Source: an uncultured bacterium
Lineage (GTDB): Bacteria > Patescibacteriota > Patescibacteriia > Patescibacteriales > UBA12465
Direction: 5' to 3'
Length of the DNA stretch: 64,000 nucleotides
Assembly (NCBI GenBank): GCA_903945435.1
Contig: CAJAVM010000003.1
Span: 1,352 to 65,351, forward strand
Shown: in pieces, positions 1 through 64,000 of the stretch
Layout of the letters: each line of letters begins with the position of its first letter
Position numbering within the stretch: the first letter of the stretch is position 1
The notes under the pieces: model-generated
Databases searched by the model: none
Told to the model about the DNA's origin: nothing
Seen by the model: only the letters and a program-made list of their open reading frames with translations
Translations under genes and position numbers: made by a program

Positions 1-279
1 CCAGAAATTATGCCCGATGAAGCTATTGCCGCCGGGGCATACATTATTTCTACTGGTCGCAGTGATTTTCCTAATCAAGTAAATAATGTGTTAGCATTTC
101 CTGGTATTTTTCGCGGCGCTCTTGATAATAAAGTGAAACAAATTACTGATGAAATGTTAGTTAGAGCGGCTGAAAATTTAGCTGGCTTGGTTGAAGTTCC
201 AAATGTTAATTTAATACTTCCAGATCCTTTTGATAAAAGAGTTTCCGAAACTGTCGCCAAGGCGATTTGTGTGTTATAA
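1..279 (+). CDS. NAD(P)-dependent malic enzyme, C-terminal part (gene starts before the window)
   Basis: Motif TGRSDFPNQVNNVLAFPGIFRGALD is typical of the malic enzyme NAD-binding domain; the frame is open from base 1. Confidence 0.9.
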   Translation, partial: PEIMPDEAIAAGAYIISTGRSDFPNQVNNVLAFPGIFRGALDNKVKQITDEMLVRAAENLAGLVEVPNVNLILPDPFDKRVSETVAKAICVL

Positions 280-310
280 TATATAAATAATTTACTAAAT
301 AATAAAAATT

Positions 311-1180
311 ATGAAAAAAACTATTATTTGGTCTTTGGTAATTATGATGGGAGTATCTTTAACTTTTTCAGGTCCTATTTTTGCTCAAGACGATACAACT
401 ATTGGAACTAGTTCTGATGAACTAAAACCAGTAACAACTTTATATACATCTGATGATGGTTTAAGACCGGAACCAAGATTAATCAGTGAACAGAAGTCAA
501 ATATGGGTGGTTTAGAAAAAATTCTTACCCCTGATCAAATAAAATATTTTGAAAAAATAATAAAGCAAGGGAATGCTTTGTATGGAGTAAAAAAAGGAAC
601 TTCTACTGATAATAAAGGGACTACCACTGTAAGAAATGAAATTAATAAGCTGGAAAAAATTTCTACTCCTCAATTAATTAATTTTTACGAACAAATTAGA
701 AAGATTGGAAATTCGCTTTGGGGAATTAAAAAAGAAGAGCCTAAAAAACCAGAGATGAAAAATGATGACCGTAAATCAACTTCTACTCCGGCTACCTTTG
801 TTAAGCCAGAGCAAGCAGCTTGTGTAATTGCTGCGATTGAAATTAAAGACAGTACTTTACAAGAAAGTAATACATACCAAGCAACTAAAATTAATGAAGC
901 AATTACTACTCGTAGTAATTGTCAAAAGGCTGCTCTTAATTTAAATACTTCCGCAACCGCCTCAACAACTGTAAATGTTGCTGATCAGCAAAGAGAAGCT
1001 CTTAAGGCTTGTGTAAAAACATTCGAAAATACAGTAAAAGTAGTAAGGGAGGCTGCTAAAAAAAGCCATGATACAATTTGGGAAACCTATAAGACTGGCT
1101 TAAAAGCTTGTCATCCATTAACCTCATCCGTTCAACCAATTATGATTGAAGATGGTGGTGGAAGTTTGTTAGCTCAATAA
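311..1180 (+). CDS. Secreted hypothetical protein with two internal ~28-aa repeats and a Cys-containing helical C-terminus
   Basis: Signal peptide (MKKTIIWSLV...IFAQ); repeats LEKILTPDQIKYFEKIIKQGNALYGVKK and LEKISTPQLINFYEQIRKIGNSLWGIKK. Confidence 0.75.
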   Translation: MKKTIIWSLVIMMGVSLTFSGPIFAQDDTTIGTSSDELKPVTTLYTSDDGLRPEPRLISEQKSNMGGLEKILTPDQIKYFEKIIKQGNALYGVKKGTSTDNKGTTTVRNEINKLEKISTPQLINFYEQIRKIGNSLWGIKKEEPKKPEMKNDDRKSTSTPATFVKPEQAACVIAAIEIKDSTLQESNTYQATKINEAITTRSNCQKAALNLNTSATASTTVNVADQQREALKACVKTFENTVKVVREAAKKSHDTIWETYKTGLKACHPLTSSVQPIMIEDGGGSLLAQ

Positions 1181-1199
1181 ATTTAACATCACAAAATAA

Positions 1200-1236
1200 A
1201 AACAGGCCTTTAATTTAGGGGCCTGTTTTGTTTTTG
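1200..1236. terminator. Intrinsic terminator between convergent genes
   Basis: AAACAGGCCTTT/AGGGGCCTGTTT stem with a U-tract; a second hairpin lies at about 1242-1273. Confidence 0.7.
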
Positions 1237-1311
1237 TAAAAAAATACCTCAACTTTTTTAGGGCTGAGGCATTCGTGTTTAAGAGAGAAAGGATTTGTTC
1301 CTTTTAGTAGT

Positions 1312-2412
1312 TTAATTTGTTTTTTTTGGTTTTGGTTTATAGCCGCAAAACCTTCGGCCATTTTTGCTGTAGGCGCAAGCGCGACAGCGTTTCTTGTTTT
1401 GTGTACAGCGTGCGGGACGCTTGAAAGAATTTTCCGAAATAATGATAAGCATTATTGGTAATTCTTTTTCAGCTTCAGCTTTAGTTGGGGATTCTTCTTC
1501 GTGAATGTCAGTTTTTGCATTGGTCGTTGGAATTACTTCTTCAGGGACAACGATGTTTTGATTGGGAACAAATTCCCAGCCCTTTGGAAGTTTAAACTCA
1601 TCCAATATCATACCGTTAGTGCAAGCACTGCGGCAATATTTGAAAGATTTTACTCCAAAGAAGTTTTGGACTTGAATCTTACAAACTGATTCACCTGGAC
1701 GAATCCAGACATTGCGATCTTTACCATCACCAAACTTCATCAGTACATTGATTTTATCTGGTCCGCTAGAACGCCACATTGTTCCTCTTTGGATAGCGAG
1801 AACCTTTGCTCCAGGTTCTGCAAACACATTCTGAATATCAGAAATAATTTCTGATTCTTCAAGATTGTTGAGATTTCTTCCTACCGGCGGGTAAGAATCC
1901 GGGTTATGCTTTTTTGTCCACCATTTACGTCCGCCAACTGTTAGAGGAATCATTGGTAGGATAGCGAGCCACCACAAGTTTTTAGATTGTGATTTTTCGT
2001 TCGAAGAATCAGGAAGTAGATTCAGAGCTGGTTCCTCTTTGGAGGCGTTTTCTTGCTGGCTAACTGGTCTGTGGTAAACAAAATATTCTTCATCTCCGTA
2101 AACTTCACGGTGAACCATTCTCCAAATGCAGTCATGCTTTCCGTTCGCATCAACTCCGCCTACTTCGCGCAGCTCGGTATCATTTTCATCCCAATAGGAT
2201 GGGAAGAGAATAATGTCGCCAACTTGAACTTTGTCTAAATCAGCGAATCTCCCTTCGTTCATCTCCATCACCCTTTTATAGGTGGCGGTGAATTCCTGGT
2301 CGAGATTTTCATAATAATTCCGCTTAGCTTGCCCATCTATAGCGAGGGCTAGAATAAAGAAACATGTCGCTACCATAGCGACAGAAAACCAGAAAAATTT
2401 TTGATTTTTCAT
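1312..2412 (-). CDS. Membrane-anchored hypothetical protein with LysM-like segments and a basic Cys-rich C-terminal tail
   Basis: N-terminal hydrophobic helix, segment MNEGRFADLDKVQVGDIILFP, second TM (LWWLAILPMIPL), own consensus promoter. Confidence 0.65.
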   Translation of the reverse strand: MKNQKFFWFSVAMVATCFFILALAIDGQAKRNYYENLDQEFTATYKRVMEMNEGRFADLDKVQVGDIILFPSYWDENDTELREVGGVDANGKHDCIWRMVHREVYGDEEYFVYHRPVSQQENASKEEPALNLLPDSSNEKSQSKNLWWLAILPMIPLTVGGRKWWTKKHNPDSYPPVGRNLNNLEESEIISDIQNVFAEPGAKVLAIQRGTMWRSSGPDKINVLMKFGDGKDRNVWIRPGESVCKIQVQNFFGVKSFKYCRSACTNGMILDEFKLPKGWEFVPNQNIVVPEEVIPTTNAKTDIHEEESPTKAEAEKELPIMLIIISENSFKRPARCTQNKKRCRACAYSKNGRRFCGYKPKPKKTN

Positions 2413-2509
2413 TGCGATTAATTTTTGTTAAAGTGCTTTGTTTTTTTTGATACGACCCCCGTACCTTAGGATAGAAGCGTGATTTTGATTTCTCATTTTC
2501 TATGCCATT

Positions 2510-2538
2510 ATTATAACATATTTATGATAAAATGTCAA
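2510..2538 (-). promoter_or_regulatory. Perfect sigma70 promoter for gene 1312..2412
   Basis: Minus strand reads TTGACA-N17-TATAAT with an extended TG. Confidence 0.8.
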
Positions 2539-2584
2539 TAAAGAAGGGAAAAGAGACAGTAAAACGGGATATTTTGCAAAGTAA

Positions 2585-2610
2585 AAAGGCTTTCTGGAAA
2601 GAAAGCCTTT
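2585..2610 (-). terminator. Intrinsic terminator of the small ORF 2615..2773
   Basis: AAAGGCTTTC/GAAAGCCTTT perfect stem followed by a U-tract on the minus strand. Confidence 0.7.
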
Positions 2611-2614
2611 ATAT

Positions 2615-2773
2615 CTAAGTGGGTAGCGTGATGTTAGCTAATAAATCTCTAATAATAGTCAAAATTTTGACCAAAATTTGAGTAGCTAAATCCGCTAATT
2701 CGGGAGGGAGAAGCCATTTTAACACAACTATTGTGAGCAGAAGAGCAAAAAAGCTGTTAAATAATCTAAACAT
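2615..2773 (-). CDS. Small 52-aa hydrophobic/amphipathic protein, absent from the ORF track
   Basis: Manual translation MFRLFNSFFALLLTIVVLKWLLPPELADLATQILVKILTIIRDLLANITLPT*; upstream promoter and downstream terminator. Confidence 0.7.
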   Translation of the reverse strand: MFRLFNSFFALLLTIVVLKWLLPPELADLATQILVKILTIIRDLLANITLPT

Positions 2774-2880
2774 ATGTTTAGGTATTAGGGGCAAAGATTT
2801 AGTATCTTATTTACCCCCAGCAAAATTGAGCTGCTGCTGTGGCTATCCTCTTATATATAGAATTGGAATGAACTACTTAA

Positions 2881-2909
2881 ACAATAACATATATTAAATA
2901 TTTAGTCAA
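2881..2909 (-). promoter_or_regulatory. sigma70-like promoter for the small ORF
   Basis: Minus strand reads TTGACT-N17-TATTGT with an extended TG. Confidence 0.55.
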
Positions 2910-3002
2910 TGGGCTTGGGATTTATGTTAAATCTGTTATAATTATGTTAGCATTTTTTAAGTTTATTAAAGCTTGCCGCTTATAAAATCTAAATTTTATA
3001 TT

Positions 3003-5237
3003 ATGTCGTCAAAAACTTATTTACGTATTCTTCAAGGGGGATTAATTTTTTCTTTGTTTTTTGTACTCTTTGTTTTTACTGATTTGCTTTTTCCTTACAT
3101 CAGTTCTAAACAACTTTCCTTTAATATTTTAATGGAATTGTTGCTAGCTATTTGGCTAGTCTTTATCTGGCGCTATCCTAGTTATAGGCCTAAATTAAAT
3201 TTGATGATAGCTGGCCTAGTTGCTTATTTTGCTGTTATTTTAGTTTCTTGTTTTACTGGTGTTGATTTTAATTTAAGTTTTTGGGGAGACGTCGAAAGAA
3301 TGCTAGGTTTTTTTCACATTTTTCATTTCCTTATTTTCTTCTTTATTCTAATAACTGTTTTTAGAATGTGGACGGAATGGATGATGTTGTTTATTGCTTC
3401 CATTACTGCTGCGGTTGTAGTTAGTTTAATTGGTTTATTTGGTGCAAATGGATATAGTACTATTGGAAATACGGCATATGTGAGCGGCTATTTAATCTTT
3501 AACATTTTCTTCGCGGCAATTCTATTCTTTCGTGCTCGTTCAAGCTGGCGCTATCTTTATGTTATTCCAACCTTAATAATGCTTTTTCAGTTTAAGGGCA
3601 TGCATACTTCGGGTGCAATTATTGGATTGGGGGCGAGTATATTTTTAGCTATTTTGTTAATTGGTATTCTTCATAGTAATAAAAAAATAAAATACAGCTT
3701 ATTATCTGTTTCAGCTTTAATGATTATTACGGTAGCCGTTATTTTTTCTCAACAACAATCAGCTTGGTTTCAAAATAGTTTTCTTAAAAATTTAACTTCA
3801 CAAAAAGTTACTTTTCAGACTAGATTATTATCTTGGCAGGGGGCAGCTCTTGATTTCAAATACCATCCTTGGCTAGGAACGGGTTTTGGTAATTATGCCA
3901 TTATTTTTGATCGTCAGTTTAATCCTATCTTCTTTAACTATGATAAAGTAGAAACTTATTTTGATAGAGCTCACAATAACTTAATTGATATCGTATCAAC
4001 TACTGGAGTTATTGGACTTATGGCTTATTTAAGTATCTTTATTTTTGTTTTGTATTATCTGTGGCTTGAACTAAAAAAGAATGGTTATAAGATTAACGGA
4101 GAACAAAATGGTTGCCGAAATTTGGAGATAGTTTTAGTTATCGCTTTAATGGCCGCTTATTTTATTCAAAATCTGGCCGTCTTTGACTCCTTTGTTACTT
4201 ATATTGGATTAATGATGATGCTCGGGTTTATCTACTGGTTGCCGAAAGAAGATGCTTTCAAGAGTGAAGAGGAGACTATTAATACTGCCTGGCTTAAAGA
4301 TAGTGAAAGAGAATGGTTTGCGCTTATTATTATTTTCCTGATCGCTTTATTTATAGTATCTAAATATAACATGAAGCCATACCGGATGCTTCAGGGGGTT
4401 ATTAAGGGTTATTCTAGTATTATGGTCGGAAGGTCGGAGGAAGGTTTCAATATTTTTAGAACGAGTTTAACCGATACTCCTTTAGATAGAGACGGTCGTG
4501 GAACATTAATAAATTTAGTTGCCAGTAATCCAGAGGCCTTAACTTCCTTGTCTGTTGAAAGTATGAAGCTAGATTATGAATATCTCGTTTCTTTAGTTGT
4601 TAAGAATCTTCAGTATAATGAACAGGATAGTTTATTTCAATTACAAGCGGCTCAAATTTATGACTTAGGTGCACGTATCTTTTTTAAAGATGACGCCCAA
4701 AGAACTTATTACTCGGAATTATCTTTAGCGGCCGCCGAGAAAGCAATTGCCGCTAGTCCTGGAAGAATACCTGGCTATTTTGTTAAGGCTCAATCATATT
4801 TAATGCAAAATAAAGTTCAAGAAGCAATTGAAACTTTAAAATACGCAGCTAGTCTTAATCCTGATTACCCACAATCATATTGTCGCTTAGCGCAAGTATA
4901 TATGTTATCTGAAGCTGTTGATGAGGTTAAAGAATCTCTGGAGAAATGTGTAGACGGAGGGGCTGTTAGTCAGCTTGGCTCTGCTAATTCATTAATCATG
5001 GCGGCAACTTACTTGGCGGAAACAGAGGATTATCCAAGAGCAATTATTGTAGTTGAACAATTAACTGAGGTTTATGGTGATAAGGCGGAGGTGTGGCTTA
5101 ATTTAGCCAAACTTTATGTTGTAGTTGGTGATGCTGATAAGGCTAAGGTAGCTGCAGATAAGGCAGTCGAACTCGACTCAACTTTGAAAGGCCAGGCGGA
5201 TGCGATTTTAGAGCAATTAACCATTGACAATAAGTAA
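3003..5237 (+). CDS. O-antigen ligase (Wzy_C) family membrane protein with C-terminal TPR repeats
   Basis: Many TM helices, PWLGTGFGNY...DRAHN motif, TPR-like helices; likely ATG at 3003 rather than TTG at 2973. Confidence 0.85.
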   Translation: MSSKTYLRILQGGLIFSLFFVLFVFTDLLFPYISSKQLSFNILMELLLAIWLVFIWRYPSYRPKLNLMIAGLVAYFAVILVSCFTGVDFNLSFWGDVERMLGFFHIFHFLIFFFILITVFRMWTEWMMLFIASITAAVVVSLIGLFGANGYSTIGNTAYVSGYLIFNIFFAAILFFRARSSWRYLYVIPTLIMLFQFKGMHTSGAIIGLGASIFLAILLIGILHSNKKIKYSLLSVSALMIITVAVIFSQQQSAWFQNSFLKNLTSQKVTFQTRLLSWQGAALDFKYHPWLGTGFGNYAIIFDRQFNPIFFNYDKVETYFDRAHNNLIDIVSTTGVIGLMAYLSIFIFVLYYLWLELKKNGYKINGEQNGCRNLEIVLVIALMAAYFIQNLAVFDSFVTYIGLMMMLGFIYWLPKEDAFKSEEETINTAWLKDSEREWFALIIIFLIALFIVSKYNMKPYRMLQGVIKGYSSIMVGRSEEGFNIFRTSLTDTPLDRDGRGTLINLVASNPEALTSLSVESMKLDYEYLVSLVVKNLQYNEQDSLFQLQAAQIYDLGARIFFKDDAQRTYYSELSLAAAEKAIAASPGRIPGYFVKAQSYLMQNKVQEAIETLKYAASLNPDYPQSYCRLAQVYMLSEAVDEVKESLEKCVDGGAVSQLGSANSLIMAATYLAETEDYPRAIIVVEQLTEVYGDKAEVWLNLAKLYVVVGDADKAKVAADKAVELDSTLKGQADAILEQLTIDNK

Positions 5238-5284
5238 AAATTTTGATAGACTATCTGCATTGTTCATTCTAAAAAATGTAGGAA

Positions 5285-5644
5285 ATGTTTAAAAAAAAGG
5301 TTTTTACACAAGACATTGAGGAGCGCAAAAAGTTGCTCACAGGAAGATTAGGTTTTATTACCGAAGAGTTAAAGAGTAATGAAAAAAGTCGTTATTTTAG
5401 GTGCCGCGGTTATCTGCGAGAAATTAGCTTACAATATGATATAAAGCAGTTTCTTTTCAAGCCCGACGAATTCATTATTGATAAACATGGTATTTTATCA
5501 ATATGTATTGGAGTCGCTAAAGCGCCAACTACCTTTGACGGTAATGTACTATGGATCTTTTCTGAGGGTGATTCTGAAATTTCTTTCATTTCGGAATATG
5601 TTCCCGAATTGATACAAAAAAATTATGAGGCTTTAGCTTCGTAA
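5285..5644 (+). CDS. Hypothetical protein
   Basis: 119-aa ORF followed by a terminator hairpin at about 5672-5706. Confidence 0.55.
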   Translation: MFKKKVFTQDIEERKKLLTGRLGFITEELKSNEKSRYFRCRGYLREISLQYDIKQFLFKPDEFIIDKHGILSICIGVAKAPTTFDGNVLWIFSEGDSEISFISEYVPELIQKNYEALAS

Positions 5645-5802
5645 ATTACTCCAAACAATGCAAATTGTAAAAAAAGGGTTTATCTTCACAGATGGACCCT
5701 TTTTTATTTTTCTTAATAAAAACTTTAAGTTTCTATCAGGTAGTTTTTGTTATAGTCGTTAGACCGATATAGGTCGGTTTTATAAACTAATTTATAACGA
5801 TT

Positions 5803-6699
5803 ATGATTAAAATCATGCTGGTAGTAAAAAAAATATTTTCTACTTTTAAACGTAAGGCTCGTCGTTTAATTACTAGATTATTAAGATTCAGACATTTATC
5901 AAGGAAGTACAAAATTTTGCTATTTTTATCTTTAGTATTTATTTTATTGATTCTTTATTTATCCTCTGAGATGTTATTGCTTAGTTCTGCGCGTTTAAAT
6001 TTAGCTAAATTAAAAAGAGCTATTTCTTCGCCTGGGCCATGTCATGAGGATTGTTTGCAGGCTCGCGAATTAGCTGAATTAAAAATTTCTCTTTCATTGA
6101 AAGAAGATAATGGACTAAAAAATGATATTAAAAAATATTTATTAGATAAGGATTTAAATAATACTTCTTTCGCATTTCAACAAGAACTTCTTAAAATAAT
6201 TAAGATGGCATATGGGGTTAATAATCCTCCCGATTTTTTATTTGATTATTTAACAGATAGTACTGGTAATCCGCAAATAAAAGCGGAAATTGTTCGTTTA
6301 TTTCTATCGGAAATATCAGAACCCTCATTAGTCGAATATTATTTTGCTATTTTAAATAGCGAAGAAGACCAAATTGTAAAAGAAGAAGTAATTAGAGCTT
6401 TGAGCTCTGTGCAAAATAAGGCTGATGTTTTTAAGATAGCAGAAATTAGAATATTGAAGGAGTTAATTTTATCAGATAATAATTCTCTGGATTTAAAATC
6501 TGGTGCGTTGTTTTTGTTGAGTGATTATTTTTTGATATTTTCCGAAGATACTAGAATAGCATTAATAGAAATTTATGAATCTTCACCAGAGCTTATGCTT
6601 AAGGCAATTACGGCCGATATATTAAACAATTTTGGTTATAGCGAATTTGTTATACCAGAAATTTCTGATGTGCAGTGGTCTAAATATTTAAATAACTAA
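5803..6699 (+). CDS. Membrane-anchored helical (HEAT-repeat-like) hypothetical protein
   Basis: Basic N-terminus, one TM helix, repeating helical pattern (VKEEVIRALS, LKAITADIL). Confidence 0.6.
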   Translation: MIKIMLVVKKIFSTFKRKARRLITRLLRFRHLSRKYKILLFLSLVFILLILYLSSEMLLLSSARLNLAKLKRAISSPGPCHEDCLQARELAELKISLSLKEDNGLKNDIKKYLLDKDLNNTSFAFQQELLKIIKMAYGVNNPPDFLFDYLTDSTGNPQIKAEIVRLFLSEISEPSLVEYYFAILNSEEDQIVKEEVIRALSSVQNKADVFKIAEIRILKELILSDNNSLDLKSGALFLLSDYFLIFSEDTRIALIEIYESSPELMLKAITADILNNFGYSEFVIPEISDVQWSKYLNN

Positions 6700-6712
6700 T
6701 TGATAAATCTAT

Positions 6713-9700
6713 ATGGTAATAAAAAAATATTTTTTAATTCCTATTATATTATGGCTCGTAGTATGTTTTTTCCCACAAAATGCCTTAGCTCTTACTCCGG
6801 GAGCATTGGTGTATAGAACATCTAGTGAGGGAAGGATGTACGGTTATAGTGGCGATAATTTATTAGAAATTGATAATAAGGGAATTTTGAAACACATTTA
6901 TCCCGGACATGTTGGTATTTATATTGGTCAAGAAAATGGTGAGGATTATATTGTCGAAGCATTAGCTGGTGGAATAGTAAAAACCCCAGCAAAATATTTT
7001 GTAAATGAAGCTTTGGGAGAAAAATTATTAGGTGCAAAGTTGCCTAAGAATGCTAATAATATAGAAATAGCTAAAGCAATTAAAATTGCTAAGAGCTTAG
7101 TTGGTACAAAGCTAGGTTATGATTTTGATTTTAAAAAACAAAAAGGTCCAGATGACGGTGACTGGACTTGCGTTGGTCTTACTGAAAAAATATATGAGAG
7201 TGCTGGTATTTCTAATCCTAATAATTTAGGTGCTTTAGAATATAATTCAGATTACTACGCTGTTGATATTACCCCTGACGGGTTTGATAATACAAGTTTG
7301 GCAAATAGCGACGGTGATTGTTTTTCCAAAACTCTTGAATTTTCTAAAATAGAGCGTCGAACTGATTTACAATTACCGCTCCCAGAAATAGTCGGTTTTA
7401 ATGCTGGGGTTGAATATCAAGGAGATAGATATATTTTTTTACCTTATACTCAGTTCCTCCAATCAACTTTAAAAAGTGAAAAAACTGATATTGTTTTGGG
7501 GTCTAATTTTAATGATAAAGATGTTAGAGGTAAGACTCCCGTTGCTAGTTTGATATTGCGCTGGAGTCTGATTAATAATCCTATTTCTTCTCTTAAGACT
7601 ATTGCCCAAGCAACAATTGCACCACTGATTAGCCTTAAGGATAAAATATTTGGTATAAAAAAGGGAACTGAAGTTGTTTTAGAAAATAATATTATTAAAG
7701 ATGAATCTCAATTCATAGAATCTGAAAAAGATATTGCAGTAGACCAGCCGCGTTTACCAAAAATTGAAATTAATCAAACGGATATTACCACTCAGGACGA
7801 TCCCGCAATAAAAGCTTTAGCGGCTGTAGCTGAAGAGGATGTGAAAGATGAGGAAAGGGGAGTTACAATGGACTCTGAATCGGCCGTAATAATAGCTTCT
7901 GCTTCAACTGTAAAATCCTCAGTTATGCCCTCACTAGTCAATAATAAAAATAATACTCCTACAAAAACAGCTATAGCGATAAATAATAATGTAAATAATA
8001 CTAATACTAATCAAACTAGCTCTGCCGTAAAAGCGTCTGTATCAAAATTAGTTTCTTCTGTTAGTTCTCCAGCGGTCGCTAATTTAACTAAATCAGTTCC
8101 ACAATTAATAGCTGCTACTTCTAAAATTAGTGCTGGAGTAAAGCCTGCCGGGAATCAAAGTGTCGCAACCACTACAAGTCAGTCAGCAAATAGTTCTTCT
8201 TTTAATACTCCACTTGCAGTTATTAATAAAATTTATAGTACGGAAAACAATGATTTTATTGAATTATATAATCCAACTAATTATGACTTTGATTTAGCGG
8301 AAGCAGGCTTTCGTTTGGAAAAAGCTAAAACTGCTGTTGACCCTAGTTTAGTAATGAGAATTGGTAATGTAAGCGATGGCATATATCCTGGAGGGACCAT
8401 TATTAAAGCTAGGGGCTATTATCTAATCGTAAGGGATGATGCTAATAGTTATTATAAAAATAAAGCCGACGCAATTGCAATTCGGAATGATTTTAGCTGG
8501 ACTGATTCTGGTTATATAATTTATTTAGGTAAGGGAGCTCTTAGCTCTAGCTCTGATGAAGATATTATAGATGCTGTTGGGTTTGGCGAATCAACTTATT
8601 TCCAAGGAGCGGGGTCAGCGCCGAAAATAGAAGATAATTATATTTTAGATAGAATAAAATCATCTGGAAATAATTCTACCGATTTTAATTTAATTGTTTC
8701 TGATGATCCAGGAATAGTTTGGGATGAAAGTGTTACGAATGAAAATAATACAAACACAAATTCAAATGGCAATACAAATAATAATACTCAAGCGAATGAT
8801 AATGAGGCGGATAGTCAGTCAGCTAATCCCGACTTATTTGTTGCACCTACTCCAATAAATTCATCAGGAATATCTGATTTATGGCATTTTGATGAGTGTT
8901 ATGGGGTATATAATTATGCTGTTGGCCGTTTTGGCTGTTCGATTGATGTTGGTTATATTAATCCTAATTTTAGTAAACAACTTAGTTCAAATATAGATTT
9001 AAATAAATTTTCCGTTAGTTTTTATTATCGTAGCCCAAAATTAAATTATGCTTTGTCTAGATTAACTTTGAAATTAAGAAATGATAGCGGACAAGAATTA
9101 AAAATTATGTTAGATGAGGCCATGCTAGAGGTTGAGGGGCTACCTAATTCTGTTTCTCGTTATTACGATGCCAATATATATCCTGATAATTTATGGCATC
9201 AATTTACACTTGTAATTGATCAGGGTGCTGGTTATTGGGCTATATATTTTGATGGTCAGGAAAAATATAAAAATAATTTTATTCAAACATTGGCTAATAA
9301 TTTTTCTAGTTTAGAGATTAGTGGCGATGTTGGCCCAGCCTCATTAGATGAACTAGTGTTTTGGAATCGGTCACTCTCAAAATCAGAAATTATAACTAAT
9401 TTTCAATCACTGGCTCCTTTTGCACCGGTCTTTGCAAGGGAATCTCAAAAAATAGCTGAGTTAAAATATTTTTGGAATTTTAATGAAGGGCACGAATTAG
9501 TTAATGAAGGCGGCGGATTAAAAGCAGTTGATAAATTACAAGGAGTAAATTTAATTCTTCCAGAAAATTCTTGGGTTTGGCGTGGCTTAGCTAATACTGC
9601 TATTTCAAATAGGTGGGATAATAAAATAGGCGTTGATTTACCAACACCTTTAGATTCTAAGGATTTATCTTTATCTTTTTGGTGGCGTAGTAAATTGCCG

Positions 9701-10084
9701 CCACTTGAAGGCCGTTCTGCTATTTCCTTGAAGTATAATGATGGCTTAAAAATGAATTTAGCTCCTGACTTTTATCGTCGTAATTATTATTTTCAAGGAT
9801 ATAATAGTTTTGGTGAGGGAAATAATATTGACTTGCCTTATGATGATAAATGGCATCACCTAGCTTTAACTTATGATTCATATCGTTATATCTTAAAATT
9901 TTATGTTGATGGTCAGGAAAAACAGTCAGCACGATATTTCTGGATAAAAGATGGCGAAGAACCAAATCGTCTTGAAATCAAGAATGAATTAAATGGCATT
10001 GAACTTGATGATTTAGGCCTTTGGGAGGGAACATTAACAGCCACAGAGATTAAAAAAATATATGAAGATAGCCTGATTAAGTAA
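6713..10084 (+). CDS. Large secreted protein: permuted NlpC/P60 (YiiX/YebB-like) domain, low-complexity linker, lamin-tail domain, two LamG/ConA-like domains
   Basis: GHVGIY...IVEA...GYD...WTCVGL (His before Cys); VINKIY...DFIELYNPT (LTD); WHQFTLV/WHHLALTYD...YVDG...LDDL (LamG). Confidence 0.75.
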   Translation: MVIKKYFLIPIILWLVVCFFPQNALALTPGALVYRTSSEGRMYGYSGDNLLEIDNKGILKHIYPGHVGIYIGQENGEDYIVEALAGGIVKTPAKYFVNEALGEKLLGAKLPKNANNIEIAKAIKIAKSLVGTKLGYDFDFKKQKGPDDGDWTCVGLTEKIYESAGISNPNNLGALEYNSDYYAVDITPDGFDNTSLANSDGDCFSKTLEFSKIERRTDLQLPLPEIVGFNAGVEYQGDRYIFLPYTQFLQSTLKSEKTDIVLGSNFNDKDVRGKTPVASLILRWSLINNPISSLKTIAQATIAPLISLKDKIFGIKKGTEVVLENNIIKDESQFIESEKDIAVDQPRLPKIEINQTDITTQDDPAIKALAAVAEEDVKDEERGVTMDSESAVIIASASTVKSSVMPSLVNNKNNTPTKTAIAINNNVNNTNTNQTSSAVKASVSKLVSSVSSPAVANLTKSVPQLIAATSKISAGVKPAGNQSVATTTSQSANSSSFNTPLAVINKIYSTENNDFIELYNPTNYDFDLAEAGFRLEKAKTAVDPSLVMRIGNVSDGIYPGGTIIKARGYYLIVRDDANSYYKNKADAIAIRNDFSWTDSGYIIYLGKGALSSSSDEDIIDAVGFGESTYFQGAGSAPKIEDNYILDRIKSSGNNSTDFNLIVSDDPGIVWDESVTNENNTNTNSNGNTNNNTQANDNEADSQSANPDLFVAPTPINSSGISDLWHFDECYGVYNYAVGRFGCSIDVGYINPNFSKQLSSNIDLNKFSVSFYYRSPKLNYALSRLTLKLRNDSGQELKIMLDEAMLEVEGLPNSVSRYYDANIYPDNLWHQFTLVIDQGAGYWAIYFDGQEKYKNNFIQTLANNFSSLEISGDVGPASLDELVFWNRSLSKSEIITNFQSLAPFAPVFARESQKIAELKYFWNFNEGHELVNEGGGLKAVDKLQGVNLILPENSWVWRGLANTAISNRWDNKIGVDLPTPLDSKDLSLSFWWRSKLPPLEGRSAISLKYNDGLKMNLAPDFYRRNYYFQGYNSFGEGNNIDLPYDDKWHHLALTYDSYRYILKFYVDGQEKQSARYFWIKDGEEPNRLEIKNELNGIELDDLGLWEGTLTATEIKKIYEDSLIK

Positions 10085-10097
10085 ATTTAGCTAAGAC

Positions 10098-10126
10098 TTG
10101 CCTTTTTTAGGCTTTTATTGTACGAT
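10098..10126 (+). promoter_or_regulatory. Promoter of rnpB
   Basis: TTGCCT-N17-TACGAT ending 6 nt before the RNA 5' end. Confidence 0.6.
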
Positions 10127-10132
10127 TTAAGG

Positions 10133-10526
10133 GTTATCAGGGTGAGCGGGCAATTACTCTTTCTAAGTTTAGGCTTAAAAGGGGAGGAAAGTCCGGACTT
10201 CACTAAAAATGGTAGTGGGTAACGCCCACCGGGCCGTTTCGGTTAAAGTCGTGCGGTCAAGGGACAGTGCCACAGAGACAATACTAATCCTGGATTTTAT
10301 AACAGGAAAAAAGGTGAAAAGAAGCTGGGTGTTTCGCAAGGAGCTACCGGTTTCGCTCCTCAGCAATGAGGATAGCGTGGTAAACCCTACCAGAAGCAAG
10401 AGCAAACTTTCTTTTAACTCTCGGGTTATGAGAAATGACAAGTGGCTCGCATGAGCTTATTAGTAATAATAAGCCTAGATAAATGATTGCCTAGAACAGA
10501 ATCCGGCTTATAGCTGCTCTGATAAC
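10133..10526 (+). ncRNA. rnpB: RNase P RNA (bacterial type A)
   Basis: Conserved GAGGAAAGTCCGG, AGTGCCACAGA, GGTAAACCC and AGAACAGAATCCGGCTTA; terminal helix GTTATCAG/CTGATAAC. Confidence 0.95.
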
Positions 10527-10549
10527 AAACGTTTACAATAAATTTATAT

Positions 10550-11965
10550 ATGAAAAAAACTGAATTATTTTTTTCGACACTGTTTATTCCAGTTGATTTT
10601 GCGATGATAATTGCCGCCGGCATTTCGGCTTATTATCTTCGTTTTTCTGATTGGAGTGTTAGCATCAGGCCGGTTATTTTTAATTTGCCTTTTGCCGGTT
10701 ATATAAGGTCCTTGCTTTTGATTGCTGTCCTATGGATGATTATTTTTGCTTTATCTGGACTTTATCAGATTAAAAGTGCCCGGAAACTTGCTCAAGAATT
10801 AAGAAGAGTTTTTTTAGCTTGTTCAACTGGTTTAGCAGTTGTTGCAATTTTAATATTTTTTCAAAGAGATTTATTTGATTCTCGTTTTATCGTTCTAGTA
10901 GGTTTTGTTTTTACTATTATCTATGTAAGTTTCGCTCATCTTTTTATTCGTTGGTTACAAAGAAGACTATTTTTCTATGGTATCGGCGTTCACAAAGTGA
11001 TTTTAGTTGGAAATTCTAAAACAACAGATAATTTAATTGCTGAATTTTCTAGTAATAAAGCGGCTGGTTATGAGGTAGCTAAAAGAGTGAGAGATTTTTC
11101 TCTAGAAACTGCTCAAGAGGTTTTAGAATTTATTAAAGATAGGGAAGTTGATGAAATAATTCAAAGTGACCCGAATATGAGTAAGGCAGAGAATTTAAGA
11201 CTTTATGATTTTGCTAATGATAATCATATAACTTATAGATATGTTGCCGATTTACTTGAAGTGAAAGTTTTGCGTACTGAAGTTGCGGAAATTATTGGCA
11301 TTCCGATTGTTGAAGTAAAAAGAACAACTCTCGACGGCTGGGGTAAGATTTTTAAAAGATTTTTTGATATTGTTGTTTCTGGATTGTTAATTATTATTCT
11401 TTCTCCGATTATTGGATTGGCCGCTTTAATTATTAAAATTGATTCTCGTGGTCCGATTTTCTTTTCTCGTCGTGATGATGGTTCATATTTATATCGTGTT
11501 GGTCAGGGTGGAAAACCATTTAAATATTTTAAATTTCGTTCCATGATTCCGAACTCTGATAGTATGCGCTATAAAGAGTTGGCTGATCGCAATGTTAGAG
11601 CTGATGGACCAATGGTAAAAATTAAAGATGACCCTCGAGTTACTAGAATTGGAAAATTTATCAGACGCTATTCTATTGATGAGTTGCCGGAATTATTTTT
11701 GGTTTTTATTGGTCGCATGAGCCTAGTTGGTCCTCGTCCACACTTACCGGAAGAAGTAGCGAAATATGAAAATTATCATCGTAAGACTTTAACTATTAAA
11801 CCTGGTATTACGGGTTTAGCCCAAGTTTCTGGTCGTAGTGATTTATTGTTTGAAGAAGAGGCAAAACTTGATATTTATTATATTGAAAATTGGTCTCTAT
11901 TGTTAGATCTTTCTATTTTGTTTAAGACGCCACTAGCCGTCTTTCAGCATAGAGAAACTGAATAA
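10550..11965 (+). CDS. Polyprenyl-phosphate sugar-1-phosphate transferase (WbaP/WcaJ family)
   Basis: KRFFDI, FKFRSM, DDPRVT, SIDELP, MSLVGPRP and KPGITGLAQV motifs plus N-terminal TMs. Confidence 0.93.
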   Translation: MKKTELFFSTLFIPVDFAMIIAAGISAYYLRFSDWSVSIRPVIFNLPFAGYIRSLLLIAVLWMIIFALSGLYQIKSARKLAQELRRVFLACSTGLAVVAILIFFQRDLFDSRFIVLVGFVFTIIYVSFAHLFIRWLQRRLFFYGIGVHKVILVGNSKTTDNLIAEFSSNKAAGYEVAKRVRDFSLETAQEVLEFIKDREVDEIIQSDPNMSKAENLRLYDFANDNHITYRYVADLLEVKVLRTEVAEIIGIPIVEVKRTTLDGWGKIFKRFFDIVVSGLLIIILSPIIGLAALIIKIDSRGPIFFSRRDDGSYLYRVGQGGKPFKYFKFRSMIPNSDSMRYKELADRNVRADGPMVKIKDDPRVTRIGKFIRRYSIDELPELFLVFIGRMSLVGPRPHLPEEVAKYENYHRKTLTIKPGITGLAQVSGRSDLLFEEEAKLDIYYIENWSLLLDLSILFKTPLAVFQHRETE

Positions 11966-11968
11966 CTT

Positions 11969-13084
11969 ATGAAAGTAGCTTTAATACACGACCATCTTGC
12001 TCAAGATGGTGGAGCAGAAAAAGTTTTGAAGGTTTTAGCTGATATGTTTCCGGAGGCTCCTATTTATACTTTGCTGTATGAAAAAAAACAGGTTGATAAA
12101 TATTTTAAGAATAGACGAATCGAAACTTCAATTATTCAAAAGCTCCCTTGGGGTGTTAAACATTATCAATGGTATTTATTTTTTATGCCGATTGCGGTTG
12201 AGTTTTTTGATTTAAGCGGCTACGACCTCGTTATTTCCGATACAAGCTCTTTTGCTAAGGGTGTAATTACTTCGACTAATACTTTACATATTTGTTATTG
12301 TCATACTCCAACCAGATATCTTTGGAGTGATACTCATCAATATATAAATGAACTCAAGTATAATAAATGGCTAAAGAAAATAATTTCACTTGTTTTAAAT
12401 CGTATTAGAATGTGGGATAGAATGGCGGCTGATAGAGTTGATGTATTTATTGCTAATTCTAAAACTGTTCAAAAAAGGATTACTAAATATTATCGTCGCG
12501 ATTCCGAACTTATTTATCCTCCTGTAGAAACAGAAAAATTTAGTCTTGTTGATTTAAGCACTCAAAAGCCAGAAGATAAATATTTTTTAATTGGCTGTCG
12601 TTTAGCTCCATATAAAAGAGTTGATATTGTAATCGAGGCTTTCAAGAAATTAGGAACAGACTATAAATTAAAAATTTTTGGAGATGGAGTTGATTTGGAA
12701 AGATTAAAAAAGATTGTTGGCGATTCTACTAATATCGAATTTTTAGGAAGAGTAAGTGAGGCTGAAAAACCTGGTCTTTTTGCTAATGCTCAAGCCTTCA
12801 TTAATCCTCAAGAAGAAGATTTTGGTATTACTGTCGTTGAATCTATGGCCGCTGGTCGGCCTGTAATTGCCTACCAGAGAGGCGGTGCGACCGAAACGGT
12901 AGTAGAGGGGAAGACTGGCTTATTTTTCAAGGAACAGACGGCAGGAGCTTTAATGGAAGTAATCAAGAATTTTAAATCTAGTGATTTTAATTCACAAGAA
13001 ATAAGAGCTTGGGCAGAAAAATTTTCGGTAGCTAATTTCCAAAAACAAATTAGAGATTTTATTTCAACACATAAAAAAGTTTAA
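11969..13084 (+). CDS. Glycosyltransferase family 4 (WbaZ-like)
   Basis: GGAEKV, YCHTPTRY and EDFGITVVESMAAGRPV motifs. Confidence 0.92.
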   Translation: MKVALIHDHLAQDGGAEKVLKVLADMFPEAPIYTLLYEKKQVDKYFKNRRIETSIIQKLPWGVKHYQWYLFFMPIAVEFFDLSGYDLVISDTSSFAKGVITSTNTLHICYCHTPTRYLWSDTHQYINELKYNKWLKKIISLVLNRIRMWDRMAADRVDVFIANSKTVQKRITKYYRRDSELIYPPVETEKFSLVDLSTQKPEDKYFLIGCRLAPYKRVDIVIEAFKKLGTDYKLKIFGDGVDLERLKKIVGDSTNIEFLGRVSEAEKPGLFANAQAFINPQEEDFGITVVESMAAGRPVIAYQRGGATETVVEGKTGLFFKEQTAGALMEVIKNFKSSDFNSQEIRAWAEKFSVANFQKQIRDFISTHKKV

Positions 13085-13102
13085 GTGTGGTAGATATAAA
13101 AT

Positions 13103-14257
13103 ATGAAAATAGGAGTTGATATCAGAGTTTTAATGGATAAGAATTATAGCGGCATATCAGAATATACCGCTAATTTATTATCTGAAATTTTAAAACAAGA
13201 TCAGGCTAATGAGTATAAGCTTTTTTATAATTCTTCTAAGGGTCATGAGGCCCGTTTAGATTATTGGGCAAAAAATAATAGTAAATTATTTGCAACTAAA
13301 TATCCTAATAAGATTTTTAACTATTTTTTGCAAAGAGTTTGTACGCGTCCCCGACTTGATAATATTGTCGGCGGAACAGATGTATTTTTTGCACCTCATT
13401 TTAATTTTCTTAATGTTACTAAAAACACTAAATTAGTAGTTACAGTTCATGATTTATCATTTTTACGTTATCCGGAATTTTTTAGTAAACGTAAAAATTT
13501 TTGGCATAAAGCCTTAGGAATCAAAAAACTTTTAAACCGCGCAGATTTTATAGTTGCTGTATCGGAAAATACAAAGCATGATTTAATGGAACTTTTAAAT
13601 ATTCCAAAAGAAAAAATTAGAGTTATCTATTCTGGAAATAATTGTCATGCCTCGGTAATCACTCAAGAAACAATTACCGCTTTCTTAAATAAACAAAATT
13701 TAAAAAATGGCTTTATCTTATCCGTTGGTAATATTGAGCCCCGAAAAAATATTAGTGGTTTAATAATAGCCTATAATCAGTTAAGGGATAAGAGCCCTGA
13801 AATTAAGCATCAGCTTGTTTTGGCGGGAGCAAAGGGCTGGAAACATAAAAAAATATTTGCTGATTGGAATAAATCTCCTTATAAAGAAGATATTAAATTT
13901 TTAGGTTATATTGATAATCAGCAAAAAGAAATGTTATATTCAAGCGCCTCGGTTTTTGTTTATCCTTCTTTCTACGAAGGTTTTGGTTTTCCACCACTTG
14001 AGGCGATGGAATTCGGACTACCAGTTGTTTCTTCTAATGTTTCTAGTTTGCCGGAGGTTTTAGGCGGCGCAGCCTTATTAATTAATCCATTTAAATCAGC
14101 AGAAATTGCTGAGGCGATAGAAATAGTTATTACACAGCCTAATGTGCGTAATGAATTAATAGAAAAAGGAAAACAAAGGGCTGAGCTATTTACTTGGGAA
14201 AAGGCTAGCCAGGAATATTTAAAATTATTTAGTGAATTAAATGAAAAAAATAATTAA
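13103..14257 (+). CDS. Glycosyltransferase family 4
   Basis: TVHDL, EPRKN and PSFYEGFGFPPLEAM motifs. Confidence 0.92.
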   Translation: MKIGVDIRVLMDKNYSGISEYTANLLSEILKQDQANEYKLFYNSSKGHEARLDYWAKNNSKLFATKYPNKIFNYFLQRVCTRPRLDNIVGGTDVFFAPHFNFLNVTKNTKLVVTVHDLSFLRYPEFFSKRKNFWHKALGIKKLLNRADFIVAVSENTKHDLMELLNIPKEKIRVIYSGNNCHASVITQETITAFLNKQNLKNGFILSVGNIEPRKNISGLIIAYNQLRDKSPEIKHQLVLAGAKGWKHKKIFADWNKSPYKEDIKFLGYIDNQQKEMLYSSASVFVYPSFYEGFGFPPLEAMEFGLPVVSSNVSSLPEVLGGAALLINPFKSAEIAEAIEIVITQPNVRNELIEKGKQRAELFTWEKASQEYLKLFSELNEKNN

Positions 14258-15359
14258 ACCTCAAAATATAAAATCTAAAGTATTAAAAAAGCGACCTAAA
14301 GTTTTAGTGGCTATGTCTGGTGGAGTCGATTCTTCAGTTGCTGCCCAGCTTTTAAAAAATCAGGGCTATGAAGTTGCTGGAATCTTTTTACATTTTTGGA
14401 AAGATGAATCTGTTGGCGAAAAAGCAGAAAATCGTTGTTGTTCTCTAGAGTCAATGATGGATGCAAAAAAAGTAGCCGCTAAAGTTGGAATTCCGCTTTA
14501 CACTTTTGATTTCTCCGCTCCTTTTAAAAAGGCAGTTGTAGATAATTTTTTAAGTGAATATGCAGCCGGAAGAACACCTAATCCTTGTGTAGTTTGCAAT
14601 AAGCAAATTAAAATTGGACGTTTAATTAAATATGCTTTGCGTCTCGGTTATGATTATGTTGCGACCGGTCATTATTTAAAAATTCAAAAAGTTGGTCGTA
14701 GTTATCAGCTCGCCAAAGCAAAAGATAAATTAAAAGATCAATCATATTTTCTCTATACCTTTTCTCAGGAAGAATTATCTCATTTATTATTTCCCCTTGG
14801 TGGATACGTAAAGCCACAAGTAAGAAAACTAGCGGCTAAATATAACTTACAGGTTGAGTCCAAGGCAGAAAGCCAAGATATTTGTTTTTTAAACGGACCA
14901 CATAATAATTTCTTAAAAAAATATTTAACGCTTACTCCTGGACCGATTAAATTATTGGAAACAAAAGAAGAAATTGGTACTCATCAGGGGCTACCGCTTT
15001 ATACTATTGGCCAAAGAAGAGGAATAGAAATTGGTGGAACTGGACCGTATTATGCGGCGCGCTTAGATTATAAAAATAATATTTTATATGTTGTTAAGGA
15101 ATGGAATGGCGAGGTTTTATATAAAGATAATTTAATTGCTAAAAAAGTTAATTGGTTAAGTGGTAGCAATCCTAAAAAACCTTTTAAATGTGAAGCGGTA
15201 ATTCGTTACGGGCATAAAGCAGTTAAATGTTTAGTTTCTATTAAGAATGAACGCGAATATTTTGTTGAATTTAATAAACCCCAAAGAGCTATCACATCCG
15301 GTCAAAGCGTTGTTTTCTATGATAAAGAAAGGGTGCTGGGCGGCGGGATAATAAAGTGA
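14241..15359 (+). CDS. mnmA: tRNA 2-thiouridylase MnmA
   Basis: AMSGGVDSSV, TPNPCVVCN, ATGHY, KDQSYFL, ESQDICF and YTIGQRRG. Confidence 0.97.
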   Translation: MKKIIKPQNIKSKVLKKRPKVLVAMSGGVDSSVAAQLLKNQGYEVAGIFLHFWKDESVGEKAENRCCSLESMMDAKKVAAKVGIPLYTFDFSAPFKKAVVDNFLSEYAAGRTPNPCVVCNKQIKIGRLIKYALRLGYDYVATGHYLKIQKVGRSYQLAKAKDKLKDQSYFLYTFSQEELSHLLFPLGGYVKPQVRKLAAKYNLQVESKAESQDICFLNGPHNNFLKKYLTLTPGPIKLLETKEEIGTHQGLPLYTIGQRRGIEIGGTGPYYAARLDYKNNILYVVKEWNGEVLYKDNLIAKKVNWLSGSNPKKPFKCEAVIRYGHKAVKCLVSIKNEREYFVEFNKPQRAITSGQSVVFYDKERVLGGGIIK

Positions 15360-15398
15360 TATAATTCTTTTCATAATTAAAATTAACTCTCAATAATT

Positions 15399-15752
15399 AT
15401 GGCTCAAGAATTACCCGCAGTTTTTAAACGTATCCAAGATAAGAAAAAGGAACAACGCGAACTAAAATCTATGTTCCGTGATGCCCTTACTAATAATGGT
15501 GAATATCAAAAGGTAGTTCAAGAGCTTGATGACTTAAAAATTAAAAAGAAACAAATTGAGTCTTCAGTTAAATCTGATTTTAAGGCAGAATTTGATAAAC
15601 TAGAAGGCATTAAATTGAATATTGCTGGCGATAATCAACTTTTAAGTGATTTAGCTTTAACTCAATTTGTAAGCGGTGAGCTAGTTAGATTAGTTGATGA
15701 AAATAAAGTTGAATACGAGCCAGTCTTTACAGTTAAGTTTAAAAAGGCTTAA
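15399..15752 (+). CDS. Conserved-looking coiled-coil hypothetical protein
   Basis: Clean ORF with host-like codon usage, followed by a terminator. Confidence 0.65.
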   Translation: MAQELPAVFKRIQDKKKEQRELKSMFRDALTNNGEYQKVVQELDDLKIKKKQIESSVKSDFKAEFDKLEGIKLNIAGDNQLLSDLALTQFVSGELVRLVDENKVEYEPVFTVKFKKA

Positions 15753-15776
15753 TAATAACAATGTGAATTTGAAATA

Positions 15777-15804
15777 AAAAAAAGACCCAAATTGGGTCTT
15801 TTTT
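15777..15804. terminator. Bidirectional terminator between CDS 15399 and tRNA-Leu
   Basis: AAAAAAGACCC-AAATT-GGGTCTTTTTT. Confidence 0.75.
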
Positions 15805-15805
15805 G

Positions 15806-15889
15806 TGCCGCGAGAGGGAATCGAACCCTCATGAAGTCGCCCCCACACGAGTTTGAGTCGTGCGCGTCTACCAATTCCGCCACCGCGGC
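15806..15889 (-). tRNA. tRNA-Leu(CAA), CCA not encoded
   Basis: Reverse complement GCCGCGGTGGCGGAATTGGTAGACGCGCACGACTCAAACTCGTG...GGTTCGATTCCCTCTCGCGGCA; long variable arm, anticodon CAA. Confidence 0.95.
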
Positions 15890-16009
15890 CTATGCATTAA
15901 ATTTACTTGCGACTCTTATATATTACGAATTTTAGTATAATAAATATCCTTTTAATTGTCAAAAGGAAAGCTTTAATATATAATTGTCGTATATAAATTC
16001 ATTTAACTT

Positions 16010-16774
16010 ATGGGTAAAGTAATTGCGGTCGTAAATCAGAAAGGTGGAGTTGGTAAAACAACAACCGCCGTTAATTTAAGCGCTTATTTAGCCCATTTGG
16101 GCAAACAAGTGCTTCTTGTTGATGTTGACCCTCAAGCAAATGCTACTTCAGGTTTAGGAATAGACCATCGTAATTTAGAATTTGGAATTTATGAAGCTTT
16201 AGTGGGCGATAAACCCTTTCATCAGATTATTAAACGAACTATGCAGTCTGGTTTTAAAATTGCTCCTGCAACCTTGGCTTTAGCTGGCGCGGGAATCGAT
16301 TTGGTTAGTATGGAAAATCGCGAGTTTCGTTTAGCTCATATTTTAGAAGAAGCTAAAAAAGAATATGACTTTATTATAATTGATGGGCCACCTTCTTTAG
16401 GACTTTTAACTGTTAATAGTTTAGTTGCCGCTGATGAAGTTTTAATACCAATTCAGAGCGAATATTTTGCTCTTGAGGGGTTAAGTCAGCTATTAGAAAC
16501 AATTAGTTTAGTTCAGAATAATTTAAAGCCAGAATTAGGAATCATGGGCGCGGTAATTACCATGTTTGATAGGCGTAATAAATTATCAGAGTCTGTGATG
16601 GAAGAATTATATAAGTATTTTCCTAATCGTATTTTTCGTTCAGTTATTCCACGTAGTGTGCGTTTAGCGGAGGCACCAAGCTACGGCCGTACTATTTTAC
16701 AATACGATCCAAAATCAAAAGGCGGTAAAGCTTATGAAGGGTTAGCAAGAGAAATTTTAAGTTTTGAAAAATAA
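16010..16774 (+). CDS. parA: Chromosome partitioning ATPase ParA/Soj
   Basis: NQKGGVGKTTT, DPQANAT and LAEAPSYG. Confidence 0.96.
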   Translation: MGKVIAVVNQKGGVGKTTTAVNLSAYLAHLGKQVLLVDVDPQANATSGLGIDHRNLEFGIYEALVGDKPFHQIIKRTMQSGFKIAPATLALAGAGIDLVSMENREFRLAHILEEAKKEYDFIIIDGPPSLGLLTVNSLVAADEVLIPIQSEYFALEGLSQLLETISLVQNNLKPELGIMGAVITMFDRRNKLSESVMEELYKYFPNRIFRSVIPRSVRLAEAPSYGRTILQYDPKSKGGKAYEGLAREILSFEK

Positions 16775-16799
16775 TAATCATTAGTTTAACTTTTACTAT

Positions 16800-17693
16800 A
16801 TGGCACAAGGACTAGGCCGAGGACTCGGCTCTCTTATTCCTAAAAAAACCATGACTTATGGTCAGAACCCTTTTCAGCAAGATAACGGAATCAATGGAAT
16901 TAATGAAGAGGCTATTGTTTTACATGATAATGAGAGAATATTGAAAGTAAGCCCCGAAAAAATAGATTTTAATCCACTTCAACCAAGAACATTTTTTGCA
17001 GATGGAGCTTTAAATGATTTAGCGGAGTCTATTAAAGAACACGGAATCATTTCTCCATTAATTGCTACACGAAAAGGTGAGCGATTCGAACTTATTGCCG
17101 GCGAAAGAAGACTTAGAAGTGCAAAATTATTAGGGCTTAAGGAGGTTCCAGTAATTATTCGTGAAGAAAATGAACAAAAAAAACTAGAAGTTGCTTTAAT
17201 TGAAAATTTACAACGTGAAGATTTAAATTCTATTGAAACAGCCCGTGCTTATAAAAGATTAATCGATGAGTTCAATATTACCCAAGAAGAAGCGGCTAAA
17301 AGAGTTGGGAAGGCTCGTTCTAGCATTGCTAATGCCTTACGTCTACTATCACTTCCTCAAGAGGCTCAAAATGCTTTAGCTTCCGGAAAAATAACTGAGG
17401 CGCATGCAAAATATATTTTGGGTTTAGAAGGCGAAGAAAAACAGCTCAACATGTTAAAGAAAATATTGCGTCATGATTTAACGGTTGCGGAAACTGATAA
17501 GGAAATCAAGCGTTTAGGCGGAACTAAATCTGCTAAACAAAAAGATTATTTTGATAGAGCGAAAGAGGATGAACTAAGTGAAATATTAAGTACTAAAGTT
17601 GAAATAAAAAGACAAGGAAAGGGCGGTAAAATTATGGTTGATTTTTATAGTGAAGAAGAGTTAAATGAAATATTAACAAAAATTAAAAAATAA
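16800..17693 (+). CDS. parB: Chromosome partitioning protein ParB/Spo0J
   Basis: GLGRGL, IAGERR, ENLQREDL and an HTH. Confidence 0.96.
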   Translation: MAQGLGRGLGSLIPKKTMTYGQNPFQQDNGINGINEEAIVLHDNERILKVSPEKIDFNPLQPRTFFADGALNDLAESIKEHGIISPLIATRKGERFELIAGERRLRSAKLLGLKEVPVIIREENEQKKLEVALIENLQREDLNSIETARAYKRLIDEFNITQEEAAKRVGKARSSIANALRLLSLPQEAQNALASGKITEAHAKYILGLEGEEKQLNMLKKILRHDLTVAETDKEIKRLGGTKSAKQKDYFDRAKEDELSEILSTKVEIKRQGKGGKIMVDFYSEEELNEILTKIKK

Positions 17694-17787
17694 CGATTTT
17701 TTATAGTATAATATTTAATTAAAAGGGGGCTTTTTTTAGGCTTCTTTTTAATTTGCTATTCTTAAAATCGTATATTAAAATAGAGCT

Positions 17788-20700
17788 ATGTCTTTTGTTC
17801 ACCTGCACAATCATACTCACTATTCTTTACTTGACGGCTTAACTAAGCTGGACGAGATGGTTAACTATGCCAAAGAACAAGGTTCGCCAGCGGTAGCAAT
17901 TACTGATCATGGCTCTATGTATGGTGTTATAGAGTTCTATCAGAAGGCTAAAAAGGCCGGTATTAAGCCGATTGTTGGTGTAGAGGCATATTTAGCACCT
18001 GGTTCACGTTTTGATAAGAATACTAGAGAAGATGGGCGTAGTAACCATCTTCTTTTACTAGCAAAAAACAATGTAGGATATAAAAATTTAATAAAATTAG
18101 TCTCTAAGGCCTATATTGAAGGTTTTTATTATAAACCAAGAATTGATTGGGATTTATTAGTAGAATTCCATGAAGGAATTATTGCTTCAACGGCTTGTTT
18201 AGCTGGTGAAATTCCACGCTTAATAATGTCTGATAAATTAGCTGAAGCCGAGAAGCGAATCCTTGAGTACAACACTCTATTTGGCCAGGATAATTTTTAT
18301 CTAGAGTTAATGGATCATCCAGAGATTCCAGAATTAGAAAAAGTTAATGCTGAATTAATTAAATTTTCTAAAAAATTAAAAATTCCGGTTATTGCTACCA
18401 ATGATGTTCATTATTTCAAAAAAGAAGATGCTGAAGCGCAAGATATTTTATTGTGTCTGCAGAATAAAAAGAAAATCACTGATACCGATAGAATGAAGAT
18501 GTTGGGACATGGTGATTATTCAATGCGTTCTAACGCGGAGATGATCGAAGCTTTTAAACATATTCCTGAAGCTATTGAAAATACTTTAAAAATCGCAGAA
18601 ATGTGTAATGTGGAAATTGCGCTTGGTGAAATTCAACTGCCGCATTTTGAAGTTCCTGATGGTTACGACGGAAACTCTTATTTAAAAGAATGGTGTGAAA
18701 AGGGAATTTTGAAAAGATATCCGGGTAAGCCTGACTCTGAATTAAAAGAAGTCTACGAGCGTCTTGAATATGAATTATCGGTTATTACAAAAATGGGCTG
18801 GCCTTCTTACTTTTTAATTGTCGCCGATTTTATCAATTGGGCCAAGGATAATAAAATTGTCGTTGGGCCAGGAAGAGGTAGCGCAGCCGGTTCTCTGGTA
18901 TGTTATTTGACCGGGATTACTAATCTTGACCCTTTAGAATATAATTTGCTGTTTGAACGATTTTTAAACCCGGAAAGAATATCAATGCCCGATATTGATA
19001 TGGATTTTGCTGATATTAGACGTGGCGAAGTTCTAAATTATGTTGGTGAAAAATATGGCCAGGACCATGTTGCTCAGATTATAACGTTCGGAACTATGGC
19101 GGCTAGAGCGGCGGTCCGTGATGTCGGTCGCGTTCTTGATGAGCCTTATGATTATTGCGATAAAATTTCTAAGAGTATTCCGATGTTTACTAAACTCGAA
19201 GAAGCTATTAGAACTGTTCCGGAACTTAAGGAAATGTATAATAACGAGGCGGCTGCTAAAAGAATTTTAGATTATGCTAAAAGATTAGAAGGTGTTGCTC
19301 GCCATGCCTCAACTCATGCTTGCGGAGTTTTGATTACCGACCAACCGTTGACCGAATATGTTCCTATCCAGCACGCTTCTTCGGCTGATGAAAGTGTTAT
19401 TTCTCAATATTCACTTCACCCCATTGAAGATTTAGGACTTTTGAAGATGGACTTCTTGGGTCTTAAAAATTTAACGATTATTGAATCGGCCTTGAAGATT
19501 ATTAAAAATACTAGAGGTCTTGATATTGATATTGATAAAATTCCTCTCAACGATGAAAATACTTATAAATTATTTCAAGCTGGCGAAACAACTGGCGTAT
19601 TTCAATTTGAATCATCAGGGATGAAACGTTATCTTCGTGATTTAAAACCAACTATTTTTGAAGATATTATTGCCATGGTTGCTTTATATCGCCCTGGTCC
19701 CATGGAATGGATTCCTGATTATATTGCCGGAAAACATAAAATAAAAAAAGTTGCCTATTTACACCCGAAATTAGAAAGTATTTTAGAAAATACTTATGGG
19801 GTAGCTATTTATCAGGAGCAGGTTATGCAAATTGCTCGCGATTTAGCAGGTTTTACTATGGGCCAAGCGGATGTTTTAAGAAAAGCCATGGGTAAAAAAA
19901 TAGTTTCTCTACTAGCTGAACAAAAAGAAAAGTTTGTAGAGGGTTGCGTTAAAAATGGTGTTTATAAAGAATTAGCTGAAAAAGTTTTTTCATTTATAGA
20001 ACCTTTTGCTGGTTATGGTTTTAATCGTAGCCATGCCGCTTGTTATGCGATGATTGGTTATCAAACCGCTTATTTAAAGGCTCATTGGCCAGTAGAGTTT
20101 ATGGCCGCGTTACTCACTTCTGATCAGGGGGATACCGATAGAATTGCAATTGAAATTGAAGAATGTCGTAATATGGGCATAAAAATCATGGCGCCGGATG
20201 TTAATGAATCATTTGGAACTTTTACAGTTGTAACCGCTGGAACTAAAGAAAATAAAATTGTTGCCCCTGATGAAAAAGTAGATACAATTCGTTTTGGGCT
20301 TAAGGCTATTAAAAATGTAGGCGAACATATAGTTGATGCCTTAATTAAGGAGCGTAAAGAAAACGGAATTTATCTAGATATCTTTAATTTATTAGAAAGA
20401 GTAACTGATAGAGATTTAAATAAAAAATCTTTAGAAAGTTTAGTTAAGAGTGGCGCTATGGATGGTTTTGGAACTCGCGGTTCGCTTTTAGCTAATATGG
20501 AAAAATTTTTAAATTTCAATAAAGAAGAAGCAAAAAATAAGGATAGTTTGCAAGCCAGCTTGTTCGGAGAACTAAAAACTGAAGATAAAAGTCGTCCAAT
20601 TTTAAAAGATGCGGCTGATGCGGAACAAAACGAAAAATTAACCTGGGAAAAAGAGTTGCTAGGATTATATGTTAGCGAACATCCATTTAATTATTTTAAA

Positions 20701-21396
20701 CCGTTTGTTGCTGGCTACGCTATCCCGATTATTAGTCTAGCTGGTCATAAAGGTGATGATAGAATTATTATGGCCGGGGTAATCGCTACTATTAAAAAAA
20801 TCATTACTCGAAAAGGGGAATCGATGATTTTTGTAAAAATTGAAGATGCGGTTGCTTCAACAGAAATTTTAGTTTTTCCTAGACTCTATAAAGAAACCAT
20901 GGAACTCTGGCAGGAGGGAAGAACGGTTATAATTGAAGGAAAGGCTTCCGAAAAGGATAGTGATTTAAAAATTTTAGCTAATCGCGCCATTATCTTAGAT
21001 TTTAATAATCCCCAAAAATCTGTTGATGATTTTAAAAGATTAATGTTAGAGTCGCCAACTCCAATTCGTCGTACATTTGGAAATGGTAGTTATCCATCAT
21101 CAGCAAAAAAGACAACTACATCTGCGGCCCCCTTAAAAATAAGTCCAACCCCTGCTCCAGTGATGCCATCCATCAACCCTTTGTTATTAGTTTTTTTGAA
21201 AGACTTAACAGCTAATGATTTAAATGAAATGCGTCAGTTGTTTTCTTCTTTTCCGGGAGAACAAGAAGTTTATTTTAGAATTATAGAAGCGGGAAAATAT
21301 AAAATTATTAAAACTGCATTTAGAGTTTTAAATGATGAGCTATTAAAAACAGAAATTAAAGAAAAATTTTCTTCTACAATCAAGATTGCCGGCTAA
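17788..21396 (+). CDS. dnaE: DNA polymerase III alpha subunit
   Basis: HLHNHTHYSLLDG, GPGRGSAAGS, MPDIDMDF and KMDFLGL; length is normal, so no intein is evident. Confidence 0.98.
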   Translation: MSFVHLHNHTHYSLLDGLTKLDEMVNYAKEQGSPAVAITDHGSMYGVIEFYQKAKKAGIKPIVGVEAYLAPGSRFDKNTREDGRSNHLLLLAKNNVGYKNLIKLVSKAYIEGFYYKPRIDWDLLVEFHEGIIASTACLAGEIPRLIMSDKLAEAEKRILEYNTLFGQDNFYLELMDHPEIPELEKVNAELIKFSKKLKIPVIATNDVHYFKKEDAEAQDILLCLQNKKKITDTDRMKMLGHGDYSMRSNAEMIEAFKHIPEAIENTLKIAEMCNVEIALGEIQLPHFEVPDGYDGNSYLKEWCEKGILKRYPGKPDSELKEVYERLEYELSVITKMGWPSYFLIVADFINWAKDNKIVVGPGRGSAAGSLVCYLTGITNLDPLEYNLLFERFLNPERISMPDIDMDFADIRRGEVLNYVGEKYGQDHVAQIITFGTMAARAAVRDVGRVLDEPYDYCDKISKSIPMFTKLEEAIRTVPELKEMYNNEAAAKRILDYAKRLEGVARHASTHACGVLITDQPLTEYVPIQHASSADESVISQYSLHPIEDLGLLKMDFLGLKNLTIIESALKIIKNTRGLDIDIDKIPLNDENTYKLFQAGETTGVFQFESSGMKRYLRDLKPTIFEDIIAMVALYRPGPMEWIPDYIAGKHKIKKVAYLHPKLESILENTYGVAIYQEQVMQIARDLAGFTMGQADVLRKAMGKKIVSLLAEQKEKFVEGCVKNGVYKELAEKVFSFIEPFAGYGFNRSHAACYAMIGYQTAYLKAHWPVEFMAALLTSDQGDTDRIAIEIEECRNMGIKIMAPDVNESFGTFTVVTAGTKENKIVAPDEKVDTIRFGLKAIKNVGEHIVDALIKERKENGIYLDIFNLLERVTDRDLNKKSLESLVKSGAMDGFGTRGSLLANMEKFLNFNKEEAKNKDSLQASLFGELKTEDKSRPILKDAADAEQNEKLTWEKELLGLYVSEHPFNYFKPFVAGYAIPIISLAGHKGDDRIIMAGVIATIKKIITRKGESMIFVKIEDAVASTEILVFPRLYKETMELWQEGRTVIIEGKASEKDSDLKILANRAIILDFNNPQKSVDDFKRLMLESPTPIRRTFGNGSYPSSAKKTTTSAAPLKISPTPAPVMPSINPLLLVFLKDLTANDLNEMRQLFSSFPGEQEVYFRIIEAGKYKIIKTAFRVLNDELLKTEIKEKFSSTIKIAG

Positions 21397-21491
21397 AGTA
21401 ATTGTTTTGATTTTAATTTTTTGCTATAATGAAGTAGACTATAAAAAGTTAACTTCATTTTTGTTATAAATTTTAAATTCTCTTTTATCTT

Positions 21492-23078
21492 ATGCCAAGA
21501 CCAAGAAAAACCGAGCTCGTTTCGGCTTCGTCTCCCGTGATTAAGGCTAAAAAAATTATTAAAAAGCCAATTAAAAAAGCTGCGCCTATTAAAAAAGCGA
21601 AGCCTGTTATTATTGATGTAATTGAAGATGATGACGATGATATTATAAATAGTAGTAACTTTTTTTCTGATGAGTCTCTTGCTAAAAGTAAGTTTGCAAC
21701 TACAGTCGAGTCGCATCAGGCTCAAAATAAAGTAGAAATAAACAATGAAGATATTGAGAGTTTAGAAAAATGGGAAACTCCAGAACAAAATAAACTTGAT
21801 GATACTATGAGTTTAGAAGAAGATAATCATGATATTCAAAAAAAGTTTTTTTCTGATTTAGCCTCTGAGATGAAAAATAAAAATACAGAAAATAGTTTTC
21901 CTGTAAAAAATGATACCCCGTTCACAGATAGGGTTAATAATATGCCTCCTCGAAAAAGCGTGGGGCTTTATCGTCGTTTAGCTTGGAAATTTTTAATGAT
22001 GGTTGGGTTATTGGCATTATTAGTTCTATATTTTTCTTTTTCTAAATTAACCGTTTTAATTACGCCTGAAGTTGAAGCAATGAGTGATACTTTATTTATG
22101 CGAGTTGGTAATGAAACCGCTACTTCTAGTACGGAGGTAAGTGATCCTAGAGAAAAAGTGAGTGGTTCCGTTAATGAATTTGAGGTAGAGGTCGAAAAAA
22201 CTTACGATGCTCAGGGTAGTGAAACTTTAGGTGAAGACTTAAGCGGTAAGGTAACAATTATTAATAATTATATTAAATCACAGCAGTTAATTGCTACTAC
22301 AAGACTATTATCAAGCGATAATAAATTATTTCGACTGAAAGAAGCGGTTAATATTCCAGCTGGTGGTAAGGTAGAGGTCGAAGTATATGCTGATAAAGTT
22401 TCTGCTGATATGGCTATTGAGCCTACTCATTTTACTATTCCAGGACTTTGGGTTGGTCTTCAAGATAAAATCTATGCTGAAAGCGAAGAGGCCTTTGTTT
22501 ATGGTGAAAAACAACGGCAATATGTTAGAGTTGTAGATATCCAAGCGGCAACTGATGATATTCAAGAATTACTTTTAAAGAAAGCGGAAGAAAATAAAAC
22601 ATTACGAAGTCAAGATGAGGTTTTATATCAAGTATTAGAACCAGGAACTACCACTGTTAGCGCTAAAGCGGGTGATAAAGTTAGTAAATTTATAGTCAAA
22701 GCTAAAGCGAAAGTAGTAGCAGTGGCTTTCTCTAGAGAGGAATCTGCTAAATTAGCTTCAGCTAAACTTAATATATTGGTTCCTGATGATAAAGAATTAG
22801 CTGAGTTTAAAACCGAAAGTTTATCATATTCTTTAGAAAACTATGATGAAAAAAATAAAGTAGCAACCGTTAAAGCTTCTTTTTCGGGTTTAATGTTGCT
22901 CAAGAGTGATGCTAATATTATCGACAGAACTCGTTTGGTTAATTTAAATGCTGAGCAAATTTCTGCTTATTTAAGTGATTATCCCGAAATAGGGAATTAT
23001 GAACTTAAGTTTTATCCATCTTTTGTAAAAAGGGCTCCGAATTTAGTAGATAGAATAGAAGTTAAAATTAAGAATTAA
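21492..23078 (+). CDS. Single-pass membrane protein with a Lys-rich N-terminus and a baseplate-J-like extracellular region
   Basis: One TM; segment SGKVTIIN...TRL...LFRL..AVNIP.G..EVEVYAD resembles baseplate J-like domains. Confidence 0.6.
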   Translation: MPRPRKTELVSASSPVIKAKKIIKKPIKKAAPIKKAKPVIIDVIEDDDDDIINSSNFFSDESLAKSKFATTVESHQAQNKVEINNEDIESLEKWETPEQNKLDDTMSLEEDNHDIQKKFFSDLASEMKNKNTENSFPVKNDTPFTDRVNNMPPRKSVGLYRRLAWKFLMMVGLLALLVLYFSFSKLTVLITPEVEAMSDTLFMRVGNETATSSTEVSDPREKVSGSVNEFEVEVEKTYDAQGSETLGEDLSGKVTIINNYIKSQQLIATTRLLSSDNKLFRLKEAVNIPAGGKVEVEVYADKVSADMAIEPTHFTIPGLWVGLQDKIYAESEEAFVYGEKQRQYVRVVDIQAATDDIQELLLKKAEENKTLRSQDEVLYQVLEPGTTTVSAKAGDKVSKFIVKAKAKVVAVAFSREESAKLASAKLNILVPDDKELAEFKTESLSYSLENYDEKNKVATVKASFSGLMLLKSDANIIDRTRLVNLNAEQISAYLSDYPEIGNYELKFYPSFVKRAPNLVDRIEVKIKN

Positions 23079-23104
23079 GTTACAAGTATTAAGTCTAGTT
23101 TTTC

Positions 23105-23131
23105 AAAAACGCTTCCAACCGGAAGCGTTTT
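23105..23131. terminator. Bidirectional terminator
   Basis: AAAAACGCTTCC-AACC-GGAAGCGTTTTT between convergent genes. Confidence 0.8.
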
Positions 23132-23172
23132 TATTTTTATATTTAAATTATTTAAAATGCTTTAAAGTTTAA

Positions 23173-24126
23173 TTAAAATAAACCAAGAAATTTTCCGTTT
23201 GTTTTTTGTTTGGTGATATGCTTATTTAAAAATATTTTTTCAGCTTCTGCTAGGGTTACATTCTTGATGATTAACGCGCTGATGGCACGAGCTAATCTTA
23301 CGGCTTCTTCTAGTGGGCGTTGATGTAGATTTCTACCGATTGCTAGTCCTGAGCTTTTACTGATTTCTAATTGTAGATTTAAAAAAGCAAGTAATTCTTT
23401 GGCTGGCTGTTTGCTTCCGCCAACACAAATAATTTTTGCACGTCCCGCCGCCTCAGTTACTTCCTTAAATTTCTTAGCGGCTAGCTTTTTATCTTTAAGC
23501 CCGTAAGGATATTTTACTTTAATAAAATCAGCGTCTAAACAGGCAGCAACTCCAGCGGCGCCAGCAATAGTATGAACATCTTCTTCTTTAATATCTTTTC
23601 CACGTGGATAAATCCAAATAATAGCCGCTAAACCAGCTTGATGAGCTTGAAAAATAGATTTGGCGGCCTGAGCAAGCATTTTTGCTTCATATTTACCGCC
23701 TAAATAAACCGTATAACCAATTCCGACAATCTTAAGGCCACTTTGTTTTTTAAAATCAACAATATTTTCTACCTTCCAAAATGGTTTGCTGGAATCCTGC
23801 TCTTCTTTAGTATTTAAATTTGTTTTACCATTAATTTTAACTATGTAGGGAAGATTACGATAATTTTTTCCGTACTTAGATATTAAGCCCAGATGAGTTG
23901 CTAAAACTCCCCCTTCTGAAGCAGCTGCAATTTTAAATAGATGTTCAGGGTTATTATCTTCGAGTGATATTTTTGCTCCATAGAAATCATCATTAAGATG
24001 TTCTACCTTCTGATCACCAGCAATCAAAAATAAATTTCCAGAGCCACCGGTCATAAGAGATATATTTTTTAAATATTCAACCCTTTTTTCGGGTTTAACA
24101 CTAAAAGGAACTAAAAAATCTTTCAT
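23173..24126 (-). CDS. Class I fructose-bisphosphate aldolase (DhnA/FbaB type)
   Basis: AGDQKVEH, WIYPRG, ADFIKVKYP (Schiff-base Lys) and AIGRNLHQ. Confidence 0.85.
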   Translation of the reverse strand: MKDFLVPFSVKPEKRVEYLKNISLMTGGSGNLFLIAGDQKVEHLNDDFYGAKISLEDNNPEHLFKIAAASEGGVLATHLGLISKYGKNYRNLPYIVKINGKTNLNTKEEQDSSKPFWKVENIVDFKKQSGLKIVGIGYTVYLGGKYEAKMLAQAAKSIFQAHQAGLAAIIWIYPRGKDIKEEDVHTIAGAAGVAACLDADFIKVKYPYGLKDKKLAAKKFKEVTEAAGRAKIICVGGSKQPAKELLAFLNLQLEISKSSGLAIGRNLHQRPLEEAVRLARAISALIIKNVTLAEAEKIFLNKHITKQKTNGKFLGLF

Positions 24127-24219
24127 ATATATTTATAAATTATGGCTAATATGCTATTATTATATTAAGTATTATAATTTTTAGAGTTAACTTTGATATA
24201 AAATTATTATAACATATTT

Positions 24220-25110
24220 ATGATAAAAGATGAAAATAAAAAAGATTCAGATTTAAACTCCTATCGAGATTTAGATGGTCTAACTTTAAGAGAAATGAAT
24301 GCTGGTTTATGGTTGTCTGAACATCGTAAGCTAATAACTAAAGCAATCACAATTTTTCTGATTATTATTTCAGCATTTTTTTTCATATATTCTTCATACG
24401 GTTACATAATATATTTCATAAACGGAAAGATCGATAACCAGGAAGAGGTTCAGGTTTTATCACCTAGAAATGTAGTTGCCCCTATAGAAGTTGCGCCAAT
24501 AGAGGTTTTTAAAAGTGGTGAAAAATATGATTTAGCTGTTCGTGTGAAAAATCCAAACGATAATTTTTCAGCTGAATTTAGTTATTGTATAAATCAGGGT
24601 GATGCTGAAGTATATTGTGATGAGGGTTTTATGTTGCCTTTAGATAATAAATATCTTTTAGCTTTAGCAACTACTGTTAATCCCACAAACGCAAATCTTG
24701 TATTTACTATTAAAGATATATTTTGGGTTCGTACTAATCGTAAGGAAATTCCTGATTGGAACGCCTTTTTACTAGAGCGGGTTAATTTTGAAATTGCAGA
24801 AGTAAAATTCTTAAGCGCTTCAAAAAGTGGTTTATCTGAGAATCTAAGACTTAATAGTTTAGAATTTAATGCTCTCAACCTTACGCCATACTCATATTAT
24901 CAAGTACCGTTTAATATATTTTTTTATGCTGGATCTGAATTGGTCGGCGTAGAGCGTCACGTAGCAACCGATGTAATGGCGGGTGAAAATCGTCAGATAA
25001 AAATTAGTTGGTCTGGTGATCTGGGTAATGTTAGTCGGATTGAGATAATTCCACAGATTAACGTAAATGATAAAGACGTATATTCTAAATATCAGGGACT
25101 AGGTCAGTAG
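24220..25110 (+). CDS. Membrane-anchored hypothetical protein with beta-rich extracellular domains
   Basis: One TM followed by YDLAVRVKNPN; directly adjacent to rodA. Confidence 0.65.
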   Translation: MIKDENKKDSDLNSYRDLDGLTLREMNAGLWLSEHRKLITKAITIFLIIISAFFFIYSSYGYIIYFINGKIDNQEEVQVLSPRNVVAPIEVAPIEVFKSGEKYDLAVRVKNPNDNFSAEFSYCINQGDAEVYCDEGFMLPLDNKYLLALATTVNPTNANLVFTIKDIFWVRTNRKEIPDWNAFLLERVNFEIAEVKFLSASKSGLSENLRLNSLEFNALNLTPYSYYQVPFNIFFYAGSELVGVERHVATDVMAGENRQIKISWSGDLGNVSRIEIIPQINVNDKDVYSKYQGLGQ

Positions 25111-25111
25111 T

Positions 25112-26218
25112 ATGCTTAATCGTTTAAAGGCTCATCTATATAAGTTTGATTGGATAATTATGGCTGCAGTTTTGCTGTTGGTCACTTTTGGTTTAGTAGA
25201 AATATATAGCGTTGCTTTAGGGCGAGAAAGTCTAGATTTATTAAATTTTCGCAAACAAATATTTTTTGCTGTTTTAGGATTTGTTCTATTATTTACCTTT
25301 TCTTTTGTTGACTATTACTTTTTAAAAAGTGTAAGTCGCTATTTGTTTTTCTTTGGAATTTTTCTTTTAGTCTCAGTTTTAATTTTTGGTGATACTGTTC
25401 GTGGAACCAAAGGGTGGTTTAATTTTGCAGGATTTAGTCTTCAGCCAGTAGAATTTATTAAAATTATTCTAATTTTATTCTTAGCTAATTATTTCTCTGG
25501 CTTAGCAATTAAAGTGAAAACGGTAAAACATTTTTTTGCTTCAGTTGCTTATACATTAGTATTTGTAGGTTTGGTTTTATTGCAGCCAGACTTTGGTTCA
25601 GCACTTATGCTTAGCTCTATTTGGTTGGTATTAATTATGGCGGCTGATTTTAATTTAAAATATTTTTTAGCTATTGGGTTAGCGGGTATCATTATTTTTA
25701 CTTCAGCTTGGTTTTTCTTTTTTAAGGATTACCAAAAGGAGCGAATTATGACACTTATTTCTCCGACAGCTGATTCTTTAGAATCTGGTTACAATAGCTC
25801 ACAAGCCATTATAGCGATTGGGTCTGGCGGTTTAATGGGTAAGGGTGTAGGTTTTGGCTCTCAATCACAGTTAAAATTCTTACCTGAGGCCCAAAATGAC
25901 TTCATTTTTGCTGTTATTGCCGAGGAGTTAGGCTTTTTAGGGGTTTTCTTGGTATTGGGGTTTTATTTTATTCTTTTCTTTCGTTGTTTTAACGTTTTAA
26001 AGAAAATTAACAATGATTTCGGAATTTATTGCCTAATTGGAGCTAGCGGCTTGATTTTTATTCAAATGTTTATTAATATTGGTATGAACTTAGGCATCAT
26101 GCCAGTTGTTGGTTTGCCACTACCTTTTATCAGCTATGGCGGGAGCTCGCTCCTATCCCTGATGATACTTGTTGGTATAATGCAAAATATTATTATTAAA
26201 TCAAAAACTAGATACTAA
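25112..26218 (+). CDS. rodA: SEDS-family peptidoglycan glycosyltransferase RodA
   Basis: LQPVEFIK, LQPDFGSA, YQKERI, LPEAQNDFIF and GLPLPFISYGGSS. Confidence 0.92.
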   Translation: MLNRLKAHLYKFDWIIMAAVLLLVTFGLVEIYSVALGRESLDLLNFRKQIFFAVLGFVLLFTFSFVDYYFLKSVSRYLFFFGIFLLVSVLIFGDTVRGTKGWFNFAGFSLQPVEFIKIILILFLANYFSGLAIKVKTVKHFFASVAYTLVFVGLVLLQPDFGSALMLSSIWLVLIMAADFNLKYFLAIGLAGIIIFTSAWFFFFKDYQKERIMTLISPTADSLESGYNSSQAIIAIGSGGLMGKGVGFGSQSQLKFLPEAQNDFIFAVIAEELGFLGVFLVLGFYFILFFRCFNVLKKINNDFGIYCLIGASGLIFIQMFINIGMNLGIMPVVGLPLPFISYGGSSLLSLMILVGIMQNIIIKSKTRY

Positions 26219-26222
26219 AATT

Positions 26223-26846
26223 ATGGAATTAACATTATTAGCACAAAAGCGCGAAAAGAATGAAAAATTGGATAAAGATTCGTTAGCTGCGGTTGTATAT
26301 GGAAAAGGAATTGAAGCTCAAAGTTTAAAATTAAAAAAAGCTGATTTTGAAAAAGTATTTGCCGCTGCTGGCGAATCAAATTTAATTAAGCTTGATCTAG
26401 GAACTAGCTCCGTTAATGTTGTTGTTAAAGATTTACAAAAAGATGCTATAAAAAATTTCTTTACCCATGTTGATTTTTATCAAGTAAACATGAAGGAAAA
26501 AATTACTGCAGAAATTCCTTTGCACTTTATTGGCGAATCTAAGGCTGTTAAAGAATTGGGCGGAATGTTAAATAAAGAAATGCATGAAGTTGAAGTAGAA
26601 TGTTTACCTGGAGATTTAGTTGATCATATTGAAATTGATATTTCTGTTTTAAATACTTTTGATGACGAAATTAGAATGAAAGACCTAAAACTTCCTAAGG
26701 GTGTAGAGCTTGTTTCAGAAACAGACGATATTATCGCTATGATTATGAGGCCAAAACTTGAAGAAGAAGAACCAGCTGTCTCTGCTTCAGTCACGGCCGC
26801 TACTCCTGCTGCTGCAACTCCAGCCACTCCAGCACCTAAGAAATAA
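26223..26846 (+). CDS. rplY: 50S ribosomal protein L25 (CTC form)
   Basis: AVVYG, HVDFYQV, the CTC beta domain and an Ala-rich tail. Confidence 0.93.
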   Translation: MELTLLAQKREKNEKLDKDSLAAVVYGKGIEAQSLKLKKADFEKVFAAAGESNLIKLDLGTSSVNVVVKDLQKDAIKNFFTHVDFYQVNMKEKITAEIPLHFIGESKAVKELGGMLNKEMHEVEVECLPGDLVDHIEIDISVLNTFDDEIRMKDLKLPKGVELVSETDDIIAMIMRPKLEEEEPAVSASVTAATPAAATPATPAPKK

Positions 26847-26865
26847 TTTCTTTCTCAATCTATAT

Positions 26866-26898
26866 AAAAAAGAGCTTTCTTGCGAAGGCTCTTTTTTT
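26866..26898. terminator. Bidirectional terminator
   Basis: AAAAAAGAGCTTTC/GAAGGCTCTTTTTT. Confidence 0.75.
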
Positions 26899-26909
26899 GG
26901 TTTTTATTT

Positions 26910-27767
26910 TTATTGGTTAATTTCTACTATAGCGAAGCGATTATTTTTTCTTAAATCTTTTATTATCTTAAGTCGACTCTTTAACAATTGTTTCTTAATT
27001 ATTTCTTTTATTTCTTTAGTTTGCTCTGGGTCAATTTCTAGAATTAAGAATAGGGAAGTAAATTTTATTTTTTTTAAATCTTTCAATAATTGTCTATAAT
27101 ATTTTAGACCATCTTTTCCAGCTTCAAGAGCTAATTTAGGCTCGCAACTAATACTTGGTTCTGCTTTTACCTGAGCAGGAGTTAAATATGGTAAATTAGC
27201 CGCTATTACTAAATTTTGTCCGATTAAGTTTTCCGACTTTAGGGAATTTAATAAATCGCTTTTAATGAAGCTAATTTTCTTATCTAATTTTTGTTGTTGA
27301 GCATTTTGCCTTGCTACTTTTAAGGCCGCCCTAGAAATATCTAAAGCAGTAAAAGAATGTTGTTCATATTTCACTGGGTATTTTAGTAAACAATTTTTTG
27401 CTAAAGAAACTATAATAGCGCCAGAGCCAGTCCCGATATCTATAAAAGATAGTTTTTCAGTTTGAACCTTAATTTGTTCTAATAAAATATCAACTATCAT
27501 TTCCGTTTCTGGGCGGGGAACTAGAACGTTTTTATTGACTTGAAAGTCTAAGCCATAAAACTCTTTACTCCCGGTTATATAAGAAATCGGCCAATTAGCT
27601 AGTCTTTTTTTCTCAGCCAACGTAAAAGCACGAGTTTGAGTTGTTGTAACTTTATATTCCGGATGGATAATAATAAATTCTCGTTCTTTTTTTAATATAA
27701 AAGCGATAAGTATTTCGGCTTCTAAATGAGAAAGGGATGATTGTTGAATTATTTGTTTTAAATTCAT
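26910..27767 (-). CDS. prmC: Release factor glutamine methyltransferase
   Basis: VLVPRPETE, DIGTGSGAI and ANLPY; adjacent to prfA. Confidence 0.93.
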   Translation of the reverse strand: MNLKQIIQQSSLSHLEAEILIAFILKKEREFIIIHPEYKVTTTQTRAFTLAEKKRLANWPISYITGSKEFYGLDFQVNKNVLVPRPETEMIVDILLEQIKVQTEKLSFIDIGTGSGAIIVSLAKNCLLKYPVKYEQHSFTALDISRAALKVARQNAQQQKLDKKISFIKSDLLNSLKSENLIGQNLVIAANLPYLTPAQVKAEPSISCEPKLALEAGKDGLKYYRQLLKDLKKIKFTSLFLILEIDPEQTKEIKEIIKKQLLKSRLKIIKDLRKNNRFAIVEINQ

Positions 27768-28816
27768 TGTTTTTTTGATTCTTCTTTAGCGGCTTTTTTA
27801 AGAGAAGTTACTATTTCATCAATTTCTCCGTCCATTAAACGAGTAATGCTATGCCAAGAAGTATTAATTCTATGGTCAGTAACTCTATCTTGAGGAAAAT
27901 TATAGGTTCTTATTTTATCAGACCTATCACCGCCGCCAACTTGGATTTTGCGAGCACTAGACTCTGATTGCATTCTTTCTTCTTCTTGCTTTGCTAGTAA
28001 ACGAGAACGAAGAACTTGAAAGGCCTTTTCTTTATTTTGATGCTGAGATTTTTGGTCCTGACAACTTACTGTAGTTCCGGTTGGGATGTGAAAGAGTCTA
28101 ATAGCAGAATAGGTTGTATTTACACTTTGTCCACCCGGCCCACTCGAGCAAAAGGTATCAATACGAACATCGCTTAACTTAATTTCAACATCAACTTCTT
28201 CGGCTTCCGGTAGAACAACTACAGTTGACGTTGAAGTGTGCACACGGCCTTGTTTTTCTGTTTCTGGAACACGCTGTACACGATGAGTTCCTGCTTCAAA
28301 CTTTAACAGGCCATAAGCCCCTTCGCCCTTTGCAGTAAAAATAATTTCCTTATAACCACCAATTCCCAAAGTGCTTGAATCAATAAGTTCCATCTTCCAA
28401 CCCTTTCTTTCACAAAATCGAGCATACATTCTAAATAAATCTCCAGCAAATAAAGCTGCTTCATCTCCTCCGGCCCCAGCTCTAATTTCAATAATTGCGT
28501 GTTTTTTATCATTCGGACTTGAGGGATTAACCTCTTCTTCAATATCATCCTGTAGTTTAATGGCCTTTTCTTCTAAATTAACTAATTCTTCTTCAGCCAT
28601 GGCTTGTAATTCGGAGTCCTTTTCGTTATTCATTATTTCCTTATTTTCTTGAATACTTTGATTTGTTTTTTCTAAATCCAAAATCATTGAAACTGCTCTA
28701 CGCAATCCGGCGTGTTCTTGAGAAATTTTTATCATTGCCGCCTGGTCCTTCATTAAGTCGGGATTTGATAATTTTTGTTCAATTTCAGCAAATTGTTGTT
28801 TAATATTTTCGTACAT
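27764..28816 (-). CDS. prfA: Peptide chain release factor 1
   Basis: GGQ motif, PET tripeptide and IRTYNFPQDRVTDHR. Confidence 0.97.
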   Translation of the reverse strand: MYENIKQQFAEIEQKLSNPDLMKDQAAMIKISQEHAGLRRAVSMILDLEKTNQSIQENKEIMNNEKDSELQAMAEEELVNLEEKAIKLQDDIEEEVNPSSPNDKKHAIIEIRAGAGGDEAALFAGDLFRMYARFCERKGWKMELIDSSTLGIGGYKEIIFTAKGEGAYGLLKFEAGTHRVQRVPETEKQGRVHTSTSTVVVLPEAEEVDVEIKLSDVRIDTFCSSGPGGQSVNTTYSAIRLFHIPTGTTVSCQDQKSQHQNKEKAFQVLRSRLLAKQEEERMQSESSARKIQVGGGDRSDKIRTYNFPQDRVTDHRINTSWHSITRLMDGEIDEIVTSLKKAAKEESKKQ

Positions 28817-28931
28817 ATTTTTCGGGATTCATTTTACTAATGCTAAATTCTTCTATCAAAAAAGCAATCAGTTATAATTATTTTAGCATAAATACGTCAA
28901 ATAATTAAAGATGATTGCTTTTTTGGTCTAG

Positions 28932-29264
28932 CTATTTTTTGTTTAGTTGTACTTGAGCGATTTTTTTTATATCTTTTGTTTTAACAACTACTTCCTTTTT
29001 AGCCTTTTCTTCAGCTCTCTTGGCACGCTTTACTTTCTTGCCTTTTTTATCAGCAGAACCAGTTTTAGCTTGAATTTTAGCTTCAAATTTTTCAACACGG
29101 CGAGCAGTATCAACTAGCTTCTGTTTACCAGTGTAAAAAGGATGACAAGCTGAACAAAGTTCAACTTTAATTTCCGGTTCAGTAGAACCGGTTGTAAAAG
29201 TATTACCACAAACACAAGAAACCTTGCAGTCTGCATAATATTTTGGATGGATATTATTTTTCAT
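28932..29264 (-). CDS. rpmE: 50S ribosomal protein L31 (Zn-binding form with a Lys-rich extension)
   Basis: [13 protein letters not shown] and [13 protein letters not shown]. Confidence 0.96.
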
Positions 29265-29411
29265 AGTAAATAAAAAAAATTTTATTGATATTTAATAAAA
29301 TTTCAACTATTAGTTATTTTTCTTTTATGGTATTATTATGCTATCATAACTTTTAAATTTAATCAATAGTCTGATATAATAAGGTTGACCAGGAGCTAGA
29401 ACTTCGGAATT

Positions 29412-30845
29412 ATGACAAAAATACATAATATTGCTAAAAATACTTCATATTTAACAGTGGCCTTAATTTTACAAAAGGTCATTTCTTTTGCTTATTTTAC
29501 GATGTTAGCACGATATTTAGGGCCAGCTGACCTCGGAAAATACTATTTTGCCATCTCTTTTACGACCATTTTTGCTATTTTGATTGATTTAGGCTTTGCT
29601 AATGTATTAACTAGGGAAGTAGCTAAGGACCAAACTAGAGCCGAACGTCTTTTGGGTAATATTTTAGGACTAAAAATACCATTAGCTATTTTTGCTATTT
29701 TTGCTGTTTTTATTTCAATAAATAGTTTCCACTATGATCCGCTAGTTAAAATATTAGTGTATATTTCGTGTATTTCAATGGTATTGGATTCTTTTACTTT
29801 TACTTTCTTTTCTGTAGCTAGAGGGAAGCATAATCTTAAATATGAAAGTATTTCCTCAATTGTTTTTCAGCTTATAGTTTTAGTTGTCGGTTATAGTGCT
29901 TTATTGCTTAATGGCGGATTAATTCCAGCTATGGCGGCTCTAGCCTTAGCAAGTCTATATAATTTTATTTATTCTTGGTTGATTGTTGCTGGAAAACTTA
30001 AAGTTATTATTAAGATATTCTATGATAAGCCAGTTATTAGAGATATAATAAAAATAAGCTGGCCCTTCGCCGTATATGCTATTTTTCAGAGGTTATATAT
30101 GTACCTCGACTCAGTGCTATTAGCTTTTTTTGCCGGAAATGAACAAGTTGGACTTTATCAGGTTGCTTTTAAAATAATTTTTGCTTTACAGTTCTTGCCA
30201 ATGGCCTTTACCGCCTCACTGTATCCAGCTATGAGTGCTTATTGGAAAGACAATAGAGAGCAACTCGTTATCTCGTTTGAAAGAGCGATTAATTATTTAA
30301 TTATTATTTCCTGGCCAATAATTATCGGAATAGTATTATTAGCCGATAAAATAGTTTTATTGTTTAAGGTTGGGTATAATGGTGCAATCTTGCCATTGCA
30401 AATATCAATTATTTCCTTATTCTTTATTTTTATTAATTTTCCAATTGGATCTCTGCTTAATGCTTGTGATAGACAGAGAAGAAATACTTTCAATATGGGA
30501 ATAGCAACTATTGTGAGTGTTATCCTGAATCTTATTTTAATTCCTCGTTTTCAGGCTGTCGGTGCTAGTGTTACTGTTTTGATAACTAACCTGGTAATGT
30601 TTTTATTAGGAATTTTCTTGGTAAGAAAAATTATAAGTTATAGACCAGCTAAGAATCTAATCGTTTTTTTTAAGTCTTTAGCCGCCGCAATTTTAATGGG
30701 GACGACCATCCTATTTGGAAAAGTTTATTTAAACATTTTCATTCTGATTCCAATTGGCGGAATTTTATATTTTTATTTCTTGTATTTATTTGGCGGATTT
30801 AAAAAAAATGATATTTCTAGCGTATTTAAATCTCTCAAACTATGA
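29412..30845 (+). CDS. Polysaccharide flippase (Wzx/MOP family)
   Basis: Many TM helices, ARYLGPADLGKY and VGLYQVA. Confidence 0.9.
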   Translation: MTKIHNIAKNTSYLTVALILQKVISFAYFTMLARYLGPADLGKYYFAISFTTIFAILIDLGFANVLTREVAKDQTRAERLLGNILGLKIPLAIFAIFAVFISINSFHYDPLVKILVYISCISMVLDSFTFTFFSVARGKHNLKYESISSIVFQLIVLVVGYSALLLNGGLIPAMAALALASLYNFIYSWLIVAGKLKVIIKIFYDKPVIRDIIKISWPFAVYAIFQRLYMYLDSVLLAFFAGNEQVGLYQVAFKIIFALQFLPMAFTASLYPAMSAYWKDNREQLVISFERAINYLIIISWPIIIGIVLLADKIVLLFKVGYNGAILPLQISIISLFFIFINFPIGSLLNACDRQRRNTFNMGIATIVSVILNLILIPRFQAVGASVTVLITNLVMFLLGIFLVRKIISYRPAKNLIVFFKSLAAAILMGTTILFGKVYLNIFILIPIGGILYFYFLYLFGGFKKNDISSVFKSLKL

Positions 30846-31927
30846 AGACTTTACTTATTACTTTAGAATTTCCGCCGTTTAAGGGTGGTGTAGCTAGTTA
30901 TTATTCCAATCTGGTAAAATATTGGCCTTTAGGGGAGAAAATTGATGTAATGGATAACAACCATCAAGAACTAATGTCTGAATGTGGTAAATTTTCCTGG
31001 TTAAAATCGGTTAGTATTTTGTTAAAGGCTTTAAAAAGGCCGGGATTTGATTATCTTCTAGTTGGTCAGATATTACCCTTAGGAACTGTTGCTTACTTAG
31101 CTACTTTAATTAAGCCATTTACGTATGGAGTTGTACTTCATGGTCTTGATTTTACTTCGGCTATTAAGTCTAGTCGTAAAAGATTTTTAACTAAATTAAT
31201 TTTAAAAAAGGCTAATAAGATTATTTGTGCTAATTCTAGAGTTGCACAAATGGTAAGAGTCTTTGATTCTGGTTTATCAGAAAAAACAGAGATCGTTAAT
31301 CCTGGTATTGAACCGATTATTGCTCAGCCAAGTTCTGAAAGTATTACAAATTTACAAGCTACTTATAAATTACATGATCATTTTATTTTATTTACTTTAG
31401 GGCGGCTTACTTTAAGAAAAGGAGTGGATTCAGTAATTAAGGCTTTGAGTGAGTGGGGGCCAGAAGATTTAAAAATTAAATATTTTATTGCTGGATCTGG
31501 TAGCGAAGAAAAATACCTACGTTCACTAGCAGCCGTTTCACCTTTAAGTGAATCGATAGTTTTCTTAGGTGAAATTAACGAAGACGAAAAATGGCTATGG
31601 CTTCATGCTTGCGATTTATTTATTATGCCAGCTAGAGAAATCGGTAATGATTTTGAAGGTTTTGGTATCGTATATCTAGAAGCGAACCTGGCCGGAAAGA
31701 TGGTTGTCGCTGGAAATTCCGGTGGCGTTAAGGATGCTGTTGAGGAGGGTGTAAGTGGATTCCTGGTAGACCCAGAAAATATTTCTGAAATTAAAAATTT
31801 AATTATAAAATTAAAGAATAATAAAGACCTGCTATTTAATATGGGTAAACGAGGAAGAGAAAGAGCTATTACTAATTTTAATTGGGAAAAACAGTCAGAG
31901 CGTTTATGCCATATAATTAAAAAATAA
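30842..31927 (+). CDS. Glycosyltransferase family 4
   Basis: EFPPFKGG and EGFGIVYLEA. Confidence 0.9.
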   Translation: MKTLLITLEFPPFKGGVASYYSNLVKYWPLGEKIDVMDNNHQELMSECGKFSWLKSVSILLKALKRPGFDYLLVGQILPLGTVAYLATLIKPFTYGVVLHGLDFTSAIKSSRKRFLTKLILKKANKIICANSRVAQMVRVFDSGLSEKTEIVNPGIEPIIAQPSSESITNLQATYKLHDHFILFTLGRLTLRKGVDSVIKALSEWGPEDLKIKYFIAGSGSEEKYLRSLAAVSPLSESIVFLGEINEDEKWLWLHACDLFIMPAREIGNDFEGFGIVYLEANLAGKMVVAGNSGGVKDAVEEGVSGFLVDPENISEIKNLIIKLKNNKDLLFNMGKRGRERAITNFNWEKQSERLCHIIKK

Positions 31928-31929
31928 AT

Positions 31930-32628
31930 ATGATTTCAATTATTATTCCACTTTATAATGCCGAGAAAACAATATCTAAAACTTTAGCAAGTTTAGAAAA
32001 GCAAACTTATCAAGATTTTGAAGTTATTATTGTAAATGATGGCTCCCTTGATAACTCTGAGCAAATAGTTGCTAATTATCTACAAAAAACTGATAACAAT
32101 CATTCATATTTTTTCTTAAATCAAAAAAACCAAGGAGCACCAGCCGCTCGTAATCGTGGATTTAAGGAGGCTAAAGGAGATTTTTTATTGTTCTGTGATT
32201 CTGATGCAATTCTTGCAAATCAAGCACTAGAAATTATGCTAGAGAATATTAATCAGAATCCTGAGGCTAGTTATGTTTATTCTTCTTTTAATTGGGGTAA
32301 AAAATTATTTCGTTTAGAAGATTTTAACCCTGATAAATTAAGAAAGGTTCCATATATCCATACTATGTCGCTAATTAGGCGCTCAGCTTTCCCGACTGTA
32401 GGCTGGGATATTAAAATTAAAAAATTTCAAGATTGGGATTTATGGTTAACGATGTTAGAGGAGGGGAAAATAGGGTTTTGGATTCCTCAGGTTCTCTTTA
32501 AAATTATTCCTGGGGGGACAATAAGCTCCTGGCTTCCTTCATTTGCTTATAAATTATTTCCATTTTTGCCAGCAGTAAAAAAATATAAACAAGCAATGGA
32601 GATTATTAAACAAAAACATGGCTTATAA
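31930..32628 (+). CDS. Glycosyltransferase family 2
   Basis: ISIIIPLYN, VNDGS, ARNRG and DSD. Confidence 0.92.
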   Translation: MISIIIPLYNAEKTISKTLASLEKQTYQDFEVIIVNDGSLDNSEQIVANYLQKTDNNHSYFFLNQKNQGAPAARNRGFKEAKGDFLLFCDSDAILANQALEIMLENINQNPEASYVYSSFNWGKKLFRLEDFNPDKLRKVPYIHTMSLIRRSAFPTVGWDIKIKKFQDWDLWLTMLEEGKIGFWIPQVLFKIIPGGTISSWLPSFAYKLFPFLPAVKKYKQAMEIIKQKHGL

Positions 32629-33100
32629 AAAACGTTGGCCACTAGCAATTATTAGCTCAATTTTTTTGATATTTTTAATATCAATTCTTGTTGCTAACAA
32701 TCAAAATACTATAAACGAAATAGAAAAATCTATAGACAGTAAAGAAATTGTTAGTATAAATGGGGAAGTTATAGAATTAGAGGTAGTAACTTCAGCGGAT
32801 AAAATGTATCAGGGTTTGAGTGGTCGAAAATCGTTATGTGTTGATTGTGGAATGTTATTTAAATTTTCTGATTCCGCTCCGCGTAGTTTTGTTATGAGGA
32901 ATATGCTTATCCCGCTAGATATAGTCTTTATTAATGAGGGCAGGATTGTAAAAATATATAAAAATTTAAATCCAGAGGGCTCTAATCCAACTACGCTTTA
33001 TGAGAGCGTTTTTCCGGCTCGGTATGTTTTAGAGTTGAATGCTAATAAGACCGACTCCCTGGGTTTAAATATTGGTGATGCATTAAATATAAATGACTAA
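32618..33100 (+). CDS. DUF192 family protein
   Basis: QGLSGR...GMLF...MRNMLIPLDIVF...YVLELNA. Confidence 0.88.
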   Translation: MAYKKRWPLAIISSIFLIFLISILVANNQNTINEIEKSIDSKEIVSINGEVIELEVVTSADKMYQGLSGRKSLCVDCGMLFKFSDSAPRSFVMRNMLIPLDIVFINEGRIVKIYKNLNPEGSNPTTLYESVFPARYVLELNANKTDSLGLNIGDALNIND

Positions 33101-34559
33101 AATTAATTTTAAAAACATTTCAATAATTTTAGGTATATTTCTGATTTTAGAAATATTATCAGCCTTTAGTTTCGCATACTCCATAGCTAATCCAATTATC
33201 TTTTTAAGCTTATCCTTGTTAGTACTCGTTCTTTCTATTTATAAATTAGAATATGGCCTACTGATAGTATTAACAGAATTGGTGATTGGCTCTAAAGGTT
33301 ATTTGATTTATTTATCTTTAGGAGGGGGTAAACTACTAGCTTTACGTTTAGTGATTTGGTCAATTTTGATTTTAGTTTTTTGTATAAAATTTATTATACA
33401 ACTTAGAACGGATGGCAAAAAATCAGAGTATTTACAAAAAATTAAAAACTTTATTTTCTTAAAATATTATTTAATTCTAGCTGGCTTAATTATTATCGGC
33501 TTAGTCTCGGCCTTTATCTATAAAAATAATATTACTAATATTTTTCTTGATTTTAATGCTTGGATTTATTTTTTAATTTTATTTCCAGTAATCGCAATTA
33601 ATTTAAAGAGGGAACAATTAATTAATATTTTTCTCGCTGGCTCTATTTGGATAAGTTTAAAAACTCTTATTCTGCTAGCAGTTTTCTCTAATGATTTCAT
33701 TTTTGCTCATCAAGTATATTCTTGGCTTAGAAAAACCTTGGTAGGCGAAATGACAACCGCTAATGGTTGGAATCGCGTGTTTATTCAATCTCAAATATTT
33801 CCTATTATTGCCTATTTTTTTCTATTATTTAGATTAACCTATATTGATAGGTTTAAAAATCTATTTAATAAGGAAAATATTAGTTATTTTATTTTAATAG
33901 CTTTATTTTTAAGCACATTACTAATTAGTCTTTCTCGTAGCTTTTGGGTTGGCTTTGCAGTTACTACGTGTTTCAGTATAGTCTATATTTGTCACTTATA
34001 TTCCTTAAAAAGAGCCGCCTTAATGATTCTGTGGTCATTTATAGGCTCAATTTTGGCTATAGTTATGATATTAATTGCTACACCACGTTTAGTTAATAAT
34101 TTAGATAATCAGCTTATCAGCCGCGTTGGAAACAAGAAAGAGGCTGCTTTAGTTTCTCGCTGGATGCTTTTACCCAAACTAATGGATGAAATAAAAGTTA
34201 ATCCCATTTCTGGACAAGGATTTGGAAAAACAGTAACCTATACTTCTAGCGACCCACGTGTTTTAGCTAGTAATTCTGGTGGTCGGTATACAACTTATGC
34301 TTTTGAATGGGGTTATCTTGATATTTGGTTAAAAATTGGCTTATTAGGCCTAGTCGCTTATTTGCTACTCATTTATAAGATTATTTATGTCGGGGTAATT
34401 AAGGGTATTAAATCTGGAAATTCTATCTATATCGGAATTGCGGCGGGATGTTTTTTTCTGGTAATTGTAAATATTTTTACCCCATATCTGAATCATCCGC
34501 TGGGCATTGGTTTTATTGTGCTTAGCTCTTGTTTAATTCTAAAAGATAGAGTATATTAA
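33093..34559 (+). CDS. O-antigen ligase/polymerase family membrane protein
   Basis: Multi-TM, SLSRSFW and PISGQGFG; located in a glycosylation cluster. Confidence 0.8.
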   Translation: MTKINFKNISIILGIFLILEILSAFSFAYSIANPIIFLSLSLLVLVLSIYKLEYGLLIVLTELVIGSKGYLIYLSLGGGKLLALRLVIWSILILVFCIKFIIQLRTDGKKSEYLQKIKNFIFLKYYLILAGLIIIGLVSAFIYKNNITNIFLDFNAWIYFLILFPVIAINLKREQLINIFLAGSIWISLKTLILLAVFSNDFIFAHQVYSWLRKTLVGEMTTANGWNRVFIQSQIFPIIAYFFLLFRLTYIDRFKNLFNKENISYFILIALFLSTLLISLSRSFWVGFAVTTCFSIVYICHLYSLKRAALMILWSFIGSILAIVMILIATPRLVNNLDNQLISRVGNKKEAALVSRWMLLPKLMDEIKVNPISGQGFGKTVTYTSSDPRVLASNSGGRYTTYAFEWGYLDIWLKIGLLGLVAYLLLIYKIIYVGVIKGIKSGNSIYIGIAAGCFFLVIVNIFTPYLNHPLGIGFIVLSSCLILKDRVY

Positions 34560-34587
34560 ACATAATTAATTTTAATAATTAAATATT

Positions 34588-35046
34588 ATGAATGAGCAGA
34601 TAATCTCTCAAGAAGGATACGATAAAATAAGCGAAGAACTTAATTATTTAACTACCGTTAAGCGAAAAGAAATCGCAGAAAGAATAGAAAGAGCGAAAGA
34701 CCTTGGTGACTTGAGCGAAAATGCTGAATATAGTGAAGCTAAAGATGCTCAGGCTTTAAATGAAGGACGCGTCTTAGAATTAGCTGGGATTCTTAAAAAT
34801 GTAACCGTTGTTGCTAGCGGCGGCGCTAAAGATGAGGTTGTTATGGGTTCAAAAGTTACCGCTTCAAGTAATGGAAATGAAAGACAGTATACTATCGTGA
34901 GCTTTAATGAAGCTGACCCTGTTAACGGTAAAATTTCAAATGAATCTCCATTAGGAGTTGCTTTTTTGCATCGTAAAAAGGGTGAACAAGTTGATGTAGA
35001 AACTCCACGTGGTTTAGTAAAATACAAAATTATTAAAATAGACTAA
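34588..35046 (+). CDS. greA: Transcription elongation factor GreA
   Basis: GDLSENAEY and KISNESPLG. Confidence 0.96.
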   Translation: MNEQIISQEGYDKISEELNYLTTVKRKEIAERIERAKDLGDLSENAEYSEAKDAQALNEGRVLELAGILKNVTVVASGGAKDEVVMGSKVTASSNGNERQYTIVSFNEADPVNGKISNESPLGVAFLHRKKGEQVDVETPRGLVKYKIIKID

Positions 35047-35058
35047 CTCTAAAAAAGT

Positions 35059-36573
35059 ATGTCAGTCGCTAATAATATTAAGGCAACCGAAGTTAATACA
35101 AAATTAAGTGAACGAGATGAGCGCTTAAAAAAGTTAACTGAGTTAAAAGAAAAAAAATACGTCGCTTATCCTGCTAAAACAAAACGAGATTTTGAAATAA
35201 TTTCAATTCTTAATGATTTTGTAAAATTTGAAGAGTCGGCTAAAGAGTTTAATATTGTTGGTCGTTTACGAAGTGTTAGAAGTCATGGTAATTTAACCTT
35301 TGTTAATTTAGAAGATGCGAGTGGTAATATTCAGATTGCTCTCTCAAAAAAAGAATTGGGTGATGTAAAATATAAAGATTTTGTGAAATTGATTGATAAT
35401 GGAGATTTTATTCAGATTAATGGCTCTTGTTTTACTACTCACAAAGGAGAAAAGAGTGTAATGGCTAAAGATTGGATATTACTAACAAAGGCTTTACGTC
35501 CGATTCCTGATGCTTGGTATGGATTAAAAGATGATGAAGATAGATATCGTAAACGTTATCTAGATTTATTACTTAATCCAGAAATGAGAGACACTTTCTA
35601 TAAACGGGCTAAATTTTGGGAAGTTGCTCGTGATTTTATGAAGCAACGCGGTTTCTTTGAAGTTGAAACCCCAACTCTTGAAACTACAACTGGCGGAGCA
35701 GAAGCAAATCCTTTTAAAACTCATCACGAAGATTATGACTTAGATGTTTATTTAAGAATATCTGTTGGCGAATTATGGCAGAAACGGTTGATGGCTGCGG
35801 GCTATGAAAAGGTTTTTGAAGTTGGACGCGTATATCGTAATGAAGGGTCTAGTCCTGATCATCTTCAAGAATTTACCAATTTAGAGTTCTATATGGCTTA
35901 CGCTGATTATGAAATAGGTATGAAAATTGCTCAAGAATTATATCAAGAAATTGCGACTAAAGTTTTTGGTAAAACTAAATTTATTACTAAGGGGTTTGAA
36001 TATGATTTAGCTGGAGAATGGCCAAAAATTGATTATCAAGCAGAAGTTTTGAAGCAAACTGGAATTGATGTGTTAAAAGCTAGCGAAGAAGAGATGAAAA
36101 ATAAGTTGTCTGAGTTACAAGTAAAATATGAGGGTGATAATCGTGAGCGTTTAATGGATACTCTTTGGAAATATTGTCGCAAAAATATCGCTGGTCCAGT
36201 ATTTTTAATTAATCATCCCAAATTAGTTTCCCCCCTTGCTAAGGCAAAAATAGATAATCCGGAATTAACTGAACGTTTCCAAATTATTATTGCTGGAAGT
36301 GAAATAGGGAACGGCTTTTCAGAGTTAAATGACCCAGTTGACCAATACAATCGATTTTCTTTGCAACAAACATTGTTAGATAAGGGCGATAAGGAAGCAA
36401 TGATGCCTGATTGGGAATTTGTAGAAATGCTTGAATACGGGATGCCACCTACTTGTGGGTTTGGCTTTGGTGAAAGATTATTTGCTTTTATGATGGATAA
36501 GCCAATTAGAGAAACGACTTTATTCCCACTCATGAAACCAAAATTAGAAATTGAAATTGAAGACGAAAAGTAG
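35059..36573 (+). CDS. lysS: Lysine--tRNA ligase (class II)
   Basis: OB fold, YRKRYLDL, YRNEG and EYGMPPTCGFGFG. Confidence 0.96.
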   Translation: MSVANNIKATEVNTKLSERDERLKKLTELKEKKYVAYPAKTKRDFEIISILNDFVKFEESAKEFNIVGRLRSVRSHGNLTFVNLEDASGNIQIALSKKELGDVKYKDFVKLIDNGDFIQINGSCFTTHKGEKSVMAKDWILLTKALRPIPDAWYGLKDDEDRYRKRYLDLLLNPEMRDTFYKRAKFWEVARDFMKQRGFFEVETPTLETTTGGAEANPFKTHHEDYDLDVYLRISVGELWQKRLMAAGYEKVFEVGRVYRNEGSSPDHLQEFTNLEFYMAYADYEIGMKIAQELYQEIATKVFGKTKFITKGFEYDLAGEWPKIDYQAEVLKQTGIDVLKASEEEMKNKLSELQVKYEGDNRERLMDTLWKYCRKNIAGPVFLINHPKLVSPLAKAKIDNPELTERFQIIIAGSEIGNGFSELNDPVDQYNRFSLQQTLLDKGDKEAMMPDWEFVEMLEYGMPPTCGFGFGERLFAFMMDKPIRETTLFPLMKPKLEIEIEDEK

Positions 36574-36587
36574 CTTTCGTCTTATAT

Positions 36588-36661
36588 TCGGGGATCGTCT
36601 AACGGTAGGACAACAGGTTCTGGTCCTGTTTATTGGGGTTCGAATCCCTATCCCCGAGCCA
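36588..36661 (+). tRNA. tRNA-Gln(CTG) with encoded CCA
   Basis: Acceptor TCGGGGA/TCCCCGA-G-CCA, anticodon arm ACAGG-TTCTGGT-CCTGT, T-loop GGTTCGAATCC. Confidence 0.95.
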
Positions 36662-36671
36662 ATACGATTTT

Positions 36672-36693
36672 GGTGTTTAAGACCGACACAAGG
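36672..36693. repeat. Candidate attL
   Basis: GTTTAAGACCGACACAAGG (36675-36693) matches 14/19 to GTTCTAGACAGACACGGGG (54237-54255). Confidence 0.55.
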
Positions 36694-36719
36694 CATTAAA
36701 CGTTAGCCAAAATACAAAG

Positions 36720-36748
36720 AAGTTCAGCTTATACTGAGCTTTTTTGTT
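36720..36748 (+). terminator. Terminator downstream of tRNA-Gln (inside the element)
   Basis: AAGTTCAG-CTTATA-CTGAGCTT followed by TTTTG. Confidence 0.7.
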
Positions 36749-36916
36749 GGAGTCAAGTGAGTGTAAACTGGTGTAAATAATGAAAAATATTGGTTCGAAT
36801 ACGAGTTCTGTCAAAATATATTTTATAAAAATGTTTCCGAAAAGTTATTGCTATATTTCAGCCATTTTTAGTATGGGCTGGCTAAGTAAAACATGCTATT
36901 ATGTCAGTGTAATAAT

Positions 36917-37699
36917 ATGCCTAATTTTAATAACTTAGATTTAAAAAATTGGAAAGATTCAGAGATTTGGACTGATAGTCTTTGGATTATTAAAGAACGT
37001 GATAAGTCGGGGAAACACGACGGTTTTTATCATGGCAATTTTGTTCCGCAAATACCTCATCAATTAATTTTAAGATATAGTAAAGAGAATGATGTAGTCT
37101 TTGATCCATTTTTAGGTAGCGGCACAACGGCATATGAATGTGAAACTTTAAAGAGACATTTTGTTGGTATAGAAATTCAACCAACATTAGTTAAACATGT
37201 GCAATCAAAACTCGATAGTAAAAAGAATTTCTTTGAGATTTTAGCGGCTGATAGCACTGAAGAAAAGACTTTTAATAAAATAGAAGAAGCTTTAAAGAAA
37301 CATAAGAGAATAAAAGTTCAATTGGCTATTTTACATCCACCATATGCTAATATTGTTAAGTTCAGTGATAATAAAAACGACTTATCTAACGCTAAAGATT
37401 TAAGACAATTTTTGAATCAATTTTCTAGTGTTGTTAAAAATACTTTGACTATTTTAGAAAAAGGGCGGTATATTGCTATAGTTATGGGCGATAAGTATGA
37501 AAAAGGCCAATGGATACCGTTGGGTTTTTATTGTATGAATGAGGCTTATAAGTTGGGTTTAACGCTAAAAAGCGTTATAATAAAGAATATGGAGGGAAAT
37601 AGGGCTAAGCAAAATAAGGAAGGAATCTGGCGTTACCGAGCTCTAACTAGCGATTATTATATTTTTAAACACGAATATATATTAATTTTCAAATATTAG
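36917..37699 (+). CDS. Amino-DNA methyltransferase (N4-C/N6-A)
   Basis: FDPFLGSGTT SAM-binding motif precedes an HPPY catalytic motif; likely start MPNFNNL at 36917. Confidence 0.85.
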   Translation: MPNFNNLDLKNWKDSEIWTDSLWIIKERDKSGKHDGFYHGNFVPQIPHQLILRYSKENDVVFDPFLGSGTTAYECETLKRHFVGIEIQPTLVKHVQSKLDSKKNFFEILAADSTEEKTFNKIEEALKKHKRIKVQLAILHPPYANIVKFSDNKNDLSNAKDLRQFLNQFSSVVKNTLTILEKGRYIAIVMGDKYEKGQWIPLGFYCMNEAYKLGLTLKSVIIKNMEGNRAKQNKEGIWRYRALTSDYYIFKHEYILIFKY

Positions 37700-37700
37700 T

Positions 37701-38381
37701 ATGACAAATAATGAATTATTTTTAGAACTTGCGAAGCCAAATAAAGATGGTGTGAGTCGCTGGGTTCCAGTTTCAGAATTTATTGGTAAATATAAAAAAC
37801 TTCAACTTGGAAATGGTGGAAGTTGGTGCCGAGCTAGTTCAAGCTTGGCAAAGAAATACATTGTCGAGTTTGATAAAAATAAAACAGCCGGTAATTCTAT
37901 TGACGGAGTTCGCTTGGCTGGTTTTAATAATAAAAAAATATTAAACCAAAATATTAGAAAAGATATAAAAGATTTTTATAAAGTACAAAACTGTGTGATG
38001 CTTGGGGTTAATGGTAAATCTGAAAATACAAAGATAGAAATAGATCACAAAGATGGTAGAAAAGAGGATCACAGACTTTCAAATTTAAAAGAACAACAAA
38101 TAACTGATTTTCAACCACTTTCAAAAGCGGCAAATGATATTAAAAGGCAAATTTGCAAAAGATGTAAGGAAACTAATAAACGTTGGAATGCAAAAAATAT
38201 TAAGGGTAATCCATTTGATTTTTATGCAGGAAATGAAAATTATTCTGAAGAATTGGGATGTAAAGGATGTTACCAATATGATCCTGTAGAATACAGGAAA
38301 GTTGTTGTTAGAAAAGTTGGTGAATTATCAGCAAAGGAAGCGGTAGATAAGGTTTTTAAAAAATTATACCCAGAAGAATAA
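37701..38381 (+). CDS. Type II HNH restriction endonuclease, NlaIII/IceA1-like (predicted CATG specificity)
   Basis: GNSID...NQNIRKDIK...SENTKIEIDHKDGRK...NDIKRQICKRC...GCKGCYQYDP closely resembles the IceA1/NlaIII family as recalled. Confidence 0.82.
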   Translation: MTNNELFLELAKPNKDGVSRWVPVSEFIGKYKKLQLGNGGSWCRASSSLAKKYIVEFDKNKTAGNSIDGVRLAGFNNKKILNQNIRKDIKDFYKVQNCVMLGVNGKSENTKIEIDHKDGRKEDHRLSNLKEQQITDFQPLSKAANDIKRQICKRCKETNKRWNAKNIKGNPFDFYAGNENYSEELGCKGCYQYDPVEYRKVVVRKVGELSAKEAVDKVFKKLYPEE

Positions 38382-38390
38382 CAATAAAAT

Positions 38391-39455
38391 ATGAATTACA
38401 TAGGCAGTAAATTATCGTTGTTAGAGTTTTTAGAAAATTCTATAAAAAAAGTAGCTAAAAAAGACTGCAATGTTTTTTGTGACTTATTTGCTGGCACAGG
38501 TATCGTCGGATCATATTTTAAAAAGAAAGGTTTTAAAATTATAGCTAACGATATCCAGTATTACAGCTACGTTTTGAATAGACATTATATTAAAAATCAT
38601 AAACCACTTGAATTTAAAGGTTTGTTTGAATTGATTGCCACTTTGAAAAGTGAGGACATTAAAAATAGGGGAGCTATTGTTTTAGATTATTTGAATAATT
38701 TAAAAGGCAAAAAGGGATTTATTTACAATAATTATTGTTTGGGTGGGACAAAAAACAAGACTGAGCAAAGACTTTATTTTTCGGATGAAAACGGTTTACG
38801 ATGTGATGCTATAAGACAAAAAATAGAAGAATGGAATAACGGCAAAAAAATTAATGAGAATGAATATTATTTTTTATTAGCCAGCTTAGTTGAATCCATT
38901 GATAAATATGCTAACACAGCTTCTGTCTATGGAGCCTTTTTAAAGAGTCTAAAAAAATCTGCTTTAAGGCCTTTAGTTATGAGCCCTGCCGAATTAATAA
39001 TTAATGACCAAGAGCATGAAGTTTACAACGAAGATATTAATTCGGTTGTTAAAAAAATAAAGGGGGATATTTTATATCTTGATCCGCCATATAACCAAAG
39101 GCAATACGCCACGAATTATCATATATTGGAAACAATCGCTAAATATGATAGCCCTGATATTCATGGTAAAACTGGTTTAAGAGAGTATCAAAAACAGAAA
39201 TCTTCCTATTGTTCAACAAATCAGGTTAAAAAATCTTTTAAAGATTTAATCACTAATGCTGACGTTAAATATATATTTTTAAGTTACAATAATGAAGGAT
39301 TAATGAGTGCAGAAGATATAAAAGAAATAATGAGCACTAGGGGTAAATATGGATTTTTTACTCAGGAATATTCTAGATTTAAAGCAGATAAAAATAGGGA
39401 ATATAAAGCTGAAAAAACAGTAGAATATTTACATTATGTTGTCTGCAATAACTAA
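38391..39455 (+). CDS. Adenine DNA methyltransferase, M.NlaIII/M.HpyI-like
   Basis: MNYIGSK start, DLFAGTG, YLDPPYNQRQY and GKTGLR; adjacent to the NlaIII-like REase. Confidence 0.88.
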   Translation: MNYIGSKLSLLEFLENSIKKVAKKDCNVFCDLFAGTGIVGSYFKKKGFKIIANDIQYYSYVLNRHYIKNHKPLEFKGLFELIATLKSEDIKNRGAIVLDYLNNLKGKKGFIYNNYCLGGTKNKTEQRLYFSDENGLRCDAIRQKIEEWNNGKKINENEYYFLLASLVESIDKYANTASVYGAFLKSLKKSALRPLVMSPAELIINDQEHEVYNEDINSVVKKIKGDILYLDPPYNQRQYATNYHILETIAKYDSPDIHGKTGLREYQKQKSSYCSTNQVKKSFKDLITNADVKYIFLSYNNEGLMSAEDIKEIMSTRGKYGFFTQEYSRFKADKNREYKAEKTVEYLHYVVCNN

Positions 39456-40074
39456 CCATATCGATTCGATAGCGACTTCAGCCGTGACAGCTGTATTAGT
39501 CTTTTTTATCACTAGTCGTATAGATAATAAGTTAAGAGAAAAAAATAATAAACATGAGTTTATAAGAAATCGTGAGTATGATACCCATGAAAATGTTTAT
39601 GAAGAAATTCAAAAGCTAAAAAATGACCCAGAAACAGGCTGGGCTTTTCGTTCTAGTAAAAAAGAAAAATTAGAAGAGCAAAATAATTTAAGTTTTTCTG
39701 AGTTCTGTAATGTCACCAAGAAAATTGAATTTCATAATTTAAATATTGATGGAGCTGAATCTTATATTTTAGACATTATAAAAGATAAAATTATATCTGA
39801 TATAAAAAAGTTATCTCGTCGTAGTAAAAATAAAATTCAGCAAATTTCTAAGGAAATAATTATTAAATATGAAAATGATTTTGAAGTAATTAATTCCGAG
39901 GTAGATGATTTAGTGGAGGGCTTTGGTTATTATGAAGGTAAAAAATTGTCTTTTGATGAGAGTAATTATGTTAGTTATTGTAAGACGCAAAGAGAAATAG
40001 TTCTATTAAATTATTTAGCTCCATTATTAAATAAACTTGAAATTGAACTTTCTGATTATATTAATTTAAAGTAA
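39436..40074 (+). CDS. Hypothetical cargo protein with an N-terminal TM helix
   Basis: 212-aa ORF overlapping the MTase stop; hydrophobic segment SAVTAVLVFFI. Confidence 0.55.
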   Translation: MLSAITNHIDSIATSAVTAVLVFFITSRIDNKLREKNNKHEFIRNREYDTHENVYEEIQKLKNDPETGWAFRSSKKEKLEEQNNLSFSEFCNVTKKIEFHNLNIDGAESYILDIIKDKIISDIKKLSRRSKNKIQQISKEIIIKYENDFEVINSEVDDLVEGFGYYEGKKLSFDESNYVSYCKTQREIVLLNYLAPLLNKLEIELSDYINLK

Positions 40075-41413
40075 TCTTTTTTTCTCTCATAACCAGTTTA
40101 CTCTCTAAACAGCTTAATACTTCTCGCTTCTCAATAATCGACCCCTCTCTAAGCACGTATTTAGCGTAGTTTCTCATATCAACATCTTTCTGCTTATTAA
40201 AGTCTATTTCAGCTGTTCCGAGCAAGCCTTTACTGAATTTGTAGTATCTTTCAATTTCTTCATTGAATTGGTTTTTTAAGCCGATGTCATTTATATCTAG
40301 CTTATCAATTACTTGAGTTAATTGTTCAATTAATTCTTCTTCTCGAAGATAACCGCCTTTGCAGTTTATATTTTTAGCTCTAGAACATCCGTAATATACA
40401 TATCTTCTAACTGACCCATCGGCCAGTTTTTTAAATTTTTCTTCAGCCGAAATGCCTGATCCGCAATGTCCGCATTTGATAAGCTTGGTAAAGGCAAATT
40501 CCTTACAGTCTTGTCTAGAAATATTACCTCGGCTTAATTGCTCATTCGCTTTCGTATATAACTCTTTTGATATAATCGGATCGTATCCGCCTTTATACCA
40601 TTTATCGCTTCCAACTGGATATTCAAATTCGCCATAGTAGAATGGTTCTTTTATCATCCGCTGAACCATACTGATTGTCATGAACTTATTATTTTTTGTC
40701 CGCAAATCAGTTTCATCTTTTAGCCATCTATATATGCGCCGACAGCTATATTGCTCATTGGCTACTTTTTCAAATAATTGTTTTATTATTGGAGCTCTTT
40801 TAGGATCTATAAATACTTTTTTAGCGCCTTTGTCCGCATATTTATCATGTATGTATCCAATCGGCGCTCGCCCAGGACGCCAACCTTGTTCGCACTTAGC
40901 CCTTAATCCTCGTTTAACATTTTCGCCCTTATGGTCATTTTCTAATTTAGCTTGAGAACCTAGAATCATTAATAAAAATTTTTCATTAGGGCTGTTAGTA
41001 AATCTTTGGCCATGAGTTCTAATTTCTTTAATTAACCCCTGATCCATTAAATCAACCATCGCCCCTAAGTCGCCAGCATTACGGCTTAACCGATCAGGCG
41101 CCCAGCAGAGGATTCCATTAAAGATACCTCTTTTGATATCTGTAATTAATTTATTAAAAACTGGCCTCTGTCCAGAATCTTTAGCGGAATGACTTTCCTT
41201 TCTTACCTCAGTTATTTGAATATTATCCCTTATGGCCATTTCCAGCATTTCCTTTATTTGCGAGTCTATTGAAAGAGCCTGCCTTTCATCTTCTTCGGTT
41301 GATTTTCTGGCGTATAAACAGTATTTCATCTCTGTTTCTAATGCCTCTAAATTAGCCCTATTTTGGCCTCCTAGGGCTGTTTTATGCTCTAGTACCGTAG
41401 TTGCTTGGTTCAT
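40061..41413 (-). CDS. Large serine recombinase (resolvase, recombinase and Zn-ribbon domains)
   Basis: YARKST (catalytic Ser), DRLSRN, G.APIGY and CGHCG...YYGC. Confidence 0.93.
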   Translation of the reverse strand: MNQATTVLEHKTALGGQNRANLEALETEMKYCLYARKSTEEDERQALSIDSQIKEMLEMAIRDNIQITEVRKESHSAKDSGQRPVFNKLITDIKRGIFNGILCWAPDRLSRNAGDLGAMVDLMDQGLIKEIRTHGQRFTNSPNEKFLLMILGSQAKLENDHKGENVKRGLRAKCEQGWRPGRAPIGYIHDKYADKGAKKVFIDPKRAPIIKQLFEKVANEQYSCRRIYRWLKDETDLRTKNNKFMTISMVQRMIKEPFYYGEFEYPVGSDKWYKGGYDPIISKELYTKANEQLSRGNISRQDCKEFAFTKLIKCGHCGSGISAEEKFKKLADGSVRRYVYYGCSRAKNINCKGGYLREEELIEQLTQVIDKLDINDIGLKNQFNEEIERYYKFSKGLLGTAEIDFNKQKDVDMRNYAKYVLREGSIIEKREVLSCLESKLVMREKKITLN

Positions 41414-41488
41414 ATGGTTATAGTTGTTATAACCAATTAATGACGCTATTAAACAGGGAAGTCTAGGCCTAGCTGTTGGTAACTTAAC

Positions 41489-41517
41489 TTTACTTTTTGG
41501 CTATTTCAAGTTATATT
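41489..41517 (+). promoter_or_regulatory. sigma70-like promoter positioned at the 5' end of the structured RNA
   Basis: TTTACT-N17-TATATT; predicted +1 about 41523-41524 coincides with the first helix. Confidence 0.55.
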
Positions 41518-41522
41518 TTAAG

Positions 41523-41697
41523 TGCAAAACCACAAGTTAATATCGTGAAGCACGCGCCAATTTTTTTGGTAGCCTTGGCTTATTCGTATACAGGAACGGG
41601 CATTCCGACCTAATACGAGTAAGCGTCTTCACGGACACTTCTTGTGGTTTTGCAACCAAGGTCGGGTGTCCGTTTTTGTTTTTATAAAGCGGACATT
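41523..41697 (+). ncRNA. Unannotated highly structured RNA or leader with alternative pairings
   Basis: Perfect 14-bp helix 41523-41536/41641-41654; helices 41544-41550/41627-41633 and 41578-41589/41613-41624; G-U pairs fit only the + strand. Confidence 0.7.
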
Positions 41698-41711
41698 AGA
41701 TATTTATAAAT

Positions 41712-42147
41712 TAATTATAAATTTATGAAAAAATGTCCGTTTTGCGCCGAAGAAATACAAGACGATGCTAAAAAATGCCGTCATTGCGGAGAATATCTTG
41801 ATAAAGATAATAAAATTAAGGTAAGTAAGCATTCTGATTATGCTACGGTCACAATTATTTCCGCCATATTGCCCGTTATAGGCATTATTTTAGGAATTGT
41901 TTATCTCACTAAAAATAGCAAGGCAGATAAAAAATTAGGCGAACACGCAATTGTTGGCAGTATTTTATTTAGTATATTGTGGTTTCTAATTTTGTTAGTA
42001 TTAGGAATCCCTAATTTTATAGTTATTTAATATTAGTTTTATTAGCAGTCAGCTAATTATAAATTTATGAAAAAATGTCCATTTTGTGCAGAAGAAATTC
42101 AAGATGACGCAAAAAAATGCCGTCATTGCGGGGAGTATCTTGATAAG
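41712..42147 (+). repeat. Direct repeat of the translation-start region plus zinc-ribbon codons (41712-41805 and 42054-42147)
   Basis: 13 identical upstream nt and 27 codons differing only at 10 synonymous positions. Confidence 0.85.
41725..42030 (+). CDS. Zinc-ribbon membrane protein 1 (2 TM)
   Basis: CPFC-x10-CRHC N-terminus; two hydrophobic helices. Confidence 0.8.
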   Translation: MKKCPFCAEEIQDDAKKCRHCGEYLDKDNKIKVSKHSDYATVTIISAILPVIGIILGIVYLTKNSKADKKLGEHAIVGSILFSILWFLILLVLGIPNFIVI

Positions 42148-42477
42148 GGTAATGTTTCTAATAAAATCAACAAAGACGGTAGATTTGATGGATTCATTGA
42201 TTTCTTAAAACGAAAATATCCCGCTTATTCCGTCGTGTCTGAAAATTATGAAAAAAATTATATAGTGCTTAACAAACAGTTAAGCGGTTTAAATCCTTTG
42301 CTGTTTATTATATTACTTCTTCTTTGGATTCTGCCAGGCGTTATATATCTTATCGTGTCTTTAAGTAGTAAAAAAATATTATCATTGACCATACAATTTA
42401 ATGAAAACAATGAGCCAGTTTCTGTTAGCGACGCGAATTTCAATTTTTTAATTGTTAAATATAAAGAGAATAATTAA
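42067..42477 (+). CDS. Zinc-ribbon membrane protein 2
   Basis: Same 27-aa N-terminus as gene 41725; different C-terminus with LLLLWILPGVIY. Confidence 0.8.
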   Translation: MKKCPFCAEEIQDDAKKCRHCGEYLDKGNVSNKINKDGRFDGFIDFLKRKYPAYSVVSENYEKNYIVLNKQLSGLNPLLFIILLLLWILPGVIYLIVSLSSKKILSLTIQFNENNEPVSVSDANFNFLIVKYKENN

Positions 42478-42488
42478 TAGTGAGTAAT

Positions 42489-43949
42489 TTATCTCATCCC
42501 GTAGTACTCTTTATTGTGTTCCCAAATTCCAAAAGATGCAGGCCTTCTTTTATCTAAAATAATTTCATTTATCAGTAGGGTAAAAGCATCGACGAGATCA
42601 TCGTGTTTTTCTATGCCGAAGCCGACCATTTGACTTATTAATTCTTCAGCGCCATTTTTAGGAAATAGTATTCTTCCTGATTTTATTAAATATGTTGTCA
42701 TACTTAGCCTAGACAATTTATCATATCCGCCAATTTTAACGCCTTTGCTCGGGTACCCATCGCTTTTTAATTGCTGGGTGAAGGCACTTTGATAAGCCAC
42801 TTCTTCAACTAATATTTCTATTGGCTTGCCTCCTCCTATAACACTTGATGATAGTTTAATGTTCTCTATTGCTTCGGGAAATTCCATCCTTTTATTTATT
42901 AAATTGGGCAAAATATAAATTTTCATATCTTTGTCATATCCATACACCCTTGCACTTACCGCCGCCGTATAATCTGCGGTGGTTTTTGTTGATATAGCTA
43001 AATCAACGCCCATTTTTTCATAGCGATAATTATCTGGCGGAAGGGAATCATAGTACTGTAGCCATTCTTCACGGACAACTTGATCTTCGGCTGGTAATAT
43101 CTTCAGCATGAATTCTCGGTTGAAAGTGACCGCATCATAAGTATTTTTTAAATCTTCAATACTCTCATAAGTCGGGTATCTGCTAGGCCAGAGAACAACC
43201 CCATCTTCATTTATAAGCGGGTATGCTTTATAAACACCACCTCTGATTTTATTATCATTTATTTTTGCTTCCAGTCTTTTAATAACTGAGTCTTGGTGTA
43301 AGAGATTTCCAATTACAACAACAACTGTGTTCATATCTCCAGCTGGCAAAACTTCGCCCATTAGCCAATTAAATGATTTATCCCGCCCCTCCTTAGTTTT
43401 AACTGATTGAAGGTCTTCAATATCGTCGACAACAATTAAGTCTGGGCGGTATTGATTGTGTCTGGTTCCTCTAACGCTCTGTTCGACTGAAGCAGTTGCT
43501 ATTCTGGCATTGAATTTTGTCAGCACTAAAGTTTGTGAACCCCATTGATTAGGTTCTTCTTTGAATGGTCCCAGATCGCCTTTAAGTAATTGATTCTTTT
43601 CTAATTCACTCTTTATGCTTTGGAGCATGGTTTGTGCCTTTGCTTGGGTCTGGCTGATAAGAAGAACGTATTTCTTTTCAAGCTTACCCATAATCGCCCA
43701 GAGAGGATAAGAAAGACCCATGATAGTTGATTTGGCTGATCCTCTAAAAGCAACCACAACCATCATCTTATTTTTTGTGTCTTCAGTCAGACTAAACATT
43801 TCTCTTTGAAACATTGCTGTTTCCACTGTCACATAATGATTCATGTAAAGATAGAAAAACCAGTAATGACTTTCCTTAACAGTGGCCAAGCGAACCAGCC
43901 TATCGGTTAACAATTTATTAATTATTTTTTCAGTCGTTAGCTTTTTCAT
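42489..43949 (-). CDS. Phage terminase large subunit
   Basis: Walker A AFRGSAKST, Walker B LIVVDD, nuclease motifs GVDLA..DYTA and HDDLVDA. Confidence 0.9.
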   Translation of the reverse strand: MKKLTTEKIINKLLTDRLVRLATVKESHYWFFYLYMNHYVTVETAMFQREMFSLTEDTKNKMMVVVAFRGSAKSTIMGLSYPLWAIMGKLEKKYVLLISQTQAKAQTMLQSIKSELEKNQLLKGDLGPFKEEPNQWGSQTLVLTKFNARIATASVEQSVRGTRHNQYRPDLIVVDDIEDLQSVKTKEGRDKSFNWLMGEVLPAGDMNTVVVVIGNLLHQDSVIKRLEAKINDNKIRGGVYKAYPLINEDGVVLWPSRYPTYESIEDLKNTYDAVTFNREFMLKILPAEDQVVREEWLQYYDSLPPDNYRYEKMGVDLAISTKTTADYTAAVSARVYGYDKDMKIYILPNLINKRMEFPEAIENIKLSSSVIGGGKPIEILVEEVAYQSAFTQQLKSDGYPSKGVKIGGYDKLSRLSMTTYLIKSGRILFPKNGAEELISQMVGFGIEKHDDLVDAFTLLINEIILDKRRPASFGIWEHNKEYYGMR

Positions 43950-44344
43950 ATATTTTTATCAAGAGCTGCTAGTTTGAGTGCTTGCTTTACGGCTTGTTTC
44001 TGCTCTTTAGTTAATTCAAGAGTATGTTCAATTTTTCCTTTTAACTCCAGTTTGTCAGCATAAACAGGGTGATTATTTCTTAACCAAAAAAAGATAGCTT
44101 GCATGCTTTTATCCTTGATGCCTGATATCAGCTGTGATTCGGCGATGTCATTTATAAATAAGCGCCCCTCAAGGAAAGCTTTATCAACTTGCTCGGAAAA
44201 CTTTTTATCTTCCTTTTTCCAGCGATAGAAGGTTGTTCTGCCAATGCCGTTTTTTTCACAAACCAGCTGGATAATAGGAGTTTTTCTCAAGCCCTCAATT
44301 ATCAGTGCCTTGCCACTATTTTTTGCTTTTGTTTCTTTGTCCAT
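43946..44344 (-). CDS. Putative terminase small subunit (HTH protein)
   Basis: HTH (CEKNGIGRTTFYRWKKED) and AIFFWLRN; overlaps the TerL start by 4 bp. Confidence 0.7.
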   Translation of the reverse strand: MDKETKAKNSGKALIIEGLRKTPIIQLVCEKNGIGRTTFYRWKKEDKKFSEQVDKAFLEGRLFINDIAESQLISGIKDKSMQAIFFWLRNNHPVYADKLELKGKIEHTLELTKEQKQAVKQALKLAALDKNI

Positions 44345-44349
44345 ATTAT

Positions 44350-45129
44350 TTAATTTAATTTTTTAGCTTTTAATCCAGTTAACTTTTCAAATCTTTCTAT
44401 AATTGTCTGGCAATATTCTGGATCTAGTTCTATCATTAAGCATTTTCTTTTTGTTTGTTCGCAACTGAGTAAAGTCGTTCCCGATCCCCCAAAGGGATCA
44501 TATACATAATCACCTATCTTAGAACTGTTTAATATCAGTTGACGCATTAATGATAAAGGTTTTTGCGTAGGATGACTTTTGCTACTACTCGGTTTAGGAC
44601 AGAAGATTACACTCTTGTCTTTTGACTTAGTAAATAGATGTGTGCCGAACCATGAAAAAATTATGAGCTCGTGCTGAGGCAGATAATCTTTGCGCCCAAC
44701 TACGGCCTGATTTTTTACCCAAATTAGAAGTTGTGAAAAATGGATACCTATTTCATCCATTGCTTGTTTTAAAGCAAATAGCATGATGTCGCTATTAAAA
44801 ATGTAGATGGAATTTTTCTTATCCAGAAAGGGAAGTGCTAATGAAAGCCAACTTTTGGTAAATGTTTTATATTCATCATTGCTTTGAATCTGGTCATTAG
44901 CAATTTCTTTTGGCTTACTTAATTTTTGGGCAAATCCCGCTTTTGATTGGCAATACGCGCAACCATATGGTGGGTCGCAAGCAATTAGCCTGATTATGTC
45001 TTGGCCGATAAGTTTTGTAACGCTTTCTTGATCGCAGGCGTCTGAGCACATCAGCCTATGATTTCCCAGCTGATAAATTTCACCTGTCTTAATTAAGTTT
45101 TTTAGCTTTTGTGTTTGCATATTTTTCAT
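44350..45129 (-). CDS. Phage-type adenine DNA methyltransferase (beta class)
   Basis: DPPY, HPTQKP and YDPFGGSGTT; start likely at 45129 or 45120. Confidence 0.88.
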   Translation of the reverse strand: MKNMQTQKLKNLIKTGEIYQLGNHRLMCSDACDQESVTKLIGQDIIRLIACDPPYGCAYCQSKAGFAQKLSKPKEIANDQIQSNDEYKTFTKSWLSLALPFLDKKNSIYIFNSDIMLFALKQAMDEIGIHFSQLLIWVKNQAVVGRKDYLPQHELIIFSWFGTHLFTKSKDKSVIFCPKPSSSKSHPTQKPLSLMRQLILNSSKIGDYVYDPFGGSGTTLLSCEQTKRKCLMIELDPEYCQTIIERFEKLTGLKAKKLN

Positions 45130-46363
45130 AGCGATTAATAATAAGTTGGCAGAAAATTGGATTGATTTCCGCCGTGTAACATATTCTGTTAAGCTGTTCA
45201 CACGCTAGAAGAGTCGACCCCGATCCAGCGTAGATGTCTAATATAATATCGCCAGGCTTAGAACAGCGTTTTAAAGGCTTCTCGTGGAGATTTAAAGGTT
45301 TTTGTGCCGAGTGTTCGTAGTTTGATCCAATATCTCTTTTAGCTAGCCAGATATCTAAAATATCAATTATATTATCTATTGCCCTATTGCCTGATTCTAT
45401 TTCTTTGTTTAAAGCTTCACAGGCTTTAGTTGATAGTTTGGATAGGAACGGCTTGCCAGTTTTTCCGTATATACAAAATTCGGTCGCCTTATTAAATGCG
45501 ACATTAGGCGTAGGATTGAACGCACCCTTGAACCAGAAGCAGGCTCTTTCGTTCTTTATGCTTAGTTCTCGGTATAGAGTTTGGATTAACCAGATATTTG
45601 ATTGATCGCACCAAGTGAAGTAATGGCAATTTTCCTTTGCGTGTTTTAAAGAATTTTTTAGTCCAGCTAATAGAAATTTTTTATATTCATCATCGGTTTT
45701 ATTATCTTTAATATCTCCGCCGTAATTTGAACGATTACCGACCCCTTTATCATAATTTAGCCCAATATTAAAAATTGGATCATTATAGATTAGGTCGGCT
45801 TTGTTTTCTCCAAGTAATTTGTCCAGTGTTTCTGTTTTGTGGCTATCTCCACAAATCAAAAAGTGCTTGCCTAGCTGGAAGATGTCACCTAACTTTATGT
45901 CAGTCTTATTTATTTTCTGCAATTCCTTTTCTTCATTAAAATTATCATTCTCAATTTCAATGTCATTATCAAAAACCTGAAGTAAATCATCTTCATTTAA
46001 TCCAGATTCAAGTAAGATATCTAAATCTATTTCCTTGAGAAGCGAATAATTCCATGATCCATGATTAGAGTTGCTTCGAAGTAAATATTCCTTGAATTCT
46101 TTTTCATCTAGCTGACGGTTAGGAACTCTAACGTCTATTTCTTCTTCGCCTCTGTCCAGTAATTGCAAAACACGGATTCTTTGATGGCCAGCTAGAATCT
46201 GACCGCTTATTGTTATGGCAGGTATCTCGGCGAGATTGAATTTTTTAATACTGGCTTTAAGATCACTTAATTGTTTATCCGACATGATGCGCGGATTTTT
46301 TTCGTAGGGAAGCAGGTCGTTGACTTTCCGCTTCTCTGTGTGCCAAATGATTTGTTTGGTCAT
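45089..46363 (-). CDS. ParB/Srx-like domain fused to a DNA methyltransferase
   Basis: LLPYEKNPR...ILAGHQR (ParB-N); DPIF catalytic-motif variant; HSAQKP; DIYAGSGST. Confidence 0.87.
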   Translation of the reverse strand: MTKQIIWHTEKRKVNDLLPYEKNPRIMSDKQLSDLKASIKKFNLAEIPAITISGQILAGHQRIRVLQLLDRGEEEIDVRVPNRQLDEKEFKEYLLRSNSNHGSWNYSLLKEIDLDILLESGLNEDDLLQVFDNDIEIENDNFNEEKELQKINKTDIKLGDIFQLGKHFLICGDSHKTETLDKLLGENKADLIYNDPIFNIGLNYDKGVGNRSNYGGDIKDNKTDDEYKKFLLAGLKNSLKHAKENCHYFTWCDQSNIWLIQTLYRELSIKNERACFWFKGAFNPTPNVAFNKATEFCIYGKTGKPFLSKLSTKACEALNKEIESGNRAIDNIIDILDIWLAKRDIGSNYEHSAQKPLNLHEKPLKRCSKPGDIILDIYAGSGSTLLACEQLNRICYTAEINPIFCQLIINRYEKYANTKAKKLN

Positions 46364-46440
46364 AATTTTTTTGTTAATAAATTATGTCTTAATTGTATGA
46401 GTTATCTGAGGGGCAGGACATTACACTTTGTGTAAACAAA

Positions 46441-46467
46441 AAAAATCGCTATTTTTTAGCGATTTTT
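46441..46467. terminator. Hairpin terminator downstream of gene 46488..47243
   Basis: AAAAATCGCTA/TAGCGATTTTT inverted repeat with flanking A/T tracts. Confidence 0.6.
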
Positions 46468-46487
46468 AGGAACTATTTTGTATTAAA

Positions 46488-47243
46488 TTATAATTTTTTT
46501 AGATTATTTAGAGCATCTTTATACCTTTTTCTATAAATTGCTACCTCACTGTATCCCAAGGCAACTCGGTTTTTACCGTATTTATCGTTTAATTCTTTGG
46601 AAATTTTTTTATCCCCCTTTTTTATTTTAGTTAAATCCCAGGTATCTTTGGCTACGGTTTGAGGCTTCTTAACTTTGTTATTTTTTCCATCTTTTATTAT
46701 CTCGGTTATTTTTTTACATGCCATAGCTATATCTCGGCTGGTTGTGTGAGGAAAAATTTCTAGATATATTTTTCCCGGGGTAAAAGTGTACTTATTTATT
46801 TCTGGGTTTTCGTTAGCAATAATAATTCGTGTTCCAGGAATCTTCTTTCTGGTAAGCCCAGATTTTAGTTTTATTCCTTCTTTTGAAAATTCAGGCAATA
46901 AGTAAGTAATTAGATTTTTATTTATTATATAATCAGCTGTAAAAAATACACAGTTAGAAATTAGATTATTCGGTATTTTAAATTTACTTATTAGTTTTTT
47001 TGAATTCAAAAATAAGATTCTGTGATTCTTGCTATTTGCATGTTCCCAATCAAAAGACAGTTGGTTATTATTAAAGCCTTCTTTTGGAATATTAAGATTG
47101 GTTCTTATCCTCCCAACTTCTTTAATAAAGAAAGGATGGTCTAATAACAAGGAATAAAGCCATGACTCATCTCTAGATAAATCATCTCCGTTTGGAAAAG
47201 TGTATATATTGCTATTTTCTATTTTTTGGTTATTTATACTCAT
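46488..47243 (-). CDS. Basic hypothetical protein, possible C-terminal HTH regulator
   Basis: Lys-rich; C-terminal KKISKELNDKY...LGYSEVAIYRKRY looks like an HTH. Confidence 0.6.
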   Translation of the reverse strand: MSINNQKIENSNIYTFPNGDDLSRDESWLYSLLLDHPFFIKEVGRIRTNLNIPKEGFNNNQLSFDWEHANSKNHRILFLNSKKLISKFKIPNNLISNCVFFTADYIINKNLITYLLPEFSKEGIKLKSGLTRKKIPGTRIIIANENPEINKYTFTPGKIYLEIFPHTTSRDIAMACKKITEIIKDGKNNKVKKPQTVAKDTWDLTKIKKGDKKISKELNDKYGKNRVALGYSEVAIYRKRYKDALNNLKKL

Positions 47244-47402
47244 ATATTGTTATTTTATCATTATTAGCCATTTTTAGGTAGTTTACTATGATTTATTAAT
47301 ATAATATTAGTAAACGAGATAGCTTAACCTTAGCAAAAAATACCTTGATTTTGCTTGTTTTTAGGAGTAAAGTCTAAATATAATTATAAAAGAAGCAAAA
47401 AT

Positions 47403-50231
47403 ATGATTCAACAAAAATTTCCAAGAGGCTCGGAGTGGAGAAAATGGGATTTGCACGTGCATACTCCAGCTTCATTTTTTTGGGTAGGAGGCAAAAAATT
47501 AAAGGATTTATCTGATGAAATTAAGGAAGGCCATGTTGAATCAGAAAAAGATGAAGAAATAAAAAAATTCATAAAAGCCGTTAATGAATCGGACGTAGCA
47601 GTTTTTTGTATAATGGATTATTGGACGTTTGATTGGTATATAGAGCTAAAAAAATATTTACTAAGGCACCCAGGAGAATTGAACAAAACCATTTTTCCTG
47701 GTATGGAGTTGCGTGTTGAATGCCCAGTTGACTATAGACTCAATATTCATTTTATTTTGTCAGATAAATTAACTGAACAGAATTTAAATGATTTTAAGTC
47801 AGAATTAATGATAAGATCAGTTAACAGAAAATTGTCGGAGGAGGCCTTAATTGCTTCTGCAAAAATGCTAGACGCCAGTAAGGCTGCGGTGCATGGATAT
47901 GGAGACCCGTCTGTTTTGTCCGATGAAAAGTTATTAGAATTAGGTTCTAAAACGGTAGAAATAACAAAAGATTCTTTAAATACAGCATTAAAAAATATTC
48001 CGCCAGAGTCAGGCTATATTATTTTACCATATGATACCTCCGATGGACTTATTGATTTGGATTGGAAAACTCATCCACACGATGATAATTATTTCATGCA
48101 AACGGCTAGTATTATTGAAACTAGAAAAGCGGATAATGTAGATTTGTTCAATTGTTTGAAAACTGAAGCAAATAAAGATTTTTTTATTAATTTTAGTAAG
48201 ACTATTAAAAATACACCAAAACCATGTGTTTCTGGAAGTGATGCCCATGAGTATAAAAATTATGGAAAATATCCATCTGATAAAATTACATGGGTTAAGG
48301 CTGACCCAACATTTGAAGGTTTAAAACAAATAATATATGAGCCAGTAGATAGGGTTAAAATTCAAGAGTCTAGACCGGAAGAAAAAGATGATTACCAAGT
48401 TATAGATAAAATAAATTTTATAGACAATAAGTTTTTGCCAGACGATATATTAATAAATGAAAACTTAACAACGATTATCGGAGGTAAGTCTACTGGAAAG
48501 TCAGTTTTATTAAGAAATATAGCTAAAACTATTGACCCCGAAGAAGTTAAAACAAGACTTGGAGAGGTTGGCTTATCTGAATACGAAAAAGATGTAGAAG
48601 GATTCAAGGTTATTTGGAAAGATGGGCAGGAAAATGTTAAAAATGAAGATAAAGGAGTTAGAAAAAAAATTATTTATATACCGCAATCATATCTCAACAG
48701 ACTGGTAGATAAAAAAGAAGATAAAACATCTATAGACGAAATAATCAGAAATGTTCTACAACAGGATGATGAGGTAAGCAAAGCATTTGAGGAATTGAAA
48801 GAGTTTGAAAGAAATAATGAAAAAGAAATTTCTAAAAATGTGGATGATCTTTTTTACTCCAAAAAAGATTTTGCTGAACAATCTGAACTTATCAAAAATA
48901 TTGGCGACAAAAGGGGTATTTCTGAACAAATAAAAAGATTAGAGGTAGAAATTAAGGATTTGAAGGAAAAGGCTGGCATGACCCCCGATCAGATTTCTAA
49001 TTATAATTTATTAACGGAGAAAATAGGCAAAATAAAAAAGGAGAAGGAAGTAATTAACAACGATTTAATTTATTTAGATGCATTATCAAAAACAGATCCA
49101 TTCTTATTTATAGACTTTGAAGGGATTTCGTTGGAAATTAAAAATGGAATTTCCACTGATTTTGATAAATTAAAAATGGAATTTATTATTTCATGGCAGG
49201 CTCGTATTAGTGTAAGTGTAGGCAAACTTAACGAGGATTTAATCACAAAGGAATTAGAATTAATATCGGCTACAGATGAGTTAAATCCGTTATTAGAAAA
49301 AGCTAGAGAGAGTCGTGCATTAAATGAAAAAATTTCTAGATTAGATGGCGAAAAAAGTAAACTTAACACAATAGAAAAAGAAGAGTTGAAGCTAGAAAAA
49401 ATTAGACAAAATTATTTTAAATCGTTGTCTAATATGTCCGAATTGCACTTGGAATTTTATAATAAATATTTTGACAGTAGGGCTAAAATATTGAAACAGA
49501 CTATCATAGATGGAGAGATAACTTTTGATTTAAACGTTTCTTTCAGAAGTTTGTATTTTCAGAAAAATATTAATGAAATATTTGACCAAAGAAAATTGTC
49601 TAAATTTACCGATGTTAATATATTAGATTATTCATATTCTGATAATATTAATTTAAAACAGGACATAAGCAAAGTTATTTCTGGAATTTTATCTGAAAAG
49701 TTAGTCTTGAAAAGTGGCTATTCAAAAAAGGATGCAATAAATAAGATGTTACAGAATTGGTTTTCTTTAGATTATGCTATTAAGCAGAATGATGACGATA
49801 TTTCACAGATGTCTCCAGGAAAGAAGTCATTTGTTTTATTGAAATTATTAATAGAGCTTGATAAAAGCAAGTGCCCTATATTGTTAGACCAGCCAGAAGA
49901 CGATTTGGATAACAGATCTATATATAATGATTTAGTTAGGTTTATAAAAGATAAGAAGAAAGGAAGGCAAATTATTATAGCAACGCATAATCCGAATTTG
50001 GTTATTGGTGCGGATGCTGAAAATATTATTGTTGCCAACCAAAGTGGTGAAAAGACCCCAAACAAAACTTTTCAATTTGAGTATGTCACAGGCTCTATTG
50101 AGGATTCTTTTGAAAATAGTGGAGAAACAGCAATTTTATATCAGAAAGGTATTCAAGAACACGCCTGTGATATATTAGAAGGCGGTGAAGATGCCTTTAA
50201 GAAGCGAAAGCGACAATATAGTTTTAATTAA
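47403..50231 (+). CDS. PHP phosphoesterase fused to an ABC/SMC-like ATPase (TrlF / Ppl-like defence protein)
   Basis: WRKWDLHVHTP and SDAH (PHP); GGKSTGKS, coiled coil, MSPGKK, LLDQPEDDLD and ATHN; likely ATG at 47403. Confidence 0.88.
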   Translation: MIQQKFPRGSEWRKWDLHVHTPASFFWVGGKKLKDLSDEIKEGHVESEKDEEIKKFIKAVNESDVAVFCIMDYWTFDWYIELKKYLLRHPGELNKTIFPGMELRVECPVDYRLNIHFILSDKLTEQNLNDFKSELMIRSVNRKLSEEALIASAKMLDASKAAVHGYGDPSVLSDEKLLELGSKTVEITKDSLNTALKNIPPESGYIILPYDTSDGLIDLDWKTHPHDDNYFMQTASIIETRKADNVDLFNCLKTEANKDFFINFSKTIKNTPKPCVSGSDAHEYKNYGKYPSDKITWVKADPTFEGLKQIIYEPVDRVKIQESRPEEKDDYQVIDKINFIDNKFLPDDILINENLTTIIGGKSTGKSVLLRNIAKTIDPEEVKTRLGEVGLSEYEKDVEGFKVIWKDGQENVKNEDKGVRKKIIYIPQSYLNRLVDKKEDKTSIDEIIRNVLQQDDEVSKAFEELKEFERNNEKEISKNVDDLFYSKKDFAEQSELIKNIGDKRGISEQIKRLEVEIKDLKEKAGMTPDQISNYNLLTEKIGKIKKEKEVINNDLIYLDALSKTDPFLFIDFEGISLEIKNGISTDFDKLKMEFIISWQARISVSVGKLNEDLITKELELISATDELNPLLEKARESRALNEKISRLDGEKSKLNTIEKEELKLEKIRQNYFKSLSNMSELHLEFYNKYFDSRAKILKQTIIDGEITFDLNVSFRSLYFQKNINEIFDQRKLSKFTDVNILDYSYSDNINLKQDISKVISGILSEKLVLKSGYSKKDAINKMLQNWFSLDYAIKQNDDDISQMSPGKKSFVLLKLLIELDKSKCPILLDQPEDDLDNRSIYNDLVRFIKDKKKGRQIIIATHNPNLVIGADAENIIVANQSGEKTPNKTFQFEYVTGSIEDSFENSGETAILYQKGIQEHACDILEGGEDAFKKRKRQYSFN

Positions 50232-50256
50232 TTTATAAATTGGCAAAATTAATAGT

Positions 50257-51012
50257 ATGTTTAATATTCAAAATATTATAAATTTTATACCAATTGCTGT
50301 AATTATTTCAGCTATTGTTTTTTTAGTAAAATTCTTTGGAAAAGCGAGCACCGATCAGGTTCCGTTTGCTGATAATAGATCTTGGCATGAAGAATTATTT
50401 GGAATTGAATTTTTTGCCACCAGACTTGCATCTCCTTTAATATTCATATTTATTTTATATTCACGTCACTGGAATCCGCTGAAATTTACATCGGATGATT
50501 TATGGCTTTTTATTTTTGGAATTATTTCGGTAGTCATGCTTAACTTAGCTTCAAAAAATGCATTTAAATTTTTTAAAGATGATAACTTTGACGACGGGAA
50601 TCTTTTATCACTTTTAAAAAAGTTATATAAAAATAAAAATGATGAAAAGTTTGAACAAGGAGAAAATTTGTTAATTCTAAAACACCTTGTTTTCCCAGTA
50701 GTCGCTTATTTTATGATGGTGATGCTCATTCTTTTTTATGAATGGGGATCTTATTACCATTTATTAATTGCAATAATTTATTTCTTATTTTTTCTCTTAT
50801 CGTTTGCCCTTTTATTATCATTAAAAAAACGGAATATATTAAAGGCTAATATAAAATTTATCAACAATGAGGAAGAAGAAATAAAAGATTGCAGGGTCTT
50901 AAGGATAAATGAAGATAATATCAAAGTTAAAATTACAAATAATAAAGTTATAATTTTAAATAAGTCCACTGTTTCGAGGATAGAATTTGTTAATAATAAT
51001 TTGGAAAACTAA
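50257..51012 (+). CDS. Multi-pass membrane hypothetical protein with a small beta-rich C-terminal domain
   Basis: About 5 hydrophobic helices followed by RVLRINEDNIKV...VIILNKSTVSRIE. Confidence 0.7.
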   Translation: MFNIQNIINFIPIAVIISAIVFLVKFFGKASTDQVPFADNRSWHEELFGIEFFATRLASPLIFIFILYSRHWNPLKFTSDDLWLFIFGIISVVMLNLASKNAFKFFKDDNFDDGNLLSLLKKLYKNKNDEKFEQGENLLILKHLVFPVVAYFMMVMLILFYEWGSYYHLLIAIIYFLFFLLSFALLLSLKKRNILKANIKFINNEEEEIKDCRVLRINEDNIKVKITNNKVIILNKSTVSRIEFVNNNLEN

Positions 51013-51016
51013 ATTT

Positions 51017-51571
51017 ATGGGCATAGCTTATAAAAATTTTTGGAGTTTAAATACCGACGAAGCCGTTGTGGCTGGTATTTTAAGAAATGCCACCAGCAAA
51101 GATGTGGAAGTGTTAATGCCGTTAAATGCCCAAATGAAAGGAGTCGATCTTTACCTGTTAAATATTAAGACTAAAAATATTATAACTATTCAAGTAAAGG
51201 GAAGCAGGGCGTATGAACCACAGAAGGCTGAAGTCAAAAAATATGGTGACGGTTCAGGCGGTTGGTTTTTCTTTCCAAAAGAAGTAGTAACTAATGCGAC
51301 AGCAGATTTTTTCTGTTTTTTGATTTACATACTTGAAGAAAACGGAAAAACAGGAAGAAGAATTATTACGCCACATACATTAATGATCCCGACGCAAGTT
51401 TTAAAAGAAAAAAGTTTAAAATATAAAAAAACCCATGGGGATGGCCGCTTTAGTTATAAGATTTGGGTTAACCCATCAGACAAAAAGGCTTTTGATTTTA
51501 GAGATGAAAAAATTGATTTCGATGATTTTTTGGATAAAAAAGGTTTTGCTGTGATTAATAAAGAATTATAA
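51017..51571 (+). CDS. PD-(D/E)xK family nuclease-like protein
   Basis: E...GVDL...IQVKGS catalytic pattern; likely ATG at 51017. Confidence 0.7.
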   Translation: MGIAYKNFWSLNTDEAVVAGILRNATSKDVEVLMPLNAQMKGVDLYLLNIKTKNIITIQVKGSRAYEPQKAEVKKYGDGSGGWFFFPKEVVTNATADFFCFLIYILEENGKTGRRIITPHTLMIPTQVLKEKSLKYKKTHGDGRFSYKIWVNPSDKKAFDFRDEKIDFDDFLDKKGFAVINKEL

Positions 51572-51585
51572 ATATTTTTCTTGGT

Positions 51586-52719
51586 ATGATTGAAGAATTT
51601 TTTAAAAAAGATCCAATTGAAAAAGTTGAAAGAGAACTGAGATTTTTGGTGTGGGATATCCTTTCTCAGAAATACGGTGAAGGCTGGATTTATAATGAGG
51701 AAATTATTTGCAAACAAAAATGGGCAGATGAATTAAAAAAAGTTTTTGAAAAAGATAAAAAAATACAACATAACGATAATATTCGTGAATTGTTGATTTC
51801 ATATGCCGATTTTTTTGACATAAAAAAGCTTATAAAGAAAAATCGATCATTATTTGAATCTGTTTTTTCTAATTTTGAAGTTATTGTCGGCTATATTGAA
51901 ACTATTATTGGTCTTCGTAATGCAATTAAACATCATCGCGATATCTCATTAAATCAGCAACATCTTTTAATAGGAATATGCGGAGAAATAATTGATGCAA
52001 TTAACCTCTGGAGAATAGGATCAAAAATAGAATTAGATCGAATCGTTTTGTCTTTTAATGATTATATTGCGACTGAGGGGAAAAGTGAAACGCAAATTTT
52101 GTCGGAGGCAATTGAAAAAATAAATGAAATTCAAAATATTTTTTTGCATTCTTTAAAAAGTAATAGTATTGAGATTTTTAATACGAATAATAGTAGTGAT
52201 TTTGAAACCGTAATTAATACTCAGTATATTAAAATTGAGATAAGAACAAATAATAAAATCACTCCTGACAGTAAAATAGACAATATAGAATATAAGACTA
52301 TTCATAGTCGCTTGAGCTACAAAGCTGAATGCCCAGTGTCCCTAGACTTGATAATGGCAAATACAAATAAAACCTATCGGGTTATAGAGTATCTATTAAA
52401 AGGATTTATAGATATTAATCGTTTGAAAGAATGGTCTGAAAGACAGGCGGGGCTAACTCCTGGATCAAGCGTTGCCACGAACGGATCTTTTGATAGTATT
52501 GATTATGGTTTTTTGGGTGGAAAAATTAGAGTTCAGGCGGGGAAGCATGTGAATGAATTAAATGAAATTTGCGGAAAATTATCTTTATTGAATAATATTA
52601 ATGCTGAAAAATGGAATCCGCATTCAAATATAACGCCTAATGATTTAATAGGATTTATGCTTGGTAATATTTCTTCAAGAACTATCATGAATCTTTACAG
52701 AGAATCATTAGGTAAATAA
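51586..52719 (+). CDS. Swt1-like HEPN domain protein (predicted RNase)
   Basis: VERELR...YG..W...YADF.DI..LI...LRNAIKH (RxxxxH motif). Confidence 0.72.
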   Translation: MIEEFFKKDPIEKVERELRFLVWDILSQKYGEGWIYNEEIICKQKWADELKKVFEKDKKIQHNDNIRELLISYADFFDIKKLIKKNRSLFESVFSNFEVIVGYIETIIGLRNAIKHHRDISLNQQHLLIGICGEIIDAINLWRIGSKIELDRIVLSFNDYIATEGKSETQILSEAIEKINEIQNIFLHSLKSNSIEIFNTNNSSDFETVINTQYIKIEIRTNNKITPDSKIDNIEYKTIHSRLSYKAECPVSLDLIMANTNKTYRVIEYLLKGFIDINRLKEWSERQAGLTPGSSVATNGSFDSIDYGFLGGKIRVQAGKHVNELNEICGKLSLLNNINAEKWNPHSNITPNDLIGFMLGNISSRTIMNLYRESLGK

Positions 52720-52723
52720 AAAA

Positions 52724-53716
52724 ATGTCTGGATACGATCAAACAATAAAAATAAAAGTAAAATTTCAAGAAGACACTAAAAAGTTTTTAAAATTTTTAAA
52801 TTCTGTTGGCAAAAAGTACAAACGACCAACAATAATAAATTATAGATATCTTGGAAGGGGCAGATTCAATCTTATAGTTGATGGTGGCCCTGGTGGAATA
52901 GATGCTTTATTTCAAGAATTAGTGCTTAACAAGGGGTTGTATTATTACGGTTGCACTTTAAATAATAAAAAAGATATTATTTCCAATGTCATCCTTCCCG
53001 TATTTAGGCAGTTAATAGATAGGAGATTCGAAAATTCTCAGTCAAGATTTTTAAGAAAACATATACTAGGAAAATCTGCTCAGACAGAATTTGTCCCTTC
53101 TAATGCCACTGGTCGATTTAGTTATTTAATGGAAATCATATATAGAAAATGGGATATCGGAATTATAACAAATAAAGATTATATAATAGAAATTGATGGG
53201 GTTTTAAATAGTTTTTTAATGAATAAACTCGGATATAAAGAGGGCGATAGGAGTCCGAAATTCGATAGACTATTATCTAGTTTTAAAAAATCATTTTTAA
53301 TAAATGATATGCAGGGAGTCTTTCATGATGTTCATAAAATGAAAACGGAAGTATATCATAGACTTAGTGATATTAAAACAAAGGACAAATTGGAATTTAT
53401 ATCTAATAACTTGTTAAGCTATTTTAATTATTTTGATGAATTTGAGGCATCACAAAAAATAAAAACGATTAAGATTAGAGGAAAGAGGTATAGGAGAATA
53501 AAATATGGTTATGAAAAATGTGTGGATAGTAACGGACTTCCTTATCTGAATGACGATGGGACTCCAATTGACTGGGTAAAAATATCAAGCGAAAAAGATT
53601 GTCATGATTGCGGGGTGAAAAGAGGCCAGTATCACGTTGAGGGTTGTGATGCTGAGGTTTGTCCGAAGTGCGGAGGGCAATATATTAGTTTTGATTGCGG
53701 ATTGCCAACTTATTAA
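52724..53716 (+). CDS. Hypothetical protein with a C-terminal Cys/His zinc-binding cluster
   Basis: CHDCG...H..GCD.E.CPKCGGQ...DC. Confidence 0.7.
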   Translation: MSGYDQTIKIKVKFQEDTKKFLKFLNSVGKKYKRPTIINYRYLGRGRFNLIVDGGPGGIDALFQELVLNKGLYYYGCTLNNKKDIISNVILPVFRQLIDRRFENSQSRFLRKHILGKSAQTEFVPSNATGRFSYLMEIIYRKWDIGIITNKDYIIEIDGVLNSFLMNKLGYKEGDRSPKFDRLLSSFKKSFLINDMQGVFHDVHKMKTEVYHRLSDIKTKDKLEFISNNLLSYFNYFDEFEASQKIKTIKIRGKRYRRIKYGYEKCVDSNGLPYLNDDGTPIDWVKISSEKDCHDCGVKRGQYHVEGCDAEVCPKCGGQYISFDCGLPTY

Positions 53717-53746
53717 AAATACCGCCTTCGACCTAGGCGGTATTTT
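53716..53746. terminator. Bidirectional terminator
   Basis: AAAATACCGCCT/AGGCGGTATTTT. Confidence 0.8.
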
Positions 53747-53824
53747 GTATAAAAAATCCTAAATTATTTTGCCCCGTATCGCTTGCATTTTTACATTTTG
53801 ACAAACAAAATAAAATAGAATTAT

Positions 53825-54034
53825 TTATCTTCGATGTTGTATCTGATCAACTCTATTTTCCTTTAGATAATTAATAATATCTTCTTCGGAAAAACGGAGA
53901 ACACCATTTATCTTGTAGAAGGGAATTTTTCTTCCTTCGACAATGCGATAGGCGGTAGTCTGGGATATGTTAAATATTTGACCAAGATCTTTAATTGATA
54001 GGAGTTTTAAATTTTTTAGAGACATGTCATTCAT
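53825..54034 (-). CDS. Excisionase-like helix-turn-helix protein (HTH_17)
   Basis: LLSIKDLGQIFNISQTTAYRIV..RKIPFYKING.LRF. Confidence 0.82.
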   Translation of the reverse strand: MNDMSLKNLKLLSIKDLGQIFNISQTTAYRIVEGRKIPFYKINGVLRFSEEDIINYLKENRVDQIQHRR

Positions 54035-54231
54035 ATCCTCTATTTTACTATAAAATTAAATAATTTAGAATATTGTTCCTTGTGCTATTATTTGTTGGTT
54101 TAGTCAAATGGAACACGGGAAAATGCCCCTTGTGGTGTGCCATTTGTTCCATTTACCCACTAAATACCCGACCGACTGCCGTTATTTCGCCCCAATATAT
54201 ATCTTCAAAAAACCTTTGAAAATTGCTATAT

Positions 54232-54255
54232 CCTTGGTTCTAGACAGACACGGGG
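54232..54255. repeat. Candidate attR
   Basis: Similar to 36675-36693; lies immediately before the host bidirectional terminator. Confidence 0.55.
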
Positions 54256-54259
54256 AGCT

Positions 54260-54302
54260 AAATAAAAAACTGCGTACTATAATGGTATGCAGTTTTTTAT
54301 TT
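54260..54302. terminator. Bidirectional terminator (host side)
   Basis: AAATAAAAAACTGCGTAC/GTATGCAGTTTTTTATTT. Confidence 0.8.
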
Positions 54303-54337
54303 GATCAAATAATTTTAAGGTTTATTGTAATTTACTA

Positions 54338-55216
54338 CTAAAATGAATCTGCAAGTTTCTTAATAAGATTAGTATTATTTACTGGCCTTAATCTAGCAAG
54401 AAAAAACCTATTAATCTCAGATTGCTGTTCGCCAGCAATTACAGAAACAGCCGCTTGATATCCAGCTTTCTCGACGTACTCAGCGATAGCTTTATTAAAC
54501 GAACCGTAAGGATAAGCAATTGTCGCAACTGGGGCTTTAAATCGTTTTTCAAGCAATGTTTTACTTAAAGTTACCTGACGTTTAGCCTCATTTTTATTTA
54601 GAGAGGTAAGCATTTTGTGATCCAGAGCATGGGAACCAATTTCCACTAAGCCGCTATTCATCATCTCTTTAATCATATCTTCCGTTAAATAATCAGGGGC
54701 ATTAATAGCATTATATATTACATAAACAGTTGCCTTAATTTGATATTTTTTGAGAAGAGGAAATACGTATTCATAAAAATCACGGTAACCATCATCAAAA
54801 GTTAGGGCAATATTTTTCTCTTTAGTAAAATCACCGTTAACTCTTGAAGCGACTTGGCTCATGGTTATTGTTTGAAATTTTGATTTATTAATTAACTCTA
54901 ATTGTTGTTCAAAAATTTCAGGAGAAATTGTTAGACTAGCTCTTAAAGCATCATCCTTTTTTAAAGGTTCAACGTAATGATATAGAAGAATTGGTAGATA
55001 CACAGAGTTAGTGCGAGCCTCTACTTCAGGCGATGTTTTATTTTCAGAAGTGGCAGTAGGGGGGTTTTCTTCTGTTGAGCTTGCATTAAGAGGTTCATTA
55101 TAAATATCTAGCATTGCCGATATTTGTTGATTAAACATTAAACTTTCCGCTTCTTTATTTTTAGTTTTTTCAAATTTGATTTTTATGTATATACCTAAAA
55201 TTAAAAAAACAATCAC
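54338..55216 (-). CDS. Polysaccharide deacetylase (NodB/CE4)
   Basis: PILLYH, LTFDDGY, EIGSH..DH and AYPYG; the start may lie further upstream. Confidence 0.9.
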   Translation of the reverse strand: MIVFLILGIYIKIKFEKTKNKEAESLMFNQQISAMLDIYNEPLNASSTEENPPTATSENKTSPEVEARTNSVYLPILLYHYVEPLKKDDALRASLTISPEIFEQQLELINKSKFQTITMSQVASRVNGDFTKEKNIALTFDDGYRDFYEYVFPLLKKYQIKATVYVIYNAINAPDYLTEDMIKEMMNSGLVEIGSHALDHKMLTSLNKNEAKRQVTLSKTLLEKRFKAPVATIAYPYGSFNKAIAEYVEKAGYQAAVSVIAGEQQSEINRFFLARLRPVNNTNLIKKLADSF

Positions 55217-55444
55217 TATGAAAGATAGGACTATAAAAAGTGGCTTATTTACCTTAGATTGTTTTAATGAGAAGAATTTAATAACAATATAACTGTTAAT
55301 GATTAAAGCTGTGCAGGTTTATTCTAAAAGTCTAATTTAGTATATACAATTTATCAAATAAATCAATAACTGACAAAAAATAATTAATCTGTGATATAAT
55401 ATAATTAAGCTTATTAGCTCTTTTGCTGGAATATTATTTAGGTT

Positions 55445-56194
55445 ATGCTTAAAAAAATTACACAGATTGGTTTAGCGGTCTTTTTTGTAGTTATTATATA
55501 CCTATTAGCAGCCAATTGGTTTACTTATTATAGTTTTGGAGCATTTGTTCTCCCAGCAAGCGATACTGAATATCGTCATGTTTTTAATTATCAAGCAGCT
55601 ACTTCCTCAACGCTAATTTATGTTTCCCTTGGCGATAGCTTAACGGCTGGCGTTGGTACAACAGATTATTCTCAGACCTACCCCTATCTTATAGCTGAAA
55701 AAATGGCTGGAACTTCAACTAAAGTGATTCATTACAACGCCTCTTATCCTGGCGCTAGAACTCACGATATTCTTGATCATCTATTAGTAAATGCTATTAG
55801 CCAAAAACCAGATGTCGTTACACTTTTAATTGGGACAAACGATATTCACGGACATGTAAGTAAAAAGGTTTTTCGTGAAACTTATGAGGCTATTATTTCA
55901 GAATTAATAAACAAAACTGAAGCTAAAATAAATGTAATCAGCATCCCATTTATTGGAACCGACTCCATATTCTTACCCCCCTATAATTATTACTATCATT
56001 ATAGGATTCTGAGTTTTAATAAAATAATCAAAGAAATAACTATTAAAAATAAAGTAAATTATATTGATTTAACAACACCAACTGCGGCCTATGCTACAAA
56101 AAATAGTAGCTATTATGCAATCGATAAGTTTCATCCATCGGAACTAGGTTATCAGTATTGGTTTCAAATTATTTATGACAATCTCAATTATTAA
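55445..56194 (+). CDS. SGNH/GDSL hydrolase, membrane-anchored
   Basis: LGDSLT, IGTND and DKFHPS. Confidence 0.9.
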   Translation: MLKKITQIGLAVFFVVIIYLLAANWFTYYSFGAFVLPASDTEYRHVFNYQAATSSTLIYVSLGDSLTAGVGTTDYSQTYPYLIAEKMAGTSTKVIHYNASYPGARTHDILDHLLVNAISQKPDVVTLLIGTNDIHGHVSKKVFRETYEAIISELINKTEAKINVISIPFIGTDSIFLPPYNYYYHYRILSFNKIIKEITIKNKVNYIDLTTPTAAYATKNSSYYAIDKFHPSELGYQYWFQIIYDNLNY

Positions 56195-57278
56195 CGCTGT
56201 TCAATCAACACAAATTTTTTTAGGGTTATTTATTCTAGTTTTACTAATAACACTTCGGAAAAAACCAATTTTTGATGGACTATCTATTAATACTACTCAA
56301 GAGCTAAAGGGATTTGCAATTTTAGCCATTTTTTTTGCACATATCGGCTATTTTTTAGTAAGTGATACCCGTTTTTTATTTCCTCTTTCAATTGCTGCTG
56401 GGGTAGGGGTTAATTTATTTTTAATGTTGTCTGGTTATGGTTTGGTAATTAGCTCATTATCAAAACCCTTATCAATTATTCAATTTTATAAACGTCGTTT
56501 ATTAAAAATATATTCACCTTTTTGGTTGGCCTTTTTAATATTTTTAGGTCTAGATTTCTTTATACTTGGTAAAGCATATAGCTTTACCTATATCTGGCAG
56601 TCATTGATAGGTTTTTTCCCAAGTGCTAATTCTTCTGACATAAACTCACCATTTTGGTATTTTACTCTCATCGTTGCTTATTATCTTGTATTTCCTTTGG
56701 TATTTTGGCGTAAGCAACCATGGGTCTCGGCTATAATTTTATATTTAGCGGGTTATTTTTTCTTACGTTGGGAACCTACTGAAATGCACAAAGTTATTTG
56801 GCTCTATGAAGTACATATCCTTGCCTTTCCATTAGGAGTTCTGCTTGGGAGTTTGGTTACTAAATACAAAGGGAGTTTATTTCAGGCTAAAGTAAATACA
56901 ATTTGGGGAAAAATCACTAGACGTAATTGGTTAAATATAATAGGGTATTGCATTTTTGTGCTTTTCCTGTCAGGATTAGTCGTCTATACCGCTTATTATT
57001 CAAATATTGAAGGAACTCGTTGGCAAGAAGAATATACGAGTATAATAACCTGTTTAGCATTAATAATTTTATTCTCAATTAAAAAGATAGAAAGTCGGTT
57101 ATTTTACTGGTTTGGATTTTTTTCTTATGAAGTTTATCTATTACATTGGCCAATTTTATCTCGTTTTGATATTTTTTATTCTTGGGCGCCAGCTTGGCTA
57201 GCGACAGTATTATATCTATTATTTTTCTTAGGGGTTAGTTGGTTAGTAAAAAAAATAATTAATAAAATCAACCCATAA
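56175..57278 (+). CDS. Acyltransferase family 3 (OafA-like)
   Basis: LKGFAIL...H, GVNLFLMLSGYG, FYKRRLLKI and SYEVYLLH. Confidence 0.88.
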   Translation: MTISIINAVQSTQIFLGLFILVLLITLRKKPIFDGLSINTTQELKGFAILAIFFAHIGYFLVSDTRFLFPLSIAAGVGVNLFLMLSGYGLVISSLSKPLSIIQFYKRRLLKIYSPFWLAFLIFLGLDFFILGKAYSFTYIWQSLIGFFPSANSSDINSPFWYFTLIVAYYLVFPLVFWRKQPWVSAIILYLAGYFFLRWEPTEMHKVIWLYEVHILAFPLGVLLGSLVTKYKGSLFQAKVNTIWGKITRRNWLNIIGYCIFVLFLSGLVVYTAYYSNIEGTRWQEEYTSIITCLALIILFSIKKIESRLFYWFGFFSYEVYLLHWPILSRFDIFYSWAPAWLATVLYLLFFLGVSWLVKKIINKINP

Positions 57279-57308
57279 AGAATTCGGCTTACTCAATAAA
57301 CGTATTTT

Positions 57309-58928
57309 ATGAAAACATTTCAAGAACTGGGCTTAAATGCCCATATTCAAAAAAGTCTTAAGGAACTTGGCTATATTGAAGCTACTCCGATTCAAGAAGA
57401 AGCAATCCCATTCGTTCTTGAAAATGATCAAGATTTAATTGGACTAGCTCAAACTGGAACTGGTAAAACGGCCGCTTTTGGTCTACCTATTCTCAACAAG
57501 TTAAAGAAAAATAAAGACGTCCAAGCTATTATTTTATGTCCAACTAGAGAATTGTGCTTGCAAATTAGCAGGGAAATGACTAATTTTTCTAAATACTCGC
57601 AAGGAGTAACGATTGCTACTGTTTATGGTGGAGCGAGCGCTGAAATCCAAATTAGAGATATTCGGGCTGGCGCCAATATTGTTGTTGGTACTCCTGGCCG
57701 TGTTTATGATTTAATTAGAAAACGAGTTCTAAAAATGCATACGATTAGATTTGTTGTTCTTGACGAGGCTGATGAAATGTTAGACCTCGGCTTTAAAGAT
57801 GATTTAGATGCTATTTTAGAAGATACTCCAGAGACTAAACAAACAATGCTTTTTTCTGCAACTATGTCAGCTAGTATTTATAATATTGCAAAAAAGTTCA
57901 TGCGCGAGCCAAAAGAAATTAGTGTTGGTAAAAAAAATATTGGTGCTGATAAAGTAAGCCATCAATATTATTTTACTAGACCAGGCTATAAGTATGAAGT
58001 TCTAAGAAGAATTGTTGACTCTGAACCTGATATTTATGGAATTTTGTTCTGTCGTACTAAACATGAAACTCAAGAGATTGCTGATAAATTAAAGGAAGAT
58101 CGTTATTCAACTGAAACTTTACATGGAGATATCCCACAGCATACTCGCACTTTAATTATGGAACGCTTTCGTCAACGTAAAATTCAATTATTAGTGGCAA
58201 CTGATGTAGCGGCACGCGGAATTGATGTTAATGATTTAACTCATGTTATTAATTATAATCTACCAGAAGCTAATGAAATATACGTTCATCGTAGCGGTCG
58301 TACTGGACGAGCACAAAAAAGCGGAACCTCAATTTCTTTATTAACTACCCGTGAAGCTTATAAAATTCGCGAACTTGAACAAAAAACTGGAAAAACTTTT
58401 GAACTTAAGCAGGTTCCAACTGGTAAAGAAATTTGCGAGAGACAATTAATTAGTCTGGTTGATAAGATGAAAAATATTAAAGTTGATGAAAAAGAAATTG
58501 CTTCTTTTCTTCCTGCGATTGAAGAAAGCTTAAAAGGGTTATCGCGCCAACAACTTCTTACGCGCTTTGTTTCTGCTGAGTTTAATCATTTTATAGAATT
58601 ATATAAAGATGCTAAAGACCTGCAAATATTATCGCCTAATGATAAATTCGGCGGAGATAGGGGTGGACGCGAACGTCGCGAACGTCAACCTGATGAAAAT
58701 TTCATTAATGTAATGATAAATGTTGGTCGTGATGATAGATTTGAAATTAAAGACTTATTCAGCATGGTTAATAGCCAACGAGAACTAAAAGGGGCCGATA
58801 TTGGAAAAGTAAAAATGTCCGGAACTTTTACGACTTTTGGTATTGATAAAACTAAAGAAAAAGTTGTTGTCCGTTGCCTAAAAGGACTTCGTTTTAGAGG
58901 ACAAGTAATCGACGCTAAGCTAGCTTAA
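57309..58928 (+). CDS. DEAD-box RNA helicase with a C-terminal DbpA-like RNA-binding domain
   Basis: AQTGTGKT, PTREL, DEAD, SAT and HRSGRTGR. Confidence 0.95.
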   Translation: MKTFQELGLNAHIQKSLKELGYIEATPIQEEAIPFVLENDQDLIGLAQTGTGKTAAFGLPILNKLKKNKDVQAIILCPTRELCLQISREMTNFSKYSQGVTIATVYGGASAEIQIRDIRAGANIVVGTPGRVYDLIRKRVLKMHTIRFVVLDEADEMLDLGFKDDLDAILEDTPETKQTMLFSATMSASIYNIAKKFMREPKEISVGKKNIGADKVSHQYYFTRPGYKYEVLRRIVDSEPDIYGILFCRTKHETQEIADKLKEDRYSTETLHGDIPQHTRTLIMERFRQRKIQLLVATDVAARGIDVNDLTHVINYNLPEANEIYVHRSGRTGRAQKSGTSISLLTTREAYKIRELEQKTGKTFELKQVPTGKEICERQLISLVDKMKNIKVDEKEIASFLPAIEESLKGLSRQQLLTRFVSAEFNHFIELYKDAKDLQILSPNDKFGGDRGGRERRERQPDENFINVMINVGRDDRFEIKDLFSMVNSQRELKGADIGKVKMSGTFTTFGIDKTKEKVVVRCLKGLRFRGQVIDAKLA

Positions 58929-58940
58929 ATAAATAAATAA

Positions 58941-59717
58941 ATGACTATCGCTGATTACCAATTAATTACTAGTCTGCAAAATAATCAAATCAAGTTATTG
59001 GAAAAGTTAAATACTAAAAAATATCGCCAAGTAGAAAAAAAATTCTTGGTTGAAAATTTAGCAATTATTTTTGATGCCTTAAAAGATGGTTACGATTTTG
59101 AAGCCTTATTTATTACTGAAGCTTTTGCGAGTAAGCATCAAGCAGAGCTTGAATTTATACATACTAAAACTAAGAGCAAAAACTTTTATCTTATCAATGA
59201 AAAATTAAATAAGCATTATTCTAAATTAGATACTCCTTCAGGGATTACCGCTATTTATAATATTAAAACTAAATCGCCAGATAAAACATCAATTATCTAT
59301 TTAAATGGAGTAAGCGACCCTGGAAATTTAGGAACAATAATGCGTAGCGCCCTAGCTTTCAATTTTGTAAATTTAATTTTAGACAAACATTGTGTTGATA
59401 TCTATAATTATAAAGTTATTAATGCCGCGAAGGATGCTATCTTTAAATTAAATATTATTGAAGACAATGACGGTAAATGGCTCCAGGAGAACAAATTACC
59501 TCTTTATGCGGCCAGTGCGCACTCGGGTGTTGATTTAGCAAAATTTAAGCCCGCAAAGGCCTTCTGCTTAGTCTTAGGAAGCGAGAGTCATGGCATTAAT
59601 GAAGAAATCTCAAAACTAACGACTAAAAACATAAAAATAGAAATCTCAAAAAATATCGAGTCTTTAAATGTTGCCGTAGCGGCCGCTATTTTATTTTATG
59701 AACTCAGAAATAAATAA
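58941..59717 (+). CDS. TrmH/SpoU family RNA methyltransferase
   Basis: DPGNLGTIMRS, LGSESHG and ESLNVAVA. Confidence 0.92.
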   Translation: MTIADYQLITSLQNNQIKLLEKLNTKKYRQVEKKFLVENLAIIFDALKDGYDFEALFITEAFASKHQAELEFIHTKTKSKNFYLINEKLNKHYSKLDTPSGITAIYNIKTKSPDKTSIIYLNGVSDPGNLGTIMRSALAFNFVNLILDKHCVDIYNYKVINAAKDAIFKLNIIEDNDGKWLQENKLPLYAASAHSGVDLAKFKPAKAFCLVLGSESHGINEEISKLTTKNIKIEISKNIESLNVAVAAAILFYELRNK

Positions 59718-61311
59718 GGTAATTAGAGTTGAAGAAGTTGCGCTCGGCCTAGATGAAGATGAGTCAATTCTTAAATCTAAAATTTCTAAAATTCTCAACT
59801 TACCCGAATCAGAAATACTCGAATATCAAATTGTTAAAAAAACTATTGATTCTCGTCAAAAGAATATTCTTTTTGTATATTCACTTGATATTAAAGTTAA
59901 AAATATCAAAATGATAAATACTTGGGATATTCGTCATCGGGCGAGAATCCACGAGCCTTTTATCTATCAAGAAAAAACCATCAATAAAAAAACTAACAAA
60001 AAAATCGTTATCGTTGGTAGTGGTCCTTGTGGTTTATTTTCCGCTTTATTATTATCTAAGGCTGGCTTAAAGCCATTATTAATAGAGCAGGGAAAAGACG
60101 TTGATGCTCGCGTAGAAGATGTAAATAATTTTTTTAAAGAACGAAAATTTAATTCAAAATCAAATATTCAATTTGGGGAAGGTGGGGCGGGGACTTTTTC
60201 TGATGGTAAATTATATACCCTAATCAACGACCCGCGTTCTAAATATATTTTTACAGAACTCATTAAAGCCGGTGCTCCGGAAGAAATTGCCGTCAGCGGG
60301 ACTCCTCACATTGGAACTGACAAGTTACGATTAGTGATTAAAAATATTCGAGCTAAGATTATTAAACTTGGGGGAGAAATCAGATTCGAAACCTGTTTAA
60401 CTGATTTAGAAATCAAAAATAAAAAAATAAAATCTATTACTATAAACAATACTGAAAAGCTTAAGGTTGACGAACTTATTTTAGCAACTGGGCATTCTGC
60501 TCGTGATACCTATCAATTACTTTATCAGCGCGGGCTCAGTATGAGTGCTAAAGCTTTTTCAATTGGTCTACGTATTGAACATGAAGCTAATACAATTAAT
60601 AAAGCCCAATATAAAGATGCTTATAATCACCCTAAATTAGGAGTAGCTAAATATAAGTTAGTTCAGCATTTATACAATAATCGACCAGTTTATAGTTTTT
60701 GTATGTGCCCGGGTGGTTATGTTATGGGTGCAGCCTCTGAAGAAGGGGGTGTAGTTACTAATGGAATGAGTGAATATTCTCAAAATGGAATAAATTCTAA
60801 TAGCGCTCTATTAGTCCCAGTTACACCAAGCGATTTTAATTCTGAGCATCCACTTGCCGGTATAGAATTTCAAAGAAAATTTGAACAAGCCGCTTATCTT
60901 GCGGGTGGTAGTGATTATTCAGCACCAGCCCAATTACTTGGAGATTTTTTAAACCAACAACCATCACTTACCTCTAAAAACATAAAACCAACTTATAGAC
61001 CAGGAATCAAGATGACCTCACTCAATTCTTGTTTACCGGATTATATATTGAGTAGCTTGAGGGAGGCAATCCCACTGTTTGAAAGAAAAATCAAGGGCTT
61101 TTCTAATCCTAATGCTATTTTAACCGGAGTTGAAACTAGGAGCTCTGCTCCAGTGCGATTAGAAAGAAATGAAAAGTATGAATCAAATATTACAGGAATC
61201 TATCCAGCCGGTGAAGGTGCTGGGCATGCCGGAGGGATAGTTTCTTCGGCAATTGACGGCTTAACGGTAGCTGAAGCGATAATTGATAAAATAAATGAAG
61301 AAAAAAAATAA
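59698..61311 (+). CDS. FAD-dependent oxidoreductase (uncharacterised family)
   Basis: VGSGPCG, QFGEGGAGTFSDGKL, FCMCPGG and GEGAGHAGGIVS. Confidence 0.9.
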   Translation: MNSEINKVIRVEEVALGLDEDESILKSKISKILNLPESEILEYQIVKKTIDSRQKNILFVYSLDIKVKNIKMINTWDIRHRARIHEPFIYQEKTINKKTNKKIVIVGSGPCGLFSALLLSKAGLKPLLIEQGKDVDARVEDVNNFFKERKFNSKSNIQFGEGGAGTFSDGKLYTLINDPRSKYIFTELIKAGAPEEIAVSGTPHIGTDKLRLVIKNIRAKIIKLGGEIRFETCLTDLEIKNKKIKSITINNTEKLKVDELILATGHSARDTYQLLYQRGLSMSAKAFSIGLRIEHEANTINKAQYKDAYNHPKLGVAKYKLVQHLYNNRPVYSFCMCPGGYVMGAASEEGGVVTNGMSEYSQNGINSNSALLVPVTPSDFNSEHPLAGIEFQRKFEQAAYLAGGSDYSAPAQLLGDFLNQQPSLTSKNIKPTYRPGIKMTSLNSCLPDYILSSLREAIPLFERKIKGFSNPNAILTGVETRSSAPVRLERNEKYESNITGIYPAGEGAGHAGGIVSSAIDGLTVAEAIIDKINEEKK

Positions 61312-61355
61312 ACTTACGTAATAGTAGGTATATTAATAAAATTATAAAAAAATTT

Positions 61356-61880
61356 ATGGAAGAGCTAAAAAATCAAGATAAAAAAGAAGGCCATCATCAT
61401 AGTCATCACAATAATAGTTTCCGTGATTGTATTAGTGGCCATTGTCATAATTGCAACATGGGGCATAAAGTTGGAAAAATTTTAATTGTTATCTTTATTG
61501 TTTGGGCCTTAATTTCTATTGGTGTTGCTATGGGCTCACAATTTAATCGTTTTGAAGGAAGAGGAGAGTTTGGCCAAAATAAATTTATGATGGAAAAGGG
61601 TGGTTGCGGTTTTAATAATTTTTCGGATGATTCTCGAGGTGGTAACCAACAATTTCAAAACCAACGCGGTGAAGGTCAAAATTTTAATGGTGGTTGTGGA
61701 CAGCAAGTTCAAACACCCCAATTTAATAACCAAGCTAACGTCGGTGGATGTGCTATGCAAGGCGGCGCACAAGGTGGAACACAATGTAATAATCCTAGTT
61801 GTCCACTTAATCAAGCTACTCCATCTCAATTTGTCCCTGTAAACCCTACGCCAGAAATACCAACAGTTATAACTCAGTAA
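61356..61880 (+). CDS. Membrane protein with a His/Cys-rich N-terminus and a Gly/Gln/Asn-rich Cys-containing tail
   Basis: HHHSHH...CISGHCHNC, one TM, repeated GGC. Confidence 0.65.
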   Translation: MEELKNQDKKEGHHHSHHNNSFRDCISGHCHNCNMGHKVGKILIVIFIVWALISIGVAMGSQFNRFEGRGEFGQNKFMMEKGGCGFNNFSDDSRGGNQQFQNQRGEGQNFNGGCGQQVQTPQFNNQANVGGCAMQGGAQGGTQCNNPSCPLNQATPSQFVPVNPTPEIPTVITQ

Positions 61881-61982
61881 AATTTTAAAACTGCCTCATT
61901 AACGGGGCAGTTTTTGTAAGTATTTACCTAGTGTTTAATCAATGCTATAATCAGAAAACTAATATAATATAAATACAAAAAT

Positions 61983-62513
61983 ATGACAGAAAAAACCAAA
62001 GAAATTATTAATAACCAAATAAACGAAGAATTCTATTCTGCTTATCTTTATTTAGCTTTTTCCGCTAAATTAGAGAAATGGGGTTTTAAAGGCGCGGCCA
62101 ATTGGATGAAAATTCAAGCTCAAGAAGAAAATGACCACGCTTTAGGATTCTTTCGCTTTTTATTAGAAAGAGGCGAAGAGCCAGAACTCCGAGCAATAGC
62201 TAAACCAGAAGAGGCTAGTCTAAAAAATATGCTAGACATGTTCTCGGCTGGACTCGCCCACGAAAAGCATATTACCGCCTGCATAGGTAAAATTTATGAA
62301 TTAGCTCGAGAAGAGAAAGATTATGCCCTTGAATCATTTACAAAATGGTATATTGATGAACAGGTAGAAGAAGAAGCAAATGCTATAGAAATAATCGATA
62401 AACTTAAATTGATTGGTGATAATGGTTCCGCTGTTTATATGCTAGACCAAGAATTGAAAGCAAGAATGTATGTTCCCTCTGGTCCATACGCAACGGCTAA
62501 TACTGCCGCTTAA
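61983..62513 (+). CDS. ftnA: Non-heme ferritin
   Basis: QINEEFYSAYLY, QAQEENDH and WYIDEQVEEE ferroxidase residues. Confidence 0.93.
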   Translation: MTEKTKEIINNQINEEFYSAYLYLAFSAKLEKWGFKGAANWMKIQAQEENDHALGFFRFLLERGEEPELRAIAKPEEASLKNMLDMFSAGLAHEKHITACIGKIYELAREEKDYALESFTKWYIDEQVEEEANAIEIIDKLKLIGDNGSAVYMLDQELKARMYVPSGPYATANTAA

Positions 62514-62527
62514 TAGAATTATATAAT

Positions 62528-62557
62528 AAAAATAAGGCCCTTTGGGGGCCTTATTTT
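62528..62557. terminator. Bidirectional terminator
   Basis: AAAATAAGGCCC/GGGCCTTATTTT. Confidence 0.8.
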
Positions 62558-62588
62558 GTAAGATAGAAGAGGGTAATAACTAGATTCC

Positions 62589-63389
62589 TTAGTCATTATC
62601 TCTTTCATTTTTTTCTGCTTTACGAATTGCATTCTGAATATGGACATTAAGATTATTTCTATATTCTGCATGACGTTTATCTTTTTTATACTTTTTCTCT
62701 TTTTTTTCATGACGTTCATCTTTATCATCATCATGGCATTTCTTGATAGTTGGAGTAGTAGTTCCGGTACCCGGAGTACTTGTGCTGTTAGCTAAAGTAA
62801 CAACTGTAATGGTTGCTGTTTTAGCTGATATATTCCCCGCGACATCATAAGCGGCAATCGCAAACTGATAAGAAGTTGAGGCGGTTAAACCAGTACTATT
62901 AAACTGTAGACTGGAAGTATTACCTAGTAAAATACCATCCTTATATATTTTATAACCAACTACAGCAATATTATCAGCTGAAGCTGTCCAAGTTAGTTTT
63001 ACTAAATTTTTAGTTTTACTTGGAGAAACTAAATTAGTTGGAACAGTTGGGACAATAGTGTCAGCAACTACGACAATATCTCCTAGATATTTAGAAGTTA
63101 GCATTGAATTAGCTGAGATACTACTACCATGTTGTCCTCCAAAAATTGCAGTTGCGTTCGTACCGCAAAGAGCATTAATTGCCGCCGCGCCGCCTGGATG
63201 GAAAGGAGCGTAACTCGTTAGATTGTATACTTTACCATTTACTATTGACCAGCAATCAGATGCTGTATTATGCGTTTGAACTTGAGCGACTGTATAAGTA
63301 GTCGCCGCCTCTACATTTTTGGGAGTAGTAAGTAGTGCTGATGCTCCACCAAAGACTACCAACATTCCCATAATTAAGTATTTTTTCAT
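62589..63389 (-). CDS. Secreted cytochrome b5-like heme-binding domain plus fibronectin type III domain protein
   Basis: HNTASDCW...GKVYNLT...HPGG...H (b5); WTASADN..VVGYKIY...GLTASTSY...AYD.AGN (FN3). Confidence 0.88.
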   Translation of the reverse strand: MKKYLIMGMLVVFGGASALLTTPKNVEAATTYTVAQVQTHNTASDCWSIVNGKVYNLTSYAPFHPGGAAAINALCGTNATAIFGGQHGSSISANSMLTSKYLGDIVVVADTIVPTVPTNLVSPSKTKNLVKLTWTASADNIAVVGYKIYKDGILLGNTSSLQFNSTGLTASTSYQFAIAAYDVAGNISAKTATITVVTLANSTSTPGTGTTTPTIKKCHDDDKDERHEKKEKKYKKDKRHAEYRNNLNVHIQNAIRKAEKNERDND

Positions 63390-63461
63390 AAAGTTTGTAA
63401 GTGATAAAATAAATTTTTTATTTCATCCCTTCATTAAGAATTAATGTTTAACATAATATAG

Positions 63462-63548
63462 TACACACCGCGATTTGTTTTGTTACATTCAAATGGATAT
63501 AATGAACAAATATAATCGGATATGTAACAATTTCCTTATAAATTTGTA
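63462..63548. promoter_or_regulatory. Pair of divergent ECF-type promoter motifs
   Basis: TGTAACAA-N14-TGTA on the + strand (63523-63548) and on the - strand (63487-63462). Confidence 0.6.
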
Positions 63549-63563
63549 TAGTATCATGTAAAT

Positions 63564-64000
63564 ATGCCAAAAAATTCCCAAAATTTTATTGGGCACTACA
63601 ATCAATTCAAAGATAAAATATATAATTATATTTTATACCGAACCGGCTTTGATAGAGACTTGGCGGAAGATTTGACATCCGAAGTTTTTATTAAAGCTTT
63701 TAAGAGCTTTGAAAGTTTTGACAAAGAATTAAATTTTCAAGCCTGGATATTTACTATTGCTCGCAATCATTTAATTAACCACTATAGAGCCAGTAAAAAA
63801 ACCGTACCCCTGGAAGACATGGAAAATGTTTTGCAAACTAAGTCTGATGAGCTTGGACAAAAGCTAGAAGTAGAAAGAATCTTAGATATTATAAACAGAA
63901 TGGACGATAGCGATAAAGACCCCCTACTGTTACGTTATTCTGACGGTTTATCAAATACGGAAATTGCAAGTGTGCTAGAAAAAGACGAGGGTGCAGTTAG
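63564..64000 (+). CDS. ECF-type RNA polymerase sigma factor (runs off the window end; absent from the ORF track)
   Basis: Manual translation MPKNSQ...AEDLTSEVFIKA...FQAWIFTIARNHLINHYR, then region-4-like GLSNTEIASVL. Confidence 0.9.
   Translation, partial: MPKNSQNFIGHYNQFKDKIYNYILYRTGFDRDLAEDLTSEVFIKAFKSFESFDKELNFQAWIFTIARNHLINHYRASKKTVPLEDMENVLQTKSDELGQKLEVERILDIINRMDDSDKDPLLLRYSDGLSNTEIASVLEKDEGAV

Follow-up and report, generated by a model that had tools for sequence, protein, structure and literature searches.

Unidirectional phage-type serine integrases carry a full antiparallel coiled coil in their zinc domain, recombine attP with attB only and depend on a directionality factor to excise. 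In the portion of Rutherford et al. available to us (PMC3783163), the motifs of attB, at positions 11-19, are reported to sit 5 bp nearer the centre than those of attP. The same portion of that paper describes an LI integrase without its coiled coil that excises all four of the site pairs tested and gives no intermolecular integration. Among islands, the Dehalococcoides ssrA elements are described in the accessible text of PMC3146451 as targeting the tmRNA gene with a cut midway along the T-loop, a 20-bp repeat, a dsiB gene overlapping attL and a second recombinase, DsiA. The Islander paper (PMC4383910) stated that no serine integrase was known to use a tRNA gene as its target. Islander and other island finders presuppose a tyrosine integrase together with a displaced piece of the tRNA, and would miss serine elements with a 4-bp core at tRNA ends. 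SCCmec, likened here by description and not by sequence, joins a 3'-end target to tandem cassettes; it is a two-gene system and its target is protein-coding.

The locus described here lies in a window of 64,000 nucleotides (the whole stretch of DNA that was analysed) and consists of an integrated element of 17,599 bp (about 17.6 kb) that spans from a tRNA-Gln gene to a deacetylase gene in a Patescibacteria (CPR)-type genome. The genome measures 0.98 Mb; many records holding relatives of the recombinase are Patescibacteria, and the host would be a member of the CPR. Judged from sequence comparison, the element is real and is inserted inside the last four bases of tRNA-Gln, not beside the tRNA; its ends almost certainly fall within a 4-bp core, GAGC, present at 36656-36659 and 54255-54258. 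The insertion is very likely attributable to the element's large serine recombinase (gene 40061..41413), and the explanation as a whole, an integrative element placed by this enzyme at the extreme 3' end of tRNA-Gln, is likely. The target is tRNA-Gln(CTG) (36588..36661, plus strand, as are all features below unless stated), whose T-arm and acceptor 3' strand would form the B arm. The attL core (36656..36659) corresponds to tRNA nt 71-74, with the putative crossover dinucleotide inside it, and the final two tRNA bases (the CA of CCA) are supplied by the element. The left end, or P' arm (36660..36760), bears, some 21 nt from the core, a GACC motif that is conserved, and includes a terminator-like hairpin for the tRNA (36714..36750, z -4.6), the position of which is kept in related left ends. 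At the other extremity, a conserved sub-terminal module (54125..54235), with a motif at 54167-54187 that stands at a fixed 92 nt before the core end, precedes the P arm (54236..54254) and the attR core (54255..54258). Beyond it lies what appears to be the displaced two-way terminator of the host (54259..54303, no single strand, z -8.3 / -6.2), which would abut the tRNA in the empty site. The initial annotation had placed an element-borne terminator near 36720 and a two-way terminator at 54260-54302, and both hairpins do fold; a terminator scan listed no site at either of them. An Rfam search returned the tRNA only, and no LOOT RNA here.

The left end can be followed across the genus. With 36656-36760 as the query, matches are found in 22 of 68 other genomes (E<=0.01), for a total of 28 loci, of which one is the window itself, one a duplicate and five are chance matches. 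The 21 remaining loci all display one module, starting at GAGC (GAGT in one) and located 3' of tRNA-Gln(CTG), tRNA-Gln(TTG) or tRNA-Asn, at non-tRNA junctions or at a contig end. Because this module is common to the 21 loci, the 21 nt after the core that had been taken for host spacer are element DNA, and 36660-36680 is a conserved element end. When the 70 nt 3' of 38 distinct tRNA-Gln genes from the fetched loci were inspected by eye, the left-end module was flagged at 16; in most of the others the core runs into an A-run and a hairpin or into another cassette, and tRNA-Gln genes without an element mostly have GAGC, the A-run and the hairpin downstream. Empty tRNA-Gln genes are present in G006, G008 and G013. 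In G013, LysRS and an empty tRNA-Gln are separated by 6.5 kb of unrelated sequence coding for other genes from five genes that are, in the same order, those found after the deacetylase here (window 55445 onward); in G008, where the tRNA-Gln is empty too, the LysRS end is 97% identical. In three relatives the deacetylase lies about 55 kb away on the other side, which had prompted the idea that an inversion of the chromosome had brought together a left end from Gln and a right end from Asn; it was rejected, as the GDSL-to-oxidoreductase genes are 3' of tRNA-Gln in G013 as here.

The right end was approached through its conserved motif, 92 nt inside the terminus, which retrieves 18 metagenome loci; GAGC stands at the predicted offset in 18/18, and it was absent from the search pattern, so that there was no selection on the core. 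Five of these loci are sister copies, identical at 84-91 of 92 nt and at all 23 positions of the arm (core included), beyond which the following 50 nt agree with the window at no more than 14-23 positions. The flanks of three of the five correspond at 47-49 of 50 nt to sequence lying directly 3' of tRNA-Gln in other genomes. These three flanks serve as empty-site controls, and since the change occurs directly after GAGC 54255-54258, they place the boundary at 54258/54259. The segment 54245-54254 is identical (10/10) in six other copies with differing flanks. The right arm matches the arm of an element at tRNA-Asn at 20 of 23 positions but the local tRNA-Gln at only 12 of 23, and is thus not a displaced host fragment. 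Across 30 distinct right arms, the positions equivalent to G53, T54, T55, C56, A58 and C61 are kept in 23-29; on this conservation, the arm is a T-loop mimic at tRNA (attB-type) spacing, carried by the element. A genus search with 54200-54300 gave noise only.

These ends belong to a wider family. Both ends could be mapped in 18 (10.4-26.4 kb) of the 31 stretches harboring a recombinase of at least 49% identity; in the other 13, no right end was found in the fetched DNA. All 18 have tRNA nt 71-74 in common between their two ends, the shared length being exactly 4 bp in ten, 5-6 bp in four, 8-10 bp in two and 21-23 bp in two. In at least one of the 8-10 bp cases the left end of a next element follows. 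For thirteen of these 18 elements the right end was identified visually or by a pattern that demanded the core or its GC; the bias-free right ends are the other five, found by homology alone, and the 18 from metagenomes. The core is GAGC at Gln and Asn; seven elements at Ser have CCGC, and a single element has CAGC, at a tRNA-Gln(TTG) that itself ends in CAGC; the family, as read from these junctions, targets Gln, Asn and Ser tRNAs with a right-end core that matches the target (GAGC, CAGC, CCGC). Elements are stacked in arrays. Arms that copy the tRNA 3' end over 15-23 nt occur in 8 of the 18 metagenome right ends (two of them near duplicates) and in 2 of the 18 complete elements; they count against the simple picture, because a cut at nt 71-74 does not explain them, and could reflect imprecise excision at shared T-loop sequence or a sub-lineage cutting in the T-arm. 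The right end of G047, potentially informative on the cut dinucleotide, was not found. Two recombinase loci are present in viral_contigs, where the end motifs have no match.

The recombinase itself (40061..41413, minus strand, 450 aa; Pfam PF00239, PF07508 and PF13408) combines Resolvase, Recombinase and zinc-ribbon domains with a catalytic serine, as large serine recombinases do. Across 38 homologues there is little or no variation at Ser38 of its YARKS motif, at a PDRLSR motif and at four zinc cysteines; on these motifs, the catalytic domain is intact. Its predicted model matches the SPbeta, Bxb1, phiC31 and LI integrases, the best fold match being the SPbeta integrase (E 1.5e-18). The coiled-coil region is about 60 aa short: the distance between the last zinc Cys and the EKR motif is 73-77 aa in 109 of the 120 homologues that parsed, versus about 137 aa in SPbeta (counted from the alignment), and about 62 alignment columns are missing relative to long CPR cousins, in which the coiled-coil tip is conserved and from which this protein departs by its absence. 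In the model (pTM 0.41; C-terminal region of medium confidence, pLDDT 66-82) about 33 residues separate the flanking helices and one predicted helix of the region remains; folded as a single sequence, the C-terminal 149 aa reach pLDDT 44. The enzyme therefore appears to be without most of the coiled coil that normally gives one-way action. At least 8000 proteins match at E<=1e-60, long cousins included, and among the 15 phage records listed out of 399 no best match exceeds 28% identity. As for other candidate enzymes, G000 has one tyrosine recombinase, on another contig, and a crude motif scan of the 18 elements gave a single ORF, which is a homologue of serine recombinases. It was by way of the recombinase described here that the elements were located, and both ends emerged in 18 of the 31 stretches, which ties the enzyme to the ends.

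Around the recombinase gene, the left cargo (36893..40074) comprises a type II methyltransferase, an IceA-family endonuclease, a D12 adenine methyltransferase and a hypothetical protein; two zinc-ribbon membrane-type ORFs follow (41725..42477), the first 100 nt of which are duplicated between them. A core operon on the minus strand (42489..47243) encodes a hypothetical protein, a ParB-methyltransferase, a methyltransferase, TerS and TerL. The right cargo (47355..53716) is defence-like, with a Ppl-like ATPase, a HEPN-like protein and three unknowns, and is followed on the minus strand by an excisionase-like HTH_17 protein (53825..54034) that is optional in the family: among the 18 complete elements, TerL is found in 10, TerS in 14, a ParB-MTase-like gene in 16 and the HTH_17 gene in 3. 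Pfam and PHROG identified no capsid, portal or tail gene among the element proteins and gave no match to a tyrosine integrase or a primase/helicase, five proteins being without assignment.

Where the strands are exchanged has been read differently. The initial annotation placed the crossover at a GA dinucleotide (36681-36682, inside the element's left end, and 54243-54244, inside the P arm) in what it took for the spacer 3' of the tRNA, on the grounds of a shared AGACnGACAC and of a partial palindrome in the reconstructed junction. The motif is indeed common to both ends at 9 of 10 bases and 7 of the outer 9 pairs (7/11 in all) are symmetric; a 9/10 match nevertheless arises in 73 of 1000 dinucleotide shuffles of 54x54 nt and 174 of 1000 of 100x100 nt, and is thus not beyond chance (7-17% of shuffles). 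Equivalent decamers agree at only 3-8 of 10 positions in 13 relatives, four further elements have no equivalent motif, and left ends do not conserve CAAGG, one half of the palindrome. The two supposed host halves are both element-borne, as the left-end module and the sister copies indicate; the flank of the sister copies changes at 54259, not 54245, and none of the 38 tRNA-Gln genes is followed by the predicted empty site. Other genomes thus give boundaries that differ from those proposed, and the sister copies and the 18 mapped relatives move the target from the spacer into the tRNA 3' end; a crossover at GA, refuted by the sister copies, is scarcely credible. What survives is an integrated element with an intact recombinase gene, without the attP/attB sites proposed for it, the absence of a long tRNA duplication, the shared core being 4 bp, and a terminator that the element brings itself. 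It is also very improbable that strands cross over in the T-arm, so that the tRNA 3' end would come from the element, as has been proposed for the Dehalococcoides ssrA islands, and the right arm would be a decayed displaced host fragment. Some right arms do copy tRNA-Asn or tRNA-Gln 3' ends (G070, G074, L354, L362-L368), and L360 and L365 have different arms within the same right-end lineage; against this, the arm that resembles its own tRNA so little is identical in five sister copies with other flanks, three of these flanks are post-tRNA-Gln sequence, and one left module follows several different tRNA 3' strands.

Two other explanations keep the boundaries at GAGC or leave them without function. 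The short recombinase might only excise, in the manner of a resolvase, while integration of the circle might fall to a cousin with a long coiled coil, encoded at another place in the host. The LI integrase without coiled coil behaves in this way in the part of PMC3783163 available, G000 has three other large serine recombinases, of which the two with C-termini read keep a long coiled-coil-like segment, and these arrays also hold junctions in which an arm longer by 5 nt abuts the same GAGC. Yet arm and core sequences track the sub-clades of the short recombinase (GAGC versus CCGC types), as they should if they are read by that enzyme, and one helix of the coiled-coil region is predicted to remain; such a division of labour is unlikely. 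That the element is a decayed, immobile prophage remnant with ends no longer functional, as its want of identified capsid, tail or replication genes and of any circle seen might suggest, has little probability given that its core genes are intact and that sister copies nearly identical at their ends differ in both flanks and cargo. Neither an empty site nor a circle junction, the kind of check that had been proposed for reads, was found in Logan contigs from four runs of one study, contigs being prone to drop rare forms. A loose end at 36659 in X1 matches the genome's other tRNA-Gln (TTG), and a metagenome scan with the deacetylase found no relative, hence no same-species empty allele.

Comparison shows that the left end gives back nt 73-74, in this case completing the CCA, and adds a terminator, and that the right end has a T-loop look-alike of its own. 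We infer that the zinc-domain site of the recombinase is the T-loop (nt 53-61) and that the cut falls at nt 71-72 or 72-73: there is covariation between position 72 and the target, and strands can be exchanged only where the cut sequences are identical, so that the cut should include that position. A centre at nt 71-72 would place positions 11-19 on tRNA nt 53-61. The attP motifs of phage enzymes lie 5 bp further out than attB on both arms; here, among putative binding sites, 30 distinct arms show the P arm at the spacing of the tRNA and the P' motif stands at 19-22 nt among relatives, a variation that makes the argument from geometry loose. The idea of GC at the centre, with a clean shift of 5 bp, was dropped as unproven, since the spacing varies and position 72 covaries. 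Given the tRNA spacing of the P arm, attR is similar to attB and attL to attP, and the usual 5-bp geometry cannot alone lock the product; together with the missing coiled coil, this predicts two-way activity and a need for help in synapsis, which might come from the conserved ~100-bp ends or from a partner protein. The enzyme probably works both ways, and the chances of a loss of one-way behaviour are about even. The excised circle would probably travel in borrowed phage capsids by means of its own terminase, a step suggested by gene content only. The joint reading is more tentative and has perhaps one chance in three: a widespread CPR recombinase clade naturally without the coiled-coil directionality lock, T-loop-read targeting of the last four bases of several G73-C74-ending tRNAs, an attB-mimic P arm and products that are all still substrates would together yield arrays of defence cassettes that follow tRNA genes and can be reshuffled in the manner of integrons, transferred between cells by a capsid-less terminase module.

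In scale, one genus (68 other genomes) holds 21 left ends. The corrected sites permit an assay in which the earlier GA sites would have failed, and a natural family without most of the coiled coil offers a direct test of the need for it in integration and directionality. Since the T-loop is near-universal, an enzyme that reads it could integrate at the ends of tRNAs and leave these undamaged, but it may not be one-way; of the new integrase tool first envisaged, the recombinase is present and its usefulness is doubtful, given the shortened coiled coil and the attB-spaced arm. A literature search, with supplements and most subscription papers outside its scope, found no description of this recombinase or element family, and the word "tRNA" does not occur in the main text of Durrant et al. 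(PMC10083194). The supplements of that paper and of the tycheposon preprint (10.1101/2020.12.28.424599) may list such sites.

By comparison with the phage large serine integrases (SPbeta, LI/A118, Bxb1, phiC31), the element is alike in its catalytic, recombinase and zinc-ribbon domains and in a short core without long duplication; it differs by a coiled-coil region about 60 aa shorter than that of SPbeta, a P arm with attB-type spacing and a target at a tRNA 3' end. With the Dehalococcoides ssrA islands, as far as the accessible text of PMC3146451 goes, it shares a reverse-strand serine recombinase (DsiB) that points towards a tRNA-like gene, neighbouring ParB and methylase genes, arrangement in tandem arrays and the lack of transfer genes, but here the target is tRNA-Gln, the core 4 bp, the recombinase single and 3.4 kb inside, and TerS and TerL are present. 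Tyrosine-integrase tRNA islands, tycheposons and PICIs are similar in their tRNA target, in having the newest element next to the tRNA, and in defence cargo, a terminase subunit and an excisionase-like HTH (available part of 10.1101/2020.12.28.424599); in contrast with these, the element has both TerL and TerS, no identified primase or helicase, and, among its assigned proteins, neither the tyrosine integrase nor the replication module that mark tycheposons and PICIs. Tycheposons and PICIs are further marked by packaging into the capsids of a helper phage. Prophages are set apart by capsid, portal and tail genes. The CcrA/CcrB enzymes of SCCmec are likewise serine recombinases, and their pairing of sites is relaxed, with attP x attP noted in PMC3783163. 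The element thus lacks a defining feature of each named family; its chemistry is like that of a phage serine integrase, its placement and stacking like those of ssrA and tRNA islands, and its transport perhaps like that of a phage satellite.

Inside both ends of the 17.6-kb element lie further motifs. On the left, a second T-loop-like GGTTCGAAT (36792-36800) sits ~135 nt inward from the end; on the right, GACCGAC occurs a second time at 54170-54176, ~85 nt inward from the end. Alignment of the ends reveals both motifs in relatives as well; they are candidates for accessory binding sites. Upstream of the element's large serine recombinase gene runs a structured, non-coding stretch (41560-41705, minus strand; z -4.8), for which Rfam returned no match. 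The right cargo is a defence-like block of five genes (47355-53716) encoding a Ppl-like ATPase, a membrane protein, unknowns and a HEPN-like protein; across much of the equivalent span, sister copies carry different cargo.

Elsewhere, cassettes of 1.2-4 kb are piled up downstream of tRNA-Gln/Asn (loci L026, L027, L029, L092 and L282 of genomes G019, G003, G014, G079 and G088). Their borders are the same GAGC junctions as the element's, some with an arm 5 nt longer, and none of these cassettes gave a hit to the element's recombinase; the stacking of such small GAGC-bounded cassettes is integron-like.

The target tRNA-Asn is itself interrupted in G070 (L032, 5900-6200) and G086 (L284/L285) by an insert, probably a group I intron, whose end position falls immediately before the 3' side of the anticodon loop; ARAGORN did not detect these split tRNAs. 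In G000, the genome carrying the window, the tRNA-Gln(TTG) 3' end and terminator are repeated (C16:1-400 and C11:60-220), with a palindromic spacer of ~140 nt, and G006 has a comparable repeat downstream of tRNA-Gln.

G000 encodes three further large serine recombinases, on contigs C13, C21 and C22. The frame ends of the C21 and C22 ORFs resemble the 3' end of an opposite-strand tRNA, as is reported for DsiB, a serine recombinase of Dehalococcoides ssrA-specific islands (PMC3146451).

Follow-up and report, generated by a model that had tools for sequence, protein, structure and literature searches.

C4 RNA is processed by RNase P, and type III toxin-antitoxin systems, such as ToxIN, are made of a promoter, a pseudoknotted RNA, a terminator and then a gene; few regulatory RNAs are known from Patescibacteria. 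The literature provides further terms of comparison: the processed CI RNA of P4 can terminate its own transcript (PMC4825925, PMC3632133), IsrK of the Salmonella prophage Gifsy-1 adopts alternative structures, which expose or occlude the ribosome site of the ORF that follows (PMC4825925), and in ZTP switches the terminator must displace the pseudoknot with its 3' side (10.1101/521930).

Here we describe a locus found in a window of 64,000 nucleotides (the whole stretch of DNA that was analysed), which is, as covariation among its homologues argues, a real, uncatalogued folded RNA of Patescibacteria islands, about 155 nt long by prediction and read from the + strand. With P4 CI and C4, the likeness lies in the loop of a structured RNA, complementary to a site just 3' in its own transcript, and in the phage-like element; the RNA described here differs by featuring one target, not two, covariation in cis, and a pairing which abuts a U tract, and by having no predicted 5' leader and no downstream antirepressor or replication genes. 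With IsrK it shares the location in a mobile element and, here by prediction, an own promoter and terminator and a short form accompanied by a read-through message; the IsrK-like occurrence of alternative structures over the downstream start was computed here in about a third of the cargo families. However, the fold is a three-way junction closed by P1, with a loop-tail pseudoknot and no Rfam match to IsrK, and, whereas IsrK controls the fixed orf45-anrP antirepressor, this RNA precedes unrelated cargo.

ZTP (pfl) and fluoride switches resemble the RNA in that an intrinsic terminator and a pseudoknotted fold compete for strands that both of them use. The differences are the lack of a ligand pocket or pathway and an additional anti-start layer; moreover, the pseudoknot captures here the terminator's own 3' side and thus reads as OFF, unlike in ZTP. 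In contrast to ToxIN, the RNA is present as a single copy, not as tandem repeats, and the gene behind it does not belong to a fixed toxin family. LOOT RNA is likewise an orphan structured RNA, but its Rfam consensus consists of four side-by-side hairpins over 121 nt, instead of the nested P1-P2-P3/P4 arrangement found here.

Methods

Homologues were collected by three routes. By blastn, 25 of 101 relatives were matched, 14 of them (besides the source genome) over the RNA itself; pattern searches returned 2 viral, 43 genome and 88 metagenome stretches, 80 of the 88 being obtained as loci; covariance models, run on 151 genomes at each rank, matched 23 in the order, 6 in the class and 6 in the phylum, the source genome being counted. 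After removal of one weak class match (L071) and of four truncated rows, the 153 aligned rows correspond to 120 distinct RNAs, 56 of which, at less than 90% identity, form the representative set. Since 32 of these 56 derive from patterns that fix most of both loop and tail, the conservation of these two elements is inflated; almost all compensatory changes come from covariance-model matches, and the models do not score loop-tail pairs. Significance was evaluated by shuffles, slid controls and parsimony on a FastTree tree, poorly resolved for distant members and, for the loop-tail pairing, built without the loop-tail columns. Pairing energies ignore pseudoknot penalties.

Distribution and relation to known families

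Nearly all copies of the family (120 distinct) lie in islands of Patescibacteria, and the 979-kb source genome carries one. GenBank phages and PLSDB plasmids gave no match to the RNA at E 1, and a looser viral pattern selected 10 stretches, none of which is a member of the family; order and class searches near distant matches were small and mostly returned the seed alone (1/5, 1/5, 1/2, 2/26 and 1/6). One copy (L204:15387-15542) belongs to a conjugative-looking island that includes a T4SS-pilin gene; the contig, 141 kb long, is part of an assembly of 4.2 Mb titled Bacteroidota, so that the host range may extend beyond Patescibacteria, although record titles are not all reliable. Another copy (L180:6-163) is chimeric, the two P1 strands belonging to different subtypes, and may be either a recombinant or a contig-end assembly artefact. 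Long near-perfect AT-rich palindromes, unrelated to the RNA, were noticed in three viral contigs (L191, L193 and L194, ~4971-5100).

The first-pass annotation had considered the RNA as unannotated, and the Rfam search agrees, no known family matching at the gathering cut-off: in Rfam 15 only RNase P and two tRNAs reach it within the window, where the best sub-threshold match is RUF4 (29.5 bits versus 55), and in 52 homologue loci only weak partial matches fall on the RNA (IS128, 28.6/80; AgvB, 26.9/56; mir-32, 23.7/70). The C4 (RF01695) and IsrK models have no match at E 10 either in 601 bases of the locus or in the homologue loci. LOOT RNA (RF03000) was tried and rejected, as it matches none of the RNAs of the 52 loci and nothing in the genome at E 1. 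A separate LOOT-like RNA (L091:2675-2805, 43.9 bits versus a cut-off of 46.4) lies 1 kb from a member of the family. No description of the RNA was found in the literature covered, the supplement of PMC5737381 and the cluster tables of 10.64898/2026.10.21.760802 being outside its scope; the main text of the latter (bioRxiv) mentions no Patescibacteria, CPR, serine recombinase or integrase, and PMC3993855, PMC2864571 and the LOOT text of PMC7657543 add nothing decisive on the RNA.

Folded core and promoter

The features of the locus are listed in Table 1.

Table 1. Coordinates, in the window, of the RNA, of its pairing partners and of the surrounding genes
Feature	Position	Strand	Remarks
tRNA-Gln	36588-36661		island lies after it
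Large serine recombinase	40061..41413	-	divergent from the RNA; frequent neighbour, not obligate
Sigma-70-type promoter	41489..41517	+	-35 TTTACT (41489-94), 17 nt, -10 TATATT (41512-17); spacing to P1 conserved
Predicted +1	about 41523-41525	+	putative
Folded core closed by P1	41523..41654	+	covariation; -59.2 kcal/mol
P1	41523-36/41641-54	+	14 bp, perfect
P2	41544-50/41627-33	+	
P3, variable hairpin	about 41552-74	+	GCCAA/TTGGT 41556-60/41566-70
P4	41578-89/41613-24	+	
Loop L of P4	41595..41611	+	15-16 bp pseudoknot with tail T
5' arm and apical stem of alternative terminator-like hairpin	41631..41658	+	incompatible with P1
5' arm ACGGACACTT	41631-40	+	
Apical stem TGGTT/AACCA	41645-49/41654-58	+	
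Tail T, shared switching strand	41659..41674	+	partners: L, 5' arm, D
U tract directly after T	41673..41683	+	predicted 3' end of short RNA; putative termination
Segment D	41683..41698	+	core GCGGACAT 41689-96; partners: T or, by prediction, the cargo gene 1 start
GCGGACA	41689-95	+	string given in the first-pass annotation
Start region of cargo gene 1	41703..41745	+	AUG at 41725
Cargo gene 1, zinc-ribbon membrane protein	41725..42030	+	101 aa
Cargo gene 2, zinc-ribbon membrane protein	42067..42477	+	136 aa; no D in front
Terminase large and small subunits, two DNA methylase genes	42489..46363	-	convergent on cargo

All the sequence strings reported in the first-pass annotation were recovered exactly where it had placed them, and the nested fold it drew from them stands for the most part: among the 56 homologues, both-sided changes occur at every pair of P1 (15/15), P2 (7/7) and P4 (12/12), the P3 hairpin being the exception, variable and 76.6% paired. 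The region folds at -79.4 kcal/mol (z -7.4), a value reached by 0 of 200 shuffles. The + strand, chosen at first from the G-U pairs, is upheld by the homologues, G-U cells exceeding A-C cells 127 to 26 in the P1, P2 and P4 stems and 65 to 7 in the pseudoknot; folding is also better on the + strand in 49 of 56 cases (-59.2 versus -57.7 in the window itself). The G-U excess and the better folding together indicate that the selected molecule is the + strand RNA.

As for the promoter, the annotated boxes are there, but a match of this kind is by itself at chance level (5 found, 6.9 expected); support comes from its position, as the last base of the best -10 box precedes P1 by exactly 6 nt in 43 of 55 homologues, some of which have unrelated upstream DNA, which suggests that the RNA starts at P1. 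Almost no leader is thus left 5' of P1 for RNase P cleavage, and P1 is followed by ACCA in 20 of 56 homologues. Three expression runs, with 5-6% of words (all contigs), cover pieces of the recombinase and cargo of relatives, but hardly any of the RNA itself. A GTWGRYAA motif (41475-41482 in the window), frequently repeated in tandem with a period of 11 bp, precedes the -35 box; where the serine recombinase is divergent, 39 of 42 loci have it, versus 19 of 77 others, and it is a possible operator.

Alternative partners of the tail

Comparison of the aligned sequences shows, by covariation, a core of P1, P2 and P4 followed by three mutually exclusive pairings of T, located before the U tract. 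The pairing with loop L, which in the window includes 16 pairs and one bulged U, covaries: 8 of 16 pairs change on both sides, a figure reached by 0 of 500 shuffles, and parsimony counts 19 double and 41 single pair-keeping changes versus 15 breaks, slid controls yielding 0-1 doubles. These 19 compensatory changes, independent on the tree, bear out the proposed co-variation of the loop with its target, and the L/T duplex is at or below -15 kcal/mol in all 56 homologues. One and the same tail sequence recurs in 99 of 120 copies, a figure inflated by the pattern searches, and at least 5 T are present in the last 10 columns, corresponding to the U tract, in 55 of 56 homologues. The bipartite target postulated in the first-pass annotation, on the other hand, survives only in this half: the CCTTGG/CCAAGG pairing, though present in the window, is 51% paired in homologues, much as in shuffles (235 of 500 as high), and was rejected as a conserved pairing.

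The alternative terminator-like hairpin, also noticed in the first-pass annotation, proved to be conserved, as it abuts the U tract in 55 of 56 homologues, and is weak in L091 and L094. Its apical GGUU/AACC stem features a three-way covariation among a P1 column, its P1 partner and the linker (CGC 22, TAT 7, ATA 6; n=56); at the GGAYAC junction pairing amounts to 89.7% and covariation is slight, and in distant members the 5' arm is the 3' strand of P1. Shuffling of this P1 strand weakens the hairpin little (median -18.4 versus -17.1). On these comparisons, pairing of T into the hairpin is real but weaker than L/T. In the window, the fold containing it reaches -50.5, versus -65.2 for the P1 fold, and at this cost of about 15 kcal/mol the hairpin should form only when P1 cannot.

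A third partner of the tail, placed further downstream in the first-pass annotation, was likewise recovered: T/D pairing is better than shuffles in 28 of 55 representatives, with many differing D sequences. D does not track variant tails, its own tail being better than the common one in only 8 of 21 cases, and several distant members have no D.

Genomic context

The island that follows tRNA-Gln contains, in order, methylases, the large serine recombinase, the RNA, the two zinc-ribbon membrane genes, and the terminase and methylase genes; the lysS-tRNA-Gln junction was located in 62 of 69 genomes of the genus. The RNA is oriented divergently from the integrase and opposite to the packaging genes, recombinase and terminase lying on the other strand. 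Two other regions of the window look like defence-like island cargo: a methylase-IceA(HNH)-methylase cassette (36893-39455) and a 958-aa PHP/ATPase-like gene accompanied by a Swt1-like HEPN gene (47355-53716). Cargo genes 1 and 2 share a duplicated leader and zinc-ribbon start of 100 nt, 89% identical (41712-41811 and 42054-42153). Gene 2 and the terminase large subunit converge with an 11-nt gap (42477-42489), and no terminator was detected between them in a scan of 41200-42600, so that each transcript may extend over the other gene in antisense. In 34 of 120 loci the gene opposing the cargo is terS-like.

Of the 120 loci, 110 have their next gene on the strand of the RNA and 6 on the opposite one, while in 4 it is missing, in keeping with the suggestion that the RNA is positioned to control the gene behind it. 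An ATG is found within 120 nt behind the RNA in 109 loci, in 45 at 40-49 nt. In two related genomes (L092 and L094) the next gene is truly convergent, with no ORF between, and the RNA leads nothing there; in L050 no sense ORF occurs within 120 nt. The suggested specificity for zinc-ribbon genes, in contrast, is not supported by the variety of the first genes, which fall into 69 clusters among 109 loci: besides zinc-ribbon proteins they encode bPH_2, DUF4352, Ltp, tRNA_anti-like, DUF805 and T4SS pilin proteins, as well as DNA methylase, GIY-YIG, SNase and proteases. For 41 of the 69 clusters no Pfam match was found, and in a PHROGs scan of 20 proteins, 4 cargo proteins match superinfection-exclusion families. 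No constant partner protein was found beside the RNA among the 120 loci: the commonest, the serine recombinase, occurs inside the fetched flanks in 58, and in 42 no other upstream gene is closer. Around distant members, ORFs resembling serine or tyrosine recombinases were noticed nearby, as read by eye.

Predicted pairing with the cargo start codon

In the window, when T is held elsewhere, the AUG of cargo gene 1 is computed to lie inside a 10-bp hairpin, stacked on a 13-bp helix between D and codons 3-7, whose core is ATGTCCGT at 41733-40. This D/start pairing (-16.8 kcal/mol) beats all swapped families, and the computed cost of opening the start region is 17.2 kcal/mol with T held versus 7.1 with T free; the D/start fold is the minimum in either case.

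The same pairing was evaluated in those 88 of the 109 loci whose ATG lies 24-66 nt downstream of the RNA, the start being shifted to a later in-frame ATG in three; single linkage assigned these loci to 36 cargo families. Compared with swapped starts, the native one falls within the best 10% in 13 families (3.6 expected; binomial p 2.5e-5) in a post hoc test, the idea having come from viewing part of the same data, and within the best 5% in 10; among control host genes of the same geometry the corresponding figures are 37 and 17 of 377. Against host starts the figure is 12 of 36 families, and against a null of synonymous recodings 9 of 36 score 0.1 or less. With T held, opening becomes costlier by at least 2 kcal/mol in 40 of 88 loci and in 12 of 36 families, and cheaper by at least 1 in 8 of 36 families. 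Pairing is absent or weak in 23 of the 36 families. This suggests that D is re-fitted to the starts of unrelated cargo genes in about a third of families.

Discussion

We interpret the RNA, with a probability of about 0.58, as a cis-acting two-layer switch, combining predicted termination and start-codon occlusion, placed before the swappable cargo of mobile islands. P1 would fold first and block the canonical terminator hairpin; T, on leaving the polymerase, would be caught by L, and the resulting GC-rich helix, set against the U tract, would probably release the RNA of about 155 nt. Where P1 is missing or bound, the canonical hairpin would form instead, the outcome being again OFF. In a read-through message, T kept by L would leave D free to cover the cargo start codon, also OFF; if L is blocked or too slow, T would pair with D and the start region would open, turning the cargo ON. 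As both layers are considered, L/T represents the OFF state in each; the ON state is possibly temporary, because at equilibrium the D/start fold prevails in the window. The RNA is predicted to work like an attenuator with a translational layer. Antisense oligonucleotides that pair beside a U tract are reported to be able to bring about RNA release (PMC3351154); a 15-bp helix within a closed loop of 22-24 nt would, however, be topologically hard to form while the polymerase holds the 3' end. As for the trigger, a second RNA copy or a protein is more likely than a metabolite.

The cargo placed under the RNA includes zinc-ribbon membrane, superinfection-exclusion and methylase genes, whose transcription and translation the RNA, in the model, appears to decide. 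The locus offers a compact and fully specified test case, both for whether a loop-tail pseudoknot can act as an intrinsic terminator, and for how a mobile island controls unrelated fresh genes by re-fitting about ten bases. Its sigma-70 promoter and the natural orthogonal L/T variants make it testable in E. coli, and it might serve as a modular switch. A bolder extension, which we regard as doubtful, is that of a portable gene-control module free of proteins, whose terminator stem would be built by a distant loop instead of a local hairpin, and whose released RNA would act back on its own message and on others of the same code; if true, it would be a timer or copy sensor for any island cargo (exclusion proteins, methylases, defence), with an anti-start segment re-fitted to each new gene.

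It is somewhat less probable still that self-feedback in trans, the short RNA acting on its own read-through message, is the main mode; such feedback could also be the trigger of the two-layer switch rather than its opposite. In a P4 CI-like variant, a trimmed form with a free L would bind T and shut the cargo off after an entry burst, while in an IsrK-like one the T of the short RNA would capture the L of the long message and turn the cargo on: the terminated short RNA of IsrK is reported to activate translation of its own read-through message (PMC4825925). The frequent identity of the tails, with the inflation noted above, implies that copies could cross-talk; several genomes or contigs do hold two copies, and stand-alone copies exist (L092 and L094). 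Covariation of L with T in cis extends to stand-alone copies, however, so that an unprocessed short RNA would have no free loop, and the predicted lack of a 5' leader, with ACCA in a minority of homologues, may speak against processing. In L009 an orphan tail with its U tract, 1.2 kb downstream of the RNA, lies just before a second cargo gene, and another orphan is found in a viral contig (L202:2906-2923); candidate trans targets or relics, these are the only two, one from 657,734 bases of flanks and one from the viral scan. The host genome contains only weak, scattered matches as trans targets, and no upstream target was found. A short RNA which is itself the product (a decoy, a protein partner or an antitoxin-like molecule), ended and protected by the pseudoknot, with the cargo expressed by unregulated leak, is improbable. 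It would account for promoter, core, pseudoknot and U tract being universal and D/start pairing patchy, for stand-alone copies, and for distant members devoid of D, but a constant protein neighbour would be expected, the recombinase being the closest to one, and the fit of D to the starts of unrelated genes would not.

Even less credit is due to a small-molecule riboswitch, in which a ligand chooses between pseudoknot and terminator. Competition of the two before a U tract recalls ZTP (10.1101/521930) and fluoride switches, and the 5' position, the prevalence of same-strand neighbours and the terminator and anti-start pairings would suit an expression platform; yet nearly all invariant bases lie in L and T and are accounted for by pairing, no conserved unpaired pocket or common cargo pathway is apparent, and the pseudoknot takes the very strand adjoining the U tract. 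Superinfection immunity against incoming related elements, in the P4 CI/P1 C4 sense proposed in the first-pass annotation, is very unlikely: the L/T code is common to islands and the context is mobile, but what T would govern is cargo alone, to the exclusion of integrase, terminase and replication genes, copies that share a code are found together within a single genome or contig, conservation of the second target is lacking, and no target was found elsewhere in the genome; the little leader and the scarce ACCA may argue to the same effect. Those cargo proteins that match exclusion families would, moreover, provide immunity by protein, not by RNA. A palindrome acting at the DNA level, an attachment site or a transposon-end relic might be imagined from the adjoining serine recombinase, but strand-biased G-U pairs, covariation and the fixed promoter and U tract, in a sequence which is single in its genome and occurs also without an adjacent serine recombinase, make this reading practically negligible.

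Two further diverged copies stand alone (L208:6573-6725 and L209:6379-6533): with no recombinase seen by eye within the fetched flanks, both are located between a pilin-like gene and a convergent sigma/anti-sigma-like pair.
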